NCBI GenBank assembly: GCA_964601175.1
Contig: CAZRMJ010000002.1
Coordinates: 5,842-69,841 of the forward strand
DNA length: 64,000 bases
DNA from: Candidatus Woesearchaeota archaeon
GTDB lineage: Archaea > Nanobdellota > Nanobdellia > Pacearchaeales > GW2011-AR1
Reading direction: 5' to 3'
This document shows, in pieces, positions 1 through 64,000 of this stretch. Below the pieces are notes generated by a model. The model worked only from the letters and a program-made list of their open reading frames with translations, had not been told where the DNA came from and ran no database searches. The translations under genes were made by a program, and so were the position numbers. The first letter of the stretch is position 1. The number at the start of each line of letters is the position of its first letter.

Positions 1-207
1 AAAAAAGATGTTCGCCCTGGAAAAGGAAAAATGAGAAGTAGAAAGTATAAATTCAATGCTGGAATTTTAGTGGTAAAATCTGCTAATGAAAAAATAAATT
101 TGAAAGGTGTTGACGTTGTATCTGCTAACGACTTAAGAATTTCAGATATTTACCCTCTTGGAAGGCTTACTTTATATACTGAGCAATCGCTCAAGGAGCT
201 TAAGTAA
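1..207 (+). CDS. rpl4: 50S ribosomal protein L4 (uL4), C-terminal fragment (5' truncated by window)
   Basis: Frame-1 translation KKDVRPGKGKMRSRKYKFNAGILVVKS...TEQSLKELK* ends with TAA at 205-207. Lies immediately upstream of L23 as in the conserved S10/spc operon order. Confidence 0.8.
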   Translation, partial: KKDVRPGKGKMRSRKYKFNAGILVVKSANEKINLKGVDVVSANDLRISDIYPLGRLTLYTEQSLKELK

Positions 208-208
208 A

Positions 209-448
209 ATGTTGAAACCAATAACTACAGAAAAAGCAGTTAAGTTAATAGACATAGAGAATACTTTACTTTTCGAAACAGATAGAAGAGAAAATAAAGA
301 TACAATTGCAAAAGAAGTCAAAAAATTATTCAATGTTAAAGTTGTCAAAATTAGAACATTGACAAGAAATAACAAAAAATTTGCTTATGTTAAATTATCT
401 AAAGAAAATCCGGCAATTGATGTCGCGACTAAACTGGGAATGATCTAA
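209..448 (+). CDS. rpl23: 50S ribosomal protein L23 (uL23)
   Basis: MLKPITTEKAVKLIDIENTLLFETDRR...; has conserved L23 N-terminus and operon position. ATG at 209 is 1 nt after the L4 stop. Confidence 0.9.
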   Translation: MLKPITTEKAVKLIDIENTLLFETDRRENKDTIAKEVKKLFNVKVVKIRTLTRNNKKFAYVKLSKENPAIDVATKLGMI

Positions 449-1155
449 TGGGAAAGAGAATAATAGCGCAGGCAAGAGGTAAGGGAAGTTTATCTTATCA
501 AGCAAGAAAAAAAGCTTTTGTTTATAGAGTTGAATACCCTAGCGGAGTTTCTAGGGGTGTTGCAGAAATAATAAAATTAATACATTCACCGGCTCACTCA
601 GCTCCTTTAATGAAATTAAAAATTGGAAAGAATATATTTTATAATGCTGCATTTGAAGGTGCAACAAGAGGTCAAAGTATTACTTTAGGAGGCACAGACT
701 GTTCTCAAGGTAATGTAGTTTATTTGAAAGACATTCCAGTATCAACTAGAGTTTACAATATTGAATTAAACCCTGGAGATGGGGGAAAAATGATTAGAAC
801 TTCTGGAAGCAGTGCTCAAATTTACAAAAAATATGAAGATGGAAAAATAGGAGTTTTAATGCCTAACAGAAAAGAATTGAAATTGGACAAAGAATGCAGA
901 GCTTCAATTGGAATTGTTGCTGGAGATGGAAGAAAACAAAAACCTATGATGAAAGCCGGAGTTCACCATTACAGAGCTAAAGCTCGTAATAAATTATGGC
1001 CTAGAGTTTCTGCTGTAAGTACAAACGCAATTGATCACCCATTCGGATCTGGTAGAGGAAAGAGAATTAAATCTAAGACTGCTAAGAGAAACGCACCTCC
1101 AGGAAGAAGAGTCGGACACTTAAGACCTAGAAGAACAGGGAGGCTGAAGAGATAA
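448..1155 (+). CDS. rpl2: 50S ribosomal protein L2 (uL2)
   Basis: 235 aa; MGKRIIAQARGKGS...GGTDCSQGNVV...HHYRAKARNKLWPRVS is typical L2. Start overlaps the L23 stop (TAATG). Confidence 0.95.
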   Translation: MGKRIIAQARGKGSLSYQARKKAFVYRVEYPSGVSRGVAEIIKLIHSPAHSAPLMKLKIGKNIFYNAAFEGATRGQSITLGGTDCSQGNVVYLKDIPVSTRVYNIELNPGDGGKMIRTSGSSAQIYKKYEDGKIGVLMPNRKELKLDKECRASIGIVAGDGRKQKPMMKAGVHHYRAKARNKLWPRVSAVSTNAIDHPFGSGRGKRIKSKTAKRNAPPGRRVGHLRPRRTGRLKR

Positions 1156-1559
1156 TGGTTAAAGAAGTAGTCATCAAATCGAGAGAAAGAAAATTCTGCG
1201 GTCTTGGACTTGATCAGCTTAAAGAACTTTCATTGAAAGATTTGTCTGCATATTTACCTTCAAGAAGTAGACGTTCAATAATAAGACATCCTGAAATGAT
1301 TGAGAAGTTTATTAAATCTGCTGAAGAAAAGATTTCAAGAAAAAAGAAAGTAAGAACGCACCTTAGAGATTTGATAATTGTTCCGAAAATGGTTGGAATG
1401 AACGTTCAAGTATACAATGGTAAAACATTTGAAGAAGTTAATGTCGACGTGGATATGATAGGACATAGACTTGGAGAATTTGCACTAACTAGACAGAAAG
1501 TAAATCACTCTGCTGCGGGAATAGGAGCGACCCGTGGAAGTAAAGCGGCTAAGAAGTAA
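1155..1559 (+). CDS. rps19: 30S ribosomal protein S19 (uS19)
   Basis: 134 aa; ...VYNGKTFEEVNVDVDMIGHRLGEFALTRQKVNHSAAGIGATRGSK is the S19 signature. ATGA overlap with L2. Confidence 0.95.
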   Translation: MVKEVVIKSRERKFCGLGLDQLKELSLKDLSAYLPSRSRRSIIRHPEMIEKFIKSAEEKISRKKKVRTHLRDLIIVPKMVGMNVQVYNGKTFEEVNVDVDMIGHRLGEFALTRQKVNHSAAGIGATRGSKAAKK

Positions 1560-1560
1560 A

Positions 1561-2112
1561 ATGACTGAAAAAGAAAAAACAATGAATAAAGAAGATACTA
1601 AAGCTAGTAGCCATGCTGATCATTCACACCATGAAGGCCATGATCATAAACATGATCACGATCATGCAAGTAAGACCACTGAAGCTCCTCAAAAGAAAGA
1701 AGTTAAAGTCAACAAAGTTAAGAAGGATGTTGCAGTTGCAAGAGCTCCAGGAGTTCATATTTCTAAGAGACATGGAATGTATATTTGTTCATTCATAAAG
1801 GGAAAATCTGTTGACGACGCAATAAATGAACTTGGAGAAGTTATTATTTTAAAGAGGGCTGTTCCATTTAAGGGAGAGATTCCTCACAGAAAGGGAAAGA
1901 TAATGTCTGGAAGATATCCTGTGGCTGCTGCGAAAATATTTGTATCAGTACTTAAGAACTTAAAGGGAGCAATAATAGATAATCAAATGGATATTACCAA
2001 AACTAGAATATTTTCAGCATACACTAACTTTGCATCAAGACCTCAAAGGAGAGGTGGAACCAAAGGCAAGAGAGCTAGTGTTACAATAGAAGCAAGAGAG
2101 GTTAAGAAATAA
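1561..2112 (+). CDS. rpl22: 50S ribosomal protein L22 (uL22) with His-rich N-terminal extension
   Basis: The core VHISKRHGMYICSFIKGKSVDDAINEL...IPHRKGKIMSGRYPVAAAKI matches L22. The ATG at 1561 (MTEKEK) directly follows the S19 stop. The first ~50 aa are a low-complexity HADHSHHEGHDHKHDHDH tract. Confidence 0.9.
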   Translation: MTEKEKTMNKEDTKASSHADHSHHEGHDHKHDHDHASKTTEAPQKKEVKVNKVKKDVAVARAPGVHISKRHGMYICSFIKGKSVDDAINELGEVIILKRAVPFKGEIPHRKGKIMSGRYPVAAAKIFVSVLKNLKGAIIDNQMDITKTRIFSAYTNFASRPQRRGGTKGKRASVTIEAREVKK

Positions 2113-2113
2113 A

Positions 2114-2794
2114 ATGGAAGAGAAAAAATTTGTAAAATTCAAACAAGATGAACTTGGAATAAAAGAATACGTAAAGAATTCTCTTGGAAAAGGAAGAATA
2201 AGCGATGTTGCAATAGAATATACTCCTATCGGAGAGAAAATAATAATTGCAACAAATAAACCAGGACTAGTAATTGGAAAGAGAGGAGAAAAAATAGAAG
2301 AGCTTACTACTGTTTTGAGGAAGAGATTTAACCTTGATAATCCCCATATAGATATAAAAGAAATTACAAATGAAGCACTGGATGCTCAACTTGTTGCAGA
2401 CTCTATTGCAATACAACTTGAGCGTAAAGGATCCCTTAAGTTTAAGATAATTGCATATAAGGCTCTTGATAGCATAATGAAAGCTGGTGCTCTTGGAGTT
2501 GAGCTTGCATTATCCGGAAAACTTCCAAGCGATAGAGCAAAGACATGGAGATTTACTCAAGGATATCTTAAGAAAACAGGAGATCCTTCAAAAGTTGTAA
2601 CTAAAGCAAGTGCTCAAGCTAGAACTCAAATGGGAGTTATAGGAATTAAGGTAAGCATACTTCCACCTGATGCGCATATACATGATCAGATAAAAATAAA
2701 TGACAGCTTACTTAGCCTCATTAGACAGAATAAGATTGCTAATGCGGAAGATGATGGTAAGAAAAAAAGAAAAAAGAAGGAGGCTAAAGAATAA
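2114..2794 (+). CDS. rps3: 30S ribosomal protein S3 (uS3)
   Basis: 226 aa; KH domain (IATNKPGLVIGKRGEKIEEL) with a Lys-rich tail; operon position. Confidence 0.95.
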   Translation: MEEKKFVKFKQDELGIKEYVKNSLGKGRISDVAIEYTPIGEKIIIATNKPGLVIGKRGEKIEELTTVLRKRFNLDNPHIDIKEITNEALDAQLVADSIAIQLERKGSLKFKIIAYKALDSIMKAGALGVELALSGKLPSDRAKTWRFTQGYLKKTGDPSKVVTKASAQARTQMGVIGIKVSILPPDAHIHDQIKINDSLLSLIRQNKIANAEDDGKKKRKKKEAKE

Positions 2795-2997
2795 TGGCCT
2801 TGTTAAAAATTAAAGAAATCTCTTCGATGGATGTGAAATCTAGAAAAGATAAAATTAAGGAATTAGAACTTGAATTGATGAAGTCTCAAACTGGTGCTCA
2901 AAAATCTTTAGGCAAAACCAAAGAGATTAAAAGGACTATTGCGCGCTTAAAAACACTCAACGTATCAAAAGGTACAATGAAGGAGAAAAATAAGTAA
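2794..2997 (+). CDS. rpl29: 50S ribosomal protein L29 (uL29)
   Basis: 67 aa; MALLKIKEISSMDVKSRKDKIKELELELMK... is the L29 coiled-coil pattern. ATGA overlap with S3. Confidence 0.9.
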   Translation: MALLKIKEISSMDVKSRKDKIKELELELMKSQTGAQKSLGKTKEIKRTIARLKTLNVSKGTMKEKNK

Positions 2998-3297
2998 ATG
3001 GAAATAGATCCAAGAACAGGGTTGCCTACAACCGCTATTGCTTGGGAAGATTTGGCCAAAGGCCAGCAGAAGATAAAGATAGCGACTGAAAAACGTCGTT
3101 ATGGCAAGGTTATAACCCTTGTCTCAGGCTTTGATAAAGCAATTGATTTAAAAACTACTGCAAAGGCTCTTAAAGAGGGTCTTGCATGTGGTGGAACAGT
3201 CAAAGATGGAGTTATAGAACTTCAAGGAGATCACAAGAGACATGTTAGACAGATTCTTGTGAAATTAGGATTCTCTGATGAATCCATAGAGGACTAA
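2998..3297 (+). CDS. sui1: Translation initiation factor SUI1 (aIF1/eIF1 family)
   Basis: 99 aa; ...KRRYGKVITLVSGFDKAIDLKTTAKALKEGLACGGTVKDGVIELQGDHKRHV matches the SUI1 fold signature. It sits between L29 and S17, where SUI1 and/or Rpp29 sit in many archaea. Confidence 0.85.
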   Translation: MEIDPRTGLPTTAIAWEDLAKGQQKIKIATEKRRYGKVITLVSGFDKAIDLKTTAKALKEGLACGGTVKDGVIELQGDHKRHVRQILVKLGFSDESIED

Positions 3298-3298
3298 A

Positions 3299-3625
3299 AT
3301 GGCAAAGAAAGAAATTGAAACAAAAATTGAAGGAAAGAAAAAACTAATTGTAGTTGGAACTAGAGGAAGAACTTTCGAAGGTACAGTTGTTAAAAAATTT
3401 GACAACAGAGCAGTCGTGGAGTTTGATAGAATGGTTAAGATTGCAAAATATGAAAGATTTATGAGAAAGACTACTAGACTTCATTCAAGAATACCTTCCG
3501 GAATGCAATTGAATATTGGAGATTATGTTAAAGTTAGAGAATGTAGACCATTAGGTAAAATAATTCATTCTGTTGTTGTTGAAGTTATAAGACCTGCTTC
3601 TGGAAAGATGGAGGAGAAAAAATGA
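3299..3625 (+). CDS. rps17: 30S ribosomal protein S17 (uS17)
   Basis: 108 aa; VVGTRGRTFEGTVVK...IGDYVKVRECRPLGKIIHSVVVEV. Confidence 0.9.
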   Translation: MAKKEIETKIEGKKKLIVVGTRGRTFEGTVVKKFDNRAVVEFDRMVKIAKYERFMRKTTRLHSRIPSGMQLNIGDYVKVRECRPLGKIIHSVVVEVIRPASGKMEEKK

Positions 3626-4023
3626 AAGCAATGCCTGCAAGAGTTACAAGGGGATTGAACGTTGGAAGCGTTGTTGTTGCTAGTGATAATAGCGGTGCAA
3701 GACTTGTTAGAATAGTTGGAGTAAAGAAAGGAAAATCCGGTAAGGGAACTCAACAGTATGCTAAAGTCGGAGATTATGTTAAAGTTTCAGTTCGTGCTGG
3801 AAAACCTGATATGAAAGGTCAAGTGTTTGATGCTGTATTGATAAGACAAAAGAAACCATATAGAAGAAATACTGGAGAAAGAGTAATGTTTGAAGATAAT
3901 GCAGTATGCTTACTTAAGGATGATAAAGGAAATCCTAAAGGTACATTTATCAAAGGACCGATATCTAAAGAAGTATTTGAAAGGTGGAAAGCAGTTGCTA
4001 AAATTGCTCAATTTGTATTATGA
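3622..4023 (+). CDS. rpl14: 50S ribosomal protein L14 (uL14)
   Basis: 133 aa; ...RLVRIVGVKKGKSGKGTQQYAKVGDYVKVSVRAGKPDMKGQVFDAVLIRQKK; ATGA overlap. Confidence 0.95.
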   Translation: MKAMPARVTRGLNVGSVVVASDNSGARLVRIVGVKKGKSGKGTQQYAKVGDYVKVSVRAGKPDMKGQVFDAVLIRQKKPYRRNTGERVMFEDNAVCLLKDDKGNPKGTFIKGPISKEVFERWKAVAKIAQFVL

Positions 4024-4442
4024 AAACAATGTTCTCTACTACATGGAAAAGAAGCGTTCAACCTAGAAGACAACGCAAGTATAAAGAAGAAGCTCCCCTT
4101 CATATAAAGCATAAGTTTTTAAGTGCACCTTTGTCAAAGGAATTGCGCAAAAAATACGGAATGCGCAGTCTACCCGTAAGAACTGGAGATGAAGTGAATA
4201 TAATGCGGGGAACATTCGCTTCAAAGAAAGCTAAAGTATTGGAAGTTCAAGTTAGCAAAGGAAGAGTAGCCCTTGATGGAATTACTCGAAAAAAAGCTGA
4301 CGGAACAAAGTTAAACGTTTATTTCAACCCAAGTAAATTGCAAATAATAGCGTTGAAGCTCGATGACTCGAGACGCGTTTCAAAAGGCGTTGTCGAGCAA
4401 AAGAAATCTGAGGAAAAAAACAATGCATCAGACAAGAAGTGA
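4020..4442 (+). CDS. rpl24: 50S ribosomal protein L24 (uL24), with Lys/Glu-rich C-terminal tail
   Basis: 140 aa; QPRRQRK...LSKELRKKYGMRSLPVRTGDEVNIMRGTFASKKAKVLEV is the KOW-domain L24. Confidence 0.9.
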   Translation: MKTMFSTTWKRSVQPRRQRKYKEEAPLHIKHKFLSAPLSKELRKKYGMRSLPVRTGDEVNIMRGTFASKKAKVLEVQVSKGRVALDGITRKKADGTKLNVYFNPSKLQIIALKLDDSRRVSKGVVEQKKSEEKNNASDKK

Positions 4443-5040
4443 AATCATACAAAAATTACCATTACCTAGAAAAGGGACAAAATATGTAGCTGTAGCTATA
4501 AGAAATAGATATAACAGTGTACCTTTAGTTGTTGCGATAAGAGATATGCTTAACCTTGCTTCTACAAGTAAAGAAGTTAAGAAAATGATTCACAATAAAG
4601 CTGTAAAGGTAAATGGAAAGATTTCTAAGAATCTTAACGATCCATTGAATTTATTCTCAATTTTAGATATAGGTAAAAAATATATGCTTACAATCTTACC
4701 TACAAATAGATTTTCTCTTGAAGAAACTAAAAATGAAACTAGAAATTTGAAGATAACTGGCAAAAGAGTAGTTAGAAATGGTGCACTTCAATATTCATTA
4801 CATGATGGAACTAGTATTTCTTCAAAACAGAGTTTTCTCGTTGGAGATACATTAGTTTTGAACCATGAAAATAAAGTTTTGAAACATATCACTTTTGAAA
4901 AAGGAAAAGATGTTTTTGTATTATTTGGAAGTAATGTTGGAAAAATAGGCAAAATAAAGGAAATTTCAGATAAGGGTATTCTATTAAAACTTGAAGATAA
5001 AGAGTTTGTCGCAGATAACAGGCAGGTAATTTTGATATGA
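4423..5040 (+). CDS. rps4e: 30S ribosomal protein S4e (eS4)
   Basis: ...IIQKLPLPRKGTKYVAVAIRNRYNSVPLVVAIRDMLNLASTSKEVKKMIHNKAVKVNGK is archaeal-type S4e. Start chosen at ATG 4423; the six-frame ORF begins at 4363, overlapping L24. Confidence 0.85.
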   Translation: MHQTRSEIIQKLPLPRKGTKYVAVAIRNRYNSVPLVVAIRDMLNLASTSKEVKKMIHNKAVKVNGKISKNLNDPLNLFSILDIGKKYMLTILPTNRFSLEETKNETRNLKITGKRVVRNGALQYSLHDGTSISSKQSFLVGDTLVLNHENKVLKHITFEKGKDVFVLFGSNVGKIGKIKEISDKGILLKLEDKEFVADNRQVILI

Positions 5041-5546
5041 GCAACGTTATGAGATCCCCTAAGATATCAAGAGTAGTTTTGAGTGCTGGAGCTGTAGATA
5101 AGGATTTGGAGAAAGCTAAAAAACTTCTCGAGGTTATTTCTGAAAAGAAAGCACAAATAACTTTGTCTGGACCTAGAGCAAGAATTCCTGCTTTTGGAGT
5201 TAAGCCTAAAATGGAATTGGGAACTAATGTTACATTAAGAAATGAAGAAGCTATAGAAATTCTTAAGAGACTTCTTGGAGCAATAGATAATAAGCTTAGA
5301 GTCAAGCAGATAGATAAAAATAATTTCTCTTTCGGAATACCTGAGTATATCAACATTCCTGGAATAAAATATATGAGAGAAATTGGAATAAGAGGATTTA
5401 ATGTTACTGTAGTTTTTGAAAGACCTGGATTAAGAGTTAAGAAGAGAAAGCTAAAGAAAGGGGTCGTTCCAAAGAAACAACATGTTTCACCTGAAGAAAT
5501 AATTGATTATATGGAAAAAAACTTTAAAACGGAGATAACACAATGA
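5037..5546 (+). CDS. rpl5: 50S ribosomal protein L5 (uL5)
   Basis: 169 aa; ...PRARIPAFGVKPKMELGTNVTLRNEEA...FSFGIPEYINIPGIKY. Confidence 0.95.
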   Translation: MSNVMRSPKISRVVLSAGAVDKDLEKAKKLLEVISEKKAQITLSGPRARIPAFGVKPKMELGTNVTLRNEEAIEILKRLLGAIDNKLRVKQIDKNNFSFGIPEYINIPGIKYMREIGIRGFNVTVVFERPGLRVKKRKLKKGVVPKKQHVSPEEIIDYMEKNFKTEITQ

Positions 5547-5596
5547 CAGCAAGCGATTGGAATAAAGTATTGAAACAAATTAGAAATAAGCCTGCT

Positions 5597-5773
5597 ATGG
5601 CCAAGAAATTCCTTAAGTTTAATAAGCCTAAGGATAGGAAATCTGGTATTGCTGCCCAAAAATGCAAACGTTGCGGAAGGTTTGGTGCTCACTTAAATCA
5701 ATATGACTTGCATTTATGCAGGCATTGTTTCAGAGAAATAGCTCAGGAGATAGGATTCAAGAAATTTAATTAA
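5597..5773 (+). CDS. rps14: 30S ribosomal protein S14 (uS14, zinc-binding type)
   Basis: MAKKFLKFNKPKDRK...CKRCGRFGAHLNQYDLHLCRHCFREIA. The C4 zinc-ribbon S14 is usually ~55 aa. The ORF opens at 5543; ATG 5597 is preferred by homology. Confidence 0.85.
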   Translation: MAKKFLKFNKPKDRKSGIAAQKCKRCGRFGAHLNQYDLHLCRHCFREIAQEIGFKKFN

Positions 5774-5774
5774 C

Positions 5775-6149
5775 ATGAGTCAAGACATAATTTCAGACGG
5801 TTTAAATAGAATAATGAATGCAAAGCTAGCTGGCCATAGCAATGTTACTTTGAAAAATCATTCAAAGTTTTTACAGAGTATTTTGGCAATAGGAAAACTT
5901 AAGGGGTATATCTCTGAATATAATGTTACTCCGAAAGGATTGTTTATTGAGTTTAATGAACTTCATAAATGTAAAGCTGTTAAGCCCAGATATATTGTTA
6001 AAGTTAAAGACATAGACAAGTACGTTAGAAGATATCTTCCTGCAAGAAACATTGGAACATTAATAATTTCTACAAGTGAAGGATTAGTAACTCATCAAAC
6101 TGCTATCGATAAGAACATAGGAGGAAGCGTTATTGCTTACATGTACTAA
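5775..6149 (+). CDS. rps8: 30S ribosomal protein S8 (uS8)
   Basis: 124 aa; ...DGLNRIMNAKLAGHSNVTL...STSEGLVTHQTAIDKNIGGSVIAYMY. Confidence 0.95.
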   Translation: MSQDIISDGLNRIMNAKLAGHSNVTLKNHSKFLQSILAIGKLKGYISEYNVTPKGLFIEFNELHKCKAVKPRYIVKVKDIDKYVRRYLPARNIGTLIISTSEGLVTHQTAIDKNIGGSVIAYMY

Positions 6150-6691
6150 TGAGAAAATCATACGAAGTTAGCGTGAAAATACTTAACGGAATTGATTGCA
6201 AACTTTCTGGAAATGTGTTGCAATGTTCTAAAGGGAATTCTAAATTGTCAAAAGTTTTTGCACTTAATAATACTTCAATGTCATTGGAAGATGGAGCTCT
6301 TAAGATAATTTGTTCAAAAGCTAACAAAAAAGATATTGCTAACGTAAATTCTTATGTTGCACACATAAATAATATGTTTAAAGGGCTTAATGAAAGATAT
6401 GTTTATGAAATGGAAGTTTCTAATGTTCATTTCCCTATGACTGTTAAAGTTGATAAAGGGACATTAATAATAACCAATTTTCTTGGAGAGAAAGTTCCTA
6501 GAAAGGCTAAAATAATTGACGGCGTTGAAGTGAAAGTTGAAGGAACTGAAATCATAGTCTCAAGTGCAGATATAGAAAAAGCAGGTCAAACTGCAGCGAA
6601 TATAGAAAAAGCTTCCACAGTTACTAAAAAAGATAGAAGAGTCTTTCAAGATGGAATATTCATAACTAAAAAACCAGGAGTAGAAGCATGA
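6149..6691 (+). CDS. rpl6: 50S ribosomal protein L6 (uL6)
   Basis: 180 aa; two-domain L6 pattern (VKVDKGTLIITNFLGEKVPRKAKIIDGVEVKVEG). Confidence 0.9.
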   Translation: MRKSYEVSVKILNGIDCKLSGNVLQCSKGNSKLSKVFALNNTSMSLEDGALKIICSKANKKDIANVNSYVAHINNMFKGLNERYVYEMEVSNVHFPMTVKVDKGTLIITNFLGEKVPRKAKIIDGVEVKVEGTEIIVSSADIEKAGQTAANIEKASTVTKKDRRVFQDGIFITKKPGVEA

Positions 6692-7056
6692 GAAAATTCC
6701 TTAGAAGAAATACTTTGAAATATTCGAGACTTGGAAAAGGAAGAAGAAAGCTTCAGAAATGGAGAAGTGCTGTTGGAAGACATAGTAAGATAAGAAAGAA
6801 TAGATTGGGATATACAAAATCTCCTCGTATTGGATTCAAATCCCCTAGAAGTACTTCTGGAAAAATACAAGGAAAAACACCATTGCTTATCAGAAGCATG
6901 CAAGATATTTCAAAAGCTAACAAGGATAACATATTGATAATTGCAAGAGTAATCGGCGCTAGAAAAAGAGTAGAAATAATAAAGAAAGCAGATGAATTGA
7001 AACTTCAAATATTGAATGTAAAAAAACTAGGAGGAAATAATAATGGATCTAAGTAA
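6688..7056 (+). CDS. rpl32e: 50S ribosomal protein L32e (eL32)
   Basis: 122 aa; basic KWRSAVGRHSKIRKNRLGYTKSPRIGFKSP... is archaeal/eukaryotic-specific L32e. Confidence 0.9.
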   Translation: MRKFLRRNTLKYSRLGKGRRKLQKWRSAVGRHSKIRKNRLGYTKSPRIGFKSPRSTSGKIQGKTPLLIRSMQDISKANKDNILIIARVIGARKRVEIIKKADELKLQILNVKKLGGNNNGSK

Positions 7057-7459
7057 AAAGAAATCTCTTGCTGCTAGAACTCTTGGAGTAGGAGTTGCTA
7101 GAGTTAAATTTAACTCCAGTAGCTTGAATGAGATAAAAGAAGCTATAACCAAACAAGACATTAGGGACTTAGTTGCTAGCAAAGCAATTTTTGTTAGCGA
7201 GATTACTGGTCGAAAAGCTATCCAACCTAGAAAGAGAAAGAGGGCAGGAAGTATACGTATGAGACCTAATACTAGAAAGAGAAATTATATGGTTTTAACA
7301 AGAAAACTTAGAGCTTATCTTTCAGAGATCAAGAAACATGGTAAGCTAAGTAATGAAGAATTTTCATCTTTGAGGAAAGGAATTAGAGGAAAAATGTTTA
7401 GAAGTAAATCTCACTTAAAAGAGTATATTGAATTATCTAGAAAGGAGAAGGCACAATGA
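7043..7459 (+). CDS. rpl19e: 50S ribosomal protein L19e (eL19)
   Basis: 138 aa; SLAARTLGVGVARVKF...RKRKRAGSIRMRPNTRK. Confidence 0.9.
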   Translation: MDLSKKKSLAARTLGVGVARVKFNSSSLNEIKEAITKQDIRDLVASKAIFVSEITGRKAIQPRKRKRAGSIRMRPNTRKRNYMVLTRKLRAYLSEIKKHGKLSNEEFSSLRKGIRGKMFRSKSHLKEYIELSRKEKAQ

Positions 7460-7938
7460 ACAGAATACAAAAAACTATTAGAAGAAGAAGATTTGAAGGT
7501 AAAACAGACTACAAGGCTAGATTTTATCTACTTAAATCTGGAAAATCTAGAGTAGTCTTTAGAAAGACAAACAAGTATCTTCAAGGACAATTAGTTACAT
7601 CTGAAGTTGCAAAAGATAAAGTATTAGTTACAGTCAGCACAAAAGATCTTCTTAAACATGGATGGCCTGAAAAACTTTCTGGAAGCTTGAAGAGTCTTCC
7701 TGCTGCATACTTAATGGGATATTTGCTTGGGAAAAAATCTAAAGTTAAAGATGGAATTCTTGACATGGGACTGTTAACACACGTTCCTAAATCTAGAGTT
7801 TATGCATTCGTTAGAGGACTTCGCGATTCTGGATTTGAAATTCCTTGTAATGAAGAAGTTCTTCCTGATGATGAGATGTTAAATAGAAAACCGGAGACAG
7901 GAAAGCTTATTAATCAACTAAAGGAGAAGCTTAAGTAA
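7456..7938 (+). CDS. rpl18: 50S ribosomal protein L18 (uL18)
   Basis: 160 aa; RRRRFEGKTDYKARFYLLKSGKSRVVFRKTNKYLQGQLV... Confidence 0.9.
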   Translation: MNRIQKTIRRRRFEGKTDYKARFYLLKSGKSRVVFRKTNKYLQGQLVTSEVAKDKVLVTVSTKDLLKHGWPEKLSGSLKSLPAAYLMGYLLGKKSKVKDGILDMGLLTHVPKSRVYAFVRGLRDSGFEIPCNEEVLPDDEMLNRKPETGKLINQLKEKLK

Positions 7939-7939
7939 A

Positions 7940-8665
7940 ATGGAAGAACAAAAAACTACCGACGACGAATATGCAGAAGCTCCACCTACTGAAGAAGCTA
8001 TTGTTGAAGAGATTCCTAAGGAAGAAATTTCTCCACTTCAATCATGGTCTCCTAAAACTCAAACAGGTAAGGATGTAAAAAGTGGAAAGATAAAAAATAT
8101 AGATGAAATACTTGATAAGGGTAAGAAAATATTAGAACCTGAAGTTGTTGATAGTTTGCTTAATGTTGAAAAAGATCTTTTGCTTGTAGGTCAATCAAAG
8201 GGAAAGTTCGGTGGAGGAAAAAGAAGGGCCTGGAGACAAACTCAGAAAAAAACAATGGAAGGTAACGTTCTTACATTTTCTTCAATGGCAATAGTTGGAG
8301 ATAAAAATGGGCATGTCGGAGTAGGCCTTGGAAAAAGCAAAGAAACATTACCTTCTAGAGAAAAAGCTATTAGAATGGCTAAACTGAATATAATTAAAGT
8401 TAATAGAGGATGTGGCCATTTCGATTGTTCTTGTTCAGAATTGCACAGCATACCATTCACAGTTGAAGGAAAGTGTGGCAGTGTTGTAGTTAAATTAATA
8501 CCTGCCCCTCAAGGAACTGGGCTTGTTATTGGAGATGAATGTAAAAAGATACTAAAGTTAGCAGGTATAAGAGACGTTTATTCATATACTAAAGGATATG
8601 GTAGATCTACAATAAATTTCGCTACTGCATGTGTAAAAGCTCTAAAGAAGACGGGGTCCCTATGA
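7940..8665 (+). CDS. rps5: 30S ribosomal protein S5 (uS5) with acidic N-terminal extension
   Basis: 241 aa; ...GGGKRRAWRQTQKKTMEGNVLTFSSMAIVGDKNGHVGVGLGKSKE... matches the S5 dsRBD and C-terminal domain. Confidence 0.95.
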   Translation: MEEQKTTDDEYAEAPPTEEAIVEEIPKEEISPLQSWSPKTQTGKDVKSGKIKNIDEILDKGKKILEPEVVDSLLNVEKDLLLVGQSKGKFGGGKRRAWRQTQKKTMEGNVLTFSSMAIVGDKNGHVGVGLGKSKETLPSREKAIRMAKLNIIKVNRGCGHFDCSCSELHSIPFTVEGKCGSVVVKLIPAPQGTGLVIGDECKKILKLAGIRDVYSYTKGYGRSTINFATACVKALKKTGSL

Positions 8666-9084
8666 ATCTAATAGTAATAAGAATTTCAGGAATGGTAGAA
8701 GTGCCTCAGAAGATAGGGCATACATTGGATAATATAAACTTAAGAAGAAAATATTCTGCAATACTTCTTGAGGAATCTCCTGAAAACTTGAAAATGCTTA
8801 ACAAAATAAGAAGTTTTGTTGCTTATGGCCCAATAAGTAAGGAAAGCTTACACAAGCTTATATCTCTCAGAGCGGAATTATCTGATAAAACAAAAAAGAT
8901 TGACGCAGATTCCGTGATTAAAAATTTAGATAAGAAATCTCTTAAGGAACAAGGAATAAAACCATTCTTTAGATTACACCCTCCTAGAAAAGGAATAGAA
9001 AGTAAGAAACACTATGGTGTTGGAAAAGGAGTTTTGGGAGATAACAAAGAGAATATAAATCTTCTTTTGGAGAGAATGTTATGA
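8662..9084 (+). CDS. rpl30: 50S ribosomal protein L30 (uL30)
   Basis: MNLIVIRISGMVEVPQKIGHTLDNINLRRKYSAILLEESPENLKMLNKIRSFVAYGPIS; ATGA overlap with S5. Confidence 0.9.
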   Translation: MNLIVIRISGMVEVPQKIGHTLDNINLRRKYSAILLEESPENLKMLNKIRSFVAYGPISKESLHKLISLRAELSDKTKKIDADSVIKNLDKKSLKEQGIKPFFRLHPPRKGIESKKHYGVGKGVLGDNKENINLLLERML

Positions 9085-9272
9085 CTAAATTAAAAACTAC
9101 CTGGGAATGTGAATGTGGATCTATTGCTTATGGCAAATTGCCTCCTGAAGAATGTTCTAAATGTGGAGAATCTGATTGTTTTATAGAAGTTGATGAGGAA
9201 CAATTTGATTCCTTAGCAGATGAAAATTTAATGAGAGAAATAAGATCAAAAGACTGGGGGGAAGAAGATTAA
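9081..9272 (+). CDS. Small C4 zinc-ribbon protein (63 aa) inserted between L30 and L15
   Basis: MTKLKTTWECECGSIAYGKLPPEECSKCGESDCF...; CxC...CxxC followed by an acidic tail. ATGA overlap with the L30 stop, and L15 starts 2 nt after its stop, so it looks translationally coupled within the operon. Confidence 0.6.
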   Translation: MTKLKTTWECECGSIAYGKLPPEECSKCGESDCFIEVDEEQFDSLADENLMREIRSKDWGEED

Positions 9273-9273
9273 A

Positions 9274-9675
9274 ATGAAATTAAAAAGACGTAAAAAATCA
9301 ACAAGATTTAGAGGTAGCCATACTCATGGACGTGGAGGAAAGAAAAAAGCTAGAGGAAGCGGACATAGAGGAGGATTTGGTATGGCTGGAACTGGTAAGA
9401 GAGGAGACCAGAAAAAAACCAAGATCCTTAAGAAAGGAATGGAATTATATTTTGGAAAGAGAAGAACTCAATTAACCCATAGAAAAAAATTGAAGACGTT
9501 AAATCTAGAAAGAATATCTGATTCATTTGAGGACGGAGATTATTCTGAATACAAGATTGTTGGAAAATTAATAAGAGAAGTTAAGCTAAACTTAACTGCT
9601 GGTGCTGCTTCACAAGGTGCTATAAAAAGCGTAGAAAAATACGGCGGAAAGATTTCGTTAAAATCTGAAAAATAA
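9274..9675 (+). CDS. rpl15: 50S ribosomal protein L15 (uL15)
   Basis: 133 aa; RFRGSHTHGRGGKKKARGSGHRGGFGMAGTGKRGDQKK is the L15 Gly/basic N-terminus. Confidence 0.9.
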   Translation: MKLKRRKKSTRFRGSHTHGRGGKKKARGSGHRGGFGMAGTGKRGDQKKTKILKKGMELYFGKRRTQLTHRKKLKTLNLERISDSFEDGDYSEYKIVGKLIREVKLNLTAGAASQGAIKSVEKYGGKISLKSEK

Positions 9676-9677
9676 AA

Positions 9678-10160
9678 TTATTCTAATCTTTTAACTATTG
9701 ATGCGAATAGGAAGCTGATTATCGATACAGTCAAGGTTATTGCAAACATCTCAATAAACTTTTTAGAGAATTTTTCTTTGTGCATATATGAATCATATTT
9801 GGTAAATCCAGCTATAATTGCTATTACAAACAAGAACATTATTGCAGTCGATAAATAGGGATTTTTCAAGAAAAAGTAAGGGGAAACTAAAATTAATACT
9901 GCGATTATGTAAGCAATTCCTGTATATGTTGCTGCTTTAACAGGTTTTCTTATTTTATCTTCTTTTGCAGACAAATATTCTGATGCTGCCATAGATAATG
10001 CCGCTGCAAAACCAGTTATCAGCCCTACAATGGCAATTGTTTTTGGGTCAGATAATGCAAAAGTAAATCCCACCAAGGCCCCTGATAATTCTACTAAGGC
10101 GTCATTGAGCCCTAAAACTACGGCTCCATTGTAATCTTGTTTCTTGACTCTTTTTTTCAT
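9678..10160 (-). CDS. VIT1/CCC1-family (DUF125) small membrane protein, putative Fe/Mn transporter
   Basis: 160 aa, ~4 TM; GLNDALVELSGALVGFTFA is the VIT-family signature. Confidence 0.6.
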   Translation of the reverse strand: MKKRVKKQDYNGAVVLGLNDALVELSGALVGFTFALSDPKTIAIVGLITGFAAALSMAASEYLSAKEDKIRKPVKAATYTGIAYIIAVLILVSPYFFLKNPYLSTAIMFLFVIAIIAGFTKYDSYMHKEKFSKKFIEMFAITLTVSIISFLFASIVKRLE

Positions 10161-10184
10161 TTTCTATTTAGATCAAACATCGTG

Positions 10185-10200
10185 AATGTTTAAAAAGCTG
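10185..10200 (+). promoter_or_regulatory. Candidate TATA/BRE-like element (tttaaaaag) upstream of secY
   Basis: AT-rich TATA-like box ~20-30 nt upstream of candidate secY start codons; possibly a leaderless transcript. Confidence 0.25.
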
Positions 10201-10208
10201 TGTTTTAT

Positions 10209-11606
10209 ATGAGATTAATGGTACTCAAACAGATAATGCAGGTCCTTCCAGAAGTAAAAAAACCTGAGGAAAAAAAAGTTTCGTTCAATGAAAAATTAAA
10301 GTGGACGCTTATTGTTTTAGGATTTTTCTTTTTGATGTATAATATTAAGCTTTATGGATTAAGTAGGAACTCTCTTGAAAGATTTGACTTTTTATCAACA
10401 ATCTTAGGTACTGATTTTGGATCAATAATAAGTTTGGGTATCGGACCAATAGTTACTTCTTCGATTATATTACAGCTTTTAGTTGGATCTGGAATACTAA
10501 GCATAAATACTAAAACCGAAGAAGGGAAAAGAATGTTCCAAGGTATCCAAAAACTTGGTACTTTGTTCTTTATAATTTTTGAAGCATGTATTTTCGTCTT
10601 AATGAAAGGTCTTGAAGCTATTCCTGGATATGAATTCATAGTAATATTCCAGTTAGTTCTTGGAGGACTTGCCATAATGTTTATGGATGAAGTAGTCTCT
10701 AAGTGGGGATTTGGATCTGGAGTTTCTTTATTCATAGTTTCAGGAGTTGCACTTCAAATATTTATTGGATTGTTACAGTTTGTTGGATCTGATGGCTCAA
10801 ATTGTTTAGCTGATTTTTCAAATACCCCTTGTTCAGGAAGAATATTAGTCATAATACAGTCTATAATAAATGGTGATGCTACCGGAGCTCTTTTAGCAGC
10901 TGCAGTTATCGCAGTTACAGTTTTAGTTTTCCTTGGAGTGGTTTGGGCACAGAGCTTAAAGGTAGAAATCCCATTAAGTTACGACAGACTCAGAGGTTAT
11001 GGGGTTAAATGGCCACTACAATTCTTTTATGCATCTACGCTCCCTGTAATTTTAGTTGCTGCTCTTGCCGCTAACTTGCAATTATTTGGAAGTCTTCTTC
11101 AATCTTGGCTTGGAAGAGCTACTTTCCTAGGAGGATTCCAAAATGGTCAACCTATTTCAGGACTAGCATTCTGGATACATTCCCCTAATCTTTTACAATC
11201 TGCTATTACTGGAAGTTTGTTAACTTCTCAGATATTCCAAGCGATTTTCCATGTATTATTTTATGTAATCTTTTCTACTGTATTTTCTATATTTTGGGTT
11301 AAAACTACTGGTATGGATCCAGCTGGACAAGCTAAGAATATTGCAGCTTCAGGTTTACAAGTTGCAGGATTTAGAAAAGACCCTAGAGTTATAGAAAGCA
11401 TATTAAGTAGATACGTTCTTCCACTTACCGTTATGGGTGGTTTTGCAATTGGATTGTTAGCTGCTGTTGCAAACATGTTTGGTGCATTGACATCAGGGAC
11501 TTCAATACTTCTTGCAGTTATGATACTTTATCAACTGTATCAGAACATTGCTCAACAACACTCGTTAGATATGCATCCTTCACTTAGGAAAATGATGGGA
11601 GGTTAA
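10209..11606 (+). CDS. secY: Preprotein translocase subunit SecY (Sec61 alpha)
   Basis: 10 TM; ...PEVKKPEEKKVSFNEKLKWTLIVLG... N-terminus, plug and conserved GIGPIVTSSII-type segments. The ORF opens with GTG at 10200; ATG at 10209, 10218 or 10236 are alternative starts. Confidence 0.9.
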   Translation: MRLMVLKQIMQVLPEVKKPEEKKVSFNEKLKWTLIVLGFFFLMYNIKLYGLSRNSLERFDFLSTILGTDFGSIISLGIGPIVTSSIILQLLVGSGILSINTKTEEGKRMFQGIQKLGTLFFIIFEACIFVLMKGLEAIPGYEFIVIFQLVLGGLAIMFMDEVVSKWGFGSGVSLFIVSGVALQIFIGLLQFVGSDGSNCLADFSNTPCSGRILVIIQSIINGDATGALLAAAVIAVTVLVFLGVVWAQSLKVEIPLSYDRLRGYGVKWPLQFFYASTLPVILVAALAANLQLFGSLLQSWLGRATFLGGFQNGQPISGLAFWIHSPNLLQSAITGSLLTSQIFQAIFHVLFYVIFSTVFSIFWVKTTGMDPAGQAKNIAASGLQVAGFRKDPRVIESILSRYVLPLTVMGGFAIGLLAAVANMFGALTSGTSILLAVMILYQLYQNIAQQHSLDMHPSLRKMMGG

Positions 11607-11607
11607 A

Positions 11608-12132
11608 ATGAAAGGAATGGGAATAATGTTTTTGGTGATGATGATTTCATTAGCTGTTGCTTTCTTCTGGAATCATGTTCCTGCAATAAGTGAAGGAGTT
11701 CATGCGGCATTAGATCCTTCCTTGGGAAAATTGCTTAATTGGGATGTTACTTTAGGACTTATTTTAATTACTGCAATCCTAAATCTAATCACAACATTAT
11801 TGCATAAAAATATCACAGATCAAGATCTTTTGAAACAGCTTAGAGACGAACAAAAAATTGTAAACGAAGAAATGAAACTTTATAGAAATAATCCTGAAAA
11901 ATCGATGGAACTTTCTAAAAAATCGATGGAACTTGCGATGAAAACTATGCCGATAACTATGAGACCTGCAATGTATACAATAATACCTTTTGTATTACTT
12001 ATAAGATGGTTCGGAGATTATTTTAAAGATCACCCCGCAAAGATATTAGGATTTATGTCTGGAACATGGGCTTATATTGTGTTCTTCATAATATTCTCAA
12101 TAATATTCAGAAAACTGTTAAAAGTCCATTAA
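11608..12132 (+). CDS. DUF106 / EMC3-TMCO1-like membrane protein (archaeal Oxa1/YidC-like insertase candidate)
   Basis: 174 aa with TM1, a coiled-coil (QDLLKQLRDEQKIVNEEMKLYRNN) and 2 C-terminal TMs, matching the DUF106 family. Only 2 nt downstream of secY. Confidence 0.6.
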   Translation: MKGMGIMFLVMMISLAVAFFWNHVPAISEGVHAALDPSLGKLLNWDVTLGLILITAILNLITTLLHKNITDQDLLKQLRDEQKIVNEEMKLYRNNPEKSMELSKKSMELAMKTMPITMRPAMYTIIPFVLLIRWFGDYFKDHPAKILGFMSGTWAYIVFFIIFSIIFRKLLKVH

Positions 12133-12169
12133 GAGCAAGGTTTTTATAACGTGATTATTGGGAGGACCT

Positions 12170-12538
12170 ATGAATAACGAAAAAATAGAGCTTATCAATA
12201 GTCTTAATTCTAGATATGAAACTATTGTTGAACAACTTAAGATCATTGAACAACAAATCTCTGAATTAAGCACATTTGAAGAAGAGTTAGGAATCATAAA
12301 AGAAAAGTCTTCTCAAGATATGCTTGTTCAAATTGGAAAGTCTGTTTTCGCTCAGGTAAAGATAGATCCTTCAAGTAAACTTCTTGTTGATGTTGGAGCA
12401 GGTCACTTTATTAATAAGAATATTGATGAAGTAAAACTAATTGTTTTAGAGCAGAAAAAAAGACTTGAGTCTTTCAAACTGCAAATGTCTCCAGAACTGG
12501 ATAAGATAACTCAAGATTTACAGAGCATTATTTATTAA
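12170..12538 (+). CDS. pfdA: Prefoldin subunit alpha
   Basis: Coiled-coil / beta-hairpin / coiled-coil (MLVQIGKSVFAQVKIDPSSKLLVDVGAGHFINKNIDEV). GGAGG RBS precedes ATG 12170. Confidence 0.7.
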   Translation: MNNEKIELINSLNSRYETIVEQLKIIEQQISELSTFEEELGIIKEKSSQDMLVQIGKSVFAQVKIDPSSKLLVDVGAGHFINKNIDEVKLIVLEQKKRLESFKLQMSPELDKITQDLQSIIY

Positions 12539-13332
12539 TAATTTTTTATAGATTTTTTTACTTGTTTAATAAAATCCTTGTGAGGTAAAACCCCGAGTTC
12601 TGAAACTATTGCAGTTATTTGTTTAGAAGGAATAATTTCAAAGGAGGGATTTTCGATTTTGATCTTATTAGGTGATTTTGGCCACAGCTCATCACGGGAA
12701 CGGATTTCAATTTTTACTTTCTTTTTTGAAAACTTCCAAGAATCTGTTACTATATACAATGGTTTCTTCAGGTCTCTAGCAATTTTCGCGATCAGGCCCG
12801 AACCAATCTTATTTATTACTCCTTTTTTAGTTATTGCGTCGGCTCCAATCATTATTAGATCTGCTTTTTTTATGTCTTCTAAGATTGCAGAATCTACTGA
12901 CATGGATATAGGTATACCCGATTTAGATAACTGCTTTGCAGTTAAGTGGCCTTGGTATAGGGGTCTTGTTTCAGTGTTTATTACTGAAAACCTTTTTTTG
13001 TTTTTATGAGCAGAGATTAATGATTTAACTAATGTGTTTGAATGACAATGGGTGAATATTACATCCTTAGAGTGGATCATTTTTTGAATGTAATGATTTA
13101 TGAATTCTTGAGCGTTATCAAAGTGATTCAATACATTTTCCATTGAAGACTTTCTTAATATTGAAAGAGAGTTTACAAGCATCGGTTCTGTCGGTCTCAA
13201 TTTTGTCAGGATCTTTATAGATTTCTTTGTAGGTTTTAAGCAATATGCCCCCACTGCAGCTTTAGCAACATTAGTTGCTCCTTGTATCTTTACGGATTTG
13301 ATATCATTACATATCCTCGAGAATTTATCCAT
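12535..13332 (-). CDS. eIF-2B alpha/beta/delta-family protein (aIF2B-like / ribose-1,5-bisphosphate isomerase family)
   Basis: 265 aa; IQGATNVAKAA, THCHSNTLVKSL, IMIGADAITKKGVINKIGSGLIA and TDSWKF motifs are characteristic of the IF-2B family. Confidence 0.7.
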   Translation of the reverse strand: MDKFSRICNDIKSVKIQGATNVAKAAVGAYCLKPTKKSIKILTKLRPTEPMLVNSLSILRKSSMENVLNHFDNAQEFINHYIQKMIHSKDVIFTHCHSNTLVKSLISAHKNKKRFSVINTETRPLYQGHLTAKQLSKSGIPISMSVDSAILEDIKKADLIMIGADAITKKGVINKIGSGLIAKIARDLKKPLYIVTDSWKFSKKKVKIEIRSRDELWPKSPNKIKIENPSFEIIPSKQITAIVSELGVLPHKDFIKQVKKSIKNY

Positions 13333-13392
13333 TACTTGATTAAAGCCAACATATATAAAAAGGTAAGTTATTTTTCTTCAAGGTGATGATTT

Positions 13393-14253
13393 ATGTTTGA
13401 GATGCTTATTAATCCTGCTAAGGCTGAAAGGAAGCCTTGGGAGATGTTTTTTGTGGGTGCTTTCTATGCAAGCGTTTCAATACTTTTGGTAGAATTAATC
13501 TTCAAAAATGATCCTGTATTGAGTACTGCCAGCGGAATACTAGTTGTAGCATTTACAGTAATGTTTTCGATACCATTTATGTTTTACATGTTTAGAATAG
13601 AAGAAACTAGATCTTCTCAAGAAGGAGAGGGTTCTCTTCAATTAATTAAGGACCATAGAAAGGCTCTTTGGGCATTCATGTGGCTCTTTGTTGGTTTTGT
13701 CATAGGATTTTCTTTTTGGTATATACTACTCCCAACAACAGAGAGCTTACAACAACAAGTCGGGACTTATTGTTTAATTAATCAACCTAGCAATGACAAA
13801 TGTGTTGAAACATTAACTGCTAAAGATCAGACTAGCCCTACTGCATTTGCAACAAATAAAGAAAGGATGTTTTTGATTTTTGCTAATAATACTTATGTTC
13901 TGATATTTACATTAGTCTTTTCTTTAATATTTGGGGCCGGAGTTATATTCATACTTGCTTGGAATGCTAGTGTTATTGCCGCAGCAATAGCAATATTTAC
14001 GAGATCTGATCTGAATTATCTTCCTGCTGCAATACTTAGGTATTTTGTTCATGGACTTCCAGAAATAGGATCCTATTTCATCGGTGCATTGGCTGGAGGA
14101 ATGATTTCTTTCGCAGTAATAAGGAGAGATATTGGTACTGAAAGATTTTGGAAAGTTTTGCAAGATTCTCTAAATCTAATAATCCTTGCAGTTATTCTTT
14201 TGTTTGTCTCTGCGTTAATAGAAGTTTTTGTTACTCCTTTGTTTTTTACTTAA
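13393..14253 (+). CDS. SpoIIM/DUF95-family integral membrane protein
   Basis: 286 aa, ~6 TM; the C-terminal ...FVHGLPEIGSYFIGALAGGMISF pattern fits the stage II sporulation protein M-like family that is widespread in archaea. Confidence 0.5.
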   Translation: MFEMLINPAKAERKPWEMFFVGAFYASVSILLVELIFKNDPVLSTASGILVVAFTVMFSIPFMFYMFRIEETRSSQEGEGSLQLIKDHRKALWAFMWLFVGFVIGFSFWYILLPTTESLQQQVGTYCLINQPSNDKCVETLTAKDQTSPTAFATNKERMFLIFANNTYVLIFTLVFSLIFGAGVIFILAWNASVIAAAIAIFTRSDLNYLPAAILRYFVHGLPEIGSYFIGALAGGMISFAVIRRDIGTERFWKVLQDSLNLIILAVILLFVSALIEVFVTPLFFT

Positions 14254-14293
14254 CATTAATAAGCTTTAAATAAGAGTTTTTACCAGTTCATTA

Positions 14294-16984
14294 ATGAATG
14301 AGGGAAGCTCTGAGGAAACTCTTGAAGGCTTAAAAAAAACATATTCTTTTTTCAAGAAAAGATTTGATGTTGTAACTTATGTTCTTCTATTTTTTGTAGT
14401 TTATCTAGCCCTTTGGATAAGAACTCGCAATCTTCCAGGATTAAGGGACATAACAACTGGAGGTTGGACCCTGGGGCCTGATTTGGATCCTTTTCTTTTC
14501 TTAAGATGGTCTAAAGATATTGTAGAAAATGGTTCTCTTTTTGTAGTCGATCCATTGCGTTATATTCCTCTTGGATATCACACCAATGGCGAACTAATCT
14601 TACTTCCACACCTTATGGCTTGGTTCCACAATTTTTTGAGCATTTTTTCTAATATTTCGATAGAACATTCAGCAGCCTTATTCCCAGTAGTAATGTTTGG
14701 CTTGACAGTAATCTCATTTTTCATATTAACAAGAGAATTATTTAGGAATAGCCTGTCTCCTCAAAAAGCAAACTATGCTGCTTTAATTTCATCAGGGTTC
14801 CTTTCTATATTCCCTTCAATATTACCTAGGACCATTGCAGGAATTCCTGAAAAAGAATCTGCTGCATTCTTTTTTATGTTTACTGCGTTTTATTTTTTGA
14901 TTAAATCCTGGAATTCTCATGGAAAATACAAAAATTATTTGTTTGCATTACTTTCAGGAATATTTACTGCCGGAATGTCTTTAATTTGGGGAGGATTTGT
15001 ATATATCTTCTTTGTTATCGGAATAGCATTACTTTCAGCTTACTTTTTACATTCGTTAAATTACAAAAAAATCTTTATAACTCTTACATGGATGATTTCT
15101 TCTTTTGCAATTATGATCCCTTATTCTAGTAGATACGATCTTTTAGGTCTTTTAAAATCTACAATGACAATTCCAATACTAATCGCAATTTTTTCATTCA
15201 TCTTAGAAGATAAGGTGTTAAAGAATTGGCACAAAAGTTATAATTTGGGAAAATATAAGATTCCTAAAAAGGCAATATCATTTTTTGCAATAGTAATATT
15301 AGGAATATTAGTTCTCACGATAGTTGATTTTAGTTTTATTGCTAAAACATTGGACAATATCAAGCAAACATTGATAGAACCTATAGTGGATAGATTTGGA
15401 GTCACTGTTGCTGAAAATAGGCAACCATATCTTAGAGAATGGACATCTAGCTTTGGTCCGACAATTGGTTCTGTTGATTTGAGTTTTTGGATAATGATTT
15501 TCGGAATAGCTATGTTTTTCTTTTCTTACTTTTCTTTTGGATCGGTTAAGAAAAAAGTCATTCTTACTTCGTCTTTTGTTTTCATGTTCTTAGCCATAGG
15601 GTTTAGTAGATATTCTCCAAGTAGTTTATTTAATGGCGTAAATTTTGCAAGTATGTTCCTTTATTTTGGATCAATTATCCTATTTTTGATTATGGCCATT
15701 AAGGCTTGCAGTAAAGAGCCTGTGGAAACGCTTTCCGGAATTAGATTTGAGAAGATTTTTGTATTGTCTGCTTTCATATTTGGATACATTGCAGCTAGAT
15801 CTTCTGTTAGAACCACTATGGTTCTTGTTCCTGCTGCTTCAATAGTTATAGGATATTTATTGACTGTAGCTACATCTAGGATGGTAAAAGATTTGAATAT
15901 GAAAAAGGTTTCTGTGGTTACAATAATATCTGCTATTATCATATTGAGCTCCATATTTTCTGCATACCAACTTTATAGAACAAGTAATGCTATTGCTAGT
16001 AGCTATGTTCCTAGTGCCTATACTCAACAATGGCAAAGTGCGATGAAATGGGTAAGGGATAGTACTCCTAAAAATGCTGTCTTTGCCCACTGGTGGGATT
16101 ATGGATACTGGGTACAAACAATAGGAGAAAGAGCAACAGTTCTTGATGGTGGAAACGCAATAGTTTATTGGGATTATTTGATGGGTAGATATGGATTAAC
16201 TGAAACGAATCAAAAAGAGACATTAGATTTCTTTTATTCGCATAATGTAACTCATTTCTTAATAGACTCTACAGATATTGGGAAATATACTGCATTTTCG
16301 AGCATAGGATCTAATGAGTCATACGATAGAAGAAGCTGGATACCTACATTTTTGAAAGACGGATCTCAAACAAGCGAAAGGAAAAATTACACCCTTTATG
16401 TATATTCTGCTGGATCAGTAATAGATAAAGATATCAAATATAATTTGAATGGATCGGAGATTTTCTTGCCTGAAGGTAAAGCTTATATTGCAGCAGTAGC
16501 AATTTCAGTAAGCAAAGAGACCGGTGAAATTTCTGAAGTGTATGGTATATACTTCATGAATCAAAAAACTTATCAGATACCTTTGAGATATTATTATTCT
16601 CAAAAAGATGGCTTTGTAGATACCGGAAAGGGCCTTGATGCTGGAATATTTATTTATCCTAGAGTGGTTTTAGACTCTCAAGGAAGTGGTGGCAGCATAG
16701 ATCCTATAGGTGCAATGCTTTACCTTAGTCCTAAGACGGTTAAGAGCAATCTTGCTAGATATTATCTTTATGGAGAAGAAAACAGTTATGTAAAATTAGC
16801 CCACTCTGAAGAAGATTCATTGATTAAATTCTTGAGATCCCAAGGTCAAAGTGTTGGAGATTTTATTTATTATAATGAATTTAAAGGACCTATAAAAATA
16901 TGGAATATTAGTTATCCTAAAGACGTTAAGTTCCATGAAGACTATGTTACCCTTGAAGCCCCTAAGTTCCTTTCTAAGGTGTAA
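14294..16984 (+). CDS. aglB: Archaeal oligosaccharyltransferase AglB (STT3 family)
   Basis: 896 aa with 13 N-terminal TM helices followed by a soluble domain. The catalytic WWDYGYW motif is present (AHWWDYGYWVQTIGE). Confidence 0.9.
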   Translation: MNEGSSEETLEGLKKTYSFFKKRFDVVTYVLLFFVVYLALWIRTRNLPGLRDITTGGWTLGPDLDPFLFLRWSKDIVENGSLFVVDPLRYIPLGYHTNGELILLPHLMAWFHNFLSIFSNISIEHSAALFPVVMFGLTVISFFILTRELFRNSLSPQKANYAALISSGFLSIFPSILPRTIAGIPEKESAAFFFMFTAFYFLIKSWNSHGKYKNYLFALLSGIFTAGMSLIWGGFVYIFFVIGIALLSAYFLHSLNYKKIFITLTWMISSFAIMIPYSSRYDLLGLLKSTMTIPILIAIFSFILEDKVLKNWHKSYNLGKYKIPKKAISFFAIVILGILVLTIVDFSFIAKTLDNIKQTLIEPIVDRFGVTVAENRQPYLREWTSSFGPTIGSVDLSFWIMIFGIAMFFFSYFSFGSVKKKVILTSSFVFMFLAIGFSRYSPSSLFNGVNFASMFLYFGSIILFLIMAIKACSKEPVETLSGIRFEKIFVLSAFIFGYIAARSSVRTTMVLVPAASIVIGYLLTVATSRMVKDLNMKKVSVVTIISAIIILSSIFSAYQLYRTSNAIASSYVPSAYTQQWQSAMKWVRDSTPKNAVFAHWWDYGYWVQTIGERATVLDGGNAIVYWDYLMGRYGLTETNQKETLDFFYSHNVTHFLIDSTDIGKYTAFSSIGSNESYDRRSWIPTFLKDGSQTSERKNYTLYVYSAGSVIDKDIKYNLNGSEIFLPEGKAYIAAVAISVSKETGEISEVYGIYFMNQKTYQIPLRYYYSQKDGFVDTGKGLDAGIFIYPRVVLDSQGSGGSIDPIGAMLYLSPKTVKSNLARYYLYGEENSYVKLAHSEEDSLIKFLRSQGQSVGDFIYYNEFKGPIKIWNISYPKDVKFHEDYVTLEAPKFLSKV

Positions 16985-17013
16985 TTAAGCTAATTTAAAA
17001 ATAATCGTTCCAT

Positions 17014-18249
17014 TTGTTTCTAATGTTTAACAAGAGCTTAGTTAAGGGAGGAGCAATACTTTTCATTGCTTTTGGTCTTTTTAATTTCCTAAACTTTCTT
17101 TATCAGTTTGCAATGGCTCGTTTTCTTTCTGTTTCAGATTATGGGGTTTTAGCCACAGTTTTTGCTTTGATATATATATTTTCGATATTCTCCGAATCTA
17201 TACAAACAGTTGTTGCCAAATATGCTACTGATGGAAAAAATCCCGGGCAATTAAGAAATCTTTTATCTAGATCCTTAAGAAAAGGATGGTCTACGGCAAC
17301 TAAAATCTTTTTAGGTTATGTCCTAATTTCAATCGTTCTAGCTTATGTATTTAAGATAAATTACCTATTACTTTTATTGAATGGGATTGTTATTTATTTG
17401 ATGTTCTTACTCCCTGTTACCAGGGGCATTACTCAAGGAAGGAAGAAATTTGCTGGACTTGGAGTTAATTTGGTTCTTGAAGCTGGACTTAAAATTTTAT
17501 TTGCAGTTTTATTTGTTTTCCTTGGATGGAAAGTTTATGGTGCAATCTCAGGCGTAGTTTTTGGTGCGATTCTTGCATTTTTATTTTCGTTTATCCCCTT
17601 AAGATATTTGTATAAGTCCAAAGAAGAAAAGTTTAATGCAGAAGGCATTTATTCTTATGCAAAGCCTACTATATTCATAACTGCAGTTATAGTTTTCTTT
17701 TATAGTATAGATATAATTGCATCTAAAATATTCTTTTCTCCTGAAATTGCAGGGTCTTATGCAATTGCTTCAATTCTTGGAAAAATAATATTCTGGAGCT
17801 CTGTGCCAATAGTGAAAGCAATGTTCCCTTTGTCTGCAGAATCTAAGAAAGACTCTAAGGCTAATAATAATGTTCTTTTAACTTCTATATCAATAGTTTC
17901 TTTGATTATTTTAGGAGGCTTGGTATTATTTTACTTTTTTTCAGATCCAATTATATCCATATTTTCTGGAAAAGAAATAACTCAATCTTCTAAGATACTT
18001 TTCCCCTTGGGAATTGCATTTAGTTTCTTATCTCTTTCTAACCTGGTTTTGCTTTATACTCTCTCATTAGGGCCTGTTAAGAAATATACTATACTTGTTT
18101 TGTGCAACCTTCTTGAGGTTTTAGTCTTATTCGTTACCCCTATCCTATATCCAGGAAATCTTGAATTATTTGTAGGATCTTTTGTATTTTCATCATTGGT
18201 ACTTTTTGCTGGTTCCCTAATGTTTTCTAAATTGAACCGACATGTTTAA
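17014..18249 (+). CDS. Polysaccharide/oligosaccharide flippase (MOP/Wzx-like)
   Basis: 411 aa, ~12-14 TM polytopic membrane protein directly downstream of aglB. Confidence 0.6.
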   Translation: MFLMFNKSLVKGGAILFIAFGLFNFLNFLYQFAMARFLSVSDYGVLATVFALIYIFSIFSESIQTVVAKYATDGKNPGQLRNLLSRSLRKGWSTATKIFLGYVLISIVLAYVFKINYLLLLLNGIVIYLMFLLPVTRGITQGRKKFAGLGVNLVLEAGLKILFAVLFVFLGWKVYGAISGVVFGAILAFLFSFIPLRYLYKSKEEKFNAEGIYSYAKPTIFITAVIVFFYSIDIIASKIFFSPEIAGSYAIASILGKIIFWSSVPIVKAMFPLSAESKKDSKANNNVLLTSISIVSLIILGGLVLFYFFSDPIISIFSGKEITQSSKILFPLGIAFSFLSLSNLVLLYTLSLGPVKKYTILVLCNLLEVLVLFVTPILYPGNLELFVGSFVFSSLVLFAGSLMFSKLNRHV

Positions 18250-18272
18250 AACACTAATTCATAGGATTTTAT

Positions 18273-19034
18273 ATGAATAAACTTGCAATTGTTATCCCGG
18301 CACACAATGAAGAAAAAAGAATAGGGGCTACTCTGAAATCTTACTTATCTTATTTTAAGAATATTAAGGGGGCAGACATAATAGTCGTTATTAATGCTTG
18401 TACTGATAACACTAGAAATATAGTATATCAAAATAGAAATAATCGCTTAAAAATTTTAGAGTTTGTCAAAGGTGGAAAGGGTTTTGCAGTTATTGAAGGT
18501 TTTAGATATTCATTAAATAATGATTATGATTTTGTAGGCTTTGTAGATGCTGATATGTCAACGAAACCTGACGAATTTTATAGACTTTTTTCAAAAATTA
18601 AAGGATGTGATGGAGTTATAGCCAGTAGATATTTAAGAGGAGCTAAATTAAATCCCAAAAATACATTTCTTAGGATTATTGCTTCTAGAGTATATAATTT
18701 GTTTATTAGATCGCTATTAATGATCCCTTATAAGGACACTCAATGCGGGGCTAAGATTTTCAAGGCTAGTTCATTAGGAAAAATTATTGATACTTTGGGA
18801 ATGACAAGTTGGGCCTTTGATATAGAACTTTTATATAAGCTTTCTAAAAAAGGATTCAAAATCTTGGAAGAACCTACTATCTGGTCAAATAAGGAAGGAT
18901 CTAAAATAAACTTTTGGCAATCTGGTCCTTGGATGGCACTCGCAGTCTTTCGTTTGAGAATCCTTAATTCTCCTTTTAAAGATGTTGTTAGAGCATATGA
19001 TAAATTTATAGGTATGTTTAAACCTGCTAAATAA
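18273..19034 (+). CDS. GT2 glycosyltransferase, Dol-P/polyprenol-phosphate sugar synthase-like (DPM1/AglD-like)
   Basis: IVIPAHNEEKRI...VVINACTDNT...FVDADMST is a GT-A DxD fold. Confidence 0.7.
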   Translation: MNKLAIVIPAHNEEKRIGATLKSYLSYFKNIKGADIIVVINACTDNTRNIVYQNRNNRLKILEFVKGGKGFAVIEGFRYSLNNDYDFVGFVDADMSTKPDEFYRLFSKIKGCDGVIASRYLRGAKLNPKNTFLRIIASRVYNLFIRSLLMIPYKDTQCGAKIFKASSLGKIIDTLGMTSWAFDIELLYKLSKKGFKILEEPTIWSNKEGSKINFWQSGPWMALAVFRLRILNSPFKDVVRAYDKFIGMFKPAK

Positions 19035-19035
19035 T

Positions 19036-19515
19036 ATGGTAAAAAATATTGCTATAATAACCTCCAAAGGAGGGCACCTTGGACAGATGAAACTCCTATT
19101 TACGGATAAAGTTATAAGAAAAGATAATTGCATACTCATAACTGAAGATATTAAACCTTCTATCAAAAAAAACTCTTTTTTAGGAAAATACACTACTTAT
19201 TTTTTTAAGAAAGATTTGCTCCTTAGGCTTAACCCATTTAATTATTTGAAAACTTTAATTCAGATTATCAAAATTTTAAAGAATGAAAAAATAAATTTGA
19301 TATTTACAAATGGTGCTCAAATATCAATACCTGCCGTTATTGCTGGAAGAATTCTTGGAATAAAAACAATATTTATAGATACTGTCATAAGAGTAAAAAC
19401 TCCTAATTGGTCCGCTAGAGCTTGTTATATTTTTGCTAGTGAATTTTGGGTTCAACATAGCAACATGGCTAAAAAATATGGTAAAAAATCTAAATATGTT
19501 GGAGGAATAGTATGA
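19036..19515 (+). CDS. Alg14-like subunit of split UDP-sugar glycosyltransferase
   Basis: 159 aa; N-terminal IAIITSKGGHLGQM matches the Alg14 G-GGH-x-EM motif. Overlaps the next gene. Confidence 0.7.
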   Translation: MVKNIAIITSKGGHLGQMKLLFTDKVIRKDNCILITEDIKPSIKKNSFLGKYTTYFFKKDLLLRLNPFNYLKTLIQIIKILKNEKINLIFTNGAQISIPAVIAGRILGIKTIFIDTVIRVKTPNWSARACYIFASEFWVQHSNMAKKYGKKSKYVGGIV

Positions 19516-19979
19516 TTTTCATTACAATTGGGACTCACCCTGATCAATTTGATAGGCTCATAAGAAGAATAGATGAAATTGCTCCAAAAATAAATGAAAA
19601 GATAATAATTCAAAGAGGGTTTACTAAATATGCTCCTAAAAACTGCGAATATTTTGATTTTACTGATAAAATGGATGAATATTATAAGAAGGCAAGAATA
19701 GTTATCGCTCAATCTGCAACTTCTCTAATAGAGTTTATCTTAAAATATGGCAAACCAGTCATAACTGTTCCAAGAGAGTCTAAATATAAAGAACATATAA
19801 ATGACCATCAAGTTGAATTTGCAGAATATTTTGCTAAAAGGGCAGGAGTTCTTCTCATTAGAGATATGAATCAAATTACTCCTAAATTACTCTTAAGCTA
19901 TAATAAAAAACCTAAAATAAATTTGGAAGGTTTGCATAAGTTACAGGATTTGATAAAAAAGGTTATTGATAACTCATGA
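19512..19979 (+). CDS. Alg13-like (GT28 C-terminal domain) catalytic subunit of split glycosyltransferase
   Basis: MIFITIGTHPDQFDRLI...GKPVITVPRE...NDHQVEFAEYFA matches the Alg13/MurG C-terminal domain. Confidence 0.7.
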   Translation: MIFITIGTHPDQFDRLIRRIDEIAPKINEKIIIQRGFTKYAPKNCEYFDFTDKMDEYYKKARIVIAQSATSLIEFILKYGKPVITVPRESKYKEHINDHQVEFAEYFAKRAGVLLIRDMNQITPKLLLSYNKKPKINLEGLHKLQDLIKKVIDNS

Positions 19980-20629
19980 TTTCTGCAGATAATAGAACCG
20001 ATTATATAATTAAGTTAGCTGAACTCAAAAGGAGTGATTCTGTTTTAACAATAGGAATATCTAACATTCCTGAAATTGAGAGAATAATAGAAAAAAGAGT
20101 AAAGTTATGTGCTTGTATAGATTTGGATAAAAATAAACTAAATCATGCTAAAAAATACCTGGAAAAAACTAAACTAATTTTTGCAGATATATTGAATCCC
20201 CCTAAAGACATTTTTGGAAACTTTGATACTGTGATTATGCTTGAAGTTCTTGAGCACATAGATAATGATGGTGCTGTAATTAAAAATATACATAAAATTT
20301 TGAAAAAAAATGGAAAATTGATATTGACTGTTCCAAATAAACACCCATTACATTTGATTAATCCAGTAAAATACACCCAACATAAAAGACATTATAGCAT
20401 GGAAGATATTATTAAAGTTTTAAAAAATGGTCAATTTAAAATAGATTTTACAAATACGGTTGAATCTCCAAAACTAATTTTTGATTTATATGTGCACCTT
20501 TTTTGTAAATATATCCTTAATAAAAACGTTCCATTTGCAATACTTACAGGAAAGAAAGATTCTACTTATTTAAAAATTAATAAAGATTCTAAAGGTCTTG
20601 ATTCTTTAGTTGTTGCTTCGAAAATTTAA
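19976..20629 (+). CDS. Class I SAM-dependent methyltransferase (type 11)
   Basis: ...VIMLEVLEHIDNDGAVIKNIHKILKKNGKLILTVPNK. Confidence 0.7.
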   Translation: MISADNRTDYIIKLAELKRSDSVLTIGISNIPEIERIIEKRVKLCACIDLDKNKLNHAKKYLEKTKLIFADILNPPKDIFGNFDTVIMLEVLEHIDNDGAVIKNIHKILKKNGKLILTVPNKHPLHLINPVKYTQHKRHYSMEDIIKVLKNGQFKIDFTNTVESPKLIFDLYVHLFCKYILNKNVPFAILTGKKDSTYLKINKDSKGLDSLVVASKI

Positions 20630-21618
20630 ATATATTTTATAAAATTTTTTATTTTAGAGGTAGTTACAAAACCATATAAAAGAGTCATGAAGAATACGTA
20701 AAATGGGTGCATAACCCAGTAAAATTTTTTCGTTCTATACATTATAGGTAAAACTTGAATTAAGGGTACAATTAAAGTTAAATTTGTTAAAACCATTATA
20801 AAGAATCTAAAGATGCTTGGAGGATTGCCGACTTTTGTCCAGTTAAATGATTTGTGTTCATATTCTTTATCTATGAATCTATGGAAATATATTGCTTTTT
20901 TCTTTAAAAAACTAAACATATTATTAGAGGTTTTATGGTAAACTCTTGGCTTTATGTGCACTGCTACTTTCATATTCTTGCTGGCCATTGATGCAGATAC
21001 ATCCACATCTCTAGTATACCCGTTTATTATTTTGAATACTTTTTTTCTGAATGCGCATCCGTTGGCACCTATAAATAAAATATTTCTTTTTGAAAGGTTA
21101 TAAGTGTAATAATCTCCATCTTTTTTAAATTTAGACGGATTTAAAATTATCTGGGAAGTTAAAGAATAAGGAGCTGCAAATGGATCTTCTACTCCTAAAG
21201 CATTTACATATCTTAAAAAGTTAGTATCTTTTTCTTGGGGAGAGGTTAGCGATTGCGAGGCCATTATATTTTTATCTTTGAATGGTTCTAAAATGTGTTT
21301 TAACCAATCCCTATTAGTAAGAATATTATCGTGATCTAAAAAAATAATGAATTCTCCTTTGGCCCTGGATACACCTTGATCTTTCCCATTTCCCCTACCT
21401 TCAGATAATTTGTTTGGATTATTAAAGAGTTTTATGCCTTTTTCCCTTTTCATGTAAGATTTCACTATATCAATAGTCTTATCCTTAGAACCTCCATCGA
21501 TTATTATTATTTCATAGTCTTTTTTTGAAAAGTCTTGCATTAATATGGAATCAATGCATTCTTTGAGGGTTCTCTCTGCATTGAGTATTCCTAAGATGTA
21601 ACTTACTTTTATTGCCAT
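20626..21618 (-). CDS. GT2 glycosyltransferase with C-terminal membrane anchor
   Basis: ILGILNAERTLKECIDSILMQDF...EIIIIDGGSKDKT...FLDHDN, plus C-terminal TM helices. Confidence 0.75.
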   Translation of the reverse strand: MAIKVSYILGILNAERTLKECIDSILMQDFSKKDYEIIIIDGGSKDKTIDIVKSYMKREKGIKLFNNPNKLSEGRGNGKDQGVSRAKGEFIIFLDHDNILTNRDWLKHILEPFKDKNIMASQSLTSPQEKDTNFLRYVNALGVEDPFAAPYSLTSQIILNPSKFKKDGDYYTYNLSKRNILFIGANGCAFRKKVFKIINGYTRDVDVSASMASKNMKVAVHIKPRVYHKTSNNMFSFLKKKAIYFHRFIDKEYEHKSFNWTKVGNPPSIFRFFIMVLTNLTLIVPLIQVLPIMYRTKKFYWVMHPFYVFFMTLLYGFVTTSKIKNFIKYI

Positions 21619-23435
21619 TATAATTTTATTTTATCTGGTTTAATATTATCTACATATATTTTATTCCAAAGTTCCAAGTTTAGAAGTGTCCAAATCTTAT
21701 GATCATTTCTATAATCTGTAGGTTTATTGATTAAGTTAGTTATTTCACTTGTCTTCAAAATTCCTCTTTTACTTAAATCAGAGATATGAGGACTTATTCT
21801 ATCTATGAAATCATTTTTTGTAGACCAGGTTGAAATTGGTAAGCTAAAACCTTGTTTTTTTCTTTTAATTATTTGCTCAGGAAGTTTATTTTTTATTACT
21901 TCTCTGAATAATTTTTTGTTTATCTTGTATTCTCTTTTTATGTTAAACATATAGGCGATTAAATCTTTATCTAAGAAAGGAGTCCTAACCTCTAAGCCAT
22001 GAGCCATGCTGGTTTTATCTACTTTCATTAAAAGGTCATTTGGAAGCCACTCTTTAAAGTAAAAATTAATTGAAGTTTTGTAAAGATCTTTTTGTAAATA
22101 ACTATCCAATATATTGCTTACATCATCCCCGGTATATTCTTTAATCTCTTGTTCATTAAATGGGAAATAATACAGCTTTTTGTAAGCTTCTTCTAGATTT
22201 TTGCTGCTTAATAATGAAGATCCGAAGTTATATATTTGTTTTTTAGGATATTTATTTAAAGAGGACATTAATTTTAAAGTTTGAGATATTGCGTAAGATA
22301 TTGGTCTTGGAATTTTATTAATTTTGTTTAATAAAGATAACCTGTTTATAGTATCATAACCTCCAAAAATTTCGTCTCCACCTTCTCCAGATAAAGCCAC
22401 TTTAACGTGCTTAGAAATTTCTTCTGAAAGGACGTATGTTGGAAGAGCTGCAGGATCTGAGATCGGTTCATCCATATGATAAACAACTTGGGGCAAATAA
22501 GATAATATATCTCTGTCAAGCATTATCTCTTTGTGATCTGTACCAAAATGCTCTGATACCAACCTAGAATATTTAGATTCATCAAGCCCTTCAGTAAAAC
22601 CTACCGAAAAGGTTTTTACTTTGTCTACTTTTCTTGACATGTAAGAAACTATCGCGCTAGAATCTAAACCTCCTGACAATAAAACCCCTACAGGTACATC
22701 AGAAATAAGCCTTTTTTCAATAGACTTTTCTAAAATTTCATCCAGTTGGTTTAAATCAGGATCTTTTTCTTCATTTAGGTTTGGAAGACTCCAATAATTG
22801 AATATCTTTAATTCTCCTTTGGAGAATATTCCGTATGAAGATGGGGGCAGTTTCTTTATGTCTGAAAAAACAGTATCGTTTCCAGGAGAAAACCTGGACA
22901 TTATAGTTTTAAGCATAATCTCTTTAGATATTTGATTAGATACTTCCGCTTCTAGGAGAGACTTTATTTCGGATGAAAAAATTAATTCTTTGTTCTTTAT
23001 TGAATAATACAATGGTTTTTTTCCGATCCTATCTCTTGCTAATATAATCTGTTTCTTTTTCTTATCATATATTGCTAACGCGAACATTCCATCAAGCATC
23101 GAAAAGATATCTGTTCCATAAAGATCATAACCTCTTAGAATAACTTCTGTATCGCCATCACTTTTAAATTTCAAACCCTCTTCAATAAGTTTACTTTTTA
23201 TTTCTTTGAAGTTATAGATTTCCCCATTAAAAACAATAACTAGAGATTTATGTTCATTAAACATTGGTTGATTACCCTTTGGGGAAAGATCTATTATGCT
23301 CAATCTTCTGTGCCCCAATGAGATATTTTTATCGGTAAAATGTCCACTGGAATCTGGACCTCTATGTGCGATGCAAGAAGTCATTTTTTTTATTAAAGAT
23401 TTATCTTCCCATGAAAACCCCGTTATTCCGCACAT
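21618..23435 (-). CDS. asnB: Asparagine synthase (glutamine-hydrolysing)-family amidotransferase
   Basis: 605 aa; N-terminal MCGITG Cys nucleophile, GATase-II domain plus PP-loop SGGLDSS synthetase domain. Confidence 0.85.
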   Translation of the reverse strand: MCGITGFSWEDKSLIKKMTSCIAHRGPDSSGHFTDKNISLGHRRLSIIDLSPKGNQPMFNEHKSLVIVFNGEIYNFKEIKSKLIEEGLKFKSDGDTEVILRGYDLYGTDIFSMLDGMFALAIYDKKKKQIILARDRIGKKPLYYSIKNKELIFSSEIKSLLEAEVSNQISKEIMLKTIMSRFSPGNDTVFSDIKKLPPSSYGIFSKGELKIFNYWSLPNLNEEKDPDLNQLDEILEKSIEKRLISDVPVGVLLSGGLDSSAIVSYMSRKVDKVKTFSVGFTEGLDESKYSRLVSEHFGTDHKEIMLDRDILSYLPQVVYHMDEPISDPAALPTYVLSEEISKHVKVALSGEGGDEIFGGYDTINRLSLLNKINKIPRPISYAISQTLKLMSSLNKYPKKQIYNFGSSLLSSKNLEEAYKKLYYFPFNEQEIKEYTGDDVSNILDSYLQKDLYKTSINFYFKEWLPNDLLMKVDKTSMAHGLEVRTPFLDKDLIAYMFNIKREYKINKKLFREVIKNKLPEQIIKRKKQGFSLPISTWSTKNDFIDRISPHISDLSKRGILKTSEITNLINKPTDYRNDHKIWTLLNLELWNKIYVDNIKPDKIKL

Positions 23436-25048
23436 TAAATTTTATAGTCTACTTTGTATAGAACTAATCCTCCAAAATTATTATCTGTTGGATATATCAA
23501 TGTGAAATCTGCTAAATTGTTAGATATTTTTTTCTTTAGATCATATTGTACTATTTGACCTTGAGGTGAAACAATTATGCTTGAGTTAAAATACTCAAAT
23601 ATGATCCCAATATAGCCTTGATCATTCTGCACATGTTTGACCATCCACAATGGATGATGTGGCTCGATAATTGAAGCCATTATGAACTTGGGTTTTTCTT
23701 TTAAGAGTAATTTAGTGAAGTTCTCCTTATCTAAATCGGCGTAAGTAATTACTTTTCTTTCAGAATAATCTGTTGTTTGAGTATATGAAACACTAAATAC
23801 TTTATCTTCAGGATCAGAATTATCTTTTATAATTAATGAAGCATCTTTTACTGGAAGATAAGTTAGTTTCTTGTTATTTATTAAATCGGTAGTATAACTT
23901 ATTTGGGATATTGAGTAATATGTAAAAACAGTTATTATTAAGACAATTAATACAATTTTAAGAGATTTATTTGCAGCTCCCTTTTTATTAATTATCGAAG
24001 CCACAAGATTTATTGGTTTAGCTGCGAAAAAGAAAATAAATGGGATCACTAATAAAACCCATCTATCTTCTATGGTTCCTTTTATATAAAATAAGTAGAA
24101 AAACGCTATTACTAGCAATGTAATCATTGAAAGAATACTTGGGTCAAACCTATTTTCTTTTTTGAAGATATTTTCATTTATTTTTAAGAAATAGTTTAAT
24201 AAAAATAAAACTGCGCCTACAAGGAATAGCATGAAAAAGAGAAAACCAGGGAATGATGCTGCAGAATTACTTGATTTATAAAAGAAATCAAAGACTCCCC
24301 ATCCTAAATTTCTTCCAGTATTAAAGTCTCCAGAATAAGATGGTGCAAAAGCTAACGGGCTTCCAAAAGATACCCATTGCCAAATCATAAACGGAATAAG
24401 GCCTACTATAAAGGCAATTAAAATTAACCAATAGTTCTTTTTTGTGAACAAACTGAGACCTTCATAATATAAGGAAAATATTACTATGGATAAAGGAACT
24501 AATAGTGCAGATATTTTAAAGTAAAAACCTGCTGCACACATGAGTCCAGTAAATATTGCATACTTGGAAGTTTTATGTTTCAAAAATCTCCAGAAAAATA
24601 GAAAAGATAAAACTTGAAAGTTAAGAGATAAGAAATCTGGTTGAAATCTTACGCTCCAAAAGTTTATTGACCAAACTAAAGATGTTGCAAATGCGCTAAT
24701 CAATCCAGTTTTATGCCCGTATAATTCCTTTCCTAAATAATATACTGCAACAATAAGAGTTATAGATGGTAGTGCTACTAAAATAAATTTAAGCGCTGTC
24801 TCTCCAAAACCAATTTTAAGAAGAAATGCTGCAAGCAACTGGAACAAAGGAGGCCTTTGTTCATTTAGATCATATGGCACTCCAAATGCCCAATGCTTTG
24901 CAGCAGACATATATTCTGCTTCATCCCACCAAAGTGTTTGTCCCGATGAAATAATGAAATAAAAAACCTTTATCACGAAAGCGATAAAGATAACTAAAGC
25001 TACCTGAAACATTTCATTTTTTAATAAATTAGATACTTTTTTTGACAT
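23435..25048 (-). CDS. GT-C fold glycosyltransferase (ArnT/PMT, GT39/83-like)
   Basis: 537 aa, many TM helices; first-loop motif TLWWDEAEYMSAAKHWAFG (conserved DE). Confidence 0.6.
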   Translation of the reverse strand: MSKKVSNLLKNEMFQVALVIFIAFVIKVFYFIISSGQTLWWDEAEYMSAAKHWAFGVPYDLNEQRPPLFQLLAAFLLKIGFGETALKFILVALPSITLIVAVYYLGKELYGHKTGLISAFATSLVWSINFWSVRFQPDFLSLNFQVLSFLFFWRFLKHKTSKYAIFTGLMCAAGFYFKISALLVPLSIVIFSLYYEGLSLFTKKNYWLILIAFIVGLIPFMIWQWVSFGSPLAFAPSYSGDFNTGRNLGWGVFDFFYKSSNSAASFPGFLFFMLFLVGAVLFLLNYFLKINENIFKKENRFDPSILSMITLLVIAFFYLFYIKGTIEDRWVLLVIPFIFFFAAKPINLVASIINKKGAANKSLKIVLIVLIITVFTYYSISQISYTTDLINNKKLTYLPVKDASLIIKDNSDPEDKVFSVSYTQTTDYSERKVITYADLDKENFTKLLLKEKPKFIMASIIEPHHPLWMVKHVQNDQGYIGIIFEYFNSSIIVSPQGQIVQYDLKKKISNNLADFTLIYPTDNNFGGLVLYKVDYKI

Positions 25049-25087
25049 ATTAGGCTTTATTCAGGGTGATTTAAATCTCTTTTGATA

Positions 25088-26206
25088 TTATTGACTTATC
25101 AAAGATTCTAGTTTTTGAATTATTTTGTCCCATTTGTAATTTTCAGAGAAAGCTCTAGCTTTTATTTTAATTGATGCAAGATCCTTTTTATTCGAATTTT
25201 GAACTAATTTTAAAACTCTTTCCAAATCTTTAGAATCTTCATTTTTGAATAGAAAACCAGTCACATTATCTTTTACCAATTCCTTATTTCCTTCATTATC
25301 GCTACATACAACTATCTTTCCTCTAGCCATTGCTTCTACAAGTGTTTGAGGCATACCTTCACTCTTTGAAGGAATCACAAATATTTCTGAGCGATCTAAT
25401 TCTTTTATTTGTTCAGAAGAATTATATTTTTTTGATATAAAATTGATGTTTTTTAAATTGTTTTCATTTGCTAAATCTTTTAATTTTGTGAGATAATCTG
25501 AATCTGCTGGACCCATTATCTCCAGATCGAAACCTTTAATTTTTGATAAAGCTGCTACCAATATTTCTAAATTCTTTATCGGGCTAACTCTTCCTGTATA
25601 GACTATTTTGATTAGTTTACTTGATTTTGTTGATTTTATCGGTTTAAAAAATTCTTTAGATATCCCGTTTGGAATATGATATATCTTGTTAATGCTGACT
25701 CCTAAATCTTTCAAATGACTATATTCCCATTTGGTTATTGCAATTATCCCAGTGAATTTTTTTAATTGCTTTCTACCTATAAATTTATCATATAAATTTA
25801 CAATTAAATTTTCTAAAAATGATCTAGAGCTTTTTCTTGCAAACGGTGCATGTGTGACTAAAAATATTTTACATTTCAGTTTCTTTGCTACCTTTAGAGC
25901 TTTTGAAACATGAATATGCCTGTATGCGTGAACTATGATTACATCTGGATTAAACTTAAGAGCCTCTCTTTCAAAATTCCAATACATGTAACTCTCTCCT
26001 CCAAGTTTTACACTTGAAAAACGTTTGATGTTTACTCCATTTACTACTTCTTCTGAAGCACATATCTCTTTTGAACCCTTTACATTATTTGTTGAAAAAA
26101 TTACTACTTCATGTCCTTTTTCATTTAAGAGCTTGGATTCATTTAATACCCTCATTCCAACCCCGCATCCTCCAGCAGTATAGTTGGTTATTTCAAGAAT
26201 TTTCAT
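25088..26206 (-). CDS. GT4 (group 1) glycosyltransferase
   Basis: 372 aa; C-terminal EGMPQTLVEAMARGKIVVCSD is the GT-B E-x7-E region. Confidence 0.8.
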   Translation of the reverse strand: MKILEITNYTAGGCGVGMRVLNESKLLNEKGHEVVIFSTNNVKGSKEICASEEVVNGVNIKRFSSVKLGGESYMYWNFEREALKFNPDVIIVHAYRHIHVSKALKVAKKLKCKIFLVTHAPFARKSSRSFLENLIVNLYDKFIGRKQLKKFTGIIAITKWEYSHLKDLGVSINKIYHIPNGISKEFFKPIKSTKSSKLIKIVYTGRVSPIKNLEILVAALSKIKGFDLEIMGPADSDYLTKLKDLANENNLKNINFISKKYNSSEQIKELDRSEIFVIPSKSEGMPQTLVEAMARGKIVVCSDNEGNKELVKDNVTGFLFKNEDSKDLERVLKLVQNSNKKDLASIKIKARAFSENYKWDKIIQKLESLISQ

Positions 26207-26246
26207 AATATATCCAATAAAATACTTTATTTAATAAACTTGGTGT

Positions 26247-27299
26247 CTAAATTAGTTTTCTATTTAAGTTTAGTACTTCACCCTTATAATCTTCTGCGCT
26301 TTTTGCTCTGTTCAACACATCATTTACTTCATTGAGAGTCTCGTCAATTCTTGTGCCTTCGAAACCGAATCCCAGTTTTGATCCATAGAATTTTAGAACA
26401 TTCAGGAATTCATATACTGTACTAAGCCTTAGCCTCCATTCAGAAGGCATTGATTCCATATTTGCCTGCTCAAGCCTTGAAGCAAGAGTAACTCTTTCAT
26501 AGCATTCTGGAGTCCAAGAATGATCCGGAACCTCTATCTTTCCAGATCCCCTCATTTGCTCGGGAGCTTCATAACGAAGAGGGTTGTTTACGCTAAAATA
26601 ACTCTGGGTGGCACCAAGTAATCTAGCCATCAACTGTAATTTCGCCTGTGGAAAACTGCATGACAGCTCTAGAGCACTTCCATCTTGGTATCTCCTTAAA
26701 AGTTTTTCAAGAACATCTCTTGAAAAAGCGTGTGCTGTTGCAGCAACATCTGTCAATCCTTCATCAAATGGCAAGTGCAGGGAGTAATGATGGTTGATTA
26801 TACTCTCTGTGAGAACTAGAGAAGTATGATGCGTATTAGTTGCGCTTGGGGATCTTCCGACTATTGTCGTAGTTCCATCTATTGTTTGGCCACTTATTCT
26901 TTCTAACATCTCTATGGTCTCATCAGGATAATATGCCAAGCCCATAGAAAACCTATCCGAATCCATATAAAATATTACAGGGGCTGATGAAGATTCAAGT
27001 CCAAGCTTTAAAGATTGGATATGATTTCTTTCAATGCCATTTTCTCCTTCTCTGAGAGGTTGTGCTGACTCTGCCAATAAATTAAAATTTGCAGATGCAA
27101 ACATGTATATATCTGAGGGATTTAGCATATCTCCCCTAGTTTTATCAGTAGCACTGATACACCACTGCAATCCTGACCCTGATAGTAGGGGCTCGATATG
27201 TCTGATAGCCTCAAGTGTTGAAGATTGGGGTTCATGCATTGTTGAAGAAATTACAACTTTACCGGCAATCCTTTTTAGCCTCTCTGTGTATTCATTCAT
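26247..27299 (-). CDS. Hypothetical protein, compositionally atypical (GC-richer), possible GT-A-like with DxD motif
   Basis: 350 aa ORF. Noticeably higher GC and a K-poor, R/L/S-rich protein compared with its neighbours. Contains VIFYMDSDRF (DxD-like). No family recognised from sequence alone. Confidence 0.5.
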   Translation of the reverse strand: MNEYTERLKRIAGKVVISSTMHEPQSSTLEAIRHIEPLLSGSGLQWCISATDKTRGDMLNPSDIYMFASANFNLLAESAQPLREGENGIERNHIQSLKLGLESSSAPVIFYMDSDRFSMGLAYYPDETIEMLERISGQTIDGTTTIVGRSPSATNTHHTSLVLTESIINHHYSLHLPFDEGLTDVAATAHAFSRDVLEKLLRRYQDGSALELSCSFPQAKLQLMARLLGATQSYFSVNNPLRYEAPEQMRGSGKIEVPDHSWTPECYERVTLASRLEQANMESMPSEWRLRLSTVYEFLNVLKFYGSKLGFGFEGTRIDETLNEVNDVLNRAKSAEDYKGEVLNLNRKLI

Positions 27300-27383
27300 G
27301 TATTTCTGGTTTAAAAAGATTATATAAAGATATATATTTTATACAATAGGCTATTATTTAAGTTAATTTTTTAAGATCAAGTT
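27300..27383. promoter_or_regulatory. Divergent intergenic region with TATA-like elements
   Basis: 84-bp AT-rich spacer (tatataaagatatatatttta) between divergently transcribed genes. Confidence 0.25.
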
Positions 27384-28262
27384 ATGAATCCCCGAGTAAT
27401 TGTTTTCGGTTCCACAGGGTTGATTGGCTCCAACGTGCTTAAATCTTTAAGAGATCATGAGTTTAATGCTGAAGGAACCTCTAGAAGTGGGAAATATTCT
27501 ACCTCAAAGTTAGATATTACTAGAAGAGAAGACTTAACTGATTTTTTAAACTCTCGCCACCCTGAGGTCATCGTTAATTGTGCTGGAGTAGTAGGAGTCA
27601 ATGAATGCAACAGAGCTCCCTATGATTCTCTAGAAGTTAATACTTCTTTTGTTGGGAATATCTCAAGGTACTGTTCAGATAATGGTGCCAAGCTAGTTCA
27701 TTTATCCACTGTTGCAGTCTTTGATGGCAATAAGAAAACTCCTTATGAAGAAAAGGATCATCCAGATTTCCTTCAAGGGAATTTATACAATATAACTAAG
27801 GCAACAGCCGAAGCCATTGCAAGTTTAGTTCCAGATAATGTAATAATAAGAGTGGGAGATACTTATGGACTTTCTGCATTGCCTGAGAGGACTATTGGAG
27901 GAAGCGTATTTAGATATGCGTTTAATCAGTTGAAAAGTGGAAATGTTCTTGGAGCTTTTAAGGGGGTTATCACTAATCAAACTCTTCTTCAGGATATAGG
28001 ATCCTATGTCTGTTCATTGATTGAATCTGGGTTTTCTGGAAAAATAAATCTTGGAGGCGAGAGAGTTGATATCAGACAATTTTTTGACATGATTAAATCT
28101 ACATTCAACTTGCCTGGAGAAGTAATTGATGCTGAGTTGCCAAGTAATTATCAATCAAATCGTGCGCTTAATTTAAGTACAATGGAAAAGGAGGGCTTTG
28201 TAGTCAGACCTGTTGCTGAGGGTTTGGGAACTCTAGAAGATTATTTAAAAGCACAAAATTAA
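27384..28262 (+). CDS. NAD(P)-dependent sugar-nucleotide reductase/epimerase, RmlD-like (dTDP-4-dehydrorhamnose reductase family)
   Basis: 292 aa; N-terminal Rossmann VIVFGSTGLIGSNV. Confidence 0.65.
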   Translation: MNPRVIVFGSTGLIGSNVLKSLRDHEFNAEGTSRSGKYSTSKLDITRREDLTDFLNSRHPEVIVNCAGVVGVNECNRAPYDSLEVNTSFVGNISRYCSDNGAKLVHLSTVAVFDGNKKTPYEEKDHPDFLQGNLYNITKATAEAIASLVPDNVIIRVGDTYGLSALPERTIGGSVFRYAFNQLKSGNVLGAFKGVITNQTLLQDIGSYVCSLIESGFSGKINLGGERVDIRQFFDMIKSTFNLPGEVIDAELPSNYQSNRALNLSTMEKEGFVVRPVAEGLGTLEDYLKAQN

Positions 28263-28278
28263 ATTATTTAAGTAAAAG

Positions 28279-29817
28279 ATGGTTCAAAATTTATCTTGGA
28301 AAAAATGGAATAGAGGAGATCCCCACCTAATAAATCGTATTCAATGGGATAGTAAGGAAATTGATATGCTCCATAAAGTACTCGAGTCTGATTGGTTTGG
28401 ATATGGGCCTGTGAATGAACAGTTTGAGAAGGAATTTTCTAAATTTATTGGGGTGGATCATGTTAACTTAACCAATAGTGGTTCTTCCGCAATTCAGGTT
28501 GCAATTGAGAGCCTCATGAAGCTTGGAAGGTTAAAACCAGGAGATTATGTCTTACATCCCATAACAACTTTTCAAACGAGTATTTCTTCTGCTTCATTTT
28601 TGGGGCTCATCCCTGTGTTCATAGAGACTAAACCAAATACTTATGTTGTGGACCCAAAACAGGTTGAAGATGCTATCGAGAAGATCCCTGAAATAAAGGG
28701 GTTAATACTCCCTCATCTTCTAGGAAATATACCTGATATGAAAAGAATAATAAAAGCCCTTAATGGAAGAGTTCTGATTGAAGACTGTTGCGATACGTTG
28801 GGGGGTTATTACGAAGGAAGGCATGTGGGTTCTTTTGGAGACTATGCTGCATATAGTTTCTATGGATCTCACCATATAACCACTGCAGGAGTTGGAGGAG
28901 CAATAGCAACTAAAGATAAAGAATTCGCGGAAATATCTAAGAGTTTAATTTTTTGGGGGAGAGATTTTGAAAATAGTCAAGGATTCCTTAATAGATATAC
29001 TTACTTAACACAAGGAACTGATAGTCAAATGAGTGCGATTCAGGCAGCTTTTGGCCTTGGTCAAATTGAAAGACTTCCGAGATTTATTAGAGAGAGAAAA
29101 ATACAATTTAATGAAATAGATGAACTCTTTAGAAAGGTAGATTATTTCGAATTACCTGAAACCGTGCCTGGAGCGGATCCTAGTTGGTTTGCATACCCAT
29201 TCATAGTAAAAGAATCTGCCCCTTTTACTAGAGAACAATTTGCGGATTATTTGGCTAAAAATAAAGTTGAAGTTAGACCAATTATGTGCGGGAATATTCT
29301 CAAACAAAAACCTTGGAAAAAAGCAAAATATGTTCAATTTAATTCTACTAATCCCGTTGCAGATAAAATTGAGTCTAATGGTATGTTTATCCCTTGTTGG
29401 GGTATGAGTCCTGAACAAAAAGAAGATTATTATAAGATACTAACTGAATTTTTTGCATCCGTACAACCTAATTTCATTCAATCTTCACAAATTAAGATTA
29501 CCAAACTTGATCCTGTTGAAGTTGTTACTACTTTAGGCTATGCATTATCTGGAGATTTTATTAATGCACAGGAAAAAATTAGAGAAATTATTGAGAAAAG
29601 AGCAATCCCTTATACCCACCTAATTAAAGCAATTCAAACAGAGATTTGGAATTTGCCCATTGGTACTGAGATTAAGGTTAAACTTATAGAAGCGACTGGA
29701 GAAGTAGAATTCAGGATAAATAATGGAAGCGATCAATTTATTCAGCTGACATCTTTACTTTCTTCATTTGTCTTAGCCGGCCTTACCACCCAAAAAATAA
29801 ATCAATATTCTAGATAA
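28279..29817 (+). CDS. DegT/ColD-family PMP-dependent NDP-4-keto-6-deoxyhexose 3-dehydratase-like enzyme, with extra ~120-aa C-terminal domain
   Basis: The N-terminus (WDSKEIDMLHKVLESDWFGYGPVNEQFEKEFSKFIG) and the active-site block YSFYGSHHITTAGVGG align with ColD/E1 dehydratases (SFYSHHIATMEGG). His occupies the position of the usual PLP-Lys. Confidence 0.7.
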   Translation: MVQNLSWKKWNRGDPHLINRIQWDSKEIDMLHKVLESDWFGYGPVNEQFEKEFSKFIGVDHVNLTNSGSSAIQVAIESLMKLGRLKPGDYVLHPITTFQTSISSASFLGLIPVFIETKPNTYVVDPKQVEDAIEKIPEIKGLILPHLLGNIPDMKRIIKALNGRVLIEDCCDTLGGYYEGRHVGSFGDYAAYSFYGSHHITTAGVGGAIATKDKEFAEISKSLIFWGRDFENSQGFLNRYTYLTQGTDSQMSAIQAAFGLGQIERLPRFIRERKIQFNEIDELFRKVDYFELPETVPGADPSWFAYPFIVKESAPFTREQFADYLAKNKVEVRPIMCGNILKQKPWKKAKYVQFNSTNPVADKIESNGMFIPCWGMSPEQKEDYYKILTEFFASVQPNFIQSSQIKITKLDPVEVVTTLGYALSGDFINAQEKIREIIEKRAIPYTHLIKAIQTEIWNLPIGTEIKVKLIEATGEVEFRINNGSDQFIQLTSLLSSFVLAGLTTQKINQYSR

Positions 29818-29847
29818 ACTTAAATAAGAGCCTTTTTCTATGAGCTT

Positions 29848-30786
29848 ATGAAAAAAATACTAATCACAGGAGGATTGGGATTTATAGGAAGCCATCTTGC
29901 AAGAGAAGCTGTAAAGAAGGGATTTGATGTAACTATTTTATCTATTTCGGATAAAAAATTGAACAATATTGAAGATTTTAAGGATAAAGTAAAGCTAATC
30001 ATAAAAGATATAAAAAATATATCTGCAGAAGATGTTGCAGATAAAGATCAGATATACCATCTTGCAAGCACAGTAGATAACTATGCAGTTAAAGAAGGCA
30101 GACCTTATGAAGACATAGAAATTAATTGCGTGGGTACTATTTCGCTTTTAGAAGCTTGTAAAAATTTTAATCCTGCGGCTAAAATCTTCCTTGCTAGTAC
30201 ATTCTTTGTTAATGGAAATGTTGATAAAATCCCTGTTGGTCCCAGTGCTCCATGCAACCCTCTTGGATTATATGGAGCTACGCGCCTTGCTGCAGAGCAT
30301 TTTTTTCACATATATCATAAAGTATTTGGATTAAATGTTGTTATTGCCAGATTCACCAATGTCTTTGGAGATTATGAGCAAGGGTCTAACAAAAAGAAAG
30401 CTGGTTTCAATTATATGATAAATCAAGCAGTAATCGGAGAAGAGCTACACCTTTATAATAATGGAGACTTCTTTAGAGATTATATCTATGTGGATGATGT
30501 AGTTAGTGCTTGCATGATTATAATGGATAAAGGAGAAACTGATAAAATATATTATGTTGGTAGAGGAGAATTTGTCAAATTTAAGGTATTAATAGACATT
30601 ATCAAAAACAATATTCCTTCATTAAAAGTTAAAGCGATCATGCCACCTGATTTTCATAAACAGGTAGGAATAATAGATTTTGTATGTGACAACTCAGAGT
30701 TAATTAAACTAGGTTGGAGACCACAAGTATCCTTAGAAGAAGGAATTAAGAAGACAATAGAATTTTATCAAAGCCGTAAAACATAG
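29848..30786 (+). CDS. NAD-dependent epimerase/dehydratase (extended SDR) family protein
   Basis: 312 aa; MKKILITGGLGFIGSHLA Rossmann motif and YxxxK-type catalytic region. Confidence 0.75.
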   Translation: MKKILITGGLGFIGSHLAREAVKKGFDVTILSISDKKLNNIEDFKDKVKLIIKDIKNISAEDVADKDQIYHLASTVDNYAVKEGRPYEDIEINCVGTISLLEACKNFNPAAKIFLASTFFVNGNVDKIPVGPSAPCNPLGLYGATRLAAEHFFHIYHKVFGLNVVIARFTNVFGDYEQGSNKKKAGFNYMINQAVIGEELHLYNNGDFFRDYIYVDDVVSACMIIMDKGETDKIYYVGRGEFVKFKVLIDIIKNNIPSLKVKAIMPPDFHKQVGIIDFVCDNSELIKLGWRPQVSLEEGIKKTIEFYQSRKT

Positions 30787-30814
30787 ATTTATTAATCGTT
30801 TTTTATCTTAAATT

Positions 30815-31627
30815 TTGATGGATGTTTCTATCATAGTGCCTGCATATAATCCGAATAAAGATATACTGGATATGTTGACTGAATCGGTTAAATCTCAAAA
30901 ATTTTCTGGAAAAGTTGAATTTATTATAGTAGATGAAAAAAAAGGATTCTCTACTCAGATAAATATTGGAATAAGAAAAGCAAAATACGGGATAGTAGTT
31001 GAACTTCCTCAGGATTGTGTGCCTAAAAATGAAAATTGGTTAGAAAATTTAGTTTCTCCATTTAAAGATAAAAAAGTCGTTGCATCCGTATCTAGAATAG
31101 AATATCCTAAGGAATATTGGGATAATTTTAGTTACCTTACTAAAGGAATCATGATAAAAGAAAAGGGCGTTATTACTTCTTCCCTTGATGGAAAAGGTGG
31201 CGCTTACAGGAAGAGCACTATTGAATCCATCGGAATGTTTGACGAAAAGAAATTTTTATCTGCGGGAGAAGATTACGACACCTACATAAAAATAAAGGAT
31301 AAGGGGATTATTGCTTATCCTGCTGGGGCTCAGATAGTCCATTACCACCCTACTAATTTTTTGCAGAGATTAAGAAAACATTACCAATATGCTAATGGAT
31401 ATGGAGCATTAGTCAAGATACATGGAAAAAATATGACTAAGTGGTGGGCAGGAATTTTAAAAGCAATACCTTTGTTTGGCCTGATAACGTATCCTATAAG
31501 TTATCCTTGGAAAAAAGGAGGCATTTCAATATTCCCTGCATATATTGCCGCATCTATAATGGATCATTTTTATTATGTCCCTGGATTCTGGAAAGGCTAT
31601 GTAAATGGTAAACAAACCGTAAGATAA
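30815..31627 (+). CDS. GT2 glycosyltransferase
   Basis: VSIIVPAYNPNKDILDMLTESVKSQ...FIIVDE is GT-A. Confidence 0.75.
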   Translation: MMDVSIIVPAYNPNKDILDMLTESVKSQKFSGKVEFIIVDEKKGFSTQINIGIRKAKYGIVVELPQDCVPKNENWLENLVSPFKDKKVVASVSRIEYPKEYWDNFSYLTKGIMIKEKGVITSSLDGKGGAYRKSTIESIGMFDEKKFLSAGEDYDTYIKIKDKGIIAYPAGAQIVHYHPTNFLQRLRKHYQYANGYGALVKIHGKNMTKWWAGILKAIPLFGLITYPISYPWKKGGISIFPAYIAASIMDHFYYVPGFWKGYVNGKQTVR

Positions 31628-31628
31628 A

Positions 31629-32147
31629 ATGAAAAAACTTCACATAGGTTGCGGGAAAGATATTAAAAAAGGATTTATCAATTTAGATTCGGTTAAATTG
31701 CCTGGGGTTGACGTAGTCCATAATCTCAATAAATATCCTTGGCCATTTAAGAAAGATCATTTTGATTATGTCTATGCATCTCATGTATTGGAGCATCTAA
31801 ACAGCATCATTGATCCAATGGAAGAGATTTGGAGAATAACTAAACCAGGTGCAAAAATATCAATAGAAGTTCCAATCTTTCCGAGCATAGGATCTGTTGC
31901 AGATCCTACGCATAAAGTTTTTTACACTTATTTGACTTTTGATTATTTTAGGCCGGAAGATGGACTCAATTATTACTCTAAGGCTAGATTTAAGATATTG
32001 TCAAAAAAAATTATTTTTCAAAAACCATTTTTTTTATTTGAATGGATTTTTAATATAAGTAGCAAGATGCAAAAATTTTATGCATTGTATTTATCTTTTA
32101 TTATTCCGGCATTTGCATTAAAAATTGAGCTTAAAACGTTAAAATGA
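31629..32147 (+). CDS. SAM-dependent methyltransferase (type 11)
   Basis: ...DYVYASHVLEHLNSIIDPMEEIWRITKPGAKISIEVP. Confidence 0.7.
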   Translation: MKKLHIGCGKDIKKGFINLDSVKLPGVDVVHNLNKYPWPFKKDHFDYVYASHVLEHLNSIIDPMEEIWRITKPGAKISIEVPIFPSIGSVADPTHKVFYTYLTFDYFRPEDGLNYYSKARFKILSKKIIFQKPFFLFEWIFNISSKMQKFYALYLSFIIPAFALKIELKTLK

Positions 32148-33106
32148 GATACTCATTAAAAGATATATCTGTAATAATTGCTACGTATAATCGTGAAAAA
32201 GATCTTGAGATCACAATAAAGTCTTTTGAGAAAAATATCTCCAAAATATGCGAGTTGATAATTGTAGATCAAAGCACAAACGATAAAACAAAAAACTTAT
32301 TTAATAAAAATAAAAATCCGAAAATAAAATACCTTTATTCTAAAAAACCGTCTTTGACTCTGGCAAGAAATTTTGGAATAAAGAAATCTTCTAAAAACTC
32401 TAAAATTTTGATATTTTTAGATGATGATGTCTCACTATCAAAAGACTATTTTGACAAAATAATTGAAGTTTTTAATAAATTTGATTATGCGGTCGGAGTC
32501 TCTGGATATTACCTTCCTAAAATTAGGATTGAAAAATTTGAAAATATGTTTAGAAAATTATTTCTAATAGAAAATTATGGAATTAATACTGCTAAAGTAT
32601 ATTCTCCATTCGGAGCACAATACCCCTCTAAATTGAATAAAATCATAAATGCTTCTTGGATTCCGGGGTTTAACATGGCCTATAAGAAAGAATCAATTAA
32701 AAATCAATTCTTTGATGAAAACTTTTTTAGATATGGGCTTGCCGAAGATTTTGAATTTAGCACCAGGTTAAACAAAATATATCCTGGAGGTTTATTCATT
32801 ACTCCTTATGCAAAAATAATTCATAGAGTATCAGATGTTGAAAGAATGCCCAAACCAAAACTAATTTATATGAATCAGGTAAATCACTTATACATACAGG
32901 CTAAAAATTTAAATGATTTTAGGGGGATAGTCTCTTTGGGTTTAGTTCTTTTTTCAATTTCAGCGCTACATATTTTGAAGTCCCTACTAAGACCAAATAA
33001 ACAAAATCTTCTCAAAATGAAGATTTATTTTAAAGCAGTTTATTATTGTTTCAAAAGATTACACTTAATAAGAAAAGGATTTTTAGATTTGCCCCAAAAA
33101 ATTTAG
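32144..33106 (+). CDS. GT2 glycosyltransferase
   Basis: ISVIIATYNREKDLEITIKSF...LIIVDQSTND...FLDDD. Confidence 0.75.
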   Translation: MRYSLKDISVIIATYNREKDLEITIKSFEKNISKICELIIVDQSTNDKTKNLFNKNKNPKIKYLYSKKPSLTLARNFGIKKSSKNSKILIFLDDDVSLSKDYFDKIIEVFNKFDYAVGVSGYYLPKIRIEKFENMFRKLFLIENYGINTAKVYSPFGAQYPSKLNKIINASWIPGFNMAYKKESIKNQFFDENFFRYGLAEDFEFSTRLNKIYPGGLFITPYAKIIHRVSDVERMPKPKLIYMNQVNHLYIQAKNLNDFRGIVSLGLVLFSISALHILKSLLRPNKQNLLKMKIYFKAVYYCFKRLHLIRKGFLDLPQKI

Positions 33107-33853
33107 TTATTTTATTGCTTCCACAGTGTAACCCATAGTCCATTCTTTATTTCTGTCTAAAAAATCCAGACTTGAAAGAACTAAGGGAAAAATTATTTGT
33201 GTAAATGGAAATCCAATTATTTTTAGAGGATATGAAATAATCTTGGGAGCTTTATTATTCAAAAGTCCATTAAACTTAATCATGTCTGCTAGTGCTGAAA
33301 AATAACCCCCCATTGGAGAAACTTTGAACTTTTTGAATCCTGATTTTTTTAATAGGCTCTCTAAGCCATATTTGGTAAAATAGAAGAAGTTGTATGGTGC
33401 TTGATGAATCATAAATTGTTGAGGGGTGGTTAAAAAAAGTTTTCCATTTGGTTTTAAGATTCTATAAAATTCATTTATTACATTTTCAGGATTTTCAACA
33501 TGCTCAAGAACTTCAGTAGAAATTACCGAATCATAATAACTTGATTTCTTAGGAATCTTTTCTAAATTGCATACAAAATCCAGAATTTTATGTGGGTCGC
33601 TAAAATCAGTGGCTTCGTATTTTGCGTGGTTAAAAAATTTCTTATATGGGCACGGTCCAGCTCCTGCATCTAAAACTTTTGAGTTTTGAATAATTTTTTT
33701 ACTAGATATTCGAACAAATAATTCAATATATTTTCTTCTTGGATTTGTATATAACCTTAAGTTTTTAGGAAATATATCGATTATGGACTGCAACCATATA
33801 GGCCTTCCAGTAATTATATTTCTTCGAGACATATTATTAGCAAGTAATGACAT
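33107..33853 (-). CDS. Class I SAM-dependent methyltransferase
   Basis: VLDAGAGPCPY (motif I) ... ISTEVLEHVENPENVINEFYRILKPNGKLFLTTP. Confidence 0.75.
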   Translation of the reverse strand: MSLLANNMSRRNIITGRPIWLQSIIDIFPKNLRLYTNPRRKYIELFVRISSKKIIQNSKVLDAGAGPCPYKKFFNHAKYEATDFSDPHKILDFVCNLEKIPKKSSYYDSVISTEVLEHVENPENVINEFYRILKPNGKLFLTTPQQFMIHQAPYNFFYFTKYGLESLLKKSGFKKFKVSPMGGYFSALADMIKFNGLLNNKAPKIISYPLKIIGFPFTQIIFPLVLSSLDFLDRNKEWTMGYTVEAIK

Positions 33854-35436
33854 ATTTAAATATGATCTTACTAGTTATGGCAATGGATAAAGAAGCTGAA
33901 CTAAATAGCACATTAAGAACAGTAGTTAAAAGCTCATTTTTAGTATTCTTTTCGATAATACTCTCTAAATTGTTAAGTTATGCTTATAGAATAATTATAG
34001 CGAATCGTTATGGTTCTGAGTCTTATGGTAGATTTTCATTGTCATTAGTAGTTGTGGGCATAATTATAGCTATTGCTTCTTTTGGATTGCACGATGGATT
34101 ACTTAGATACATTTCATTCTATAGGGGGAAAAAAGAATTTGGAAAGATAAGATTTATCATAAATAAATCTATGAAAATTCTTCTTTTTACGAGCATAATA
34201 TCTTTCATAGGATTATATTATCTATCAGAAATTATCTCTACAAGAATCTTCCATGATTCTTCATTGACCCATTATTTGAAGTTTATTAGTTTAGTTCTTC
34301 CATTTAGCATATTCGCAGGGGCTTTTCTCGCAATAATAAGAGCTTTCGAAAAAGTTGGAACATATTCATTTTTAGTCAATTTTTTACACAATTTCTTTAA
34401 AGTTTTATTACTTGTTTTAGCTATTTTTATAGGGATTGGAGAAAACAGCATAGTTCTTTCATATATCTTGTCTTATGCACTTTTGCTTTTTGCAGCATAT
34501 TTATTTTTTGTAGCTTATGTTAAAAATAAGTATTTGTCAAAAAAAGATATTACCACTAAAGAGAAAAGCAAAATATCTTTAGAACTTTTGAATTATTCTT
34601 GGCCAGTTATATTTTCAGGAATATTTTTTAGCCTCTTCTTCTGGATAGACACATTAGTTTTAGGATCAAACCTTGATGCTGCAAGCGTAGGAATTTATTC
34701 TGCAGCAGTATTGCTTGTTGGCCTATTCAGTTTTGCTCAAGATTTGTTTATCCAACTATTTGTACCACTTATATCTAGAAACTTATCAATTGGTAATAAA
34801 GAAGTAATAAAAGAAGTTTCCAAGCAAGTTTTCAAATGGGTCTTTATAATTAATATTTTCATTTCGCTGCCATTAATTATTTTTCCTGAAAAGATAATTA
34901 GCCTATTCTTTAAGGGGGAATTTATCGCTGCATCTACCGCACTTAGAATTCTTTCTATCGGAGCAATATTATCTGGGTTTATAGGCCTTTTAACAGGGCT
35001 AATAAATGCTATTGGAAGAACTAAAAGAGTATTTGTTTACTATATGATATTTTCGGCTATAAATTTTGTAATTGATGTTTTATTTGTAAGAAAATATGGG
35101 TTAGAAGGTGTGGCGCTTGGAACTAGCATAACTTGGATATTATTTACCCTTACACTTTATATAGAAGTTAGAAAGTTGTATGGATTTTACCCAATTAGAA
35201 GAGCTTTTGCTAAAATAGCACTTGCAGGCATTACCTCAGGATTATTACTTTGGACAATAGGCATTAGATTTATTTCAGGAAGAGTATCTACAATAATGGT
35301 CCTTTTTGTGTTTGGGTTAGTTTACCTAGCTCTAATTGGAGTGCTTAGAGTTTTAGACTATAGGGACATGGACATAATAAAAGTAATGAAAAATAAAATT
35401 CTTTCCTCGAAAATGAATTTTGGAAAAAATGATTAA
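33847..35436 (+). CDS. Polysaccharide biosynthesis protein / Wzx-like flippase (MOP superfamily)
   Basis: 529 aa, ~14 TM. The start may be at an internal ATG (~33877-33883) to avoid overlap with the upstream minus-strand gene. Confidence 0.65.
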   Translation: MTYLNMILLVMAMDKEAELNSTLRTVVKSSFLVFFSIILSKLLSYAYRIIIANRYGSESYGRFSLSLVVVGIIIAIASFGLHDGLLRYISFYRGKKEFGKIRFIINKSMKILLFTSIISFIGLYYLSEIISTRIFHDSSLTHYLKFISLVLPFSIFAGAFLAIIRAFEKVGTYSFLVNFLHNFFKVLLLVLAIFIGIGENSIVLSYILSYALLLFAAYLFFVAYVKNKYLSKKDITTKEKSKISLELLNYSWPVIFSGIFFSLFFWIDTLVLGSNLDAASVGIYSAAVLLVGLFSFAQDLFIQLFVPLISRNLSIGNKEVIKEVSKQVFKWVFIINIFISLPLIIFPEKIISLFFKGEFIAASTALRILSIGAILSGFIGLLTGLINAIGRTKRVFVYYMIFSAINFVIDVLFVRKYGLEGVALGTSITWILFTLTLYIEVRKLYGFYPIRRAFAKIALAGITSGLLLWTIGIRFISGRVSTIMVLFVFGLVYLALIGVLRVLDYRDMDIIKVMKNKILSSKMNFGKND

Positions 35437-35473
35437 AAGAAAAACTTATAAATTGTATATTTAGTGAGATTTT

Positions 35474-36217
35474 ATGAGATATAATGTTCTTGTTACCGGA
35501 TCTAGTGGAAGACTTGGAAATTCGTTGATTTCTAACAAATCAGATAATTTAGCTTTTTTGACTCCTTCGAGAGAAGAACTCGATATTACTAATAAATCTA
35601 ATGTAATGAATTATTTTAAAAAAAACAAAATTGATGCAGTTATTCATTGTGCTGCACTTACTGACATGAAATTGTGTGAAACGAATCCTAATCTTGCAAT
35701 AGAAACCAATTCTTCTGGAACTGCTTATCTTGTTGAAGTTTGCAATAACTCCAAAATAAGATTCATATACATTTCTACAGATTATGTTTATCCTTGTATT
35801 GATGGAAATTATGGTGAAAATTCTGAGGTTAAACCCTTTAATGTTTATGCATGGACAAAGTTTTTAGGTGAACTTTTTGTGATGAATGTTGAAAATCATT
35901 GCATCATTAGAACAAGCTTTTTTGACCCTAATAACATTCCTTTTGATACATCTTTCACAGATTCTTTTTGCTCAAAAATTCCAGTCCAAGAATTATCTAA
36001 TGAAATAATTAAAATTCTAGAAGGAAATTTTATCGGAACCATAAATGTTGGACAAGATCGAATTAGTTTATACGACCTATATAAAAAGCATAAACCTTCA
36101 ATAAAACCCGAATTACTTTCCGATTTGAAGAGTCCAATGAAAAGGGCAATTGATTCTTCATTAAATCTTAGAGTATTTAAAGAATTAAAGGCTGGAGGTT
36201 ATAAAAATGGCAATTGA
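35474..36217 (+). CDS. RmlD-like NAD(P)-dependent sugar-nucleotide reductase (short form)
   Basis: 247 aa; VLVTGSSGRLGNSL Rossmann; ...YISTDYVY. Confidence 0.6.
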   Translation: MRYNVLVTGSSGRLGNSLISNKSDNLAFLTPSREELDITNKSNVMNYFKKNKIDAVIHCAALTDMKLCETNPNLAIETNSSGTAYLVEVCNNSKIRFIYISTDYVYPCIDGNYGENSEVKPFNVYAWTKFLGELFVMNVENHCIIRTSFFDPNNIPFDTSFTDSFCSKIPVQELSNEIIKILEGNFIGTINVGQDRISLYDLYKKHKPSIKPELLSDLKSPMKRAIDSSLNLRVFKELKAGGYKNGN

Positions 36218-36588
36218 AGGAGTAATTTATGAAAAAGTTGGAGATCTTAGTAATAAAGAGGGTTCTAGAAGAATTACTACCATCATGTCTGGAAATAATG
36301 AATTTGATATTGGAGAAGTTAGATTAGTTCTAGTAGATAATAATGGGCTTCTTGGAGGACACTGGAGAGAATATCCTGAAGTGTGGGGATTTTTAGGTGA
36401 AGCTACTATTATATTGGAAGATATAGAAACTAAATAAAGAAAGGTTTATCAGGCAGAGAATGGCACTCGTATATTTATACCTGCGAGAGTCGCTTCTAAA
36501 ATTGAAGCATTTAGAGGTACCTCTATTGTGACTTGCTCACCTAAAAGTGATAGAGAAAGACAGACCCATAGATATGAATTTGTTTAGA
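36207..36588 (+). pseudogene. Cupin-fold sugar-modifying protein interrupted by an in-frame TAA at 36435-36437
   Basis: ORF 36207-36437 (76 aa, ...GGHWREYPEVWGFLGEATIILED) continues in the same frame after the TAA as RKVYQAENGTRIFIPARVASKIEAFRGTSIVTCSPKSDRERQTHRYEFV*. Together this is a ~126-aa cupin-like protein. Confidence 0.45.
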
Positions 36589-38262
36589 TTAATTATTTTT
36601 AAAAAAGAATCTTAAAATGTGATCTGAAATTCTAATCCATTTTTTATTTTTTGTTCTTTTTATAGAATTTACTAAGATATATTTTAAAATTTGAGGATTC
36701 ACAAAAATAGAATAAAATGCTAATTTGTATAAATAGGAGTCAGTAAATAATTTTTTTTGATTCCTTAGATTAACTAAATTCATTTCAAATAATCCAAATA
36801 AAATGTGGTCCGTTCCGACTACAGGTATTTTCTTTATTTTATGGGTTTTTATTAGAGGTATGGAGATAAATGAAGTGGTTTCTTTTTGAATATTAAATTC
36901 TTTTTTATACAATTGTTTAAATTTCTCAAAATTGGTTAATAGATAATCTTTTCTTACCATTAATTGAGACACATCAAGATTATCTTTAATATAAGAGCCA
37001 TTATTTTGAAGGTAATTATATGCATAATATAATGATAATGAAGCATAATCTCCTATGATTTTTGAGCTAAGTAAAAGATCACAAACTGATATTGGCTTTC
37101 CAATTAATTCCATTGAATAGATCTGCACATAATCCCTATAGGGTAAAATCTCATATCCTTTGTTTTTGAAACCAACATATTTGTAATCTGATATTTTTTT
37201 CTTTACATGCCCATATCCTTTTTTTAAATCATCTTGATCTAAATAAACCGGTTTTTCAGCAAGATATTTTCTGCTGATATTTCCATAGAGAGGTTTACGA
37301 TTTTTCTCTATTGCTTTGTAAGCTTCGGTTAGAAGACCAAGATTTGAAAAACGCTTGACTATTATTTTGTATGCGTTTTCGGCTATTTTTTCTCTCTCCT
37401 TTTCATTTTTTAAATAATAATTAATTTTTTTGTATAATTCATCTTCATTTTTAAATGAAGCAAAATCCTTTCCTTCCGTAAATTTTGAGAAATATCCTTC
37501 AACATATTCAGTTAATGCAAATGATTTGCATGCATTTACTGCAAGAGATCTTTCTAAAACATGAGGCACACTAAAAAAGTTTTGTGAGAAACATAAATTT
37601 ATTTTAGATTCATTGATTATTTTTACAATTTCCTCTTCTGGAATTTTGCCCAAATAATGATCTTTAAACTCTGGGTAATCATCCCACCCTGCGCCGCCTA
37701 AAACAAAATTTACTCCTTTTTTTAATAAAAACCTCATATATTTTAGTCTATCTCCTTTAGGAGTTCCAACAAATAAAACGTCGTACTTCTTTTTTACATT
37801 TAATGGCTTAAATTTACCTGTATCTGCGCCCAATAAATCAAACCAAGGTATTCCGTAAGAGTCATATCTTTTAGTAAATTGAAGTTGGCTAATAAATTGA
37901 TAGTCTATTGCGTAAGAATAAGGAATTGTATAATTATCAAATTTAATGTCGTCATCTCCATTCCAATGAGTCACTTTTACATTTGGAAGAATTTCTTTTA
38001 TTTTTATAAGCGTCTCGGGATAGAATTCATCCCAAACTAAGAATAGATGAATATAATCTGGCTTTTCTTTCTGGAGTAATTTGAGAAACTTCTCATTCAT
38101 TATTTTTTTACCGTGTTTGTAAGTTTCTTCTTGAGGATCAAAATTTATTACTTCTGAGAATATTTTTCTAAGAGGGATATTATAAGCTTGATTTATTATC
38201 CAATAAGGGTTGTTTATTGACCAACATGCCAATAACATTTTTTTATTTATTAGACTCATCAT
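36589..38262 (-). CDS. Putative glycosyltransferase, CgeB/DUF3880-like (GT-B related)
   Basis: 557 aa soluble protein with an ...VLFVGTPKGDRLKYMRFLLKKGVNFVLGGAGWDD... core resembling the CgeB-family glycosyltransferase domain; low-confidence family call. Confidence 0.45.
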   Translation of the reverse strand: MMSLINKKMLLACWSINNPYWIINQAYNIPLRKIFSEVINFDPQEETYKHGKKIMNEKFLKLLQKEKPDYIHLFLVWDEFYPETLIKIKEILPNVKVTHWNGDDDIKFDNYTIPYSYAIDYQFISQLQFTKRYDSYGIPWFDLLGADTGKFKPLNVKKKYDVLFVGTPKGDRLKYMRFLLKKGVNFVLGGAGWDDYPEFKDHYLGKIPEEEIVKIINESKINLCFSQNFFSVPHVLERSLAVNACKSFALTEYVEGYFSKFTEGKDFASFKNEDELYKKINYYLKNEKEREKIAENAYKIIVKRFSNLGLLTEAYKAIEKNRKPLYGNISRKYLAEKPVYLDQDDLKKGYGHVKKKISDYKYVGFKNKGYEILPYRDYVQIYSMELIGKPISVCDLLLSSKIIGDYASLSLYYAYNYLQNNGSYIKDNLDVSQLMVRKDYLLTNFEKFKQLYKKEFNIQKETTSFISIPLIKTHKIKKIPVVGTDHILFGLFEMNLVNLRNQKKLFTDSYLYKLAFYSIFVNPQILKYILVNSIKRTKNKKWIRISDHILRFFFKNN

Positions 38263-38331
38263 TTGCCAAGAAAATCTTGATTTAAAAACATTGTTGAATC
38301 TGTCAACAATCTTTATAAATCATTAAAATGC

Positions 38332-39558
38332 ATGATATTTATGATTAGAGCTCAATGTCTTGTATGTTCTTCTAATGAAGTTACGGATATAATTGATCTT
38401 GGAATGCATCCATTTGCAGATACTTTTGTTCCTGAATCTAAAGAAAGCGATAATGATGTGATTTACCGCCTGGTATGTAGCCTATGCTTAAAATGCGGGC
38501 ATGTTCAAAATAAATATGAAACAGATCCTATCAAAAGATATTCTCAGATTGATTACTCTTACACTTCTTCTAACTCTCAATTTGCAAGAGATCACTGGGA
38601 TAAATATGCTAAAGAAATCTCTGCTGAAATCGGATTAGATAAAGGATTAGTGATTGAAATAGGCTCTAATGACGGTTATCTTTCTGAGCAATTTCTTAAA
38701 AAAGGAAACAAAGTATTAGGAGTTGATCCTTCTCCTTATATGGCAGACTTAGCAAAACAAAGAAACATCTCAACTATTGTAGGCTTATTTGGATCAAAAT
38801 ATGTAGATGAAATTTTAAGTAAATATGGGAAGGCAGATTTAGTTTGTGCGAATAACGTTTTCAATCATTCAGATAATCCTTCTGATTTTGTAAAAGCAGT
38901 TTCTGAAATTTTGAAGGATGATGGGAGTTTTGTATTTGAACAACCATATTGGATAGATACTCTAAAGACTGGAAAATTCGATCAAATCTATCATGAACAT
39001 GTAAGTTATTTTACTGTTAAATCTGCTAAGGAGCTTTTAGAAAGGGCTGGATTGAAGATAAAGTCTTCAGAAATTGTAAACTACCACGGAGGATCTTTAA
39101 GAATAATTGCTCAAAAAAGCGATAATGTAAAAGAAAGCGATAATGTAAAAGAAATGATCTCTAATGAGGAGAGTTATGGTGCTTTTAAAATAGAGACTTA
39201 TAAAAAGTTCATGGAATCTTTGAAAATTCAAAGAAGTAAATTTATGCAAAAAATACATCATTTAAAGGAGAAGAATATTCCTCTAATTGCGGTAGGTGCA
39301 GCTGCAAAAGGAAATACATTCCTTAACTTTTATGGCTTAGATAACACAATTATTGATTATGTAACAGATGCATCTCCGCATAAGAAAGGCAAATATACTC
39401 CTGCCACAAGAATACCCATAGTAGGAGATGAGATATTCTCCAAATATGAAGATGTGTATGCCATAATTTTATCTTGGAATATTGCAGATCAACTTAAGAA
39501 TATATTATCTAGATATAATGATAAAATAAATTTTATTTCTCCTGTGCAGAGCATATGA
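38332..39558 (+). CDS. NDP-hexose C-methyltransferase-family protein (TylC3/EryBIII-like: Zn-ribbon + SAM MTase + C-MT C-terminal domain)
   Basis: N-terminal CLVC...CLKC zinc ribbon, VIEIGSNDGYL motif I and a C-terminal domain; contains an 18-bp tandem duplication (SDNVKESDNVKE). Confidence 0.65.
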   Translation: MIFMIRAQCLVCSSNEVTDIIDLGMHPFADTFVPESKESDNDVIYRLVCSLCLKCGHVQNKYETDPIKRYSQIDYSYTSSNSQFARDHWDKYAKEISAEIGLDKGLVIEIGSNDGYLSEQFLKKGNKVLGVDPSPYMADLAKQRNISTIVGLFGSKYVDEILSKYGKADLVCANNVFNHSDNPSDFVKAVSEILKDDGSFVFEQPYWIDTLKTGKFDQIYHEHVSYFTVKSAKELLERAGLKIKSSEIVNYHGGSLRIIAQKSDNVKESDNVKEMISNEESYGAFKIETYKKFMESLKIQRSKFMQKIHHLKEKNIPLIAVGAAAKGNTFLNFYGLDNTIIDYVTDASPHKKGKYTPATRIPIVGDEIFSKYEDVYAIILSWNIADQLKNILSRYNDKINFISPVQSI

Positions 39559-39980
39559 TAGAAAGAATATATTCAAAGGTAAATCCTTCTATACTCCTGC
39601 ATATTTTACATACTAATTCTGGGCTTAATCAAAAAATAGAGGATAAAAAAATTCATAGTTTGACTGATCCGGAACATTTTTTGCAAGCAATGTTTTTTGA
39701 AATGCCTGCTGGAACGAAAAGCAACCCTCATAAACATAACCTTCAAGAAAGAAGAACCACCCATACGCATGAAGCACTTTTGCTTTTGAAAGGGTCTATT
39801 GAATTAAATATTTATGATATTGATGACAGTTTTGTTGAGACGAAGATTCTGAATGAAGGAGACTGCTATGTTCTTATTAATGGGGGGCATAGCATAAAGA
39901 CCATTACAGATTCTAAATTTTTTGAGTTTAAAAATGGACCTTACTACGGAAGCGAGAAAGATAAAACAAGCATTAATTGA
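39555..39980 (+). CDS. Cupin-domain protein (candidate sugar-nucleotide epimerase/ketoisomerase)
   Basis: 141 aa; PHKHNLQERRTTHTHEALLLLKGSIELNIYD resembles cupin motifs (His-x-His...Glu). Confidence 0.5.
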   Translation: MIERIYSKVNPSILLHILHTNSGLNQKIEDKKIHSLTDPEHFLQAMFFEMPAGTKSNPHKHNLQERRTTHTHEALLLLKGSIELNIYDIDDSFVETKILNEGDCYVLINGGHSIKTITDSKFFEFKNGPYYGSEKDKTSIN

Positions 39981-40012
39981 AATTAAGTTGTTTAAATATT
40001 CCAAAATTATTC

Positions 40013-41110
40013 TTAATTTATCATACCCATAGACTTCAACATCTCTTTTGCTTTTTCTATATAAAACCCTTTTTGGTTGTTATTGTCTTTATCAACTAGG
40101 ATTAATCCATTTTCTTCGAATTGTTCCTTTAGATCTGCTTCGAGCATTGTATGAACTAATTCTTTGAATTTTATGGAAGGTACCCATCCCAAAAGCCTCT
40201 TTGCTTTTGAAGCATCTCCTAATAAAGCGTCAACTTCTGCAGGTCTTTTGTATCTATCTGAAACTTCAACATATTTTTCATAGTCTAGTCCTAAAAGAGA
40301 AAATGCTTCTTGCAAAAACTCTCTAACTGTATGAGTCTCCTCTGTTGCAATAACAAAATCCTCAGGCTCATGATGTTGAAGAATAGCCCACATTGCTTTA
40401 ACATATTCCTGTGAATGCCCCCAATCTCTTTTTGCATCTAAATTGCCCATAACTATTTTTTTTGCGTGTCCCATGACTATTCTGGATAATTCTCTTGTAA
40501 TTTTACGAGTTGCAAAATTAATTCCCCTTCTAGGAGATTCATGATTGAATAGTATTCCGTTACAAGCAAATAAGCCATATGCCACCCTATACAATCTTGT
40601 GAAATTAAAAGCTGCAACTTTTGATACTCCATAGGGGCTTTGAGGTTTGAATGGAGTTTCCTCATTTTGAGGAGGAGGTGATGCTCCAAACATTTCAGAA
40701 GAGGATGCTTGGTAATATTTGCATTTTAGTCCTGAATGATGTATTGCATCTAATAGCCTTAATGTTCCTAGCGCATTTATATCAAAGGTTGTTGCAGGAT
40801 TTTCAAAACTTATGCCTACATGACTTTGAGCAGCTAAATTATATACCTCATCCGGTTTTACTTTTTCCAAAATATTTCTTAAACTAGAAGCATCTGTAAG
40901 ATCTGCATGGTAACAAACAAACTCTTTTTCTGAGTCTTGGCTATAATTCATCTTCTTTAGAAGATGTTCTATTCTCCCGCTATGAATACTACTTGAACGC
41001 CTAACTATTCCCCTTACATAATATCCCTTATCTAGCAAAAATTCTGCCAAATACGAGCCATCTTGTCCATTTACTCCTGTAATCAGAGCTACTTTTTTTC
41101 CATTTAACAT
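40013..41110 (-). CDS. gmd: GDP-mannose 4,6-dehydratase
   Basis: 365 aa; N-terminal KKVALITGVNGQDGSYLAEFLLDKGYYVRGIVRRSSS is near-identical to the canonical Gmd pattern. Confidence 0.9.
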   Translation of the reverse strand: MLNGKKVALITGVNGQDGSYLAEFLLDKGYYVRGIVRRSSSIHSGRIEHLLKKMNYSQDSEKEFVCYHADLTDASSLRNILEKVKPDEVYNLAAQSHVGISFENPATTFDINALGTLRLLDAIHHSGLKCKYYQASSSEMFGASPPPQNEETPFKPQSPYGVSKVAAFNFTRLYRVAYGLFACNGILFNHESPRRGINFATRKITRELSRIVMGHAKKIVMGNLDAKRDWGHSQEYVKAMWAILQHHEPEDFVIATEETHTVREFLQEAFSLLGLDYEKYVEVSDRYKRPAEVDALLGDASKAKRLLGWVPSIKFKELVHTMLEADLKEQFEENGLILVDKDNNNQKGFYIEKAKEMLKSMGMIN

Positions 41111-41152
41111 TTTTGTAGTTGCTAAAATCTGTATATAAATATATTGTAATTT

Positions 41153-42964
41153 TCAGTTAGATTTTTTTTCAACTGATAAGAGGTAAAAAGGAACTACTAT
41201 CGAAATTGCAGATAATACAATTAGAGTATACAAAATCAGATATGCAATTAAATCCAGCAGTTTATTTAATGCTCCATCCACTACATAATAATCAAATGCA
41301 TCTTTTGGATTAACATTTCTTGGAATATGGTAAAAGAAATGGTTGTGGGTTTGATCAACATAACCTAATAATGCAGGATTGACTAAAATATCAGAAGAAT
41401 AAACTTTGTAAAACGGTTTGTTCAATGGTTCTCCACCTCTTACTCCATCTATTCCGCTACCACCGTTAAAGTTCTTTGAAGTTGAAGTTTCCTTAAATTT
41501 AGAGACCAGCATTTCCATTGAGGCATTTAATTCAGGTTGATCTTTTATTGTTCCCCAACCACAATCATCTATTGCGCATTCGACAAAAATCGCATTTACT
41601 CTTACAGGTTTAGTCGAATTATCAAAATTATTAAGTTGTAAAAGGTAATCTGCATTAAGATAGTGTTTATCATTAAACATCCAAGTATATGTTCCAACAT
41701 AAATCCTAGAGTCTACTAAAACTAATGTGTTTTCATCAATTGTTTTTGCATAAGCTCTTAGTTTTTCAGTTGCACTTTGAGAGGTTAATGGATTATGTAA
41801 ATGAATCAAATTATATATTAGAACTATGGACAAAACTATTAAAATAAATAACTTAGAGTGACCTTTTAGTTTCCTATTTTTTGAGACATATTCTATAAAT
41901 GGTGCTGAGAAGAGCGCCATCAATGGAAAGAATGAAGTATAATGTGTTTGCAGTACTATTGATGATGCAATGAAAATAATTCCAAAGAAAAACAAAGATA
42001 ATAAGAACAATATCTCAAAATTAGATTCTCTTTTCTTGAAGCCCTTGATAAGATAAATTATACCTGCTACGGCTAAAAGGAAAATTAATGGGTCTTCTTT
42101 TATGAAATATACTGTAATTATATCATAAAGATTTTTAGGAAGTTTCAATAAAACAAAACCCTCTTCATGGTGCAAACCAGGGCCAGTGTAAAATTCAGGA
42201 TTTATTCTTAAAAATTGAGCCAGAGGCAGATCTACGATTCCTTTTTCCTTAAACAAAAATAAATTATAAGCCGCTACTGGAAGAGTGGCTAAAATAAGTA
42301 AGGCAATTATTACCAACAGACGATTTAAATTCTCTCTGAATAATTTACGATTATTTTTGAAATTTTTATACAAAACATATATTGCGAAGGCAAAGAAAAC
42401 TATTATGAAAACCCCTGAAATTATTTTCATCAATTCAGCTATTGCAAGAAAAACTCCCGATAACATAGAGAGTTTTCCTTTTTCTTTGTAACTTTTTAGG
42501 AAAAAGAAAGATGCAAGCAAGATAAAAAACATCATTGTTTGATCTTGATAACTTGCAGCCCAGGTTATATGAAATGAAGAGATTGCAAGAAGGAATGATG
42601 AAATTAAAGCTATTTTCCGATTAAATAAGAGATTTGAAATTAAATAGACTAAAATTATAGATAAACTGCCAAAAATAACTGAAAGAGATCTTGCTGTAAG
42701 CAAGCTTATTCCAAAGATGCGATAGATATAATCTGTAAGATAATACCATATAGTTGATTGAGTTAGTGTACTTAATGGAGCCAATTTAGAGATCCCTATT
42801 GCATGAACTCCGTGAACCATTTCATCGGCCACAGGAGTCAGATTAGAAGCTACAATAATTCTTAAAATTAAACCGAATAAAAAAATTGAGATTAAGGTTA
42901 TTTTATAATTCTTATTTATAAAACGATACAACTTTTCAACAAACGTTTTTTTGTCATTTTCCAC
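41153..42964 (-). CDS. GT-C fold glycosyltransferase (ArnT/PMT-like), second copy
   Basis: 603 aa, ~12 TM N-terminal domain with LTPVADEMVHGVHAIG (DE motif), plus a C-terminal soluble domain. Confidence 0.6.
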   Translation of the reverse strand: MENDKKTFVEKLYRFINKNYKITLISIFLFGLILRIIVASNLTPVADEMVHGVHAIGISKLAPLSTLTQSTIWYYLTDYIYRIFGISLLTARSLSVIFGSLSIILVYLISNLLFNRKIALISSFLLAISSFHITWAASYQDQTMMFFILLASFFFLKSYKEKGKLSMLSGVFLAIAELMKIISGVFIIVFFAFAIYVLYKNFKNNRKLFRENLNRLLVIIALLILATLPVAAYNLFLFKEKGIVDLPLAQFLRINPEFYTGPGLHHEEGFVLLKLPKNLYDIITVYFIKEDPLIFLLAVAGIIYLIKGFKKRESNFEILFLLSLFFFGIIFIASSIVLQTHYTSFFPLMALFSAPFIEYVSKNRKLKGHSKLFILIVLSIVLIYNLIHLHNPLTSQSATEKLRAYAKTIDENTLVLVDSRIYVGTYTWMFNDKHYLNADYLLQLNNFDNSTKPVRVNAIFVECAIDDCGWGTIKDQPELNASMEMLVSKFKETSTSKNFNGGSGIDGVRGGEPLNKPFYKVYSSDILVNPALLGYVDQTHNHFFYHIPRNVNPKDAFDYYVVDGALNKLLDLIAYLILYTLIVLSAISIVVPFYLLSVEKKSN

Positions 42965-42987
42965 TTTAAGATATAATTGGCATTTAT

Positions 42988-43818
42988 TTAAATCTGCGTC
43001 TTTTTAATCTCGGATAGATAGTCTTTAAGTGCAATTTTCCAGTTTCTAATTTCGTTATTTTTTGAAATTAAAGCTTCACTTTGAGATCTTTGAGATGAAT
43101 TACTTAAAGTTTTATAAGAGATTAATTTCAAATCGAGATTTTTTCCGGTTAATAGCACGCACTCTTTTGCAACGTCTGCTGCTGAAGCATATCCTTCATT
43201 AACTAAATGAATTACTTCATTTCGATTAGAAATAATTAATCTCTTCAATTCATTTACAAAATCTTTTATGTATGTTGGAGATCCAAATGAGTCGTATGTG
43301 GCAATTATTTCCCCTTCATTCTTTTCATTTAATAGTTTATCTATGAATTTAGTAAATCCATTTTTTTTATGAGCAATTCCAAATAACCATCCAGTTCTTA
43401 TTATAAGGTAATTTTTTGAACTATTTTTTAATAAAATCTCTGCAAGATATTTAGTTTTTCCATATACATTTATTGGATTTGGAATATCTAATTCGGTAAA
43501 CCCATTTGAATTTCCGTTAAAAACTGCTCCGCTTGAGATCAAAATTGTTAGAGAATTGTATTTATTGGCTATTTTTATTACATTATTAAAACCGTTTACA
43601 TTTACATTCATTGCCATGATAGGGTTGCTTTCTGATGAAGCTAAATCTACTGATGCAAGGCATATAACTGCTTGCGGAGAATATTTTGAAAAAATCATTT
43701 CCACATCTTTTAAATTAGCAATATCTAAATCTTTATGGCCCAATTTTATCCCAAAGTCAAGTTCTTGTCCTATGGTGCTATCTTTTCCTATTATTAATAC
43801 TTTTGAGAGGTCTATCAA
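42988..43818 (-). CDS. RmlD-like NAD(P)-dependent reductase/epimerase
   Basis: 276 aa; LIIGKDSTIGQEL Rossmann. Confidence 0.55.
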   Translation of the reverse strand: MIDLSKVLIIGKDSTIGQELDFGIKLGHKDLDIANLKDVEMIFSKYSPQAVICLASVDLASSESNPIMAMNVNVNGFNNVIKIANKYNSLTILISSGAVFNGNSNGFTELDIPNPINVYGKTKYLAEILLKNSSKNYLIIRTGWLFGIAHKKNGFTKFIDKLLNEKNEGEIIATYDSFGSPTYIKDFVNELKRLIISNRNEVIHLVNEGYASAADVAKECVLLTGKNLDLKLISYKTLSNSSQRSQSEALISKNNEIRNWKIALKDYLSEIKKTQI

Positions 43819-45044
43819 AATTCCTCCACCTTCAACTCAGGAAAGGGGATTATTACTTTAAATGAAGGCATTATCTCTTTTAATCTTCTTATGAAACTAT
43901 CTTTATAATTCCAAGAAAATAGAATAAAAGTCTTATTATCTTTTTCTTTTTTCAATGAATCTGTAGACATTACAGGAACGTGAACTCCAGGCACCAGTCT
44001 TCCTTGCTTAAGAACAGTATCATCAACAACATAGTCGAGATCATTCGGAGTAATTCCAATATAATTCATCATCACTACGCCTCTTGCAGGAGCTCCAAGA
44101 CCAATTAGTTTTCCATTACTTAATTTCTCTCGTTCTATCAATTCCCTTATTTCTTTCCTATAATTCTCTACTTTTTTATTTACTTCAGAATAGACTTGTT
44201 GGTTATCTAAACCAATTAATTTTTCTTCAGATAATAATTTGTTTACGGATTCACTTACTGGTTTTGCGTACTCATCTTTCATAGCTGAAATTCTTAATGA
44301 TCCTCCTTGAGTTGGTATTTTTTCTACATCTACTATTGTAAGTCCAGCCATCCTAAATGTAGATATTAAAGAGTGTAATGAAAATGTGTATACGTGCTCG
44401 TGATAAATGGTATCAAACTCTCCCCTTAACACTGTATCTAACGCATAAACCCCTTCCATTACTAAAACTCCGGAGTCTTTCATTACTAACCTAGCTGCCT
44501 TAAGTAAATCTATATTATTTGGAGTATGAGGAATGACATTTAATGCAAGTAATAGGTCATATTTTCCCTTTTCTTTAACTATTTTTGAAGCAGTCTTTGT
44601 GTCAAAAAATTCGGATATGTATTCGACTTGTTTTTCTTTATTTAAATCCGATAAATTCTTTGCAGGATCAACCCCTAAAATATTTTTTGTATATGGTTTA
44701 AAAAATGAAAGCAAGGTGCCATCATTAGAGCCTATTTCTAAAATTTTTGTGCTTTCATCTATTTTGAATTTATCTTTTATATAAGATGCAACTTCCTTCA
44801 GATGATTTATATTTGACTCAGATCCAGAGGAAAGATGAAGATAGTTTCTGAATAGCTCTTCAGGAGGAACTATTTCTTCAAGTTGGACCAAATAGCAATT
44901 TGGACAATATGCTAGGTTTAGAGGGTATGCCTTCTCTTTACTAACTTCTGATTCTTGTATAAATGCATTTACTGGAGGGATATTTCCTAATTCCAAAAAT
45001 CTATTCATCCCCTCAAAACCGCAGGATTTGCATTTTAATTCCAT
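43815..45044 (-). CDS. NDP-hexose C-methyltransferase-family protein (second paralog)
   Basis: 409 aa; CKSCGF...CPNC zinc ribbon, ILEIGSNDGTL; same architecture as the 38332-39558 protein. Confidence 0.65.
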   Translation of the reverse strand: MELKCKSCGFEGMNRFLELGNIPPVNAFIQESEVSKEKAYPLNLAYCPNCYLVQLEEIVPPEELFRNYLHLSSGSESNINHLKEVASYIKDKFKIDESTKILEIGSNDGTLLSFFKPYTKNILGVDPAKNLSDLNKEKQVEYISEFFDTKTASKIVKEKGKYDLLLALNVIPHTPNNIDLLKAARLVMKDSGVLVMEGVYALDTVLRGEFDTIYHEHVYTFSLHSLISTFRMAGLTIVDVEKIPTQGGSLRISAMKDEYAKPVSESVNKLLSEEKLIGLDNQQVYSEVNKKVENYRKEIRELIEREKLSNGKLIGLGAPARGVVMMNYIGITPNDLDYVVDDTVLKQGRLVPGVHVPVMSTDSLKKEKDNKTFILFSWNYKDSFIRRLKEIMPSFKVIIPFPELKVEEF

Positions 45045-45054
45045 CTTAAAACCT

Positions 45055-45843
45055 TCAATTTGCCCTATTAAAAACTTTGTTATAGTATAAACCTGCTCTT
45101 GCTAGAATGAATTGAGCTAAGACCCAAAAACTCCTTATTGCATACCAACTTGCTCCCTTTATTGAATGAGAAGTATGATCTGCATGGTAATCTGCTTCTA
45201 CGGGAACTTCCTTAACAGGCATTCTGTAATATGCCGCTTGTGCTATTATCTGGAAGCTAAATAAGTAGTCATTAGTATTAGCTTTGTAAGGGACTTTTTC
45301 GATAAGTTTTCTTCCATAAATTCTAAATCCTGTGTGAAACTCAGTTAATTTTAATCCAAGTATTAGCCTATCAAAGAAACTAAGTCCCCTGTTTGCTAAA
45401 AATCTTATTAAAGGCATCCCATTTTTTAGCGCTTGCCCTGGAACTGTAAATCTTGACCCTAATATAAGTTGAGCATTTCCCTCTTGCATAAAAGGCATTG
45501 CATACTTTATAGAGATTGGATTGAACTGTGCTCCGTCTCCGTGAATTTCAACTATGTAATCTGCTCCCATTTCTAAAGCCTTTTTTATCCCTTCTTTTAG
45601 ATTTCCGCCGTATCCCCTATTTGGAACATGCCTAAATGATTTAATTCCCAATTTTTTAGCAACTTCATAAGTTCCATCTTTAGATCCATCATCCATTAAT
45701 ATCAGATCATCTAAGAGTCCTTTTGGGATTGCTCTTATTCTTTCAATGGCGCGTGGCAACATTTTTGCAACATTATATGCTAATATAACTCCTATTACCT
45801 TGGGTTTTTTCCTCGAAGAAATAGCCTTTTTTCCCGTTACCAT
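45055..45843 (-). CDS. GT2 polyprenol-phosphate glycosyltransferase (DPM1/GtrB-like)
   Basis: VIGVILAYNVAKMLPRAIERI...LILMDDGSKDGT...VEIHGDG. Confidence 0.75.
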   Translation of the reverse strand: MVTGKKAISSRKKPKVIGVILAYNVAKMLPRAIERIRAIPKGLLDDLILMDDGSKDGTYEVAKKLGIKSFRHVPNRGYGGNLKEGIKKALEMGADYIVEIHGDGAQFNPISIKYAMPFMQEGNAQLILGSRFTVPGQALKNGMPLIRFLANRGLSFFDRLILGLKLTEFHTGFRIYGRKLIEKVPYKANTNDYLFSFQIIAQAAYYRMPVKEVPVEADYHADHTSHSIKGASWYAIRSFWVLAQFILARAGLYYNKVFNRAN

Positions 45844-45915
45844 TTAGGACAGTTTAATAAAAAATGTTTATAAACTTATATGTGGACTTGTTTAAATTAA
45901 TCTTAATTAAAATCT

Positions 45916-46992
45916 CTAATGCTGAGATTCTCCACCATTTGACCATCTCGGACTTGATGCCAGACTATAGTTGATTATTGGTTCCTTGATGATTTTCTTC
46001 ATAACTTCTAAATTATAATATTTGGAATCATCCATATTTTCTAATTTTCTAGAATTAACAGCTTCTTCGATCTCCTTCAAACCATGCTTAATGTCATATA
46101 GGCATTTGAAACTACAAATCTTTTCAAATTTCTTGAAACTTACCCTGTAAGATCTATTATCTTTATTTTGGTCTATTTTTTCTATTTTTGAATCTTTGAA
46201 ATGATTTGCTATTAATGGCACTAAATCTTTAATCATAAAATTAAGATCACTATTTCCAACATTGAAAACTTGTTTATTAACAATATTAGAGTCTTCTTCT
46301 AATACTGTAATAACTGCCCTACTTGCGTCTTTTACATGCAGAAATGGTCTGTACTGAGTCCCATCACCATTCAGAATTATACTTTTTCCTTGTAATGCTC
46401 TCTTTGCCATCACATTTACTGCAAGATCAAACCTCATTCTAGGAGAATATCCGAATAAAGTTGCGAATCTTAATGCAGTTACTGAAAATTTAGAGTCTGC
46501 CATCGGGAAAAGAGCATTTTCACATTGTAATTTTGATAAAGCATAAAGAGTCACTGGACCAACATCTGATTGCTCATCAAGAAACTTTGCACCGCTTGCC
46601 CCATAAACTGAACAAGATGAAATAAATATAAATCTCTTAATTCCTTCTGCTTTTGCTCTTCTTGCTAGAGACATTGTAGCTAAGAAATTTGTTTGTATTG
46701 TTAAATTGGGATCTAGATCTCCTGAAGGATCGTTAGAAAGTCCTGAAAGATGGATTACTGCATCTACTCCGTCAAATAAATCAGGAATATTCTCATGATG
46801 GGCTATATCCATTTCAGTAACTTTTAGATTGGGATTACTTAGATGACTTTCAATAGGATTTTTTCCAAAATAAAAAGTATCCATTACATGTACCCTATAG
46901 TTCTTCTCCAAAAGCATTGGAACTAATATGGACCCTAAATATCCAGCTCCCCCAGTTACTAAAATTTTTTTGTTATCTGCGAAATCTTTCAT
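45916..46992 (-). CDS. NAD-dependent epimerase/dehydratase family protein (nucleotide-sugar epimerase)
   Basis: 358 aa; ILVTGGAGYLGSIL Rossmann. Confidence 0.75.
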   Translation of the reverse strand: MKDFADNKKILVTGGAGYLGSILVPMLLEKNYRVHVMDTFYFGKNPIESHLSNPNLKVTEMDIAHHENIPDLFDGVDAVIHLSGLSNDPSGDLDPNLTIQTNFLATMSLARRAKAEGIKRFIFISSCSVYGASGAKFLDEQSDVGPVTLYALSKLQCENALFPMADSKFSVTALRFATLFGYSPRMRFDLAVNVMAKRALQGKSIILNGDGTQYRPFLHVKDASRAVITVLEEDSNIVNKQVFNVGNSDLNFMIKDLVPLIANHFKDSKIEKIDQNKDNRSYRVSFKKFEKICSFKCLYDIKHGLKEIEEAVNSRKLENMDDSKYYNLEVMKKIIKEPIINYSLASSPRWSNGGESQH

Positions 46993-47075
46993 TATAAAAA
47001 TTGCGATTAGGCATTTTATAAATTTATGGATCCATAAGGCGATAATCTTTTAAACAAATAAGGCAGGCTTCTTTT

Positions 47076-47354
47076 ATGGTACTTGTAAAAATTTTAGGGT
47101 TTATAGACCTTATTTCTTCGATCATATTGTTTAGCATGATTTTTTCCATAAGTATTCCATTTCAGATAGTTACATTTACAGGATCGCTTTTATTTGTAAA
47201 AAGCTTATTTATTTTGAGAGGAGATTTCCTTAGCGCAGTAGATTTATTCGCAGCAATTGTAATGTTTACAGGGATATTCTTTACACCTTGGGCATTTATT
47301 ATGTGGCTATTAAGCTTACTTTTAATGTCTAAAGCAGTAGCTAGCTTCCTTTAA
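47076..47354 (+). CDS. Small hypothetical membrane protein (92 aa, 3 TM)
   Basis: Hydrophobic ORF; no recognisable family. Confidence 0.35.
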   Translation: MVLVKILGFIDLISSIILFSMIFSISIPFQIVTFTGSLLFVKSLFILRGDFLSAVDLFAAIVMFTGIFFTPWAFIMWLLSLLLMSKAVASFL

Positions 47355-47798
47355 TCAGATTATAAGAGCTCTGAATTTATTTACGAAGAAGAATTCTCTT
47401 GAGTCTAAAACATCGTTATTAACTAACCAAATTAAATCTAATAAAGAATGAAATATCATCCCTATAAATATAAAGAATAATGGATAGAAAAATATCCCTA
47501 ATATTCCTATGATCAGATGAGCTTCTACTGTGTGAAAGAAATGAAAGTCTCCTTTTTCACACATCCCGAACTCTGACTTTTGTTCAATATATTTTGAACG
47601 TAAAGAATATCCGTGAGTTATTGCTTCCGAAGGATCCCATTTTCCATGTTTGAATGCTGCAGTAAGATAATGATCAAAATCTATGAATACTGAAGCAAAC
47701 CATATTAAAAAAAGGTAAGTATAACTTGTATCTGGAGAGATTAACTTAAAGACTACGCAAAAAGCTATTCCCCAAAAAACGTGCCATCTTGGAAGCAT
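47355..47798 (-). CDS. Hypothetical His-rich membrane protein (possibly DUF457-like metal-dependent membrane hydrolase)
   Basis: 147 aa, 4 TM, with conserved-looking His/Asp (DFDHY, HFFHT). Confidence 0.35.
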   Translation of the reverse strand: MLPRWHVFWGIAFCVVFKLISPDTSYTYLFLIWFASVFIDFDHYLTAAFKHGKWDPSEAITHGYSLRSKYIEQKSEFGMCEKGDFHFFHTVEAHLIIGILGIFFYPLFFIFIGMIFHSLLDLIWLVNNDVLDSREFFFVNKFRALII

Positions 47799-47801
47799 TT
47801 A

Positions 47802-49316
47802 TTATTCACCCATCGCTCTTATTATATCTGCAAAGGCTCTTCTAGTTATTAATATTCCTACTGAGATTCCAATTATAGTTGTGAATGCAAATCCCCTCAA
47901 TAGTCCTGCTCCTGCCCAGAATAAAGGTAACATTGCTGCAATTATTGTAAAGAATGCTCCTGCTATTATGAATAGAGCTTTCTTTATTTTCTCTTTAATG
48001 CTGCTACTATCTTCAGATTTAGATTCATCAAGGATTATTATCTGATCATTTACTCCAGTACCCATTCCAGCAATTATTCCTGCAATACTTGCAGTATCAA
48101 GATTCCATTTCAACAATGCTGCTATTCCTAAAGTTATGAAAGCTTCAGAGAACATAGTAAGGATTACTGCAAGAGTAATCTTGATTCTCCTATATTTTAT
48201 GAATACAACTAATGAAACAATTATGAAAACTATTATTCCCAATAGAATTATAGATTTAGTAAACTGTTCTCCTAATGAAGATGAGATAGTATCTAACTTA
48301 ACTATCTCTAATTGATAAGGGATACTTCCAGTTAGAAGAAGAGTCTGCAATTTGTGCATTTGCGCCCTTGCATCTGAAAGAGCCAAGTCTGGAGTTGTTC
48401 CAGTACCAGATCCTTGAATTGATATTTGAGTAGCTACCTGTCCTTTCAAACCAGAACTTATTCTTAACTCATCAACAACTTCTCCATCTAAAAGCAATGT
48501 AAGATTTTCTGATAAATATTGACCCCCTGAATTAGGATCTAGTGGGATGGAATTAGTGATATCTGCGTGTCTTTGTGCAGCATCTGGACTTAATGCAATT
48601 GTAAATGTAAATCTACTTGCATAAGTTCCATCTCCTAAAGATTCTGGTTGGTAGACTGCAGATTGGGATGCATCTCTAAATACGTGGGTTATGTCTCTTT
48701 CCCCTCCGACAAACACGGTTTTATTGCCTATTTTTGCTTCGAAATTACCTTGCTTGCCTACTAGCTCCCTTAGATTTTCAGGAGAAGCTCCGGCAACCTC
48801 TACAAGCATAAAATTGTTTCCTGCAAGATCTTTAGATGATCTTACAGTTAAGTCTGTAAGTCCGAAAACGTTTAATCTTTGATTTGTTATGTCTACAAGA
48901 TCAGCCACTTCTGTATCTGTGAGCGTCCCATTTACTGTTTTAACCAGTGCACGAGCTCCTCCGCTAAGATCCAGACCAGTTCTTAAATTAGATTTTGGAA
49001 TTTTGCTTACAGTTATTGAAGATAGATTGGTGTCTAAAAAGATAAATGAATCTTTGTCAGTTTCTATTGAAATTCTCTTCTCTTGATTATTTAATAAAAA
49101 TTCTGAAGCTGCATTTGAGTAATCTTCTAAGTTGTTTATGGCATGATCATTTATTTTTTTTACGACCATTCCGCTTCTAAGTCCTGAATCAAAGGCCTTA
49201 GAATCTTTGTCTATATTTTTGATTAATATTCCATCTTTGAAAGTTGGAGAAATCATAAGCAAGGCAAGCAATAATGAAACTATTAACACCCAAACTCTAA
49301 AGGATATTCTTGCCAT
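47802..49316 (-). CDS. secD: Protein-export membrane protein SecD
   Basis: 504 aa; N-terminal TM, a large periplasmic domain and a C-terminal 5-TM bundle (GIAALLKWNLDTASIAGIIAGMGTGVNDQIII). Confidence 0.85.
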   Translation of the reverse strand: MARISFRVWVLIVSLLLALLMISPTFKDGILIKNIDKDSKAFDSGLRSGMVVKKINDHAINNLEDYSNAASEFLLNNQEKRISIETDKDSFIFLDTNLSSITVSKIPKSNLRTGLDLSGGARALVKTVNGTLTDTEVADLVDITNQRLNVFGLTDLTVRSSKDLAGNNFMLVEVAGASPENLRELVGKQGNFEAKIGNKTVFVGGERDITHVFRDASQSAVYQPESLGDGTYASRFTFTIALSPDAAQRHADITNSIPLDPNSGGQYLSENLTLLLDGEVVDELRISSGLKGQVATQISIQGSGTGTTPDLALSDARAQMHKLQTLLLTGSIPYQLEIVKLDTISSSLGEQFTKSIILLGIIVFIIVSLVVFIKYRRIKITLAVILTMFSEAFITLGIAALLKWNLDTASIAGIIAGMGTGVNDQIIILDESKSEDSSSIKEKIKKALFIIAGAFFTIIAAMLPLFWAGAGLLRGFAFTTIIGISVGILITRRAFADIIRAMGE

Positions 49317-50230
49317 TATGCTAACCTCTTACGCTCTGCGTACCATTTTATTATTGAAGCATTTGTGAGCCATGTGTTAATTATATCGAAACCTAGGCCT
49401 ATTGCAATGATTAAGAAAATTTGTTTAAATGAATCTGGAAGTCCTGTAATTATGAAAAATGCAGGTATAACTGCTGCAAGACCTGTCAATGTCATGAATA
49501 TTCCTGTTCTAAATGCACCATATATCCTTGAATTTATTGTCTGACCTTTGCTTTTTAAGACCCTGCTAGTTAACAGAATGTCTGTGTCTACGGAATAACC
49601 TATCAACGTTAAAAATGCTGCAATTCCCGCTGATGAAATTCTAAACCCAAAAAAGTCTACTACTGCTAGGGTCATAACTATATCTGAAAATGCTGCGAAT
49701 ATTACCGCCATGCTTGGAATGAAAGTTTTGAAAAGTAAGAAGATTACCAATGACATTAAGATGAAAGATATTGTTGCTGCGATAAGCAACTGATTATAGA
49801 AATTACTTCCTAAACTTGGTCCGCTAAATTCTACGCTTGAATTATCTGCGTTTAATTTGAATCCAATTACTTCTTCTACAATTGGGACTATTTGGTCAGG
49901 TTCTCTTGAAGAATCTATAAGGACTGCCAGCTGTTTACCTGTAGATAAATCTGAAATTGTTCTTACATAAGCATCGTCTATTTTCTCTTTGATCTTATTT
50001 TCTATTAAAGAAGAATCAATGTCCGTTTTAACAGTTATTGTAGTTCCTCCGGATAAACTAGGGTCTTTGCGAATTATATCATGATTGGAAGAATAGAAAG
50101 AAACTAAATAGATAACTGATAAAATCATCACTACTATTGGGATGAATAACAATATTTTGTAATATCTGTCATACCAATGCTTACTTTTTTCGTGACTTAA
50201 ATTGTGATTGTTTGAGTTATCTTTTTCCAT
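49316..50230 (-). CDS. secF: Protein-export membrane protein SecF
   Basis: 304 aa; ...FSDIVMTLAVVDFFGFRISSAGIAAFLTLIGYSVDTDILL. Stop overlaps the secD start. Confidence 0.85.
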   Translation of the reverse strand: MEKDNSNNHNLSHEKSKHWYDRYYKILLFIPIVVMILSVIYLVSFYSSNHDIIRKDPSLSGGTTITVKTDIDSSLIENKIKEKIDDAYVRTISDLSTGKQLAVLIDSSREPDQIVPIVEEVIGFKLNADNSSVEFSGPSLGSNFYNQLLIAATISFILMSLVIFLLFKTFIPSMAVIFAAFSDIVMTLAVVDFFGFRISSAGIAAFLTLIGYSVDTDILLTSRVLKSKGQTINSRIYGAFRTGIFMTLTGLAAVIPAFFIITGLPDSFKQIFLIIAIGLGFDIINTWLTNASIIKWYAERKRLA

Positions 50231-50240
50231 TTGAATCTCA

Positions 50241-50312
50241 TGCGCCGACTGGGGATCGAACCCAGATCATCTGCGTGGAAGGCAGACGCACTAACCATTA
50301 TGCTATCGGCGC
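50241..50312 (-). tRNA. tRNA-Gly (anticodon UCC)
   Basis: Reverse-complement GCGCCGATAGCATAATGGTTAGTGCGTCTGCCTTCCACGCAGATGATCTGGGTTCGATCCCCAGTCGGCGCA folds as a cloverleaf; anticodon loop CT-TCC-AC; no encoded CCA. Confidence 0.85.
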
Positions 50313-50347
50313 TTTATATTTCTTCAGGAAGGAGCGTTTTAAAGCTT

Positions 50348-50977
50348 ATGTTTCTTAACAAATTGATGAACCCTCAAGAAGCAATATGGGATGACTTGTA
50401 CTCAAAAAAACTTACTTGGAAGAAGGAAACAATTAGCCTTAAGAATATACTTACTGGCAAAAAAGTTCTTGAACTTGGATCTGGAAATGGAAAGACCTTG
50501 AATGCAATATTAAGGCAGAAACCAAAAGAAATTACTGCAATTGAGATTTCTGGGGAAGCGATTAAAAGAATAAAGGGCTTGAATGTAAAATTGATAAAAG
50601 AAGACTTCTTGAAGTTCAAAACTAATGACAAATTTGAAGTGATTGTTTGCTATTATTTCCTAAACAATTTCAAGCAGGATGAAAGAATAAAAGTTGCAAA
50701 TAAAATAAAAGATCTTTTATCTGATAAAGGATTGATACTCTTTGAGGACTTTGCAGTCGGAGATTATAGACAGAAAGGTCTTCAAATTGAAAAGAATACG
50801 ATTCAAAAGTCTAATGGGTTAATATGCCATTTTTTCGATAAAGAAGAAATAAAAAATGTTTTTGGAGATTTTAAAATAGAAATTTCCGAAAAAACTCTTT
50901 CCCCTATAAGAAAAGATAAATCGATTAAAAGGAAAATAATTAATTGTACTATCCAAAACGCACCCGGTAGGATTTGA
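50348..50977 (+). CDS. SAM-dependent methyltransferase
   Basis: VLELGSGNGKTLNAI motif I. The six-frame ORF begins at 50231, but its first 39 codons are antisense to tRNA-Gly, so the start is taken at ATG 50348 (or 50366). The 3' end overlaps tRNA-Arg by ~19 nt on the opposite strand. Confidence 0.6.
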   Translation: MFLNKLMNPQEAIWDDLYSKKLTWKKETISLKNILTGKKVLELGSGNGKTLNAILRQKPKEITAIEISGEAIKRIKGLNVKLIKEDFLKFKTNDKFEVIVCYYFLNNFKQDERIKVANKIKDLLSDKGLILFEDFAVGDYRQKGLQIEKNTIQKSNGLICHFFDKEEIKNVFGDFKIEISEKTLSPIRKDKSIKRKIINCTIQNAPGRI

Positions 50978-51033
50978 ACCTACGACCTACGCCTTAGGAG
51001 GGAGTCGCTCTATCCAGGCTGAGCTACGGGTGC
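50959..51033 (-). tRNA. tRNA-Arg (anticodon CCU), provisional
   Basis: Reverse-complement GCACCCGTAGCTCAGCCTGGATAGAGCGACTCCCTCCTAAGGCGTAGGTCGTAGGTTCAAATCCTACCGGGTGC(G) has acceptor, D, and T arms. Anticodon loop CU-CCU-AA; the anticodon stem carries one U-C mismatch. Confidence 0.7.
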
Positions 51034-51075
51034 ATGAACCCGTAATGGATTAAGATGTTTTAAAATTAATCTAAA

Positions 51076-51160
51076 TGCAGGGACTAGGATTCGAACCTAG
51101 GTAGGCACTAAGCACAGCAGATCTTGAGTCTGCCCCGTTTGACCGCTTCGGTATCCCTGC
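51076..51160 (-). tRNA. tRNA-Leu (anticodon CAA), type II with long variable arm
   Basis: Reverse-complement GCAGGGATACCGAAGCGGTCAAACGGGGCAGACTCAAGATCTGC...CTAGGTTCGAATCCTAGTCCCTGCA. Anticodon stem GCAGA/TCTGC, loop CU-CAA-GA, discriminator A. Confidence 0.8.
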
Positions 51161-51211
51161 TTGTAAAATACGCTGATAGGAAGTTTTATAAATCTAACAT
51201 TTTGATGATCT

Positions 51212-51330
51212 GTGAAGACGGCCACAGTGCTGGGGAAACACCTGTTCTCATTCCGAACACAGAAGTTAAGCCTTTCACGTCCGTTTGTTGTAGTCTCCGT
51301 CAAGAGGCGAAGCTAGGATGCTGTCTTCGA
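51212..51330 (+). rRNA. rrf: 5S ribosomal RNA
   Basis: GAAGACGGCCACAGTGCTGGGGAAACACCTGTTCTCATTCCGAACACAGAAGTTAAGCC...GCTGTCTTCG shows conserved 5S loop motifs, and the helix I termini pair. Confidence 0.85.
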
Positions 51331-51338
51331 TTTTTTTA
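51331..51338 (+). terminator. Oligo-T tract after 5S rRNA (archaeal-type terminator)
   Basis: TTTTTTT immediately 3' of the 5S helix I. Confidence 0.4.
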
Positions 51339-51354
51339 TATAGTTTAGATTATT

Positions 51355-51615
51355 TTGATTCTTATGAAGAGTTCCAAATCTGATGCAAAAAAGAAGATAG
51401 AAGAACATTTTTCTCGGGAAAAATTGAGTTTAAAACAAACAAAGAAAATAAAGAAACTTTCTATGGCCAATAGAATAAGACTTGGCATATTTAGGAAAAG
51501 GTTTTGTAAAAAATGCTTATCTGATTTAAACCTTGGAAAAGTGAGAATTTCTAAAGAACATAAGATAGTTGTTTGTGGATCTTGCGGGTATATTAACAAA
51601 TCAAAAATTAATTAG
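51355..51615 (+). CDS. rnp4: RNase P protein component 4 (Rpr2/Rpp21 family)
   Basis: Basic N-terminus then a zinc ribbon: RKRFCKKCLSDLNLGKVRISKEHKIVVCGSCGY. Confidence 0.75.
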   Translation: MILMKSSKSDAKKKIEEHFSREKLSLKQTKKIKKLSMANRIRLGIFRKRFCKKCLSDLNLGKVRISKEHKIVVCGSCGYINKSKIN

Positions 51616-51809
51616 GATTTCTTAAACTTAGAAACTTCTTCTAATACGTCTGCATGTCCAAGCATTGCTGCTCTGCAGCAGTACCTTTCTACGCCTAAAT
51701 CTGTAAGAACTTTACCTGCTTCTTCTCCTGCAGTTGTTCTTTTCTTGTATTCTTCCCATAGTTGACCTATAGGCTTTCCACAACCAAAACATCTTACTGG
51801 AATTATCAT
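51612..51809 (-). CDS. rpoN: DNA-directed RNA polymerase subunit N (Rpo10/RpoN)
   Basis: MIIPVRCFGCGKPIGQLWEEY...LGVERYCCRAAMLGHADV has the canonical RpoN CxxC...CC. Confidence 0.9.
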   Translation of the reverse strand: MIIPVRCFGCGKPIGQLWEEYKKRTTAGEEAGKVLTDLGVERYCCRAAMLGHADVLEEVSKFKKS

Positions 51810-51884
51810 ACTACTATTGCTATCTGACCATTTTTAAAGGTTTGCTACCAAAAGATTATTATATTTAGAGCTTGAATTTACATT

Positions 51885-52607
51885 ATGGAAAAGAATTTGA
51901 TATATCTTGATGGGGTGACTAAACATTATCATATGGGTGACACTACGGTTAAGGCTGTTGATGGAATAAACGTTTCCATAGATAAAGGAGATTTTGTTGC
52001 TATAATGGGCCCATCAGGAAGTGGAAAGTCTACCGCAATGAATCTAGTAGGAAGCTTAGATCTTGCTACGAATGGTAGAATTTTACTTGAAGGAGTAAAT
52101 ATAGAGAAGTTTACAGAATCTGAGCTTGCTCAATTAAGGGGCAAGAAGATAGGGTTCATTTTTCAAAGTTTTAATTTGATTCCAAATTTAACTGCAAGAG
52201 AAAATGTTATGCTTCCAATGTTATTTCAGAAAATTCCATTAGATGAGAGAATGGAAAGGAGCAAAGATTTACTCAAACTTGTTGAATTAGATACTAGAAT
52301 GGATCACTATCCAAATCAGCTTAGTGGGGGGCAGCAACAAAGAGTTGCAATAGCTAGAGCATTAGCTAATGATCCTGAAATAATTTTAGCAGATGAACCT
52401 ACTGGAAATTTAGATACTAAAACAGGAGAACATGTAATGAAATTATTAACAGATCTAAATAACAAAGGAAAAACAATTATCTTAATTACTCACGCCCCAG
52501 ATGTTGCAATGAAGCATGCAAAAAAAATATATTGGTTAAAAGATGGAAAGATAGAAAAATTAACTGTAAAGAAAGGCAGTACTTGGACTACAGTTAAATC
52601 TCCTTAA
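51885..52607 (+). CDS. ABC transporter ATP-binding protein (MacB/LolD/FtsE-like)
   Basis: Walker [10 protein letters not shown], signature [15 protein letters not shown], Walker [12 protein letters not shown]. Confidence 0.9.
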
Positions 52608-52674
52608 TAATTGCCACTTGGAGATTATTAATTTTGTGGATAAAACTTATAAATTGTTTTTGATGCGCTGATTT

Positions 52675-53514
52675 ATGAGTAAAACTAAATCGATTATTTT
52701 TGTAACACTTCTTTTGTTTTCTATGATTGGTTTTAGTTCTGCACTTAATGTAGATTCTGTAATTGTAGACACAGTTTCACCTGGTGAAGAAGGAGTTATG
52801 AGGATAAATGTTCAAAATGATGGGAATAACGATGTTGATCTTGTTTCATTCAGTTTAGAATTTAATCAAGCTGGAATAATTCCCATAGGCAGTTCAGAGG
52901 GTTTTGTTAATAGAATAAAGGAAGATGATGATGAACTTTTTGCTTTTAGATTTAGAGTCTCTAATGATATACATGCTGGGACTTATTCTATACCTTACAC
53001 TTTAAAATATGAAGATGGAGGAGATCAAAAAACTCAAACAGGTAGAATAGGTATTGTAGTTTCCGCAGACCCGGACATAGAAGTTTTTGCAGATTCTCAA
53101 AACTCTATCATAGGGCAACAAGGCACCTTGAATCTTAGAGTCGTTAACAAAGGCTTGGCAGATGCAAGATTTGTCAATTTATTTATTGAAAGTGAAGATG
53201 TCACATTCTTATCTGAAAATTCAGAATATATCGGAACGATTGATTCGGACGATTTTGAAACAAACAATTTTGATGTTATTTATAATACTAAATTTCCCTC
53301 AATTTCTGTTAGAGTGACTTACAAAGACTTCGATAATAATGATAGGGAGATTTTAGATACTCTATCTCTTAGGGCATATACTCAAGATGAAGCAATAGAG
53401 AAAGGTATTTTAAAGAAAAACAATGCACCTACATATGTTGGAATCGCTGTTCTTCTACTTATCATCTGGTTTGTATATAGAGCGATTCGTAAAAGGCGTA
53501 AAAGGAAAGAATAA
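52675..53514 (+). CDS. Secreted beta-rich protein with N-terminal signal peptide and C-terminal TM anchor plus RKRRKRKE tail
   Basis: Signal MSKTKSIIFVTLLLFSMIGFSSA; C-terminal VGIAVLLLIIWFVYRAIRKRRKRKE. Confidence 0.6.
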   Translation: MSKTKSIIFVTLLLFSMIGFSSALNVDSVIVDTVSPGEEGVMRINVQNDGNNDVDLVSFSLEFNQAGIIPIGSSEGFVNRIKEDDDELFAFRFRVSNDIHAGTYSIPYTLKYEDGGDQKTQTGRIGIVVSADPDIEVFADSQNSIIGQQGTLNLRVVNKGLADARFVNLFIESEDVTFLSENSEYIGTIDSDDFETNNFDVIYNTKFPSISVRVTYKDFDNNDREILDTLSLRAYTQDEAIEKGILKKNNAPTYVGIAVLLLIIWFVYRAIRKRRKRKE

Positions 53515-53535
53515 ATTTGATATTGTGGAGAAAGC

Positions 53536-54756
53536 ATGATAATTGATTATGCATCTATTGCCTTGAAGAACTTAAGAAGGAGAGGGATTAGAAGTTGGCT
53601 TACTCTTTTAGGAATATTTATAGGAATCGCGACAGTAGTCTCTCTTATTAGCCTTGGAGGGGGATTAAGGGCCGCAATATTATCTCAATTTGGCATAAGC
53701 TCCACTGAAGTAATAGAAGTTCAAGCTGGAGGCCTTAATTCTTTTGGTCCTCCCGGAACAAGCGTAAGTAAACCTCTAACAATTCAAGATGTAGATGCAA
53801 TTTCTAAATTGGGACCGGTAGAAACAGCAATACCTAGACAAATAGCTACAGTTAAGGTTGAATTTAATAAAATTCTTAATGTGGAAGTTGCAACAAATAT
53901 AGTTGATGGCAATGATAGAAAAATACTTTATGATATCCTTGGAGTAAGCACATTAGAAGGAAAATTGCTTGAAGATGGAGATGTTGGCAAGGTTGTTCTT
54001 GGGAACAATTTTTATTATGAAGATAAAAATGGTTTCAATAAGCAAATTAGAGTTGGAAATTCTATAACTATAAATGGAAAGAAATATCAGGTAAAGGGGA
54101 TATTTGAAAAGAAAGGCAGTTTTATTTTTGATCAAATAATCATGTTGGATGATGAAGACCTTAAGTCTATATCAGATAATGGAGATAATGTTGATTTAAT
54201 AGGCGTTAAGGTAAAAAGCAAAGATTTAGTCGGTACCGCTCAGAAACAAATAGAAGATCTTCTTAGACGCAGAAGAAATGTGAAAATTGGAGAAGAAGAT
54301 TTCGAAGTATCTACTCCTGAAGCAGCACTTTCTACAGTCAATCAAATACTTGCGGGAATACAGATATTCATAGTTATGATTGCTGCAATATCCATAATTG
54401 TTGGTTCCCTTGGAATAGTCAATACTATGACTACTTCGGTTTTAGAGAGAGTCAGAGAAATAGGAATAATGAAAGCAATTGGTGCTAAAAATTCAGATAT
54501 ATTTTATCAATTTTTAATTGAAGCAGGCCTTCTTGGAATGGTTGGAGGATTAGCAGGAATAATATTTGGAATGGGAATAGGATATTTGGGGACATTTTCT
54601 ATAAACTCATTTTTGGGAGCAACTACTTCCCCTCAAATAAATTGGCCCCTAATAATAATCACATTTATTGGTAGCTTTGTCATAGGAGCTATATCTGGAA
54701 TAGTTCCTGCAATTCGTGCAGCTAATCAAAAACCTGTGGAGGCATTGAGGAGTTAA
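53536..54756 (+). CDS. ABC transporter permease, FtsX/MacB family
   Basis: 406 aa; N-terminal TM, a large extracytoplasmic domain, and C-terminal 3 TM with ERVREIGIMKAIGAKNSDI. Confidence 0.85.
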   Translation: MIIDYASIALKNLRRRGIRSWLTLLGIFIGIATVVSLISLGGGLRAAILSQFGISSTEVIEVQAGGLNSFGPPGTSVSKPLTIQDVDAISKLGPVETAIPRQIATVKVEFNKILNVEVATNIVDGNDRKILYDILGVSTLEGKLLEDGDVGKVVLGNNFYYEDKNGFNKQIRVGNSITINGKKYQVKGIFEKKGSFIFDQIIMLDDEDLKSISDNGDNVDLIGVKVKSKDLVGTAQKQIEDLLRRRRNVKIGEEDFEVSTPEAALSTVNQILAGIQIFIVMIAAISIIVGSLGIVNTMTTSVLERVREIGIMKAIGAKNSDIFYQFLIEAGLLGMVGGLAGIIFGMGIGYLGTFSINSFLGATTSPQINWPLIIITFIGSFVIGAISGIVPAIRAANQKPVEALRS

Positions 54757-55968
54757 ATGATAAATAAAGAGCTTGTAAAGTATTCATTGAAAAATATAGC
54801 TCATAGAAAATCTAGAAGTTTTCTGACTATATTCTCAATACTTGTAGGAATATCTACAATATTCATATTTGTAAGTTTTGGACAAGGTTTGTTTGATTAT
54901 GTAAATGAACTCAAATCTAGTTCTGGGGCTGACAAAGTAACAGTTATTCCTAAAGGAATTGGTGCTCCTGGATTGGATAAAACTTTCTTTTTGACCGAAG
55001 AGGATTTGAAAGCCGTAAGTAAAACTTCTGGAGTCTATGAGGCTAGCGGGATATATTCCACTGCCGCAGAAATTTCAAAAAGCAAAACTAATAAATTTAT
55101 TTTTCTAGTTGGCTTCGACACAGACCATACTGATTTAATGAAAGAAGTTTTTTCAATAGATCTTGATAGTGGAAGAGACTTAAGGAATGGGGATGATAAA
55201 AAGGCTATATTGGGATATAATTATCAAATAGAAGATAAAATACTTCCCGGAAAACTTACTCTTAATGATAATTTAGAAGTTCAAGGAGAAAAAATAAGAA
55301 TCGCAGGTTTCTTTGAACAAATAGGAAATCCCCAAGATGATTCTAATATTTACATCACACAAGATTATTTTGAAAAATTATACCCTAATAGTTCTGGAAA
55401 ATATAATCAGATAGTTGCTAAAGTCGATGCAGATAATATTCAAAATGTAATCGATAGAATAGAAGATGAATTAAGAAAATCTAGAGGATTAAAGAAAGGC
55501 AAGGAAGACTTTTTTGTTTCTTCATTTGAAGATTTATTAGAACAATTTACTAGTGCTTTAAACTACATAGTCTATTTTGTAATATTTATTGCACTTATCT
55601 CCGTTGTAGTCTCTGCAGTCAATACTGCAAATACAACTATCACATCAGTCATTGAAAGAGTTAAAGAGATAGGAATAATGAAAGCAATTGGGGCACGCAA
55701 TAGTGAAGTTTTTGCAATATTTGTATTCGAAGCAGGATTTTTGGGATTCGTAGCAGGAGTTATAGGTATAATGGTTGGATTAGTGGTTACTTCTATTGCA
55801 GGAGCATTTTTGAAAAATGCTGGTTGGGGATTTTTAAGCCCACATTATTCATGGCAGTTATTTTTGGGATGCATATTATTTGCAACATTAACTGGAGCAC
55901 TATCTGGAATTATACCTTCTTGGAGAGCTTCTAAAATAAGACCTGTTAGAGCCCTTCGTTACGAGTAA
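54757..55968 (+). CDS. ABC transporter permease, FtsX/MacB family (second)
   Basis: 403 aa; same architecture, ERVKEIGIMKAIGARNSEV. Confidence 0.85.
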   Translation: MINKELVKYSLKNIAHRKSRSFLTIFSILVGISTIFIFVSFGQGLFDYVNELKSSSGADKVTVIPKGIGAPGLDKTFFLTEEDLKAVSKTSGVYEASGIYSTAAEISKSKTNKFIFLVGFDTDHTDLMKEVFSIDLDSGRDLRNGDDKKAILGYNYQIEDKILPGKLTLNDNLEVQGEKIRIAGFFEQIGNPQDDSNIYITQDYFEKLYPNSSGKYNQIVAKVDADNIQNVIDRIEDELRKSRGLKKGKEDFFVSSFEDLLEQFTSALNYIVYFVIFIALISVVVSAVNTANTTITSVIERVKEIGIMKAIGARNSEVFAIFVFEAGFLGFVAGVIGIMVGLVVTSIAGAFLKNAGWGFLSPHYSWQLFLGCILFATLTGALSGIIPSWRASKIRPVRALRYE

Positions 55969-56833
55969 GTTTTGGACCTAACTGTTTTTTTAAGTACCTT
56001 ATGTGATGTCTCGCTTTTCTTCTCGAGATATAAAGATAAACAATTATTCCGATTATTGCAAGCCACAAAACTATAGTCCCTATAGGAATATTAGATTTTT
56101 GTCTTGTGCTTTCAAATGCTAAATCGTTAAAATTGATTTCTTTATTGATTACTCTTCTTTCTCCGACTTCATCGTTGTATTCTATTTCTACATTAATTGG
56201 ACCTTGACTCAATGATGCATCAAAGGTTGCAGACGTATCTTCATTTGATCCAAGCTCTCCAATAATTTTTACATTTCCTCCCTCAATTAGAGCGTTTGTT
56301 TGCGAAGGAATTTTTATAGTAATTGCTTGAGCGTCTTTATCTCCGATATTAACTATACCTATAACTAATTTTTTAGTAGAAAAAGAATAACTATCCAACG
56401 TAACAACGAAATCTGTTCTTACTTCTTTTACAGAGATGTTAAAATCATAAACTTTTGCAAATTGAGAATCTAAATTTATCCAAGTTTTAAGACTTAATTT
56501 TTGATCTCCATCTAATGCGTTAGAATCTACTCTAACTTTGTAAGGTACTAACCAGAAAGAATTGAATTCTCTGTCATATGTGCCGCCTTTTATAGTTTGT
56601 ATTTTTTTATACCCTGGATCCAATGTAAATGGATAGCCTTCTAAAAATTCTAAATTTATGTTTCCACATTCAGGATTTTCTGTACCTGCAATCTGGAAAA
56701 GTAGTTTCACAGTTTCACCAGGAACTGCTGAAACAGGATCTTGATTGACGAGAGTCGGAGTTAAAGTGCATAAGGCAGAGGCCGTATGCACCATTATAAA
56801 TGCTAAAGCTAAGATCATCACAACTCTTTTCAT
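55946..56833 (-). CDS. Secreted beta-rich protein with signal peptide and C-terminal TM anchor plus basic tail
   Basis: Signal MKRVVMILALAFIMVHTASA; C-terminal IVLWLAIIGIIVYLYISRRKARHH...; same architecture as the 52675-53514 protein. Confidence 0.6.
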   Translation of the reverse strand: MKRVVMILALAFIMVHTASALCTLTPTLVNQDPVSAVPGETVKLLFQIAGTENPECGNINLEFLEGYPFTLDPGYKKIQTIKGGTYDREFNSFWLVPYKVRVDSNALDGDQKLSLKTWINLDSQFAKVYDFNISVKEVRTDFVVTLDSYSFSTKKLVIGIVNIGDKDAQAITIKIPSQTNALIEGGNVKIIGELGSNEDTSATFDASLSQGPINVEIEYNDEVGERRVINKEINFNDLAFESTRQKSNIPIGTIVLWLAIIGIIVYLYISRRKARHHIRYLKKQLGPKLTRNEGL

Positions 56834-56922
56834 ATTTTTATTTAGAACCTTTTACTTATAAATGTTGACTGAAAAAACTATAAAACTTTATAAATGGTCA
56901 TCTGCTAAGGTGTCTGAAAAAA

Positions 56923-57096
56923 ATGGTGACCAAGTGTGTTTATTGCAAAGCAGAAATAACTGATGGCAGAGCTGTAGACGTATGTACTCATTGCGGTATT
57001 GGAATCTGGGGCGAAAAAATGTTTCAGACAATAATCAACAATATGGGTGCTGCTAGAGACAAAGGCGACCTTTATCAAGGAAGCGTTACTTCTTAA
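56923..57096 (+). CDS. Small C4 zinc-ribbon protein (57 aa), not in supplied ORF track
   Basis: MVTKCVYCKAEITDGRAVDVCTHCGIGIWGEKMFQTIINNMGAARDKGDLYQGSVTS* ; CxxC...CxxC; immediately upstream of L21e. Confidence 0.4.
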   Translation: MVTKCVYCKAEITDGRAVDVCTHCGIGIWGEKMFQTIINNMGAARDKGDLYQGSVTS

Positions 57097-57146
57097 GAAC
57101 GTTCTTCTTGCGGAAGCTTTTTAAAGCCCTCGAATCAGGTAATTCT

Positions 57147-57419
57147 ATGTTAACCAATAAAAATATTAGGAATAGGGGAAAGTTATCCTTCACAAAGTAT
57201 TTTCAACAATTTAGTGAAGGAGATAGTGTAGCTGTTGTTAGAGATTTAACTATACAAGGCACAGGATTCCCATCTAGACTTCAAGGAAGAACTGGAGTGG
57301 TTATTGGAAAGAGAGGAGAATCATTTATAGTTTCAATTAAAGATTTTACTAAACCTAAAACTTATATTATAAAACCTGTACATTTGAAGAAGATAGAAGG
57401 AGTTAAAAATGATAATTAA
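57147..57419 (+). CDS. rpl21e: 50S ribosomal protein L21e (eL21)
   Basis: MLTNKNIRNRGKLSFTKYFQQFSEGDSVAVVRDLTIQ...RLQGRTGVVIGKRGESFIV. The ORF opens at 57108; the internal ATG at 57147 better fits the L21e N-terminus. Confidence 0.85.
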   Translation: MLTNKNIRNRGKLSFTKYFQQFSEGDSVAVVRDLTIQGTGFPSRLQGRTGVVIGKRGESFIVSIKDFTKPKTYIIKPVHLKKIEGVKNDN

Positions 57420-57708
57420 AATGAATCCAGTTCATCTGGCAGATGTTGAGGAACTTGCTGGAGATCTTGAAAATAAACCTGAGCTTAAAGCATACTTAAA
57501 GGAATTTTCAAAGTTAGATAAGAAAAAATCTGATGCATTATTAGAAGGATTAAGATCATTGAATAACCATAAAATAAAAGAAGAATCCATGGTTAAAATA
57601 ATAGACCTTTTACCTAAGGATTCAGAATCATTAGTTAAAATATTCAATGATGTATCCTTAGATGAAAAAGAGTTAGAGGCTATTCTAAACTTAGTGAAGG
57701 AGTATTAA
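57409..57708 (+). CDS. rpoF: DNA-directed RNA polymerase subunit F (Rpo4/RpoF)
   Basis: ...IIDLLPKDSESLVKIFNDVSLDEKELEAILNLVKEY matches the RpoF C-terminal HRDC-like region, and the archaeal L21e-RpoF-DUF655 order is conserved. Start may be ATG 57421. Confidence 0.7.
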   Translation: MIIKMNPVHLADVEELAGDLENKPELKAYLKEFSKLDKKKSDALLEGLRSLNNHKIKEESMVKIIDLLPKDSESLVKIFNDVSLDEKELEAILNLVKEY

Positions 57709-57710
57709 TC

Positions 57711-58250
57711 ATGATTAAGAAAGATGATTATGCTTTAGTATTAGATTATCTTGCAAATGGATATCCATTGTCTGGAAATATGAGGCCAGTTGTTCAAGCA
57801 ATAGGAACTGAACATTTAGCATTACTTGAACTTGCACCCGTTAGAGGGGCTCAAATAGCACTAGATGAAAAAGTTTATATAGGCCCGGATAAGAGAGACA
57901 AGATATACTACATTATCGGCAGATTACGTGTCGATAAGTTAACAGGAACTGCGAAGATCCAATTACAGAAGTTCGTTGAAACTTATGTTGGGGAGCGTGA
58001 AGAAGAGTTTGTTAAATTCTTTAATTCTGCTCAAGCCATAAACACAAGGCTCCATCAACTTGAACTTCTACCTGGATTTGGTCGCAAACATACACAAGAG
58101 TTGCTTAACGTTAGGAATGAGAAACCTTTTGCTTCGTTTGAAGAAATCAAACAGAGAGTTAAAAGTGCTCCCGATCCTAGAAGGGCAATAGAAAAAAGGA
58201 TAATGGAAGAGTTAACCGAAAACCCTAGACAAAGGTTATTTGTTAAATAA
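57711..58250 (+). CDS. DUF655-family protein (conserved archaeal partner of rpl21e-rpoF; putative nucleic-acid binding)
   Basis: 179 aa; conserved gene neighbourhood; LLPGFGRKHTQELLNVRNEKPFASFEEI helix-hairpin-helix-like. Confidence 0.6.
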   Translation: MIKKDDYALVLDYLANGYPLSGNMRPVVQAIGTEHLALLELAPVRGAQIALDEKVYIGPDKRDKIYYIIGRLRVDKLTGTAKIQLQKFVETYVGEREEEFVKFFNSAQAINTRLHQLELLPGFGRKHTQELLNVRNEKPFASFEEIKQRVKSAPDPRRAIEKRIMEELTENPRQRLFVK

Positions 58251-58252
58251 AA

Positions 58253-58771
58253 ATGGCAGAAGAAAAAACAAACGAACAATCTGGAAAGAAAGAAGTTAGG
58301 CAGGACTATAAGCTTAAGCAGCAAAGAGAAGAGGAATTATTAGAATCATTGGTTAGAATTCATGGTAAAGATATTCCCGGAGGAAAAAAAGTTTATCCTG
58401 GATTGACTTATATTAAAGGGATATCTTGGTCAGTCTCTAATGCTATTTGTAGGCTTCTTGAGATAGATAAGAATTCTAAAATATCTGATCTTTCAAAAAC
58501 TCAAATAGAAAAGATAGAATCTTTTATTCAAAACCCTAAGATATACGAATATATGATGAATAGACAAAAAGATTACGAATCAGGTAATTCTAAACACATA
58601 TTTACAAACGAATTGGACATGACAAAAGATTTTGATATAAAACGCATGAAACAAATAAAGAGCTACAAAGGTATGCGTCATTCTCTTAAACAACCAGTGA
58701 GAGGACAAAGAACTAGAAGCCATTTCAGAACAACAGGAGTAACTGTAGGAGTAAAGAAGAAAGCTAAGTAA
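58253..58771 (+). CDS. rps13: 30S ribosomal protein S13 (uS13)
   Basis: ...VRIHGKDIPGGKKVYPGLTYIKGISWSVSNAICRLL...YKGMRHSLKQPVRGQRTRSHFR. Confidence 0.9.
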   Translation: MAEEKTNEQSGKKEVRQDYKLKQQREEELLESLVRIHGKDIPGGKKVYPGLTYIKGISWSVSNAICRLLEIDKNSKISDLSKTQIEKIESFIQNPKIYEYMMNRQKDYESGNSKHIFTNELDMTKDFDIKRMKQIKSYKGMRHSLKQPVRGQRTRSHFRTTGVTVGVKKKAK

Positions 58772-58772
58772 A

Positions 58773-59252
58773 ATGATTCGCAAAAAAAATAAATTTTCGT
58801 GGCCAAGAAAGCTTTATGATAAGTCTAGAATAAGCGATGAGAATAAACTTGTCGAAGAATATGGACTTAAGAACAAAAGGGAAATTTGGAAAGCTGAAGC
58901 AAAAATAAAATACTTTAGAAATAGAGCTAAATTTTTGATTACTGAACCACAAGAAGAAAAGGAGAAGTTTTTCACTAAGCTTAGAAATATGGGATTAGAT
59001 GTAAAGACTATTGCAGATGTTCTTGCACTTAATAAAGAAGACCTGTTGAAAAGAAGATTGTCTACAGTTGTTTGGAAAAAAGGACTTTCAAATACAGCTA
59101 AACATGCTAGACAGTTAATTGTTCACAAAAAAGTTTACGTCGAAGAAAGATTAGTTAATATTCCAAGTTATATTGTTCCTACTTCTGTTGAATCAACAAT
59201 AAGTTTGAGACAAAAAATAGCTAAAGCTAAACCTGCAGAGGTAACTGAATGA
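58773..59252 (+). CDS. rps4: 30S ribosomal protein S4 (uS4)
   Basis: 159 aa; ...EEYGLKNKREIWKAEAKIKYFRNRAKFL...; S4 RNA-binding domain. Confidence 0.9.
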   Translation: MIRKKNKFSWPRKLYDKSRISDENKLVEEYGLKNKREIWKAEAKIKYFRNRAKFLITEPQEEKEKFFTKLRNMGLDVKTIADVLALNKEDLLKRRLSTVVWKKGLSNTAKHARQLIVHKKVYVEERLVNIPSYIVPTSVESTISLRQKIAKAKPAEVTE

Positions 59253-59746
59253 AGAAAGAATCTAAAGTTGAAGCTGAAAATAAAGAAGAAAAAATAGAAT
59301 CTACTGAGACTTCTGATCAAGAAGTTTCTTCTGAAGAAAATCGCGCCTCTAAGGAAAAAGAAGAGAAGGCAGAATTAACTCCTGGAATTGCTTATGTCTT
59401 TGGTTCATATAACAACACAATAGTCCATATAACTGATTTATCTGGTGCAACAATAACTAGAATAAGTGGTGGAATGGTTACAAAGCACAGCAGACTTAAG
59501 GCAAACCCTACTACTGCTATGTTCGTTGCTAAGAGAGCTTCTGAATTTGCAAGAGATGCTGGAATAAATGCATTATACGTTAGAACAAGAGGAAAGACAA
59601 ACTCTCCAGGAATTGGTCCTGGCGCTCATGCTGCCGTAAAAACCTTAGGCAAAGAAGGATTCAAAATATTAGGAGTTTTGGATACTCACAGAGTGCCTAG
59701 AGGTGGACCTAAGAAGAAGGGAGGTAAGAGAGGAAGGAGAGTTTAA
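59249..59746 (+). CDS. rps11: 30S ribosomal protein S11 (uS11) with ~45-aa acidic N-terminal extension
   Basis: Core IAYVFGSYNNTIVHITDLSGATITRISGGMVTKHSRLKANPTTAMFVAKRA...; N-terminal MKKESKVEAENKEEKIESTETSDQEVSSEENRASKEKEEK. Confidence 0.9.
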   Translation: MKKESKVEAENKEEKIESTETSDQEVSSEENRASKEKEEKAELTPGIAYVFGSYNNTIVHITDLSGATITRISGGMVTKHSRLKANPTTAMFVAKRASEFARDAGINALYVRTRGKTNSPGIGPGAHAAVKTLGKEGFKILGVLDTHRVPRGGPKKKGGKRGRRV

Positions 59747-59782
59747 AGGATAATTTTAAAAGCCTTTTCTCTAAATACAATC

Positions 59783-60481
59783 ATGGAAATAATTTCTAAA
59801 ACACCTGAGGGGATAGTTATCAGAACTGATAGCAATTATTCTTTGCTTAATGCAGTTAGGAGAAGCGTTGAAGAAATACCAGTCCTTGCCGTGGATGAAG
59901 TAGAAATCTTCAAGAATGACTCTGCATTATATGATGAAGTTCTTGCACACAGAATAGGACTTATGCCTCTAAAAAATGAAGGAAAAGTTTCAAGCAAATC
60001 TTCTGCTACTTTATCTTTGAAAAAAGTAGGTCCTTGCACAGTTTATTCTGGAGACTTCAAAGGAGATATAGAAGTAGTTTATGATTCTATCCCGATAACA
60101 ATATTGGAGAAAGATCAAGAAATAGAACTTTCTGCAACAGTTAATGTGGGCAATGGATTGATGCATGCGAAATATGTTCCGGGACTTATTTATTATAGAA
60201 ACTTATTCGAAGTTAAGTCTGGAAATGTAAAGATAGATTCAATAGTACAAGATTCAAAAGGTCCCTTGAAGCCTGAAAAGAAAGGAACCAAATGGACTTG
60301 TGATTTGACAGATTATCAAGCTGAAGAAATCAAAAGACTTGACAAAGATTCTATTTCAGACTCTTCTGAATTTTTGCTATTTGTTGAATCTTTTGGAATC
60401 TTAGATTCTGATAAGATATTAGCTAAATCAATAGGATCTTTGCAAGACAATTTAGAGTCTTTTGAAAAATCTCTGAAATAA
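59783..60481 (+). CDS. rpoD: DNA-directed RNA polymerase subunit D (Rpo3/RpoD)
   Basis: 232 aa; ...NAVRRSVEEIPVLAVDEVEIFKNDSALYDEVLAHRIGLMPLK is the RpoD/Rpb3 dimerisation domain. Conserved position between S11 and L18e. Confidence 0.85.
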   Translation: MEIISKTPEGIVIRTDSNYSLLNAVRRSVEEIPVLAVDEVEIFKNDSALYDEVLAHRIGLMPLKNEGKVSSKSSATLSLKKVGPCTVYSGDFKGDIEVVYDSIPITILEKDQEIELSATVNVGNGLMHAKYVPGLIYYRNLFEVKSGNVKIDSIVQDSKGPLKPEKKGTKWTCDLTDYQAEEIKRLDKDSISDSSEFLLFVESFGILDSDKILAKSIGSLQDNLESFEKSLK

Positions 60482-60482
60482 A

Positions 60483-60851
60483 ATGATAAGTAACACTGCA
60501 CTGGCTAAAAGAATAAATAAAAAAATGGACACTTATGTAGTGGATACATTATTTGCTGCAAAGAGATCTAAGGCTTGGAATAAGATTGCACAGATAATTT
60601 CTGGAGGAAGAAGAAAATATCCTTCAATAAATTTAAGCAGAATTGATAAAGAATCTTCTGGAAGCGAAATACTTGTAATTCCTGGAAAAGTTTTGGGTTC
60701 TGGAGACCTATCTAAGAAAGTTAAGATTTGCGCACTTTATTTTTCTGAATCTGCAATGGCAAAAATCAAAGAAAAAAAAGCTGAAGCAATAAAAATAATT
60801 GATGAAATTAAGAAAAATCCTAATGCGGAGGGGATTAAAATATTAATATGA
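60483..60851 (+). CDS. rpl18e: 50S ribosomal protein L18e (eL18)
   Basis: 122 aa; ...GGRRKYPSINLSRIDKESSGSEILVIPGKVLGSGDL. Confidence 0.85.
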   Translation: MISNTALAKRINKKMDTYVVDTLFAAKRSKAWNKIAQIISGGRRKYPSINLSRIDKESSGSEILVIPGKVLGSGDLSKKVKICALYFSESAMAKIKEKKAEAIKIIDEIKKNPNAEGIKILI

Positions 60852-61252
60852 TCTCGATAGTAGTTGATGGTACAAATTCAGTTCTTGGACGTCTTTCAAG
60901 TTATGTTGCTAAACAGGCACTTCTTGGAAAGAATGTTTCAGTCGTAAATTGTGAAAAGATAGTTATTTCTGGAAACAGACGTTTGGCTCTTGAAGGTTAC
61001 AAAGAAATTCGTGCTAAGGGAGGTTCTTCTTTGAAAGGTCCTCTTTTCCCTACAAAACCTGCAGCAATCGTTAAAAGAACCATAAGGGGAATGTTATCTC
61101 ATAAACAAGGAAGAGGTGCAGAAGCCCTTAAGAAAATAAGATGTTATGAAGGATTGCCTGCTGAATTTTTGGAAGCTAAACTTCAAAATGTTTCTCCATC
61201 TAAAGGAGTAGTTACAATTTCTCTAAAAGAAATTAGCGAGGAGTTAAGATGA
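60848..61252 (+). CDS. rpl13: 50S ribosomal protein L13 (uL13)
   Basis: 134 aa; MISIVVDGTNSVLGRLSSYVAKQALLGKNVSVVNCEKIVISGN... Confidence 0.9.
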   Translation: MISIVVDGTNSVLGRLSSYVAKQALLGKNVSVVNCEKIVISGNRRLALEGYKEIRAKGGSSLKGPLFPTKPAAIVKRTIRGMLSHKQGRGAEALKKIRCYEGLPAEFLEAKLQNVSPSKGVVTISLKEISEELR

Positions 61253-61656
61253 GCGATTTATTATTTAGAACATCTGGTAAAAGAAAAACTTCTGTTGCTA
61301 AAATAAAAGTTTTGAATGGAAGTGGAAAAATATTGTACAATAATTTTCTTATTGATAATTTAAAGATGTTCCACAATCTATCATTACTTGAACCTGTGAG
61401 AATATATGAAAGCCTTTTCGAAAAATTTCCTTATAATCTTGAGATCAAAACAAATGGTGGCGGAAAAGAGTCCCAGATTCAAGCTGCTAGACTTGCAATT
61501 GCTAAGGCACTTGTCAATTTGACTAAAAAATCTGAACTTAAAGAAGCTTATTTGAAATATGATAGGCATATGCTTGTTGCAGATGTTAGACGTAAAGAAC
61601 AACGCAAACCTGGAGACTCTAAAGCTCGTGCGAAAAGACAAAAATCTTATCGTTAA
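61249..61656 (+). CDS. rps9: 30S ribosomal protein S9 (uS9)
   Basis: 135 aa; TSGKRKTSVAKIKV...C-terminal KPGDSKARAKRQKSYR. Confidence 0.9.
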   Translation: MSDLLFRTSGKRKTSVAKIKVLNGSGKILYNNFLIDNLKMFHNLSLLEPVRIYESLFEKFPYNLEIKTNGGGKESQIQAARLAIAKALVNLTKKSELKEAYLKYDRHMLVADVRRKEQRKPGDSKARAKRQKSYR

Positions 61657-61699
61657 ACAAAATGATTCTACTTGAAGATATTATTTCACTAATAAACTT

Positions 61700-61716
61700 G
61701 ATCAACCACTATTTTG
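61700..61716 (+). terminator. GC-rich patch followed by T6 tract after rps9
   Basis: gggccgtgtattttttc ~45 nt after the S9 stop; an inverted repeat aacaaaat...attttgtt lies just upstream (61657-61719). Confidence 0.3.
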
Positions 61717-61813
61717 TTAGGGCCGTGTATTTTTTCTCTAATCTGAGATCTTAAAATTTAGAAATATATCTTTTACAAAACCTTTTAAACAAAGGCATTT
61801 CTTTAATATTAAG

Positions 61814-62641
61814 ATGGTGATTGAAGCTTTAAACAAATTAAATACTGAGCTGAAAATCAGAGGATTTTCTCAGTTGACAGTTAGAAATTATTCATTTTTT
61901 GTTAACAAATTTATTCTAAAGGCAAATAAGCCTGTCGAACAATTAACTCAGGATGATGCTAGAAACTATCTTGCTGAAATGTTTGAAGATAAATCCAAAA
62001 ATACTATAATGCTTGCAGCTGCAGCTCTAAAGTTTTTTTATGCAGAAATATTAAAAAAAGATTTTGGTGAAATAAAAATGCCCAAGAAAGATAAAAGACT
62101 TCCAGAAGTTTTAACAAGAGATGAAGTTTCAAAATTAATTAATTCTGCTGAAACTAGAAAATCAAGATTAATACTTTCACTACTATATTCTTCTGGATTG
62201 AGAGTTTCTGAACTTGTTAATTTGAAACCTCAAGATATAAACTTTGCAGAAAACATTGGATGGGTTAGAGGCGGAAAGGGGTCAAAAGATAGAATGTTTA
62301 CATTATCTTCAAATTTGGCCGGAGAAATAAAAGAATATTTGAAAAGAAAAGAAAACTCCAGATACTTATTTTCTGAAGAAGATCCTTTGACCACAAGAAA
62401 TATACAGAAAATAGTAAAACAGTTGAGAACTAAAGCAGATATACAGAAAAAAATAACCCCTCATACATTAAGGCACAGTTTTGCAACTCATTTACTTGAG
62501 AATGGAACTGATATTAGAATGATTCAGGCATTATTGGGACACAGCTCTTTGAACACAACTCAGATTTATACGCACATATCTTCCGACCAAATAAAGAAGA
62601 TACAAAATCCATTAGACGTTCTTGGGAATAAAACTCAATAA
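61814..62641 (+). CDS. xerA: Tyrosine recombinase XerA (XerC/D-type)
   Basis: 275 aa; N-terminal SAM-like domain and a catalytic domain with conserved R...HxxR...Y (LRHSFATHLLENGTDIRMIQALLGHSSLNTTQIYTH). Confidence 0.85.
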   Translation: MVIEALNKLNTELKIRGFSQLTVRNYSFFVNKFILKANKPVEQLTQDDARNYLAEMFEDKSKNTIMLAAAALKFFYAEILKKDFGEIKMPKKDKRLPEVLTRDEVSKLINSAETRKSRLILSLLYSSGLRVSELVNLKPQDINFAENIGWVRGGKGSKDRMFTLSSNLAGEIKEYLKRKENSRYLFSEEDPLTTRNIQKIVKQLRTKADIQKKITPHTLRHSFATHLLENGTDIRMIQALLGHSSLNTTQIYTHISSDQIKKIQNPLDVLGNKTQ

Positions 62642-62671
62642 ATTTATAACGAGAATTACCCTACGCTTTTT

Positions 62672-63562
62672 ATGAAAACTACCCTTATAATTACTAGTTT
62701 TAAAGAACCTAAAACTATTGGAAATGCTATAAGCGCTGCATTAAATCAAGATACCAAAGTTAACTATGAAATTATCGTATCTGCTCCAGATGAAGAAACA
62801 TTAAATGTTGCTAGAAAATATTCTTCAAAAAATAAAAAATTAAAAATTTTCAAAGATCCAGGAAAGGGAAAAAGTTTTGCTTTAAACTTATTGTTCAAAA
62901 AAATAAAATCAGATATATTAATATTAACTGATGGAGATGTTTTCTTGAATAAGATAGCAATAAAAGAGATTGTAAATCTTTTTGAAGATCCTAAGATCGG
63001 GTGCGTTACAGGAAGACCTATACCCTTTGAAGATAGGAAAACTAAGTATGGCTATTGGGCTAATTTTTTATTTGATAGTGCTCATAAAATAAGAAAAGAG
63101 TCTTATTCCAAAGGGAAATTTATAGAGTGTTCCGGATATCTTTTTGCATTTAGAAAAAAAGAGATAGATCAGATACCTTTAGACGTTGCTGAAGATTCTG
63201 TTATCCCCTATTACTTTACTCAAAAAGGGTATTCTATAGGTTATGCTGAAAAAGCTGAAGTTTATGTTAGGAATGTTGACAATTGGTCCGATTGGGTAAA
63301 ACAAAAGATTAGAACAAGCAAAGCACATGAAACTCTTTCAAAATATGTAGATACAAATAAGGTAAAAAGAGTAAAATCTTTTTCTAACGAATCTAAAGGT
63401 ATTTTCTCTCTTATTTCATATCCTAGAAATCTTAAGGAATTTTGGTGGTCAATTGAATTAGCTTTTGCTAGACTTTATATGTGGATGATGGTTTTTTGGG
63501 ATACTAAAGCCAAGTCAAAACATTATGGAGATAACTGGGAAAGAGTTGAAAGCACTAAATAA
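62672..63562 (+). CDS. GT2 glycosyltransferase
   Basis: 296 aa; LIITSFKEPKTIGNAISAALNQ...LILTDGD is the GT-A DxD. Confidence 0.7.
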   Translation: MKTTLIITSFKEPKTIGNAISAALNQDTKVNYEIIVSAPDEETLNVARKYSSKNKKLKIFKDPGKGKSFALNLLFKKIKSDILILTDGDVFLNKIAIKEIVNLFEDPKIGCVTGRPIPFEDRKTKYGYWANFLFDSAHKIRKESYSKGKFIECSGYLFAFRKKEIDQIPLDVAEDSVIPYYFTQKGYSIGYAEKAEVYVRNVDNWSDWVKQKIRTSKAHETLSKYVDTNKVKRVKSFSNESKGIFSLISYPRNLKEFWWSIELAFARLYMWMMVFWDTKAKSKHYGDNWERVESTK

Positions 63563-63608
63563 TATTTAGCACATAAATTAATATAAATTCTAAAGTCCTG
63601 GTTTTTTT

Positions 63609-64000
63609 ATGGATACAGGATATAAAATTGGAGAAATTATGGTCAGAGATGTTAAGACTACATTTCAAGGAGATATCATAACTCTTGCTGCTAAAAAGAT
63701 GGCTGAGGAAAAAATAGGCTGCTTAGTTATAACAGACGATAAGGAAAAGGTAATAGGAATATTAACCGAACAAGATATAGCAAGGAAAGTTGTTGCTGAA
63801 GGGAGAGAAGGGGCTGCCACTCTTGTAAAAGAGATTATGTCTAAAGAAATTGTACATATTGAGCCCCATCAAGATCTTCATAAGGCAGTAGAATTAATGG
63901 AGCAAAACAGCATAAAACATTTACCAGTCATACTTAATGGCAAACTTCAAGGGATAATTACATTCAAGGATATTATTGCAATAGAGCCTGCGTTGATTGA
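63609..64000 (+). CDS. CBS-domain pair protein (3' truncated by window)
   Basis: MDTGYKIGEIMVRDVKTTFQGDIITLAAKKMAEEKIGCLVITDD... and a second CBS repeat; continues past the window end. Confidence 0.75.
   Translation, partial: MDTGYKIGEIMVRDVKTTFQGDIITLAAKKMAEEKIGCLVITDDKEKVIGILTEQDIARKVVAEGREGAATLVKEIMSKEIVHIEPHQDLHKAVELMEQNSIKHLPVILNGKLQGIITFKDIIAIEPALI

Follow-up and report, generated by a model that had tools for sequence, protein, structure and literature searches.

In Haloferax volcanii, soluble glycosyltransferases (GTs) build a glycan on dolichol phosphate (Dol-P), a MOP-family protein flips it, a multi-pass membrane transferase adds the final sugar outside, and AglB attaches the glycan to Asn. 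These genes lie in a cluster around aglB, and the set comprises AglB, AglJ/G/I/E/D, the flippase-like AglR and AglS, a Dol-P-mannose mannosyltransferase. In haloarchaea, such regions may differ between strains. For instance, an aglB region of approximately 37 kb is variable between Halorubrum lacusprofundi R1S1 and ACAM34, and strain-specific agl clusters are found in Haloferax and Halobacterium salinarum. Such variability has been explained by virus pressure or by surface types akin to serotypes (PMC6011602; PMC5867893; PMC11407970). In bacteria, the replacement flexible genomic islands of Alteromonas and Pelagibacterales hold strain-specific gene sets of equivalent function at a fixed site between conserved genes. 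They lack mobility genes and move within and between species through homologous recombination of their flanking sequence (PMC4898812; PMC11898729).

The locus described here lies in a 64-kb stretch of DNA (the window) from a Pacearchaeota/Nanoarchaeota (DPANN) archaeon, and it is a 33-kb strain-specific "surface coat" cassette of this tiny organism. As in bacterial glycotype, O-antigen and capsule loci, the site is fixed, the whole set is exchanged and mobility genes are absent. In contrast to those loci, this one presumably yields a dolichol-linked protein N-glycan, because the host is an archaeon, and not an LPS O-chain or capsule; the equivalent of the "ligase", AglB, is inside the swapped unit as its first gene; and the host is a DPANN archaeon. 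The genome is no smaller than the 674 kb of a conspecific contig, which limits the island's share of it to 4.9% at most, and the initial annotation's supposition of a small genome holds. Like the haloarchaeal regions, the locus is archaeal, similar in size, inclusive of aglB and variable between close strains, although phylum, lifestyle and glycan chemistry differ, with C-methyl and dideoxy sugars predicted here. Its likeness to the H. volcanii cluster is one of pathway logic. Gmd, the 3-dehydratase, the C-methyltransferases and AsnB have no counterpart there, and the split Alg14/13-like enzymes are a further difference.

Gene content was called with Pfam and NCBIfam profiles. The island consists of 30 contiguous ORFs (Table 1), from the ATG of the STT3/AglB ORF at 14294 to the start of the final minus-strand SDR gene at 46992, exactly as initially delimited. 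A sugar-related domain or fold is recognisable in 29 of the 30, against one glycan-related ORF (a GT2 at 62672) among the flank ORFs scanned, an enrichment far beyond chance. The strand switches seven times along the island. Profile matches bear out most of the genes first proposed: two MOP flippases, Gmd, two C-methyltransferases, three small SAM methyltransferases (19976, 31629, 33107), AsnB, the split Alg14/Alg13, one GT4, one CgeB-like and two PMT_2 GT-C enzymes, and five SDRs, three RmlD-like (27384, 35474, 42988) and two further (29848, 45916). A Pfam-less GT-A enzyme completes the glycosyltransferases. Six GT2 enzymes had been counted; five are inside the island (18273, 20626, 30815, 32144, 45055), whereas the sixth is the flank gene at 62672. 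Similarly, one of two proposed cupins stands, as the WbuC-like gene at 39555, but the other (36207-36587) is broken by an in-frame stop, gives no Pfam match with the stop masked, and is probably a pseudogene or a sequencing error. Among the 30 ORFs, profile searches matched neither a nucleotidyltransferase (ManC/RmlA) nor an AglH/Alg7-type phosphoglycosyltransferase (PF00953); thus, either the pathway needs genes located elsewhere or a GT2 enzyme initiates.

Table 1. Features of the glycan island and its borders (window positions).
Feature	Position	Strand	Basis
Left anchor: SpoIIM-like membrane protein, last core gene before island	13393..14253	+	PF01944
Left recombination junction, aglB start codon	14294..14300		identity drop vs L088
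AglB/STT3 oligosaccharyltransferase, 896 aa	14294..16984	+	PF02516 43 bits vs cut-off 24.5
MOP/Wzx-type flippase 1, ~10 TM helices	17014..18249	+	PF13440, PF01943
GT2	18273..19034	+	PF00535
Alg14-like half of split GT-B	19036..19515	+	PF08660 39.9 bits vs 27
Alg13-like (Glyco_tran_28_C) catalytic half	19512..19979	+	PF04101 61 bits
Small SAM methyltransferase	19976..20629	+	PF08241, PF13489
GT2	20626..21618	-	PF00535 93 bits
AsnB-type glutamine amidotransferase	21618..23435	-	PF00733 293 bits, PF13537
GT-C (PMT_2) membrane GT 1, ~8 or more TM	23435..25048	-	PF13231 64.7 bits
GT4 (GT-B)	25088..26206	-	PF00534, PF13439
Predicted Pfam-less GT-A-fold GT, DSD motif	26247..27299	-	AF2 model + Foldseek
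RmlD-like SDR reductase	27384..28262	+	PF04321
PMP-dependent NDP-4-keto-6-deoxyhexose 3-dehydratase (E1/ColD family)	28279..29817	+	PF01041 + PF08542
SDR epimerase/dehydratase, 312 aa	29848..30786	+	PF01370, PF16363
GT2	30815..31627	+	PF00535, PF13641
Small SAM methyltransferase	31629..32147	+	PF08241
GT2	32144..33106	+	PF00535
SAM methyltransferase	33107..33853	-	PF13489
MOP flippase 2 (Polysacc_synt/MatE/MurJ-like), ~13 TM helices	33847..35436	+	PF01943, PF01554
Short RmlD-like SDR, 247 aa	35474..36217	+	PF04321 126 bits, N-terminal half only
Cupin-like ORF, in-frame TAA at 36435-36437	36207..36587	+	read from sequence
CgeB-like (Glyco_trans_1_2) GT, 557 aa	36589..38262	-	PF13524 76 bits
NDP-hexose C-methyltransferase 1 (Zn-finger, SAM, C-terminal domains)	38332..39558	+	PF08421, PF13489, PF08484
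WbuC-family cupin	39555..39980	+	TIGR04366 37.7 bits, just below cut-off 42
GDP-mannose 4,6-dehydratase (Gmd)	40013..41110	-	TIGR01472 446 bits vs cut-off 415; PF16363 414 bits
GT-C (PMT/PMT_2) membrane GT 2, ~10 TM	41153..42964	-	PF13231, PF02366
Full-length RmlD-like 4-ketoreductase	42988..43818	-	PF04321 133 bits, positions 2-285 of 287
NDP-hexose C-methyltransferase 2	43815..45044	-	PF08421, PF08484, PF13489
GT2	45055..45843	-	PF00535
SDR epimerase/dehydratase, 358 aa, final island gene	45916..46992	-	PF01370 167 bits
Right recombination junction	47062..47112		identity rise vs L083
Right anchor: 92-aa membrane ORF, 147-aa ORF, SecD, SecF	47076..50230		Pfam SecD_SecF_C

The protein at the head of the block had been named AglB on its WWDYG motif, an assignment that the PF02516 match confirms. 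It has approximately 11-13 TM helices followed by a C-terminal soluble domain, and carries GPDLDPF (61-67), IPEKES (184-189), TVAENR (371-376), WWDYGYW (600-606) and DIGKYTAF (661-668). Acidic motifs are found besides the WWDYGYW and DK-type motifs, which line up with those of Pyrococcus furiosus AglB (2ZAG), and no loss of catalytic residues was seen. Its best match among 121 related loci is at most 50% identical. The GT2 gene at 18273 has homologues in 59 of 80 loci, with its position adjoining the flippase conserved, and is a candidate for the early or initiating Dol-P glycosyltransferase. The following two small ORFs (Alg14 + Glyco_tran_28_C) resemble eukaryotic Alg14/Alg13, bacterial EpsE/EpsF and archaeal Agl24, and the Alg14-like half has at aa 12-14 a GGH motif that has been described before (10.1101/2021.01.19.427365). 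Unlike known split GT-B enzymes, the pair has no N-terminal TM helix; its candidate clades are Alg13/14 (GlcNAc, chitobiose core) and EpsE/F (Glc/Gal).

The 32.8-kb content, including the oligosaccharyltransferase gene, is swapped between conspecific strains, and population-level exchange is thereby seen directly. In a conspecific strain, on the 674-kb JGI contig, the interval from the aglB start to approximately 47070 holds a different glycan cluster of 28.1 kb. DNA identity to this strain is 99.08% over 10,901 bp of the left flank (3393-14293) and 98.59% over 12,244 bp of the right flank, both ungapped. The flank proteins are 98-100% identical, with 100% for the SpoIIM-like protein (L088) and 99% for the right-anchor proteins (L083). 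By contrast, in a comparison with this one strain, covering all but the middle 8.9 kb of its own island, no island protein exceeds 49% identity (AglB 49%, flippase 35%). Sliding DNA identity falls from 0.96-1.00 to 0.30-0.72 at 14300 (L088) and rises from 0.36-0.50 to 0.94-0.98 at 47062..47112 (L083), a shift within approximately 50 bp at both borders; the blastn alignment to the right flank stops at 47073. Such divergence in every gene, borders sharp to the base pair and a count of 20 or more AglB types in one genus-level clade distinguish this locus from the haloarchaeal regions. The locus had been suspected to be accessory and variable in presence, and a wholly different cluster between 99%-identical flanks supports this; cross-genome comparison did not find the same content conserved across the lineage.

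As the source is metagenome-derived and hypervariable regions misassemble easily, a foreign glycan cluster might have been joined to this genome's flanks during assembly or binning. Nevertheless, such an artefact is highly improbable. Independent Logan assemblies from two samples cross from the left flank into the island: one, from another sample, spans the left junction with 20.9 kb at 98.8% (L089, SRR1027651), and the other is 100% identical (L090, SRR16481182). In addition, the right junction is bridged by L174, island and flanks agree in GC3 and codon usage, and relatives have the same architecture. Composition itself gives no foreign signal across the island: GC3 is 0.226 in island and flanks alike, and codon usage does not differ significantly between them (Mann-Whitney p=0.11). 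One gene had been called compositionally foreign. The gene at 26247-27299 is an outlier in GC (0.398; island mean 0.313) and the strongest one in codon usage, but its GC3 (0.305) is inside the flank range. Strand switches and composition are weak evidence for horizontal transfer here.

The window does contain tRNA genes (50241-51160) and a tyrosine recombinase (61814-62641), as might be expected if the block were an integrated mobile element or a provirus carrying glycosylation genes. However, these lie 3-15 kb beyond the junction, in sequence that the alternative strain shares at 98.6%. Profile searches of the 30 island ORFs matched no integrase or transposase family and no capsid or terminase domain, and no att-like or direct repeats were found at the borders. 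An origin of this kind is thus extremely unlikely. The best explanation, with a probability of about 0.8, is an N-glycosylation/surface-glycan (agl-type) cluster that acts as a replacement-type "glycotype" island and is exchanged via homologous recombination in its flanks. The fixed chromosomal site is delimited on the left by the r-protein operon, secY and the SpoIIM-like gene, and on the right by secDF. The whole content would be traded between lineages through recombination in these blocks, and smaller cassettes would be swapped within the island.

In a set of 110 related loci, AglB identity does not track the identity of its neighbour. Where two loci share 95-99% identity in the SpoIIM-like protein, the median for AglB is 50%, and AglB identity levels off at 45-50% whatever the flank identity. 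In one genus-level clade, 20 AglB types occur among 35 loci, and four further independent pairs combine near-identical flanks with different AglB. The alternative island of the conspecific strain shares its gene order with the island of a different species, L002, in which AglB is 70% identical. The left 12 kb of the window's island is colinear with L009, L004 and L006 at 55-82%, with AglB and flippase at only 46-51%. In the same three loci, synteny maps place a homologue of methyltransferase 33107 between the SpoIIM-like gene and aglB, so this gene has been relocated. Of 80 relatives, 71 have a SpoIIM-like gene no more than 10 kb from aglB, and in the seven loci mapped it lies immediately upstream. 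The site is conserved, and the genes traded there seem to originate in the Pacearchaeota gene pool and not in a foreign phylum.

A conserved site, a left portion colinear with three related species and a host-like composition would also suit a vertically inherited core agl locus that diverged very fast in place, with no replacement. This is very improbable, since a strain with 99%-identical flanks has another gene set with strongly diverged AglB and flippase, identity shifts abruptly at both borders, the AglB plateau is independent of flank identity, and island types are common to different species. The mosaic, horizontally exchanged character first proposed is instead upheld by at least 20 AglB types at one site, and also by a 2.1-kb cassette swapped inside the island between the window and strain L082 (98%). 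The cassette includes the gene at 26247-27299, whose product is 62% identical in L082, whereas its neighbours are 94-98% identical; L082 lacks the RmlD-like SDR at 27384..28262. The 26247-27299 product has no Pfam or NCBIfam match and is predicted from its fold to be a GT-A enzyme: its AF2 model (pLDDT 85, pTM 0.87) matches GpgS, GtrB, MGS, MpgS and DPMS in Foldseek. A word-indexed search found only nine homologues, and in L092 and L093 a homologue adjoins RfbH-like genes. In these two loci, a gene close to the RfbH-like one shares 53-54% identity with the GT2 at 30815.

The gene first described as ColD-like, at 28279, encodes an RfbH/ColD-family dehydratase (256 bits to RfbH, PRK15407). As in the GDP-colitose pathway (Gmd-ColD-ColC), a Gmd is present, above its equivalog cut-off, and the dehydratase has His in place of the PLP (Schiff-base) Lys. 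By score the enzyme is nearer to E1 (204 bits, against 142 bits for ColD), but the Cys-rich Fe-S loop of E1 is missing: in alignment with Yersinia E1 (3BCX), SFYGSHHIT is present, the His coincides with His220 and the loop is deleted. Profile searches found no E3 reductase gene in the island. Differing from both the colitose and the CDP-3,6-dideoxyhexose (E1/E3) pathways, aa 396-512 are a fused C-terminal domain of the RFC small subunit, which matches P. furiosus RFCS 235-325 (E=1.3e-12) and has a pN/pS of 0.16. Among the best 120 of 3048 homologues, this fusion occurs only in the window and P0001. In L092 and L093 the homologue is beside an NTP-transferase/4,6-dehydratase fusion, not Gmd. The best NCBIfam match of the SDR at 29848 is dTDP-glucose 4,6-dehydratase, under cut-off. 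The two C-methyltransferases (38332, 43815) are 32% identical, and both carry Methyltransf_13 plus Methyltransf_14.

From domain content and known pathways, a sequence of steps may be proposed. In the cytoplasm, Gmd would produce GDP-4-keto-6-deoxymannose, from which an E3-independent ColD-type 3-dehydratase, two TylC3-type C-methyltransferases, cupins and RmlD-like/SDR reductases or epimerases would form 3,6-dideoxy and/or C-methyl-branched 6-deoxyhexoses. AsnB, a candidate for sugar-carboxylate amidation, would amidate a sugar acid, and the small methyltransferases would O-methylate. The GT2, GT4, Alg14/13-like, CgeB-like and GT-A enzymes would then build the oligosaccharide on a dolichol-phosphate carrier, and the MOP flippases would carry the lipid-linked glycan, and probably also a Dol-P-monosaccharide, across to the outer face. 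On that side, terminal sugars would be added by the two PMT_2 GT-C enzymes, much as AglS does, and AglB would move the glycan onto Asn of surface proteins. A deoxy, C-methyl, O-methyl and amidated glycan is a plausible outcome.

With a pair of MOP flippases and a pair of PMT_2 GT-C enzymes, the island could also make two separate glycans, and it is possible, if rather doubtful, that the locus serves two or more glycoconjugate pathways. The N-glycan might, for example, be the work of the left module (AglB to GT4), with the right modules (flippase 2, PMT-type GT-C, Gmd, C-methyltransferases) performing an O-mannosylation-like modification of proteins or making a separate lipid-linked or secreted polysaccharide. 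In favor of this division, colinearity with other species is confined to the left module, and a PMT-plus-flippase pairing recurs on the right side of alternative islands. By contrast, the entire block is replaced as a single unit between conspecific strains, and profile searches found no Wzy-type polymerase or chain-length regulator in the island. Moreover, one and the same N-glycan in Haloferax is served by AglR, a second flippase-like protein, and by the Dol-P-mannose-dependent transferase AglS.

Replacement-type glycotype islands, known in bacteria and haloarchaea, are now seen in a new group. If the proposed exchange of a surface-glycan cluster is correct, strain variation at this site would give each lineage a distinct surface identity, the presumed selective agent being viruses and/or host-attachment specificity.

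The island of about 33 kb that begins with aglB is wholly replaced between strains of the same species. A conspecific strain was located by exact-protein look-ups on JGI contig Ga0172278_1397 (674,342 bp); scanning metagenome contigs with the SpoIIM-like protein encoded next to aglB brought up no conspecific loci, the best match reaching 89%. Window and conspecific strain align without gaps on both sides of the island, with 99.08% identical DNA in the left flank and 98.59% in the right, and the flank proteins are 98-100% identical. Between these flanks, AglB is 49% identical, the first flippase 35%, and the other island proteins 25-45% identical or absent, while the island measures 32.8 kb in the window and 28.1 kb in the conspecific strain (compared without its middle 8.9 kb, 429666-438543 of the contig). 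Identity drops at the start codon of aglB and is regained past the last SDR gene, in the spacer that precedes a 92-aa ORF, with both junctions resolved to about 50 bp. Thus, the variable segment coincides almost to the base with the limits drawn by the initial annotation, whose idea of an exchanged accessory locus is borne out by a different cluster at the same site between flanks that are about 99% identical. The alternative cluster keeps the general plan, reading from the left AglB, flippase, GT2s, methyltransferase, PMT_2 and GT4, followed by CgeB-like, cupin, flippase, PMT, methyltransferase and GT2.

Coordinates in the window of the island, its borders and the individual features discussed
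Feature	Coordinates	Remark
Left flank compared	3393-14293	
SpoIIM-like gene	13393-14253	left anchor
Island	14294-46992	
Left junction	14294-14300	
First flippase	17014	
Cassette differing from L082	26210-28216	5490-6703 in L082
Pfam-less orphan gene	26247-27299	
RmlD-like gene beside the orphan	27384-28262	
RfbH-like dehydratase	28279-29817	
RFC-like tail of the dehydratase	29464-29814	117 aa
GT2 genes with homologues in L092/L093	30815; 32144	
Small methyltransferase	33107-33853	
Short RmlD-like gene	35474-36217	
Interrupted cupin-like ORF	36207-36587	in-frame TAA at 36435-36437
C-methyltransferases	38332-39558; 43815-45044	
Right junction	~47070	
Right flank compared	47073-59316	
92-aa ORF	47076-47354	conserved, without Pfam match; three TM segments predicted
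147-aa ORF	47355-47798	conserved, without Pfam match
ORF overlapping the tRNAs	50231-50977	probably spurious
tRNAs Gly-TCC, Arg-CCT, Leu-CAA and 5S rRNA	50241-51329	stand-alone 5S rRNA at 51214-51329
279-aa ORF	52675-53514	conserved, without Pfam match
295-aa ORF	55946-56833	conserved, without Pfam match
XerA-like tyrosine recombinase	61814-62641	
Distal GT2	62672-63562	DPM1/GtrB-like by Pfam

As for the mode of exchange, no integrase or transposase family is matched among the 30 island ORFs, and a search of the island borders for att-like or terminal repeats gave chance-level matches only. This makes homologous recombination in the conserved flanks the likeliest route. Composition was also considered as evidence of transfer and was rejected. 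The island has a slightly lower GC (0.313) than the flanks (0.337 and 0.331), but the two share a GC3 of 0.226, and no significant difference in codon usage emerges when it is scored against the flank genes (Mann-Whitney p=0.11). The scan of GC and codon usage proposed at the outset thus gave no foreign signal. The gene that the initial annotation had called compositionally foreign, the orphan, is indeed a mild outlier, as are the adjacent RmlD-like gene and the first flippase, but its foreign origin is not demonstrated by composition.

The suspected mosaic structure of the island is, on the other hand, seen directly. A third lineage, L082 (JGI 3300045396), carries the same island type, with GT2, AsnB, PMT_2 and GT4 proteins 94-95% identical and the dehydratase 98%, but its orphan protein is merely 62% identical and the RmlD-like gene beside it is missing. 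A cassette of about 2.1 kb has been swapped here in an island that is elsewhere 92-97% identical, and it coincides with the codon-usage outliers. The small methyltransferase gene is likewise placed differently in other species: homologues 60-63% identical lie between the SpoIIM-like gene and aglB in loci L009 (9193-9924), L004 (9224-9937) and L006 (9221-9934), whereas in the window the gene is 19 kb deeper in and on the other strand. The paralogues of the island share 21-37% identity with one another and are old.

Similar variation is found among relatives, for which a genome collection was scanned with AglB (80 loci) and metagenomes with the SpoIIM-like protein (80 more). The site is conserved: of the 80 genome loci, 71 have a SpoIIM-like gene no more than 10 kb from aglB, and in all seven loci that were mapped this gene is the immediate upstream neighbor of aglB. 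Nevertheless, the identity of AglB is decoupled from that of its SpoIIM-like neighbor: the median AglB identity is 50% where SpoIIM-like pairs are 95-99% identical and, essentially the same, 47% where they are 60-70% identical. In a genus-level clade, defined by a SpoIIM-like protein at least 80% identical to that of the window (35 loci, some retrieved twice), AglB forms 20 clusters at an identity of at least 70%. AglB clusters cut across the SpoIIM-like identity classes, and the AglB of the window is at most 50% identical to any AglB of 121 related loci. Four more pairs of loci (L095/L097, L104-105/L107-L015, L119/L121 and L115/L116) combine near-identical flanks with different AglB. Moreover, island versions cross species lines. 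The island of the alternative strain is colinear with that of L002, from another species (SecY 89% identical), with AglB 70% and the other genes 60-80% identical. In the window, the first 12 kb of the island are colinear with L009, L004 and L006; here Alg14/13 are 78-82% identical and the GT2s, AsnB, PMT_2 and GT4 55-72%, but AglB and the flippase just 46-51%.

The island is bordered by conserved core genes. On the left there are a ribosomal-protein operon, secY, an EMC3-like gene, prefoldin, an eIF2B-like gene and the SpoIIM-like gene; on the right, two small ORFs, secD/secF, three tRNAs, a 5S rRNA and an ABC/MacB system, as well as further ribosomal or RNA-polymerase genes. Homologues are labelled Pacearchaeota, Nanoarchaeota or Woesearchaeota (DPANN) in public MAGs. 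In all relatives seen, the island ends on the right at the two small ORFs (92 and 147 aa). The tRNA genes and 5S rRNA, located between secF and the ABC/MacB operon, account for all Rfam matches. In L086 (1-4601), a relative of L002, a DDE transposase and some 12 small ORFs lacking annotation break up the right flank past the ABC ATPase gene; they are absent from the window and may represent a separate additive island or mobile element. Towards the end of the window, the XerA-like recombinase gene is followed by a GT2 gene; 14 other genomes have a homologue of it no more than 10 kb from aglB, and in loci L092 and L093 homologues adjoin the dehydratase module. The product of this GT2 gene may be a Dol-P-sugar synthase feeding the PMT_2 enzymes.

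The island holds 30 contiguous ORFs, 29 of which have a sugar-related domain or fold (ORF listing, Pfam/NCBIfam), and the first is STT3/AglB, as expected for the AglB-headed glycan island originally proposed. By Pfam, there are two MOP flippases. Cytoplasmic glycosyltransferases comprise five Pfam GT2, one GT4, one CgeB-like and adjacent Alg14-like (PF08660, 39.9 bits, with its GGH motif at aa 12-14) and Alg13-like (GT28-C, PF04101, 61.1 bits) halves, and two PMT_2 GT-C enzymes are membrane glycosyltransferases. Sugar-nucleotide enzymes are Gmd, which passes its equivalog cut-off (TIGR01472, 446.1 bits vs 415), an E1/ColD-family dehydratase, two three-domain C-methyltransferases, three RmlD-like SDRs, two other SDRs and two cupins; an AsnB amidotransferase and three small methyltransferases would decorate the glycan. 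The earlier gene list was accurate except in small points: where it counted six GT2 genes, the island has five, a sixth being the distal one, and one of its two cupins, both present, is interrupted. This cupin-like ORF runs for 76 aa to an in-frame TAA and continues for 49 aa in the same frame, which may reflect a pseudogene, a sequencing error or read-through; with the stop masked, it matches no Pfam family. The short RmlD-like gene before it was considered as a frameshift product and rejected, since the downstream ORF is a separate cupin with an in-frame stop.

AglB has 896 aa and at least 11 hydrophobic segments, and its STT3 multi-pass N-terminal domain is present (PF02516, aa 64-491, 43.1 bits against a cut-off of 24.5). 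WWDYGYW at aa 600-606 aligns with the WWDYGYW of Pyrococcus furiosus AglB (2ZAG). Downstream of it, the DK/MI motif reads DIGKYTAF (661-668) against DWAKFNAI in 2ZAG and thus ends in F, not I/M. Candidate acidic loop motifs, picked by inspection, are GPDLDPF (61-67), IPEKES (184-189) and TVAENR (371-376). The protein scores 73 bits against a cut-off of 450 for the archaeosortase-A-associated STT3 subfamily TIGR04154 (NCBIfam) and is therefore not a member, so that its profile matches identify it as a generic AglB outside that subfamily.

The chemistry of the glycan can be outlined from gene content. Gmd would supply GDP-4-keto-6-deoxymannose. Both C-methyltransferases have a Zn-binding Methyltransf_13 domain, a SAM domain and a C-terminal Methyltransf_14 domain, all above cut-offs, which is the architecture of putative TylC3-type NDP-hexose C-methyltransferases, and together with the cupins and RmlD-like reductases they suggest C-methyl-branched deoxy sugars. 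AsnB might add amidation, and the small methyltransferases O-methylation. Since no nucleotidyltransferase or AglH-type (PF00953) family is matched among the 30 ORFs, initiation and sugar activation would have to rely on other genes or on one of the GT2 enzymes. The two flippases and two GT-C enzymes could carry out an AglR/AglS-like decoration outside the cell. A second glycan pathway would also fit these two pairs of genes, but we consider it doubtful.

The dehydratase aligns best with Yersinia E1 (204 bits). Its SFYGSHHIT aligns with SFYPAHHIT of E1 (3BCX), where His takes the place of the Schiff-base/PLP Lys of DegT-family aminotransferases; in the H220K mutant (3BB8) this residue is K. The aligned dehydratase lacks the Cys-rich [2Fe-2S] segment of E1 (DCYCAPGCDNTC...), and domain scans of the island detect no E3 or ferredoxin-reductase-type gene. 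These two features point to an E3-independent, ColD-like 3-deoxygenation. At 256.5 bits against 423 for the NCBIfam RfbH equivalog, the enzyme is assigned to the RfbH family but not as an equivalog. Its C-terminal extension is a complete collar domain, that is, the C-terminal domain of the RFC small subunit, matching P. furiosus RFCS 235-325 with E=1.3e-12. Of 3048 homologues, the best 120 include just two with the extension, those of the window strain and a 98% relative. Between these two, its pN/pS is 0.16 (7 synonymous and 4 non-synonymous changes; P=0.004 vs neutrality), similar to the 0.14 of the enzyme body, so that the tail looks selectively maintained and not a dead relic. That the tail was left behind when an rfcS gene was disrupted at this site was also considered and rejected: tblastn of the window, the 80 genome loci, L001 and L082 did not find the N-terminal AAA+ part of RFC, and a Walker-A scan of the window found nothing.

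The orphan matches no Pfam or NCBIfam model, and its distant relatives match no Pfam families. A word-indexed search of 5.8 billion proteins gave nine relatives and a profile search 12 cluster representatives below 1e-30. Its AlphaFold2 model is confident (pLDDT 85.4, pTM 0.87), and all 24 PDB matches at E<=1e-3 are GT-A enzymes (TM 0.35-0.53), with GpgS, GtrB, MGS, MpgS and DPMS as neighbors. The DxD motif, D113-S-D-R, is (nearly) conserved across the family, which also shares the motifs YxDSDR, LRYEAPEQMRG and HxWTPECY. We read the orphan as representing a GT-A-fold glycosyltransferase family that no Pfam or NCBIfam model covers. The family lies beside an RfbH-like dehydratase gene in the window (with one gene between), L082, L092 (10001-11059) and L093 (10001-11068), and the L092/L093 clusters also hold an NTP-transferase/4,6-dehydratase fusion, an RmlC-like cupin and homologues of two island GT2s. 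The locus tags of two homologues, P0246 and P0006 (FJZ18_03410/03415), are consecutive as well. The orphan is probably the transferase for the product of the dehydratase. A GT-A family without a model that goes with a 3-dehydratase, and a dehydratase-RFC-collar fusion kept by selection, would be possible side novelties.

Replacement flexible genomic islands, or 'glycotype' clusters, are a known kind of locus (PMC4898812; PMC11898729), and by every criterion that can be tested this island is one of them. Conspecific strains carry it at one and the same site, flanked by conserved core genes; its content is swapped for very divergent genes of like function (proteins at most 49% identical), its borders are sharp and without site-specific mobility machinery, and one version of it, that of the alternative strain (L088), is found in different genomic backgrounds, as it occurs also in L002. 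Halorubrum lacusprofundi offers a parallel in a strain-variable region of about 37 kb with aglB (PMC6011602), and further parallels are the agl clusters of Haloferax and Halobacterium, which are specific to strains (PMC5867893; PMC11407970). An incomplete literature search returned no description of such an island for Pacearchaeota or other DPANN, and a groundwater virome paper (PMC12960796) contained nothing pertinent to DPANN glycan islands. The phenomenon is well described in bacteria and haloarchaea, and the island is another instance of it. The points of note are the base-resolved replacement, which includes the oligosaccharyltransferase itself, the number of AglB types in a single clade and the share of its genome that a sub-megabase symbiont invests.

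Pacearchaeota, like other DPANN archaea, have very small genomes and presumably live attached to other cells, so that their cell surface would be the place of host contact and of virus attack. The glycan cluster takes up to about 5% of the genome of this strain, and its complete replacement between strains with 99% identical flanks, together with at least 20 AglB types in the clade, argues for strong diversifying selection on surface glycans despite genome reduction. Being sharply bounded, the locus from the SpoIIM-like gene through aglB to secD can serve as a marker to 'glycotype' Pacearchaeota populations in metagenomes, and it is a source of matched sets of AglB, flippase and glycan genes for glyco-engineering. 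A broader reading, to which we give a probability of roughly 0.3, is that the oligosaccharyltransferase of these archaea, which are episymbionts with sub-megabase genomes, is no conserved housekeeping enzyme but is swapped together with, and matched to, the glycan. Dozens of deeply diverged AglB classes (about 45-50% identical) would then persist as a trans-species polymorphism with their cognate flippase and glycan genes, under frequency-dependent selection by viruses or host recognition. If this is true, the locus would be a natural library of oligosaccharyltransferase, flippase and glycan specificities, and it would possibly decide which host a Pacearchaeon attaches to.

Follow-up and report, generated by a model that had tools for sequence, protein, structure and literature searches.

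Does a protein-glycosylation island of a DPANN archaeon encode an enzyme of bacterial type that takes the 3-hydroxyl off an activated 6-deoxy sugar and, if so, which nucleotide would carry that sugar? The question is raised by a 512-aa ORF in a 64-kb stretch of DNA (64,000 nucleotides, hereafter the window) from a Candidatus Woesearchaeota archaeon, which a sequence-only reading had placed in a GDP-linked, colitose-like 3,6-dideoxyhexose pathway within an archaeal AglB glycan island. The island itself was borne out by an AglB gene that is 44% identical to the AglB beside the dehydratase in a related locus, L005. The three ORFs on which the reading rested (dehydratase, SDR and Gmd) are all present (Table 1), although the ColC-type label given to the SDR fails. 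The reading had also called such a sugar unusual for archaea, and the archaeal N-glycan sugars that a 2024 review lists include no 3,6-dideoxyhexose.

Table 1. Features of the glycan island, with positions in the window.
Feature	Position	Strand	Remarks
AglB oligosaccharyltransferase, STT3 domain	14294-16984	+	PF02516 5e-11; WWDYG at residue 600
DPANN-only 350-aa protein, DSD motif	26247-27299	-	weak GT-A fold match
RmlD-family reductase	27384-28262	+	directly upstream of dehydratase; PF04321 3.8e-29
Dehydratase ORF	28279-29817	+	512 aa
Predicted PMP-dependent NDP-4-keto-6-deoxyhexose 3-dehydratase catalytic domain	28279-29463	+	residues 1-395; PF01041
His198 codon (CAC)	28870-28872	+	putative catalytic His replacing Schiff-base Lys
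Linker and RFC small-subunit domain III (collar)	29464-29817	+	in-frame fusion to dehydratase
Extended SDR (SDR-A1)	29848-30786	+	312 aa; likely 4-ketoreductase or epimerase partner
GT2 glycosyltransferase (GT2a)	30815-31627	+	PF00535
Small methyltransferase-like gene	31629-32147	+	Pfam; same gene run as dehydratase
Second GT2	32144-33106	+	Pfam; same gene run as dehydratase
Wzx/MATE-type flippase	33847-35436	+	PF01943
Short RmlD-like reductase	35474-36217	+	PF04321
NDP-sugar 3-C-methyltransferase	38332-39558	+	Pfam Methyltransf_13/14
WbuC-like cupin	39555-39980	+	TIGR04366 1.6e-9, under cut-off
Gmd, GDP-mannose 4,6-dehydratase	40013-41110	-	365 aa; PF16363 9e-124
PMT_2 membrane protein	41153-42964	-	run ending in Gmd
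RmlD-like reductase	42988-43818	-	run ending in Gmd
Second C-methyltransferase	43815-45044	-	run ending in Gmd
GT2	45055-45843	-	run ending in Gmd
SDR, Cj1427-like	45916-46992	-	run ending in Gmd

Residues 24–379 of the 512-aa protein match Pfam DegT_DnrJ_EryC1 (PF01041, E 5.2e-70), and the likeness to ColD and E1 noted earlier held in both sequence and structure comparisons. The best PDB match by sequence, rather than an ordinary sugar aminotransferase, was the 3-dehydratase E1 (3bcx; 8e-59, 203 bits, about 32% identity), and ColD was the next dehydratase (2gms; 5e-40, 141 bits, about 26% identity). In the AF2 model, pLDDT exceeded 90 across the DegT part, and a Foldseek search of the PDB with this model ranked E1 first (1e-36; TM 0.87 normalised by E1 length), followed by ColD (3e-30). 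By both sequence and fold, the protein is nearer to E1/RfbH of the CDP-glucose series than to ColD; it scored 256 bits against a cut-off of 423 for NCBIfam RfbH and is therefore not orthologous to a characterised enzyme.

The motif AAYSFYGSHHITTAGVGG occupies residues 190–207. In the phmmer alignment, 'sfypaHhit' of E1 pairs with 'sfygsHhit' of the query, so that His198 shares a column with E1 His220; the same column reads K in the E1 H220K mutant chain 3bb8, which places His198 at the Lys/His220 position. The His188 block of ColD ('sfyshhiat') is in register with it, and SFY[GA]SHH, His198 included, is invariant across 53 relatives. The registered alignment thus has His, and no Lys, where aminotransferases carry the PLP Lys, as the sequence-only reading had proposed, and this replacement is the defining change of 3-dehydratases (PMC8987622). 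We consider the ORF product a probable PMP-dependent NDP-4-keto-6-deoxyhexose 3-dehydratase. That it is instead an ordinary sugar aminotransferase, or a paralogue without activity, is highly improbable: the protein does belong to the DegT aminotransferase superfamily, and a sugar transaminase (7b0m, 3.6e-41) ranks third among its PDB matches, but His replaces the Schiff-base Lys in 53/53 relatives, the top matches by sequence and fold are two crystallised 3-dehydratases, and the catalytic domain is under strong purifying selection (dN/dS 0.13) in conserved synteny.

A 4-Cys 2Fe-2S motif is found in E1 (AscC/DdhC/RfbH of Yersinia and Salmonella, a CDP-6-deoxy-L-threo-D-glycero-4-hexulose 3-dehydrase) and in SpnQ, but not in ColD (WbdK, the GDP-4-keto-6-deoxy-D-mannose 3-dehydratase of the colitose pathway); SpnQ further needs ferredoxin or flavodoxin reductase pairs (PMC8987622). 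In the query, the sequence alignment shows Phe or gaps in the columns of E1 Cys251, Cys253 and Cys261, and the sole Cys that is invariant across the 53 relatives is Cys171. Pfam scans of the 64-kb window revealed no ferredoxin-reductase-type gene, and no E3-type reductase, the partner of E1, lies near the dehydratase. As judged from the alignments, the particular likeness to ColD appears limited to the absent Fe-S loop. Because the protein, like ColD, combines His for Lys with the lack of a cluster, and because no E3-type reductase is encoded nearby, ColD-type, reductase-independent chemistry with hydrolytic release and regeneration of PMP from glutamate would be expected.

On this basis we infer the following course. 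With His198 at the Schiff-base Lys position, a 4-keto sugar would condense with PMP, His198 would take the C4' proton and the 3-OH would leave; the sugar-enamine would then be released hydrolytically to give NDP-4-keto-3,6-dideoxyhexose and ammonia, and glutamate would restore PMP, amounting to ColD-type chemistry in an E1-like scaffold. C4 may subsequently be reduced, or epimerised and reduced, by the same-strand SDR-A1, after which GT2a would move the 3,6-dideoxyhexose onto a lipid-linked glycan and AglB would put that glycan on proteins. The enzyme class is known, and what is new is a cluster-less archaeal variant together with a lineage-specific fusion, not a new system; E1, by comparison, serves O-antigen rather than N-glycan synthesis and has no extra C-terminal domain.

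The clade of the dehydratase is almost confined to DPANN archaea (Pacearchaeota, Woesearchaeota and Nanoarchaeota), and its conserved unit, found in 11 loci, consists of dehydratase, SDR and GT2, with the SDR-A1 orthologue directly downstream of the dehydratase. At least 12 loci have a GT2a orthologue (54–61% identical) beside the dehydratase; GT2a is its most often conserved neighbour and a candidate transferase for the product sugar. Where dehydratases have a TDE motif, SDR-A1 carries STFF, and its YxxxK is replaced by Y-G-A-T-R; the catalytic Lys of SDRs is Arg in four of five orthologues, which makes its activity uncertain. It had been proposed as a ColC-type 5-epimerase/4-reductase, yet it reached only 55.7 bits against a GDPFucSynFcl cut-off of 500 and its best PDB match is Thermotoga UDP-glucose 4-epimerase, so that it is GalE/UXS-like rather than ColC-like.

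The nucleotide carrier may well be GDP, supplied through the island Gmd, and equally well dTDP, supplied by RmlA and RmlB encoded elsewhere; some other carrier is doubtful. The Gmd was correctly recognised as bona fide, since it clears the 415-bit cut-off of the NCBIfam equivalog TIGR01472 with 446 bits and has the catalytic motifs SSE and YGVSK. It is the sole 4,6-dehydratase in the window, where Pfam scans found no sugar-1-phosphate nucleotidyltransferase and where ManC, ManB, RmlA and RmlB are all absent. It lies 10 kb from the dehydratase on the opposite strand, as the last gene of a run whose C-methyltransferase and RmlD-like reductase could use up its product with no need for the dehydratase.

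Among 38 related loci of the DPANN clade, dehydratase orthologues (53–63% identical) lie beside RmlA/RmlB in 8 and beside Gmd in 3. It is accordingly quite conceivable, at little short of even chances, that the product is a dTDP-linked 3,6-dideoxyhexose made from dTDP-4-keto-6-deoxyglucose, with Gmd serving only the C-methyltransferase branch. In the 8 loci with RmlA/RmlB the dehydratase orthologues are 58–61% identical, and the RmlA, RmlB (or RmlB-RmlA fusions) and RmlC there pass NCBIfam equivalog cut-offs; RmlB and RmlA directly adjoin the dehydratase, in divergent orientation, in L006. L004 combines the dehydratase with RmlA/RmlB but no obvious reductase, a point against the course inferred above. 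The RmlD-family gene directly upstream of the dehydratase in the window (TIGR01214 97.5 bits, under the cut-off) has orthologues adjoining the dehydratase in L034 and in L009, where it separates the dehydratase from an RmlC/RmlB-RmlA set; it is missing from the sister strain L001 owing to an indel. In addition, E1, the nearest characterised relative, takes a gluco-configured substrate. Against a dTDP route, RmlA/RmlB are lacking not just from the window but also within 10 kb in the 11 loci with the dehydratase–SDR-A1–GT2a order, and no dTDP-specific 3-dehydratase without a cluster has been characterised (PMC8987622). The SpnQ group of actinomycete antibiotic pathways, likewise 3-dehydratases, acts on dTDP-4-keto-2,6-dideoxyglucose, and several orthologous loci suggest dTDP here too; unlike SpnQ, however, the query family lacks a 4-Cys site, and a 2,3-dehydratase is not encoded nearby.

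A GDP-L-colitose-type pathway as originally proposed, in which Gmd would make GDP-4-keto-6-deoxymannose, the His enzyme would act as ColD and the SDR as ColC, is unlikely. Two of its elements stand, namely the genuine Gmd in the island and the ColD-like absence of the Fe-S loop, and in L014/L044 an orthologue lies less than 4 kb from a Gmd that is 65% identical to that of the window. Yet there is no ColC-type partner, ManC and ManB are missing from the window, the dehydratase resembles E1 more than ColD, and the window Gmd belongs to a separate run outside the dehydratase gene run; elsewhere, unlike in the ColD pathway, orthologues pair with RmlA/RmlB. Moreover, every Gmd-bearing locus also carries a C-methyltransferase and a WbuC cupin. 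In L014/L044 both are again found together with Gmd and the dehydratase, and the PDB matches of the window C-methyltransferase (the first of the two in Table 1) include 4rv9 (1.3e-54), KijD1 and TcaB9.

The C-terminal extension, which had been left unexplained at about 120 aa, is real (about 117 aa, residues 396–512) and can be identified: it is the collar or oligomerisation domain (domain III) of an RFC small subunit. The match to Pfam Rep_fac_C (1.7e-11) exceeds the gathering score, PDB 1iqp RFCS is matched at 1.8e-11, and residues 407–500 correspond to positions 224–317 of 322 of the NCBIfam RFC small subunit (1.2e-16), the homology spanning approximately nt 29497 to 29778. In archaeal RFCS this helical collar is the domain by which clamp-loader subunits pack; here, by contrast, neither the AAA+ ATPase nor the lid domain is present and the collar is attached to a sugar enzyme. 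The tail occurs only in the window protein and in a 98%-identical metagenome copy (P0001, locus L001), whose independent origin shows that the fusion is no misassembly.

The RFC domain would most likely be an extra assembly or docking module with no replication function. There are weak signs that purifying selection retains it: dN/dS is 0.16–0.19, close to the 0.13 of the catalytic domain, with a synonymous excess at p = 0.004–0.012 from only 10–11 substitutions. In neutral simulations at 52–65% identity, in which foreign RFCs stood in for the actual parent, a 117-codon frame remained open in just 1–6% of runs (the DNA is 68% A+T), and the boundary of the fragment falls where RFC domain III begins. 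There is nonetheless a substantial possibility that the tail serves no function: a rearrangement may have fused a 3' piece of rfcS to the dehydratase gene, leaving a neutral remnant that has yet to decay. The tail is confined to one strain-level lineage, the relatives without it (about 400 aa long) number more than 100, and L021 is syntenic over 28279–39980 and lacks it. The tail is 52% identical to real DPANN RFCs, which are 81% identical among themselves, and it has lost 31 of the 82 positions whose conservation among them reaches 80%; inteins with homing endonucleases, present in many archaeal rfcS genes, could plausibly give rise to breaks and fragments. In the AF2 model the domain has a low pLDDT of 40–69, the alignment there being two sequences deep.

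Further genes of the island are shared with related loci. The methyltransferase-like gene and second GT2 downstream of GT2a are syntenic in L021 and L040, and the flippase and short RmlD-like reductase have equal-length orthologues in L018 and L021. The 350-aa protein has no Pfam or NCBIfam match and nine homologues among 5.8e9 proteins, and its family adjoins the dehydratase in at least seven loci. Its AF2 model (pLDDT 88) resembles MPGS, GpgS and GtrB in Foldseek (E 1e-5, TM about 0.4), which suggests that it is probably a divergent glycosyltransferase.

Judged by its domain and its active-site histidine, the predicted 512-aa enzyme (catalytic part, residues 1–395; C-terminal tail, residues 396–512) is a member of the PMP-dependent NDP-sugar 3-dehydratase class within the DegT family, which comprises E1, ColD and SpnQ. 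All three reading frames on which the sequence-only reading was built (the enzyme, the adjacent extended SDR, here SDR-A1, and Gmd; Table) are present. The DegT_DnrJ_EryC1 profile (PF01041, Pfam) matches residues 24–379 with an E value of 5.2e-70. The top match among all PDB sequences is the E1 dehydrase 3bcx (8.1e-59, 203 bits), with the E1 H220K mutant also at the top, followed by the sugar transaminase 7b0m (3.6e-41) and then ColD/WbdK 2gms (5.4e-40, 141 bits). In the PDB sequence alignments, SFYGSHHIT of the query lies opposite SFYPAHHIT of E1 and in the same register as SFYSHHIAT of ColD. Because the H220K chain reads SFYPAKHIT there, His198 falls in the column of the catalytic His220 of E1, the position of the aminotransferase Lys, and this is also the column of ColD His188; the proposed His-for-Lys hallmark is thus borne out, and His198 is invariant across an alignment of 53 relatives. 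The predicted structure (AF2), its full-length fold built from DegT homologues alone, has a pLDDT above 90 over residues 11–400 and matches both E1 and ColD with TM scores of 0.87–0.90 (normalised by target length), and in a Foldseek search with this model E1 (1e-36) and ColD (3e-30) outranked all aminotransferases except 7b0m.

Only three sugar 3-dehydratases are well characterised, all of them bacterial: E1, which acts on a CDP-sugar, contains a 2Fe–2S cluster and requires the reductase E3; ColD, which acts on a GDP-sugar without a cluster and has its PMP regenerated by glutamate; and SpnQ, which acts on a dTDP-sugar and contains a 2Fe–2S cluster (PMC8987622). The query is E1-like in sequence but lacks the cluster loop, the E3 partner and an RfbH-level score. 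Opposite the cluster-binding loop of E1 (RD-C251-Y-C253-APG-C-DNT-C261) it has RDFENSQ and gaps, that is, the loop is deleted or replaced. Cys171 is the sole invariant Cys in the alignment of 53 relatives and every other column holds at most 72% Cys, so that the four-Cys 2Fe–2S site is absent. No E3 (AscD-type) reductase or CDP-glucose gene (RfbF/RfbG) was found among the window ORFs (Pfam/NCBIfam scans) or among the genes of loci L001–L005 that have precomputed Pfam listings, and the Pfam scans of the window showed no ferredoxin-reductase-like gene; for related loci beyond L001–L005 the screen covered a fixed panel of reference proteins. With 256.5 bits on the NCBIfam RfbH equivalog, below its cut-off of 423, the query is not an E1 orthologue. 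We infer ColD-type chemistry within an E1-like scaffold, the predicted enzyme being ColD-like in action, E1-like in looks and outside both orthologous groups. Relatives carry the automatic JGI label 'CDP-6-deoxy-D-xylo-4-hexulose-3-dehydrase', and the gene family is therefore not previously unseen.

The C-terminal extension reported from the sequence alone is real, but it is not unexplained. Rep_fac_C (PF08542, Pfam) matches residues 412–495 (1.7e-11; 44.8 bits against a gathering score of 23.6), the NCBIfam model 'replication factor C small subunit' matches residues 407–500 at model positions 224–317 of 322 (1.2e-16), and the Pyrococcus RFCS 1iqp matches the tail among PDB sequences (1.8e-11). 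By these matches the tail is exactly domain III of the replication factor C (RFC) small subunit up to its natural C terminus; Pfam and NCBIfam found neither the AAA+ ATPase module nor the lid domain of RFC in the query, whose N-terminal 395 residues are DegT. A mixed alignment (A2) of dehydratase homologues and RFC fragments was discarded, MAFFT having put all the RFC fragments within the DegT region. Among the best 120 homologues listed from a search of 5.8 billion proteins, only P0001, the 512-aa fusion protein of sister strain L001 (98% identical), has the same architecture, the remainder being about 400 aa long. The contig of P0001 stems from an independent JGI metagenome, so an assembly artefact is ruled out as the origin of the fusion. 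With the tail as sole query, phmmer searched 1.84 billion representatives exhaustively and gave 213 matches, with P0001 at 96% identity and, among the matches spanning most of the domain, no other above 58%; no other enzyme–RFC_C fusion occurred in the ten mid-length tail matches tested, nearly all of which were intein- or LAGLIDADG-containing RFCs. Inteins or LAGLIDADG domains are present in many of the retrieved RFC homologues, and in L022 (a 39.7-kb contig) the RFC small subunit forms two neighbouring ORFs 12 nt apart, of 162 aa (AAA+) and 150 aa (lid and Rep_fac_C), so that the gene is split or carries a frameshift. The tail is present in the window and L001 only, of 83 unique related loci. 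In L021, a Woesearchaeota contig syntenic with the window, the enzyme has 401 aa and stops a few residues past the point at which the query enters its tail. The junction has no flanking direct repeats, and upstream of it there is no RFC homology in other frames.

The tail may be a functional module or a relic yet to decay, and we consider the two readings close to even. The fusion genes of the window and L001 differ at 37 positions, with a dN/dS of 0.13 for residues 1–395 and 0.16–0.19 for the tail, where 6–7 synonymous substitutions stand against 4 non-synonymous ones (synonymous excess, binomial p = 0.012–0.004; few substitutions). Median identity to genuine DPANN RFC C termini is 52%, against 81% among those RFCs themselves; of 82 positions with at least 80% conservation in these RFCs, the tail retains 51. 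In a neutral, substitution-only simulation with the base composition of the window, in which foreign RFCs stood in for the parental one, 6% of runs at 65% identity and 1% at 52% preserved an open 117-codon frame. Both dN/dS and the frame simulation weakly favour selection on the tail, the counts being small. AF2 confidence is low for the tail in the model built from DegT homologues alone.

The window is archaeal: the closest relatives of most genes are in Pacearchaeota, Woesearchaeota or Nanoarchaeota MAGs, and runs of ribosomal-protein genes lie at both ends. SecY is followed by AglB, by a glycan island that extends over about 30 kb (~17–47 kb) and has lower G+C, and by SecD/F. The claimed AglB island is confirmed, with a flippase and glycosyltransferases in the neighbourhood of AglB, an arrangement shared by L005, L018, L021 and L044. 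A plus-strand run holds an RmlD-like gene, the dehydratase–RFC fusion, SDR-A1, the glycosyltransferase GT2a, a small methyltransferase-like gene and GT2b; two minus-strand genes separate these from the flippase, a short RmlD-like gene, a sugar 3-C-methyltransferase and a WbuC-like cupin; and a minus-strand run leads from an SDR through a GT2, a second C-methyltransferase, an RmlD-like gene and PMT_2 to Gmd. The two NDP-sugar 3-C-methyltransferases, only 32% identical to each other, are homologues of the D-mycarose 3-C-methyltransferase 4rv9, KijD1 and TcaB9; two such genes in an archaeal N-glycan island predict branched-chain sugars. One 769-aa ORF of L008 consists of a C-methyltransferase, 35% identical to each of the two window copies, fused to an SDR like the one that opens the minus-strand run, and this fusion indicates a functional link between the two corresponding window genes. 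Compared with L001, the window has a longer segment before the fusion gene (Table) and the RmlD-like gene there is missing in L001; DNA identity is 89.5% left of this indel and 96.5% over the dehydratase gene, which together suggest recombination inside the island.

Table. Coordinates of features in the window and, where named, in related loci
Feature	Coordinates	Strand	Remark
AglB	14294–16984		WWDYG motif
350-aa protein	26247–27299	−	
Indel segment	26974–28217		1243 nt
Indel segment, L001	6250–6704		454 nt
RmlD-like SDR	27384–28262	+	far under GDPFucSynFcl cut-off of 500 (NCBIfam)
Dehydratase–RFC fusion	28279–29817	+	
His198 codon	28870–28872	+	CAC
Segment syntenic with L021	28279–39980		
SDR-A1	29848–30786	+	
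GT2a	30815–31627	+	
SDR	35474–36217		far under GDPFucSynFcl cut-off of 500 (NCBIfam)
3-C-methyltransferase	38332–39558	+	
Gmd	40013–41110	−	
SDR	42988–43818		GDPFucSynFcl not listed (NCBIfam scan)
3-C-methyltransferase, second	43815–45044	−	
SDR opening minus-strand run	45916–46992	−	GDPFucSynFcl not listed (NCBIfam scan)
Mechanical ORF (methyltransferase)	50231–50977		TTG start
tRNA-Gly, tRNA-Arg, tRNA-Leu; 5S rRNA	50241–51329	−; +	
Tyrosine recombinase and GT2	61814–63562	+	
Surroundings of dehydratase–SDR pair, L002	3188–20126		
RmlB–RmlA ORF, L003	13957–15822		
C-methyltransferase–SDR ORF, L008	7028–9337	−	
RFC small-subunit ORFs, L022	377–1329		
Dehydratase and 387-aa ORF, L028	5107–7540		
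Dehydratase and 387-aa ORF, L029	9983–12416		

Of the GDP-L-colitose pathway, Gmd is present here. The gene is genuine, as had been claimed (TIGR01472, 446 bits against an equivalog cut-off of 415), and lies 10 kb from the dehydratase on the opposite strand. A ColC-type partner (a GDP-fucose-synthase-type 5-epimerase/4-reductase) is absent among the window SDRs scanned by NCBIfam; as to a GDP-mannose supply (ManC/ManB), Pfam scans of the 64 kb found no NTP_transferase domain. The suggestion that SDR-A1 is ColC-type did not hold: it scores 55.7 bits on GDPFucSynFcl against the cut-off of 500, and its top PDB matches are GalE/UXS-type. As hidden 4,6-dehydratases, SDR-A1 (STFF where dehydratases show TDE) and the SDR opening the minus-strand run (closest PDB entry 6vo6, motif SSCS) were both rejected; there is no 4,6-dehydratase besides Gmd in the window. 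Gmd has plausible consumers of its own, since the minus-strand run that it closes also holds the second C-methyltransferase and an RmlD-like gene. At residue 146 of SDR-A1, Y-G-A-T-R replaces the catalytic YxxxK, the last residue being Arg in 4/5 orthologues and Lys in L008.

We gathered 105 related loci, of which 83 are unique and 38/83 fall within the clade at ≥53% identity. SDR-A1 lies directly downstream of the dehydratase on the same strand in 11 loci and GT2a is found in at least 12. RmlA/RmlB occur in 8 loci, above the TIGR01207 and TIGR01181 cut-offs and fused in some, and RmlC with a different SDR in about 6. Three loci have Gmd (the window plus L014 and L044, which are syntenic with each other), and in all of them a C-methyltransferase and a WbuC cupin accompany it. 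A neighbour-joining tree places the window enzyme as sister of the SDR-A1 group, one member of which, L004, has RmlA/RmlB two genes off; the closest relative from outside the strain lineage, L034 (63%), is arranged like L009, where RmlC and an RmlB–RmlA fusion come next. The family is linked more often to dTDP-glucose genes and less often, yet here, to Gmd. In L003 one ORF comprises RmlB (dTDP-glucose 4,6-dehydratase) and RmlA (glucose-1-phosphate thymidylyltransferase), both halves above NCBIfam cut-offs, and L007 and L009 have homologous ORFs of the same length (621–629 aa). On the 648-kb Pacearchaeota contig L002, several radical-SAM/B12-binding and SPASM proteins and a 566-aa thiamine-diphosphate enzyme surround the dehydratase–SDR pair, perhaps a hint of further sugar tailoring. 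An apparent 1-kb gene interruption in L028 and L029 was rejected, the tblastn match having crossed from the His-dehydratase gene into a 387-aa ORF directly 3′ of it, which may be a second DegT-family gene.

In the proposed pathway, a 4,6-dehydratase would yield an NDP-4-keto-6-deoxyhexose, from which the His198 enzyme with PMP would eliminate the 3-OH to give an NDP-4-keto-3,6-dideoxyhexose, glutamate restoring PMP; family membership, the His and the absence of a cluster argue for this step. SDR-A1 would reduce C4, as its conserved adjacency suggests, with YGATR for YxxxK as a caveat. GT2a would put the sugar on the lipid-linked glycan, the flippase would translocate it and AglB would transfer it. 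Speculatively, the two C-methyltransferases could use the same 4-keto intermediates to make branched sugars, an idea suggested by L014 and L044. Attachment to a host is how DPANN archaea live, and their surface glycans are therefore probably important for contact. The widespread DPANN clade combines E1-like sequence with ColD-like cluster absence, and its place in AglB islands, often near RmlA/B/C, predicts 3,6-dideoxyhexoses on archaeal surface proteins; by its predicted activity it would offer a reductase-independent 3-deoxygenase for chemoenzymatic sugar synthesis. 3,6-Dideoxyhexoses are not among the listed archaeal N-glycan sugars (PMC11407970), and most sugars of the rare group, in which the 3,6-dideoxy sugars tyvelose, paratose and abequose are put, are absent from Archaea (PMC7725333). 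Our literature search turned up no publication on 3-dehydratases or 3,6-dideoxyhexoses of Archaea.

The only really odd feature is the RFC-domain fusion, a small, clean natural case of a metabolic enzyme capturing a replication-protein domain, and its weight is limited by its restricted distribution. A joint reading, which we hold tentatively and think rather unlikely, is that the clamp-loader collar domain now serves a 3-dehydratase as an exapted assembly or docking module under selection; this dehydratase would be of a fourth mechanistic type (E1-like, cluster-less, possibly dTDP-specific) and would be the source of the first 3,6-dideoxy sugar, perhaps one with a C-methyl branch, in an archaeal N-glycan.

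The 350-aa protein, which adjoins the His-dehydratase in at least 7 loci, has no Pfam/NCBIfam match and only 9 homologues in 5.8 billion proteins; both the host loci and the homologues with a name come from DPANN. It shares the conserved motifs DSD, RSPxAINTH and LRYEAPEQMRG, and its AF2 model (pLDDT 88) has only weak GT-A matches (mannosyl-3-phosphoglycerate synthase, GpgS and GtrB, TM ~0.4). As an E3-like redox partner it was rejected in view of this weak GT-A glycosyltransferase fold match and the DSD motif. Beyond the island, three tRNA genes lie beside a lone 5S rRNA gene, and a mechanically called methyltransferase ORF overlaps tRNA-Gly, its true start probably being further downstream. 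Just past a run of ribosomal-protein genes, a tyrosine recombinase (Phage_integrase, 4.6e-46) lies directly 5′ of a GT2 gene, an order repeated in L024 and L025.
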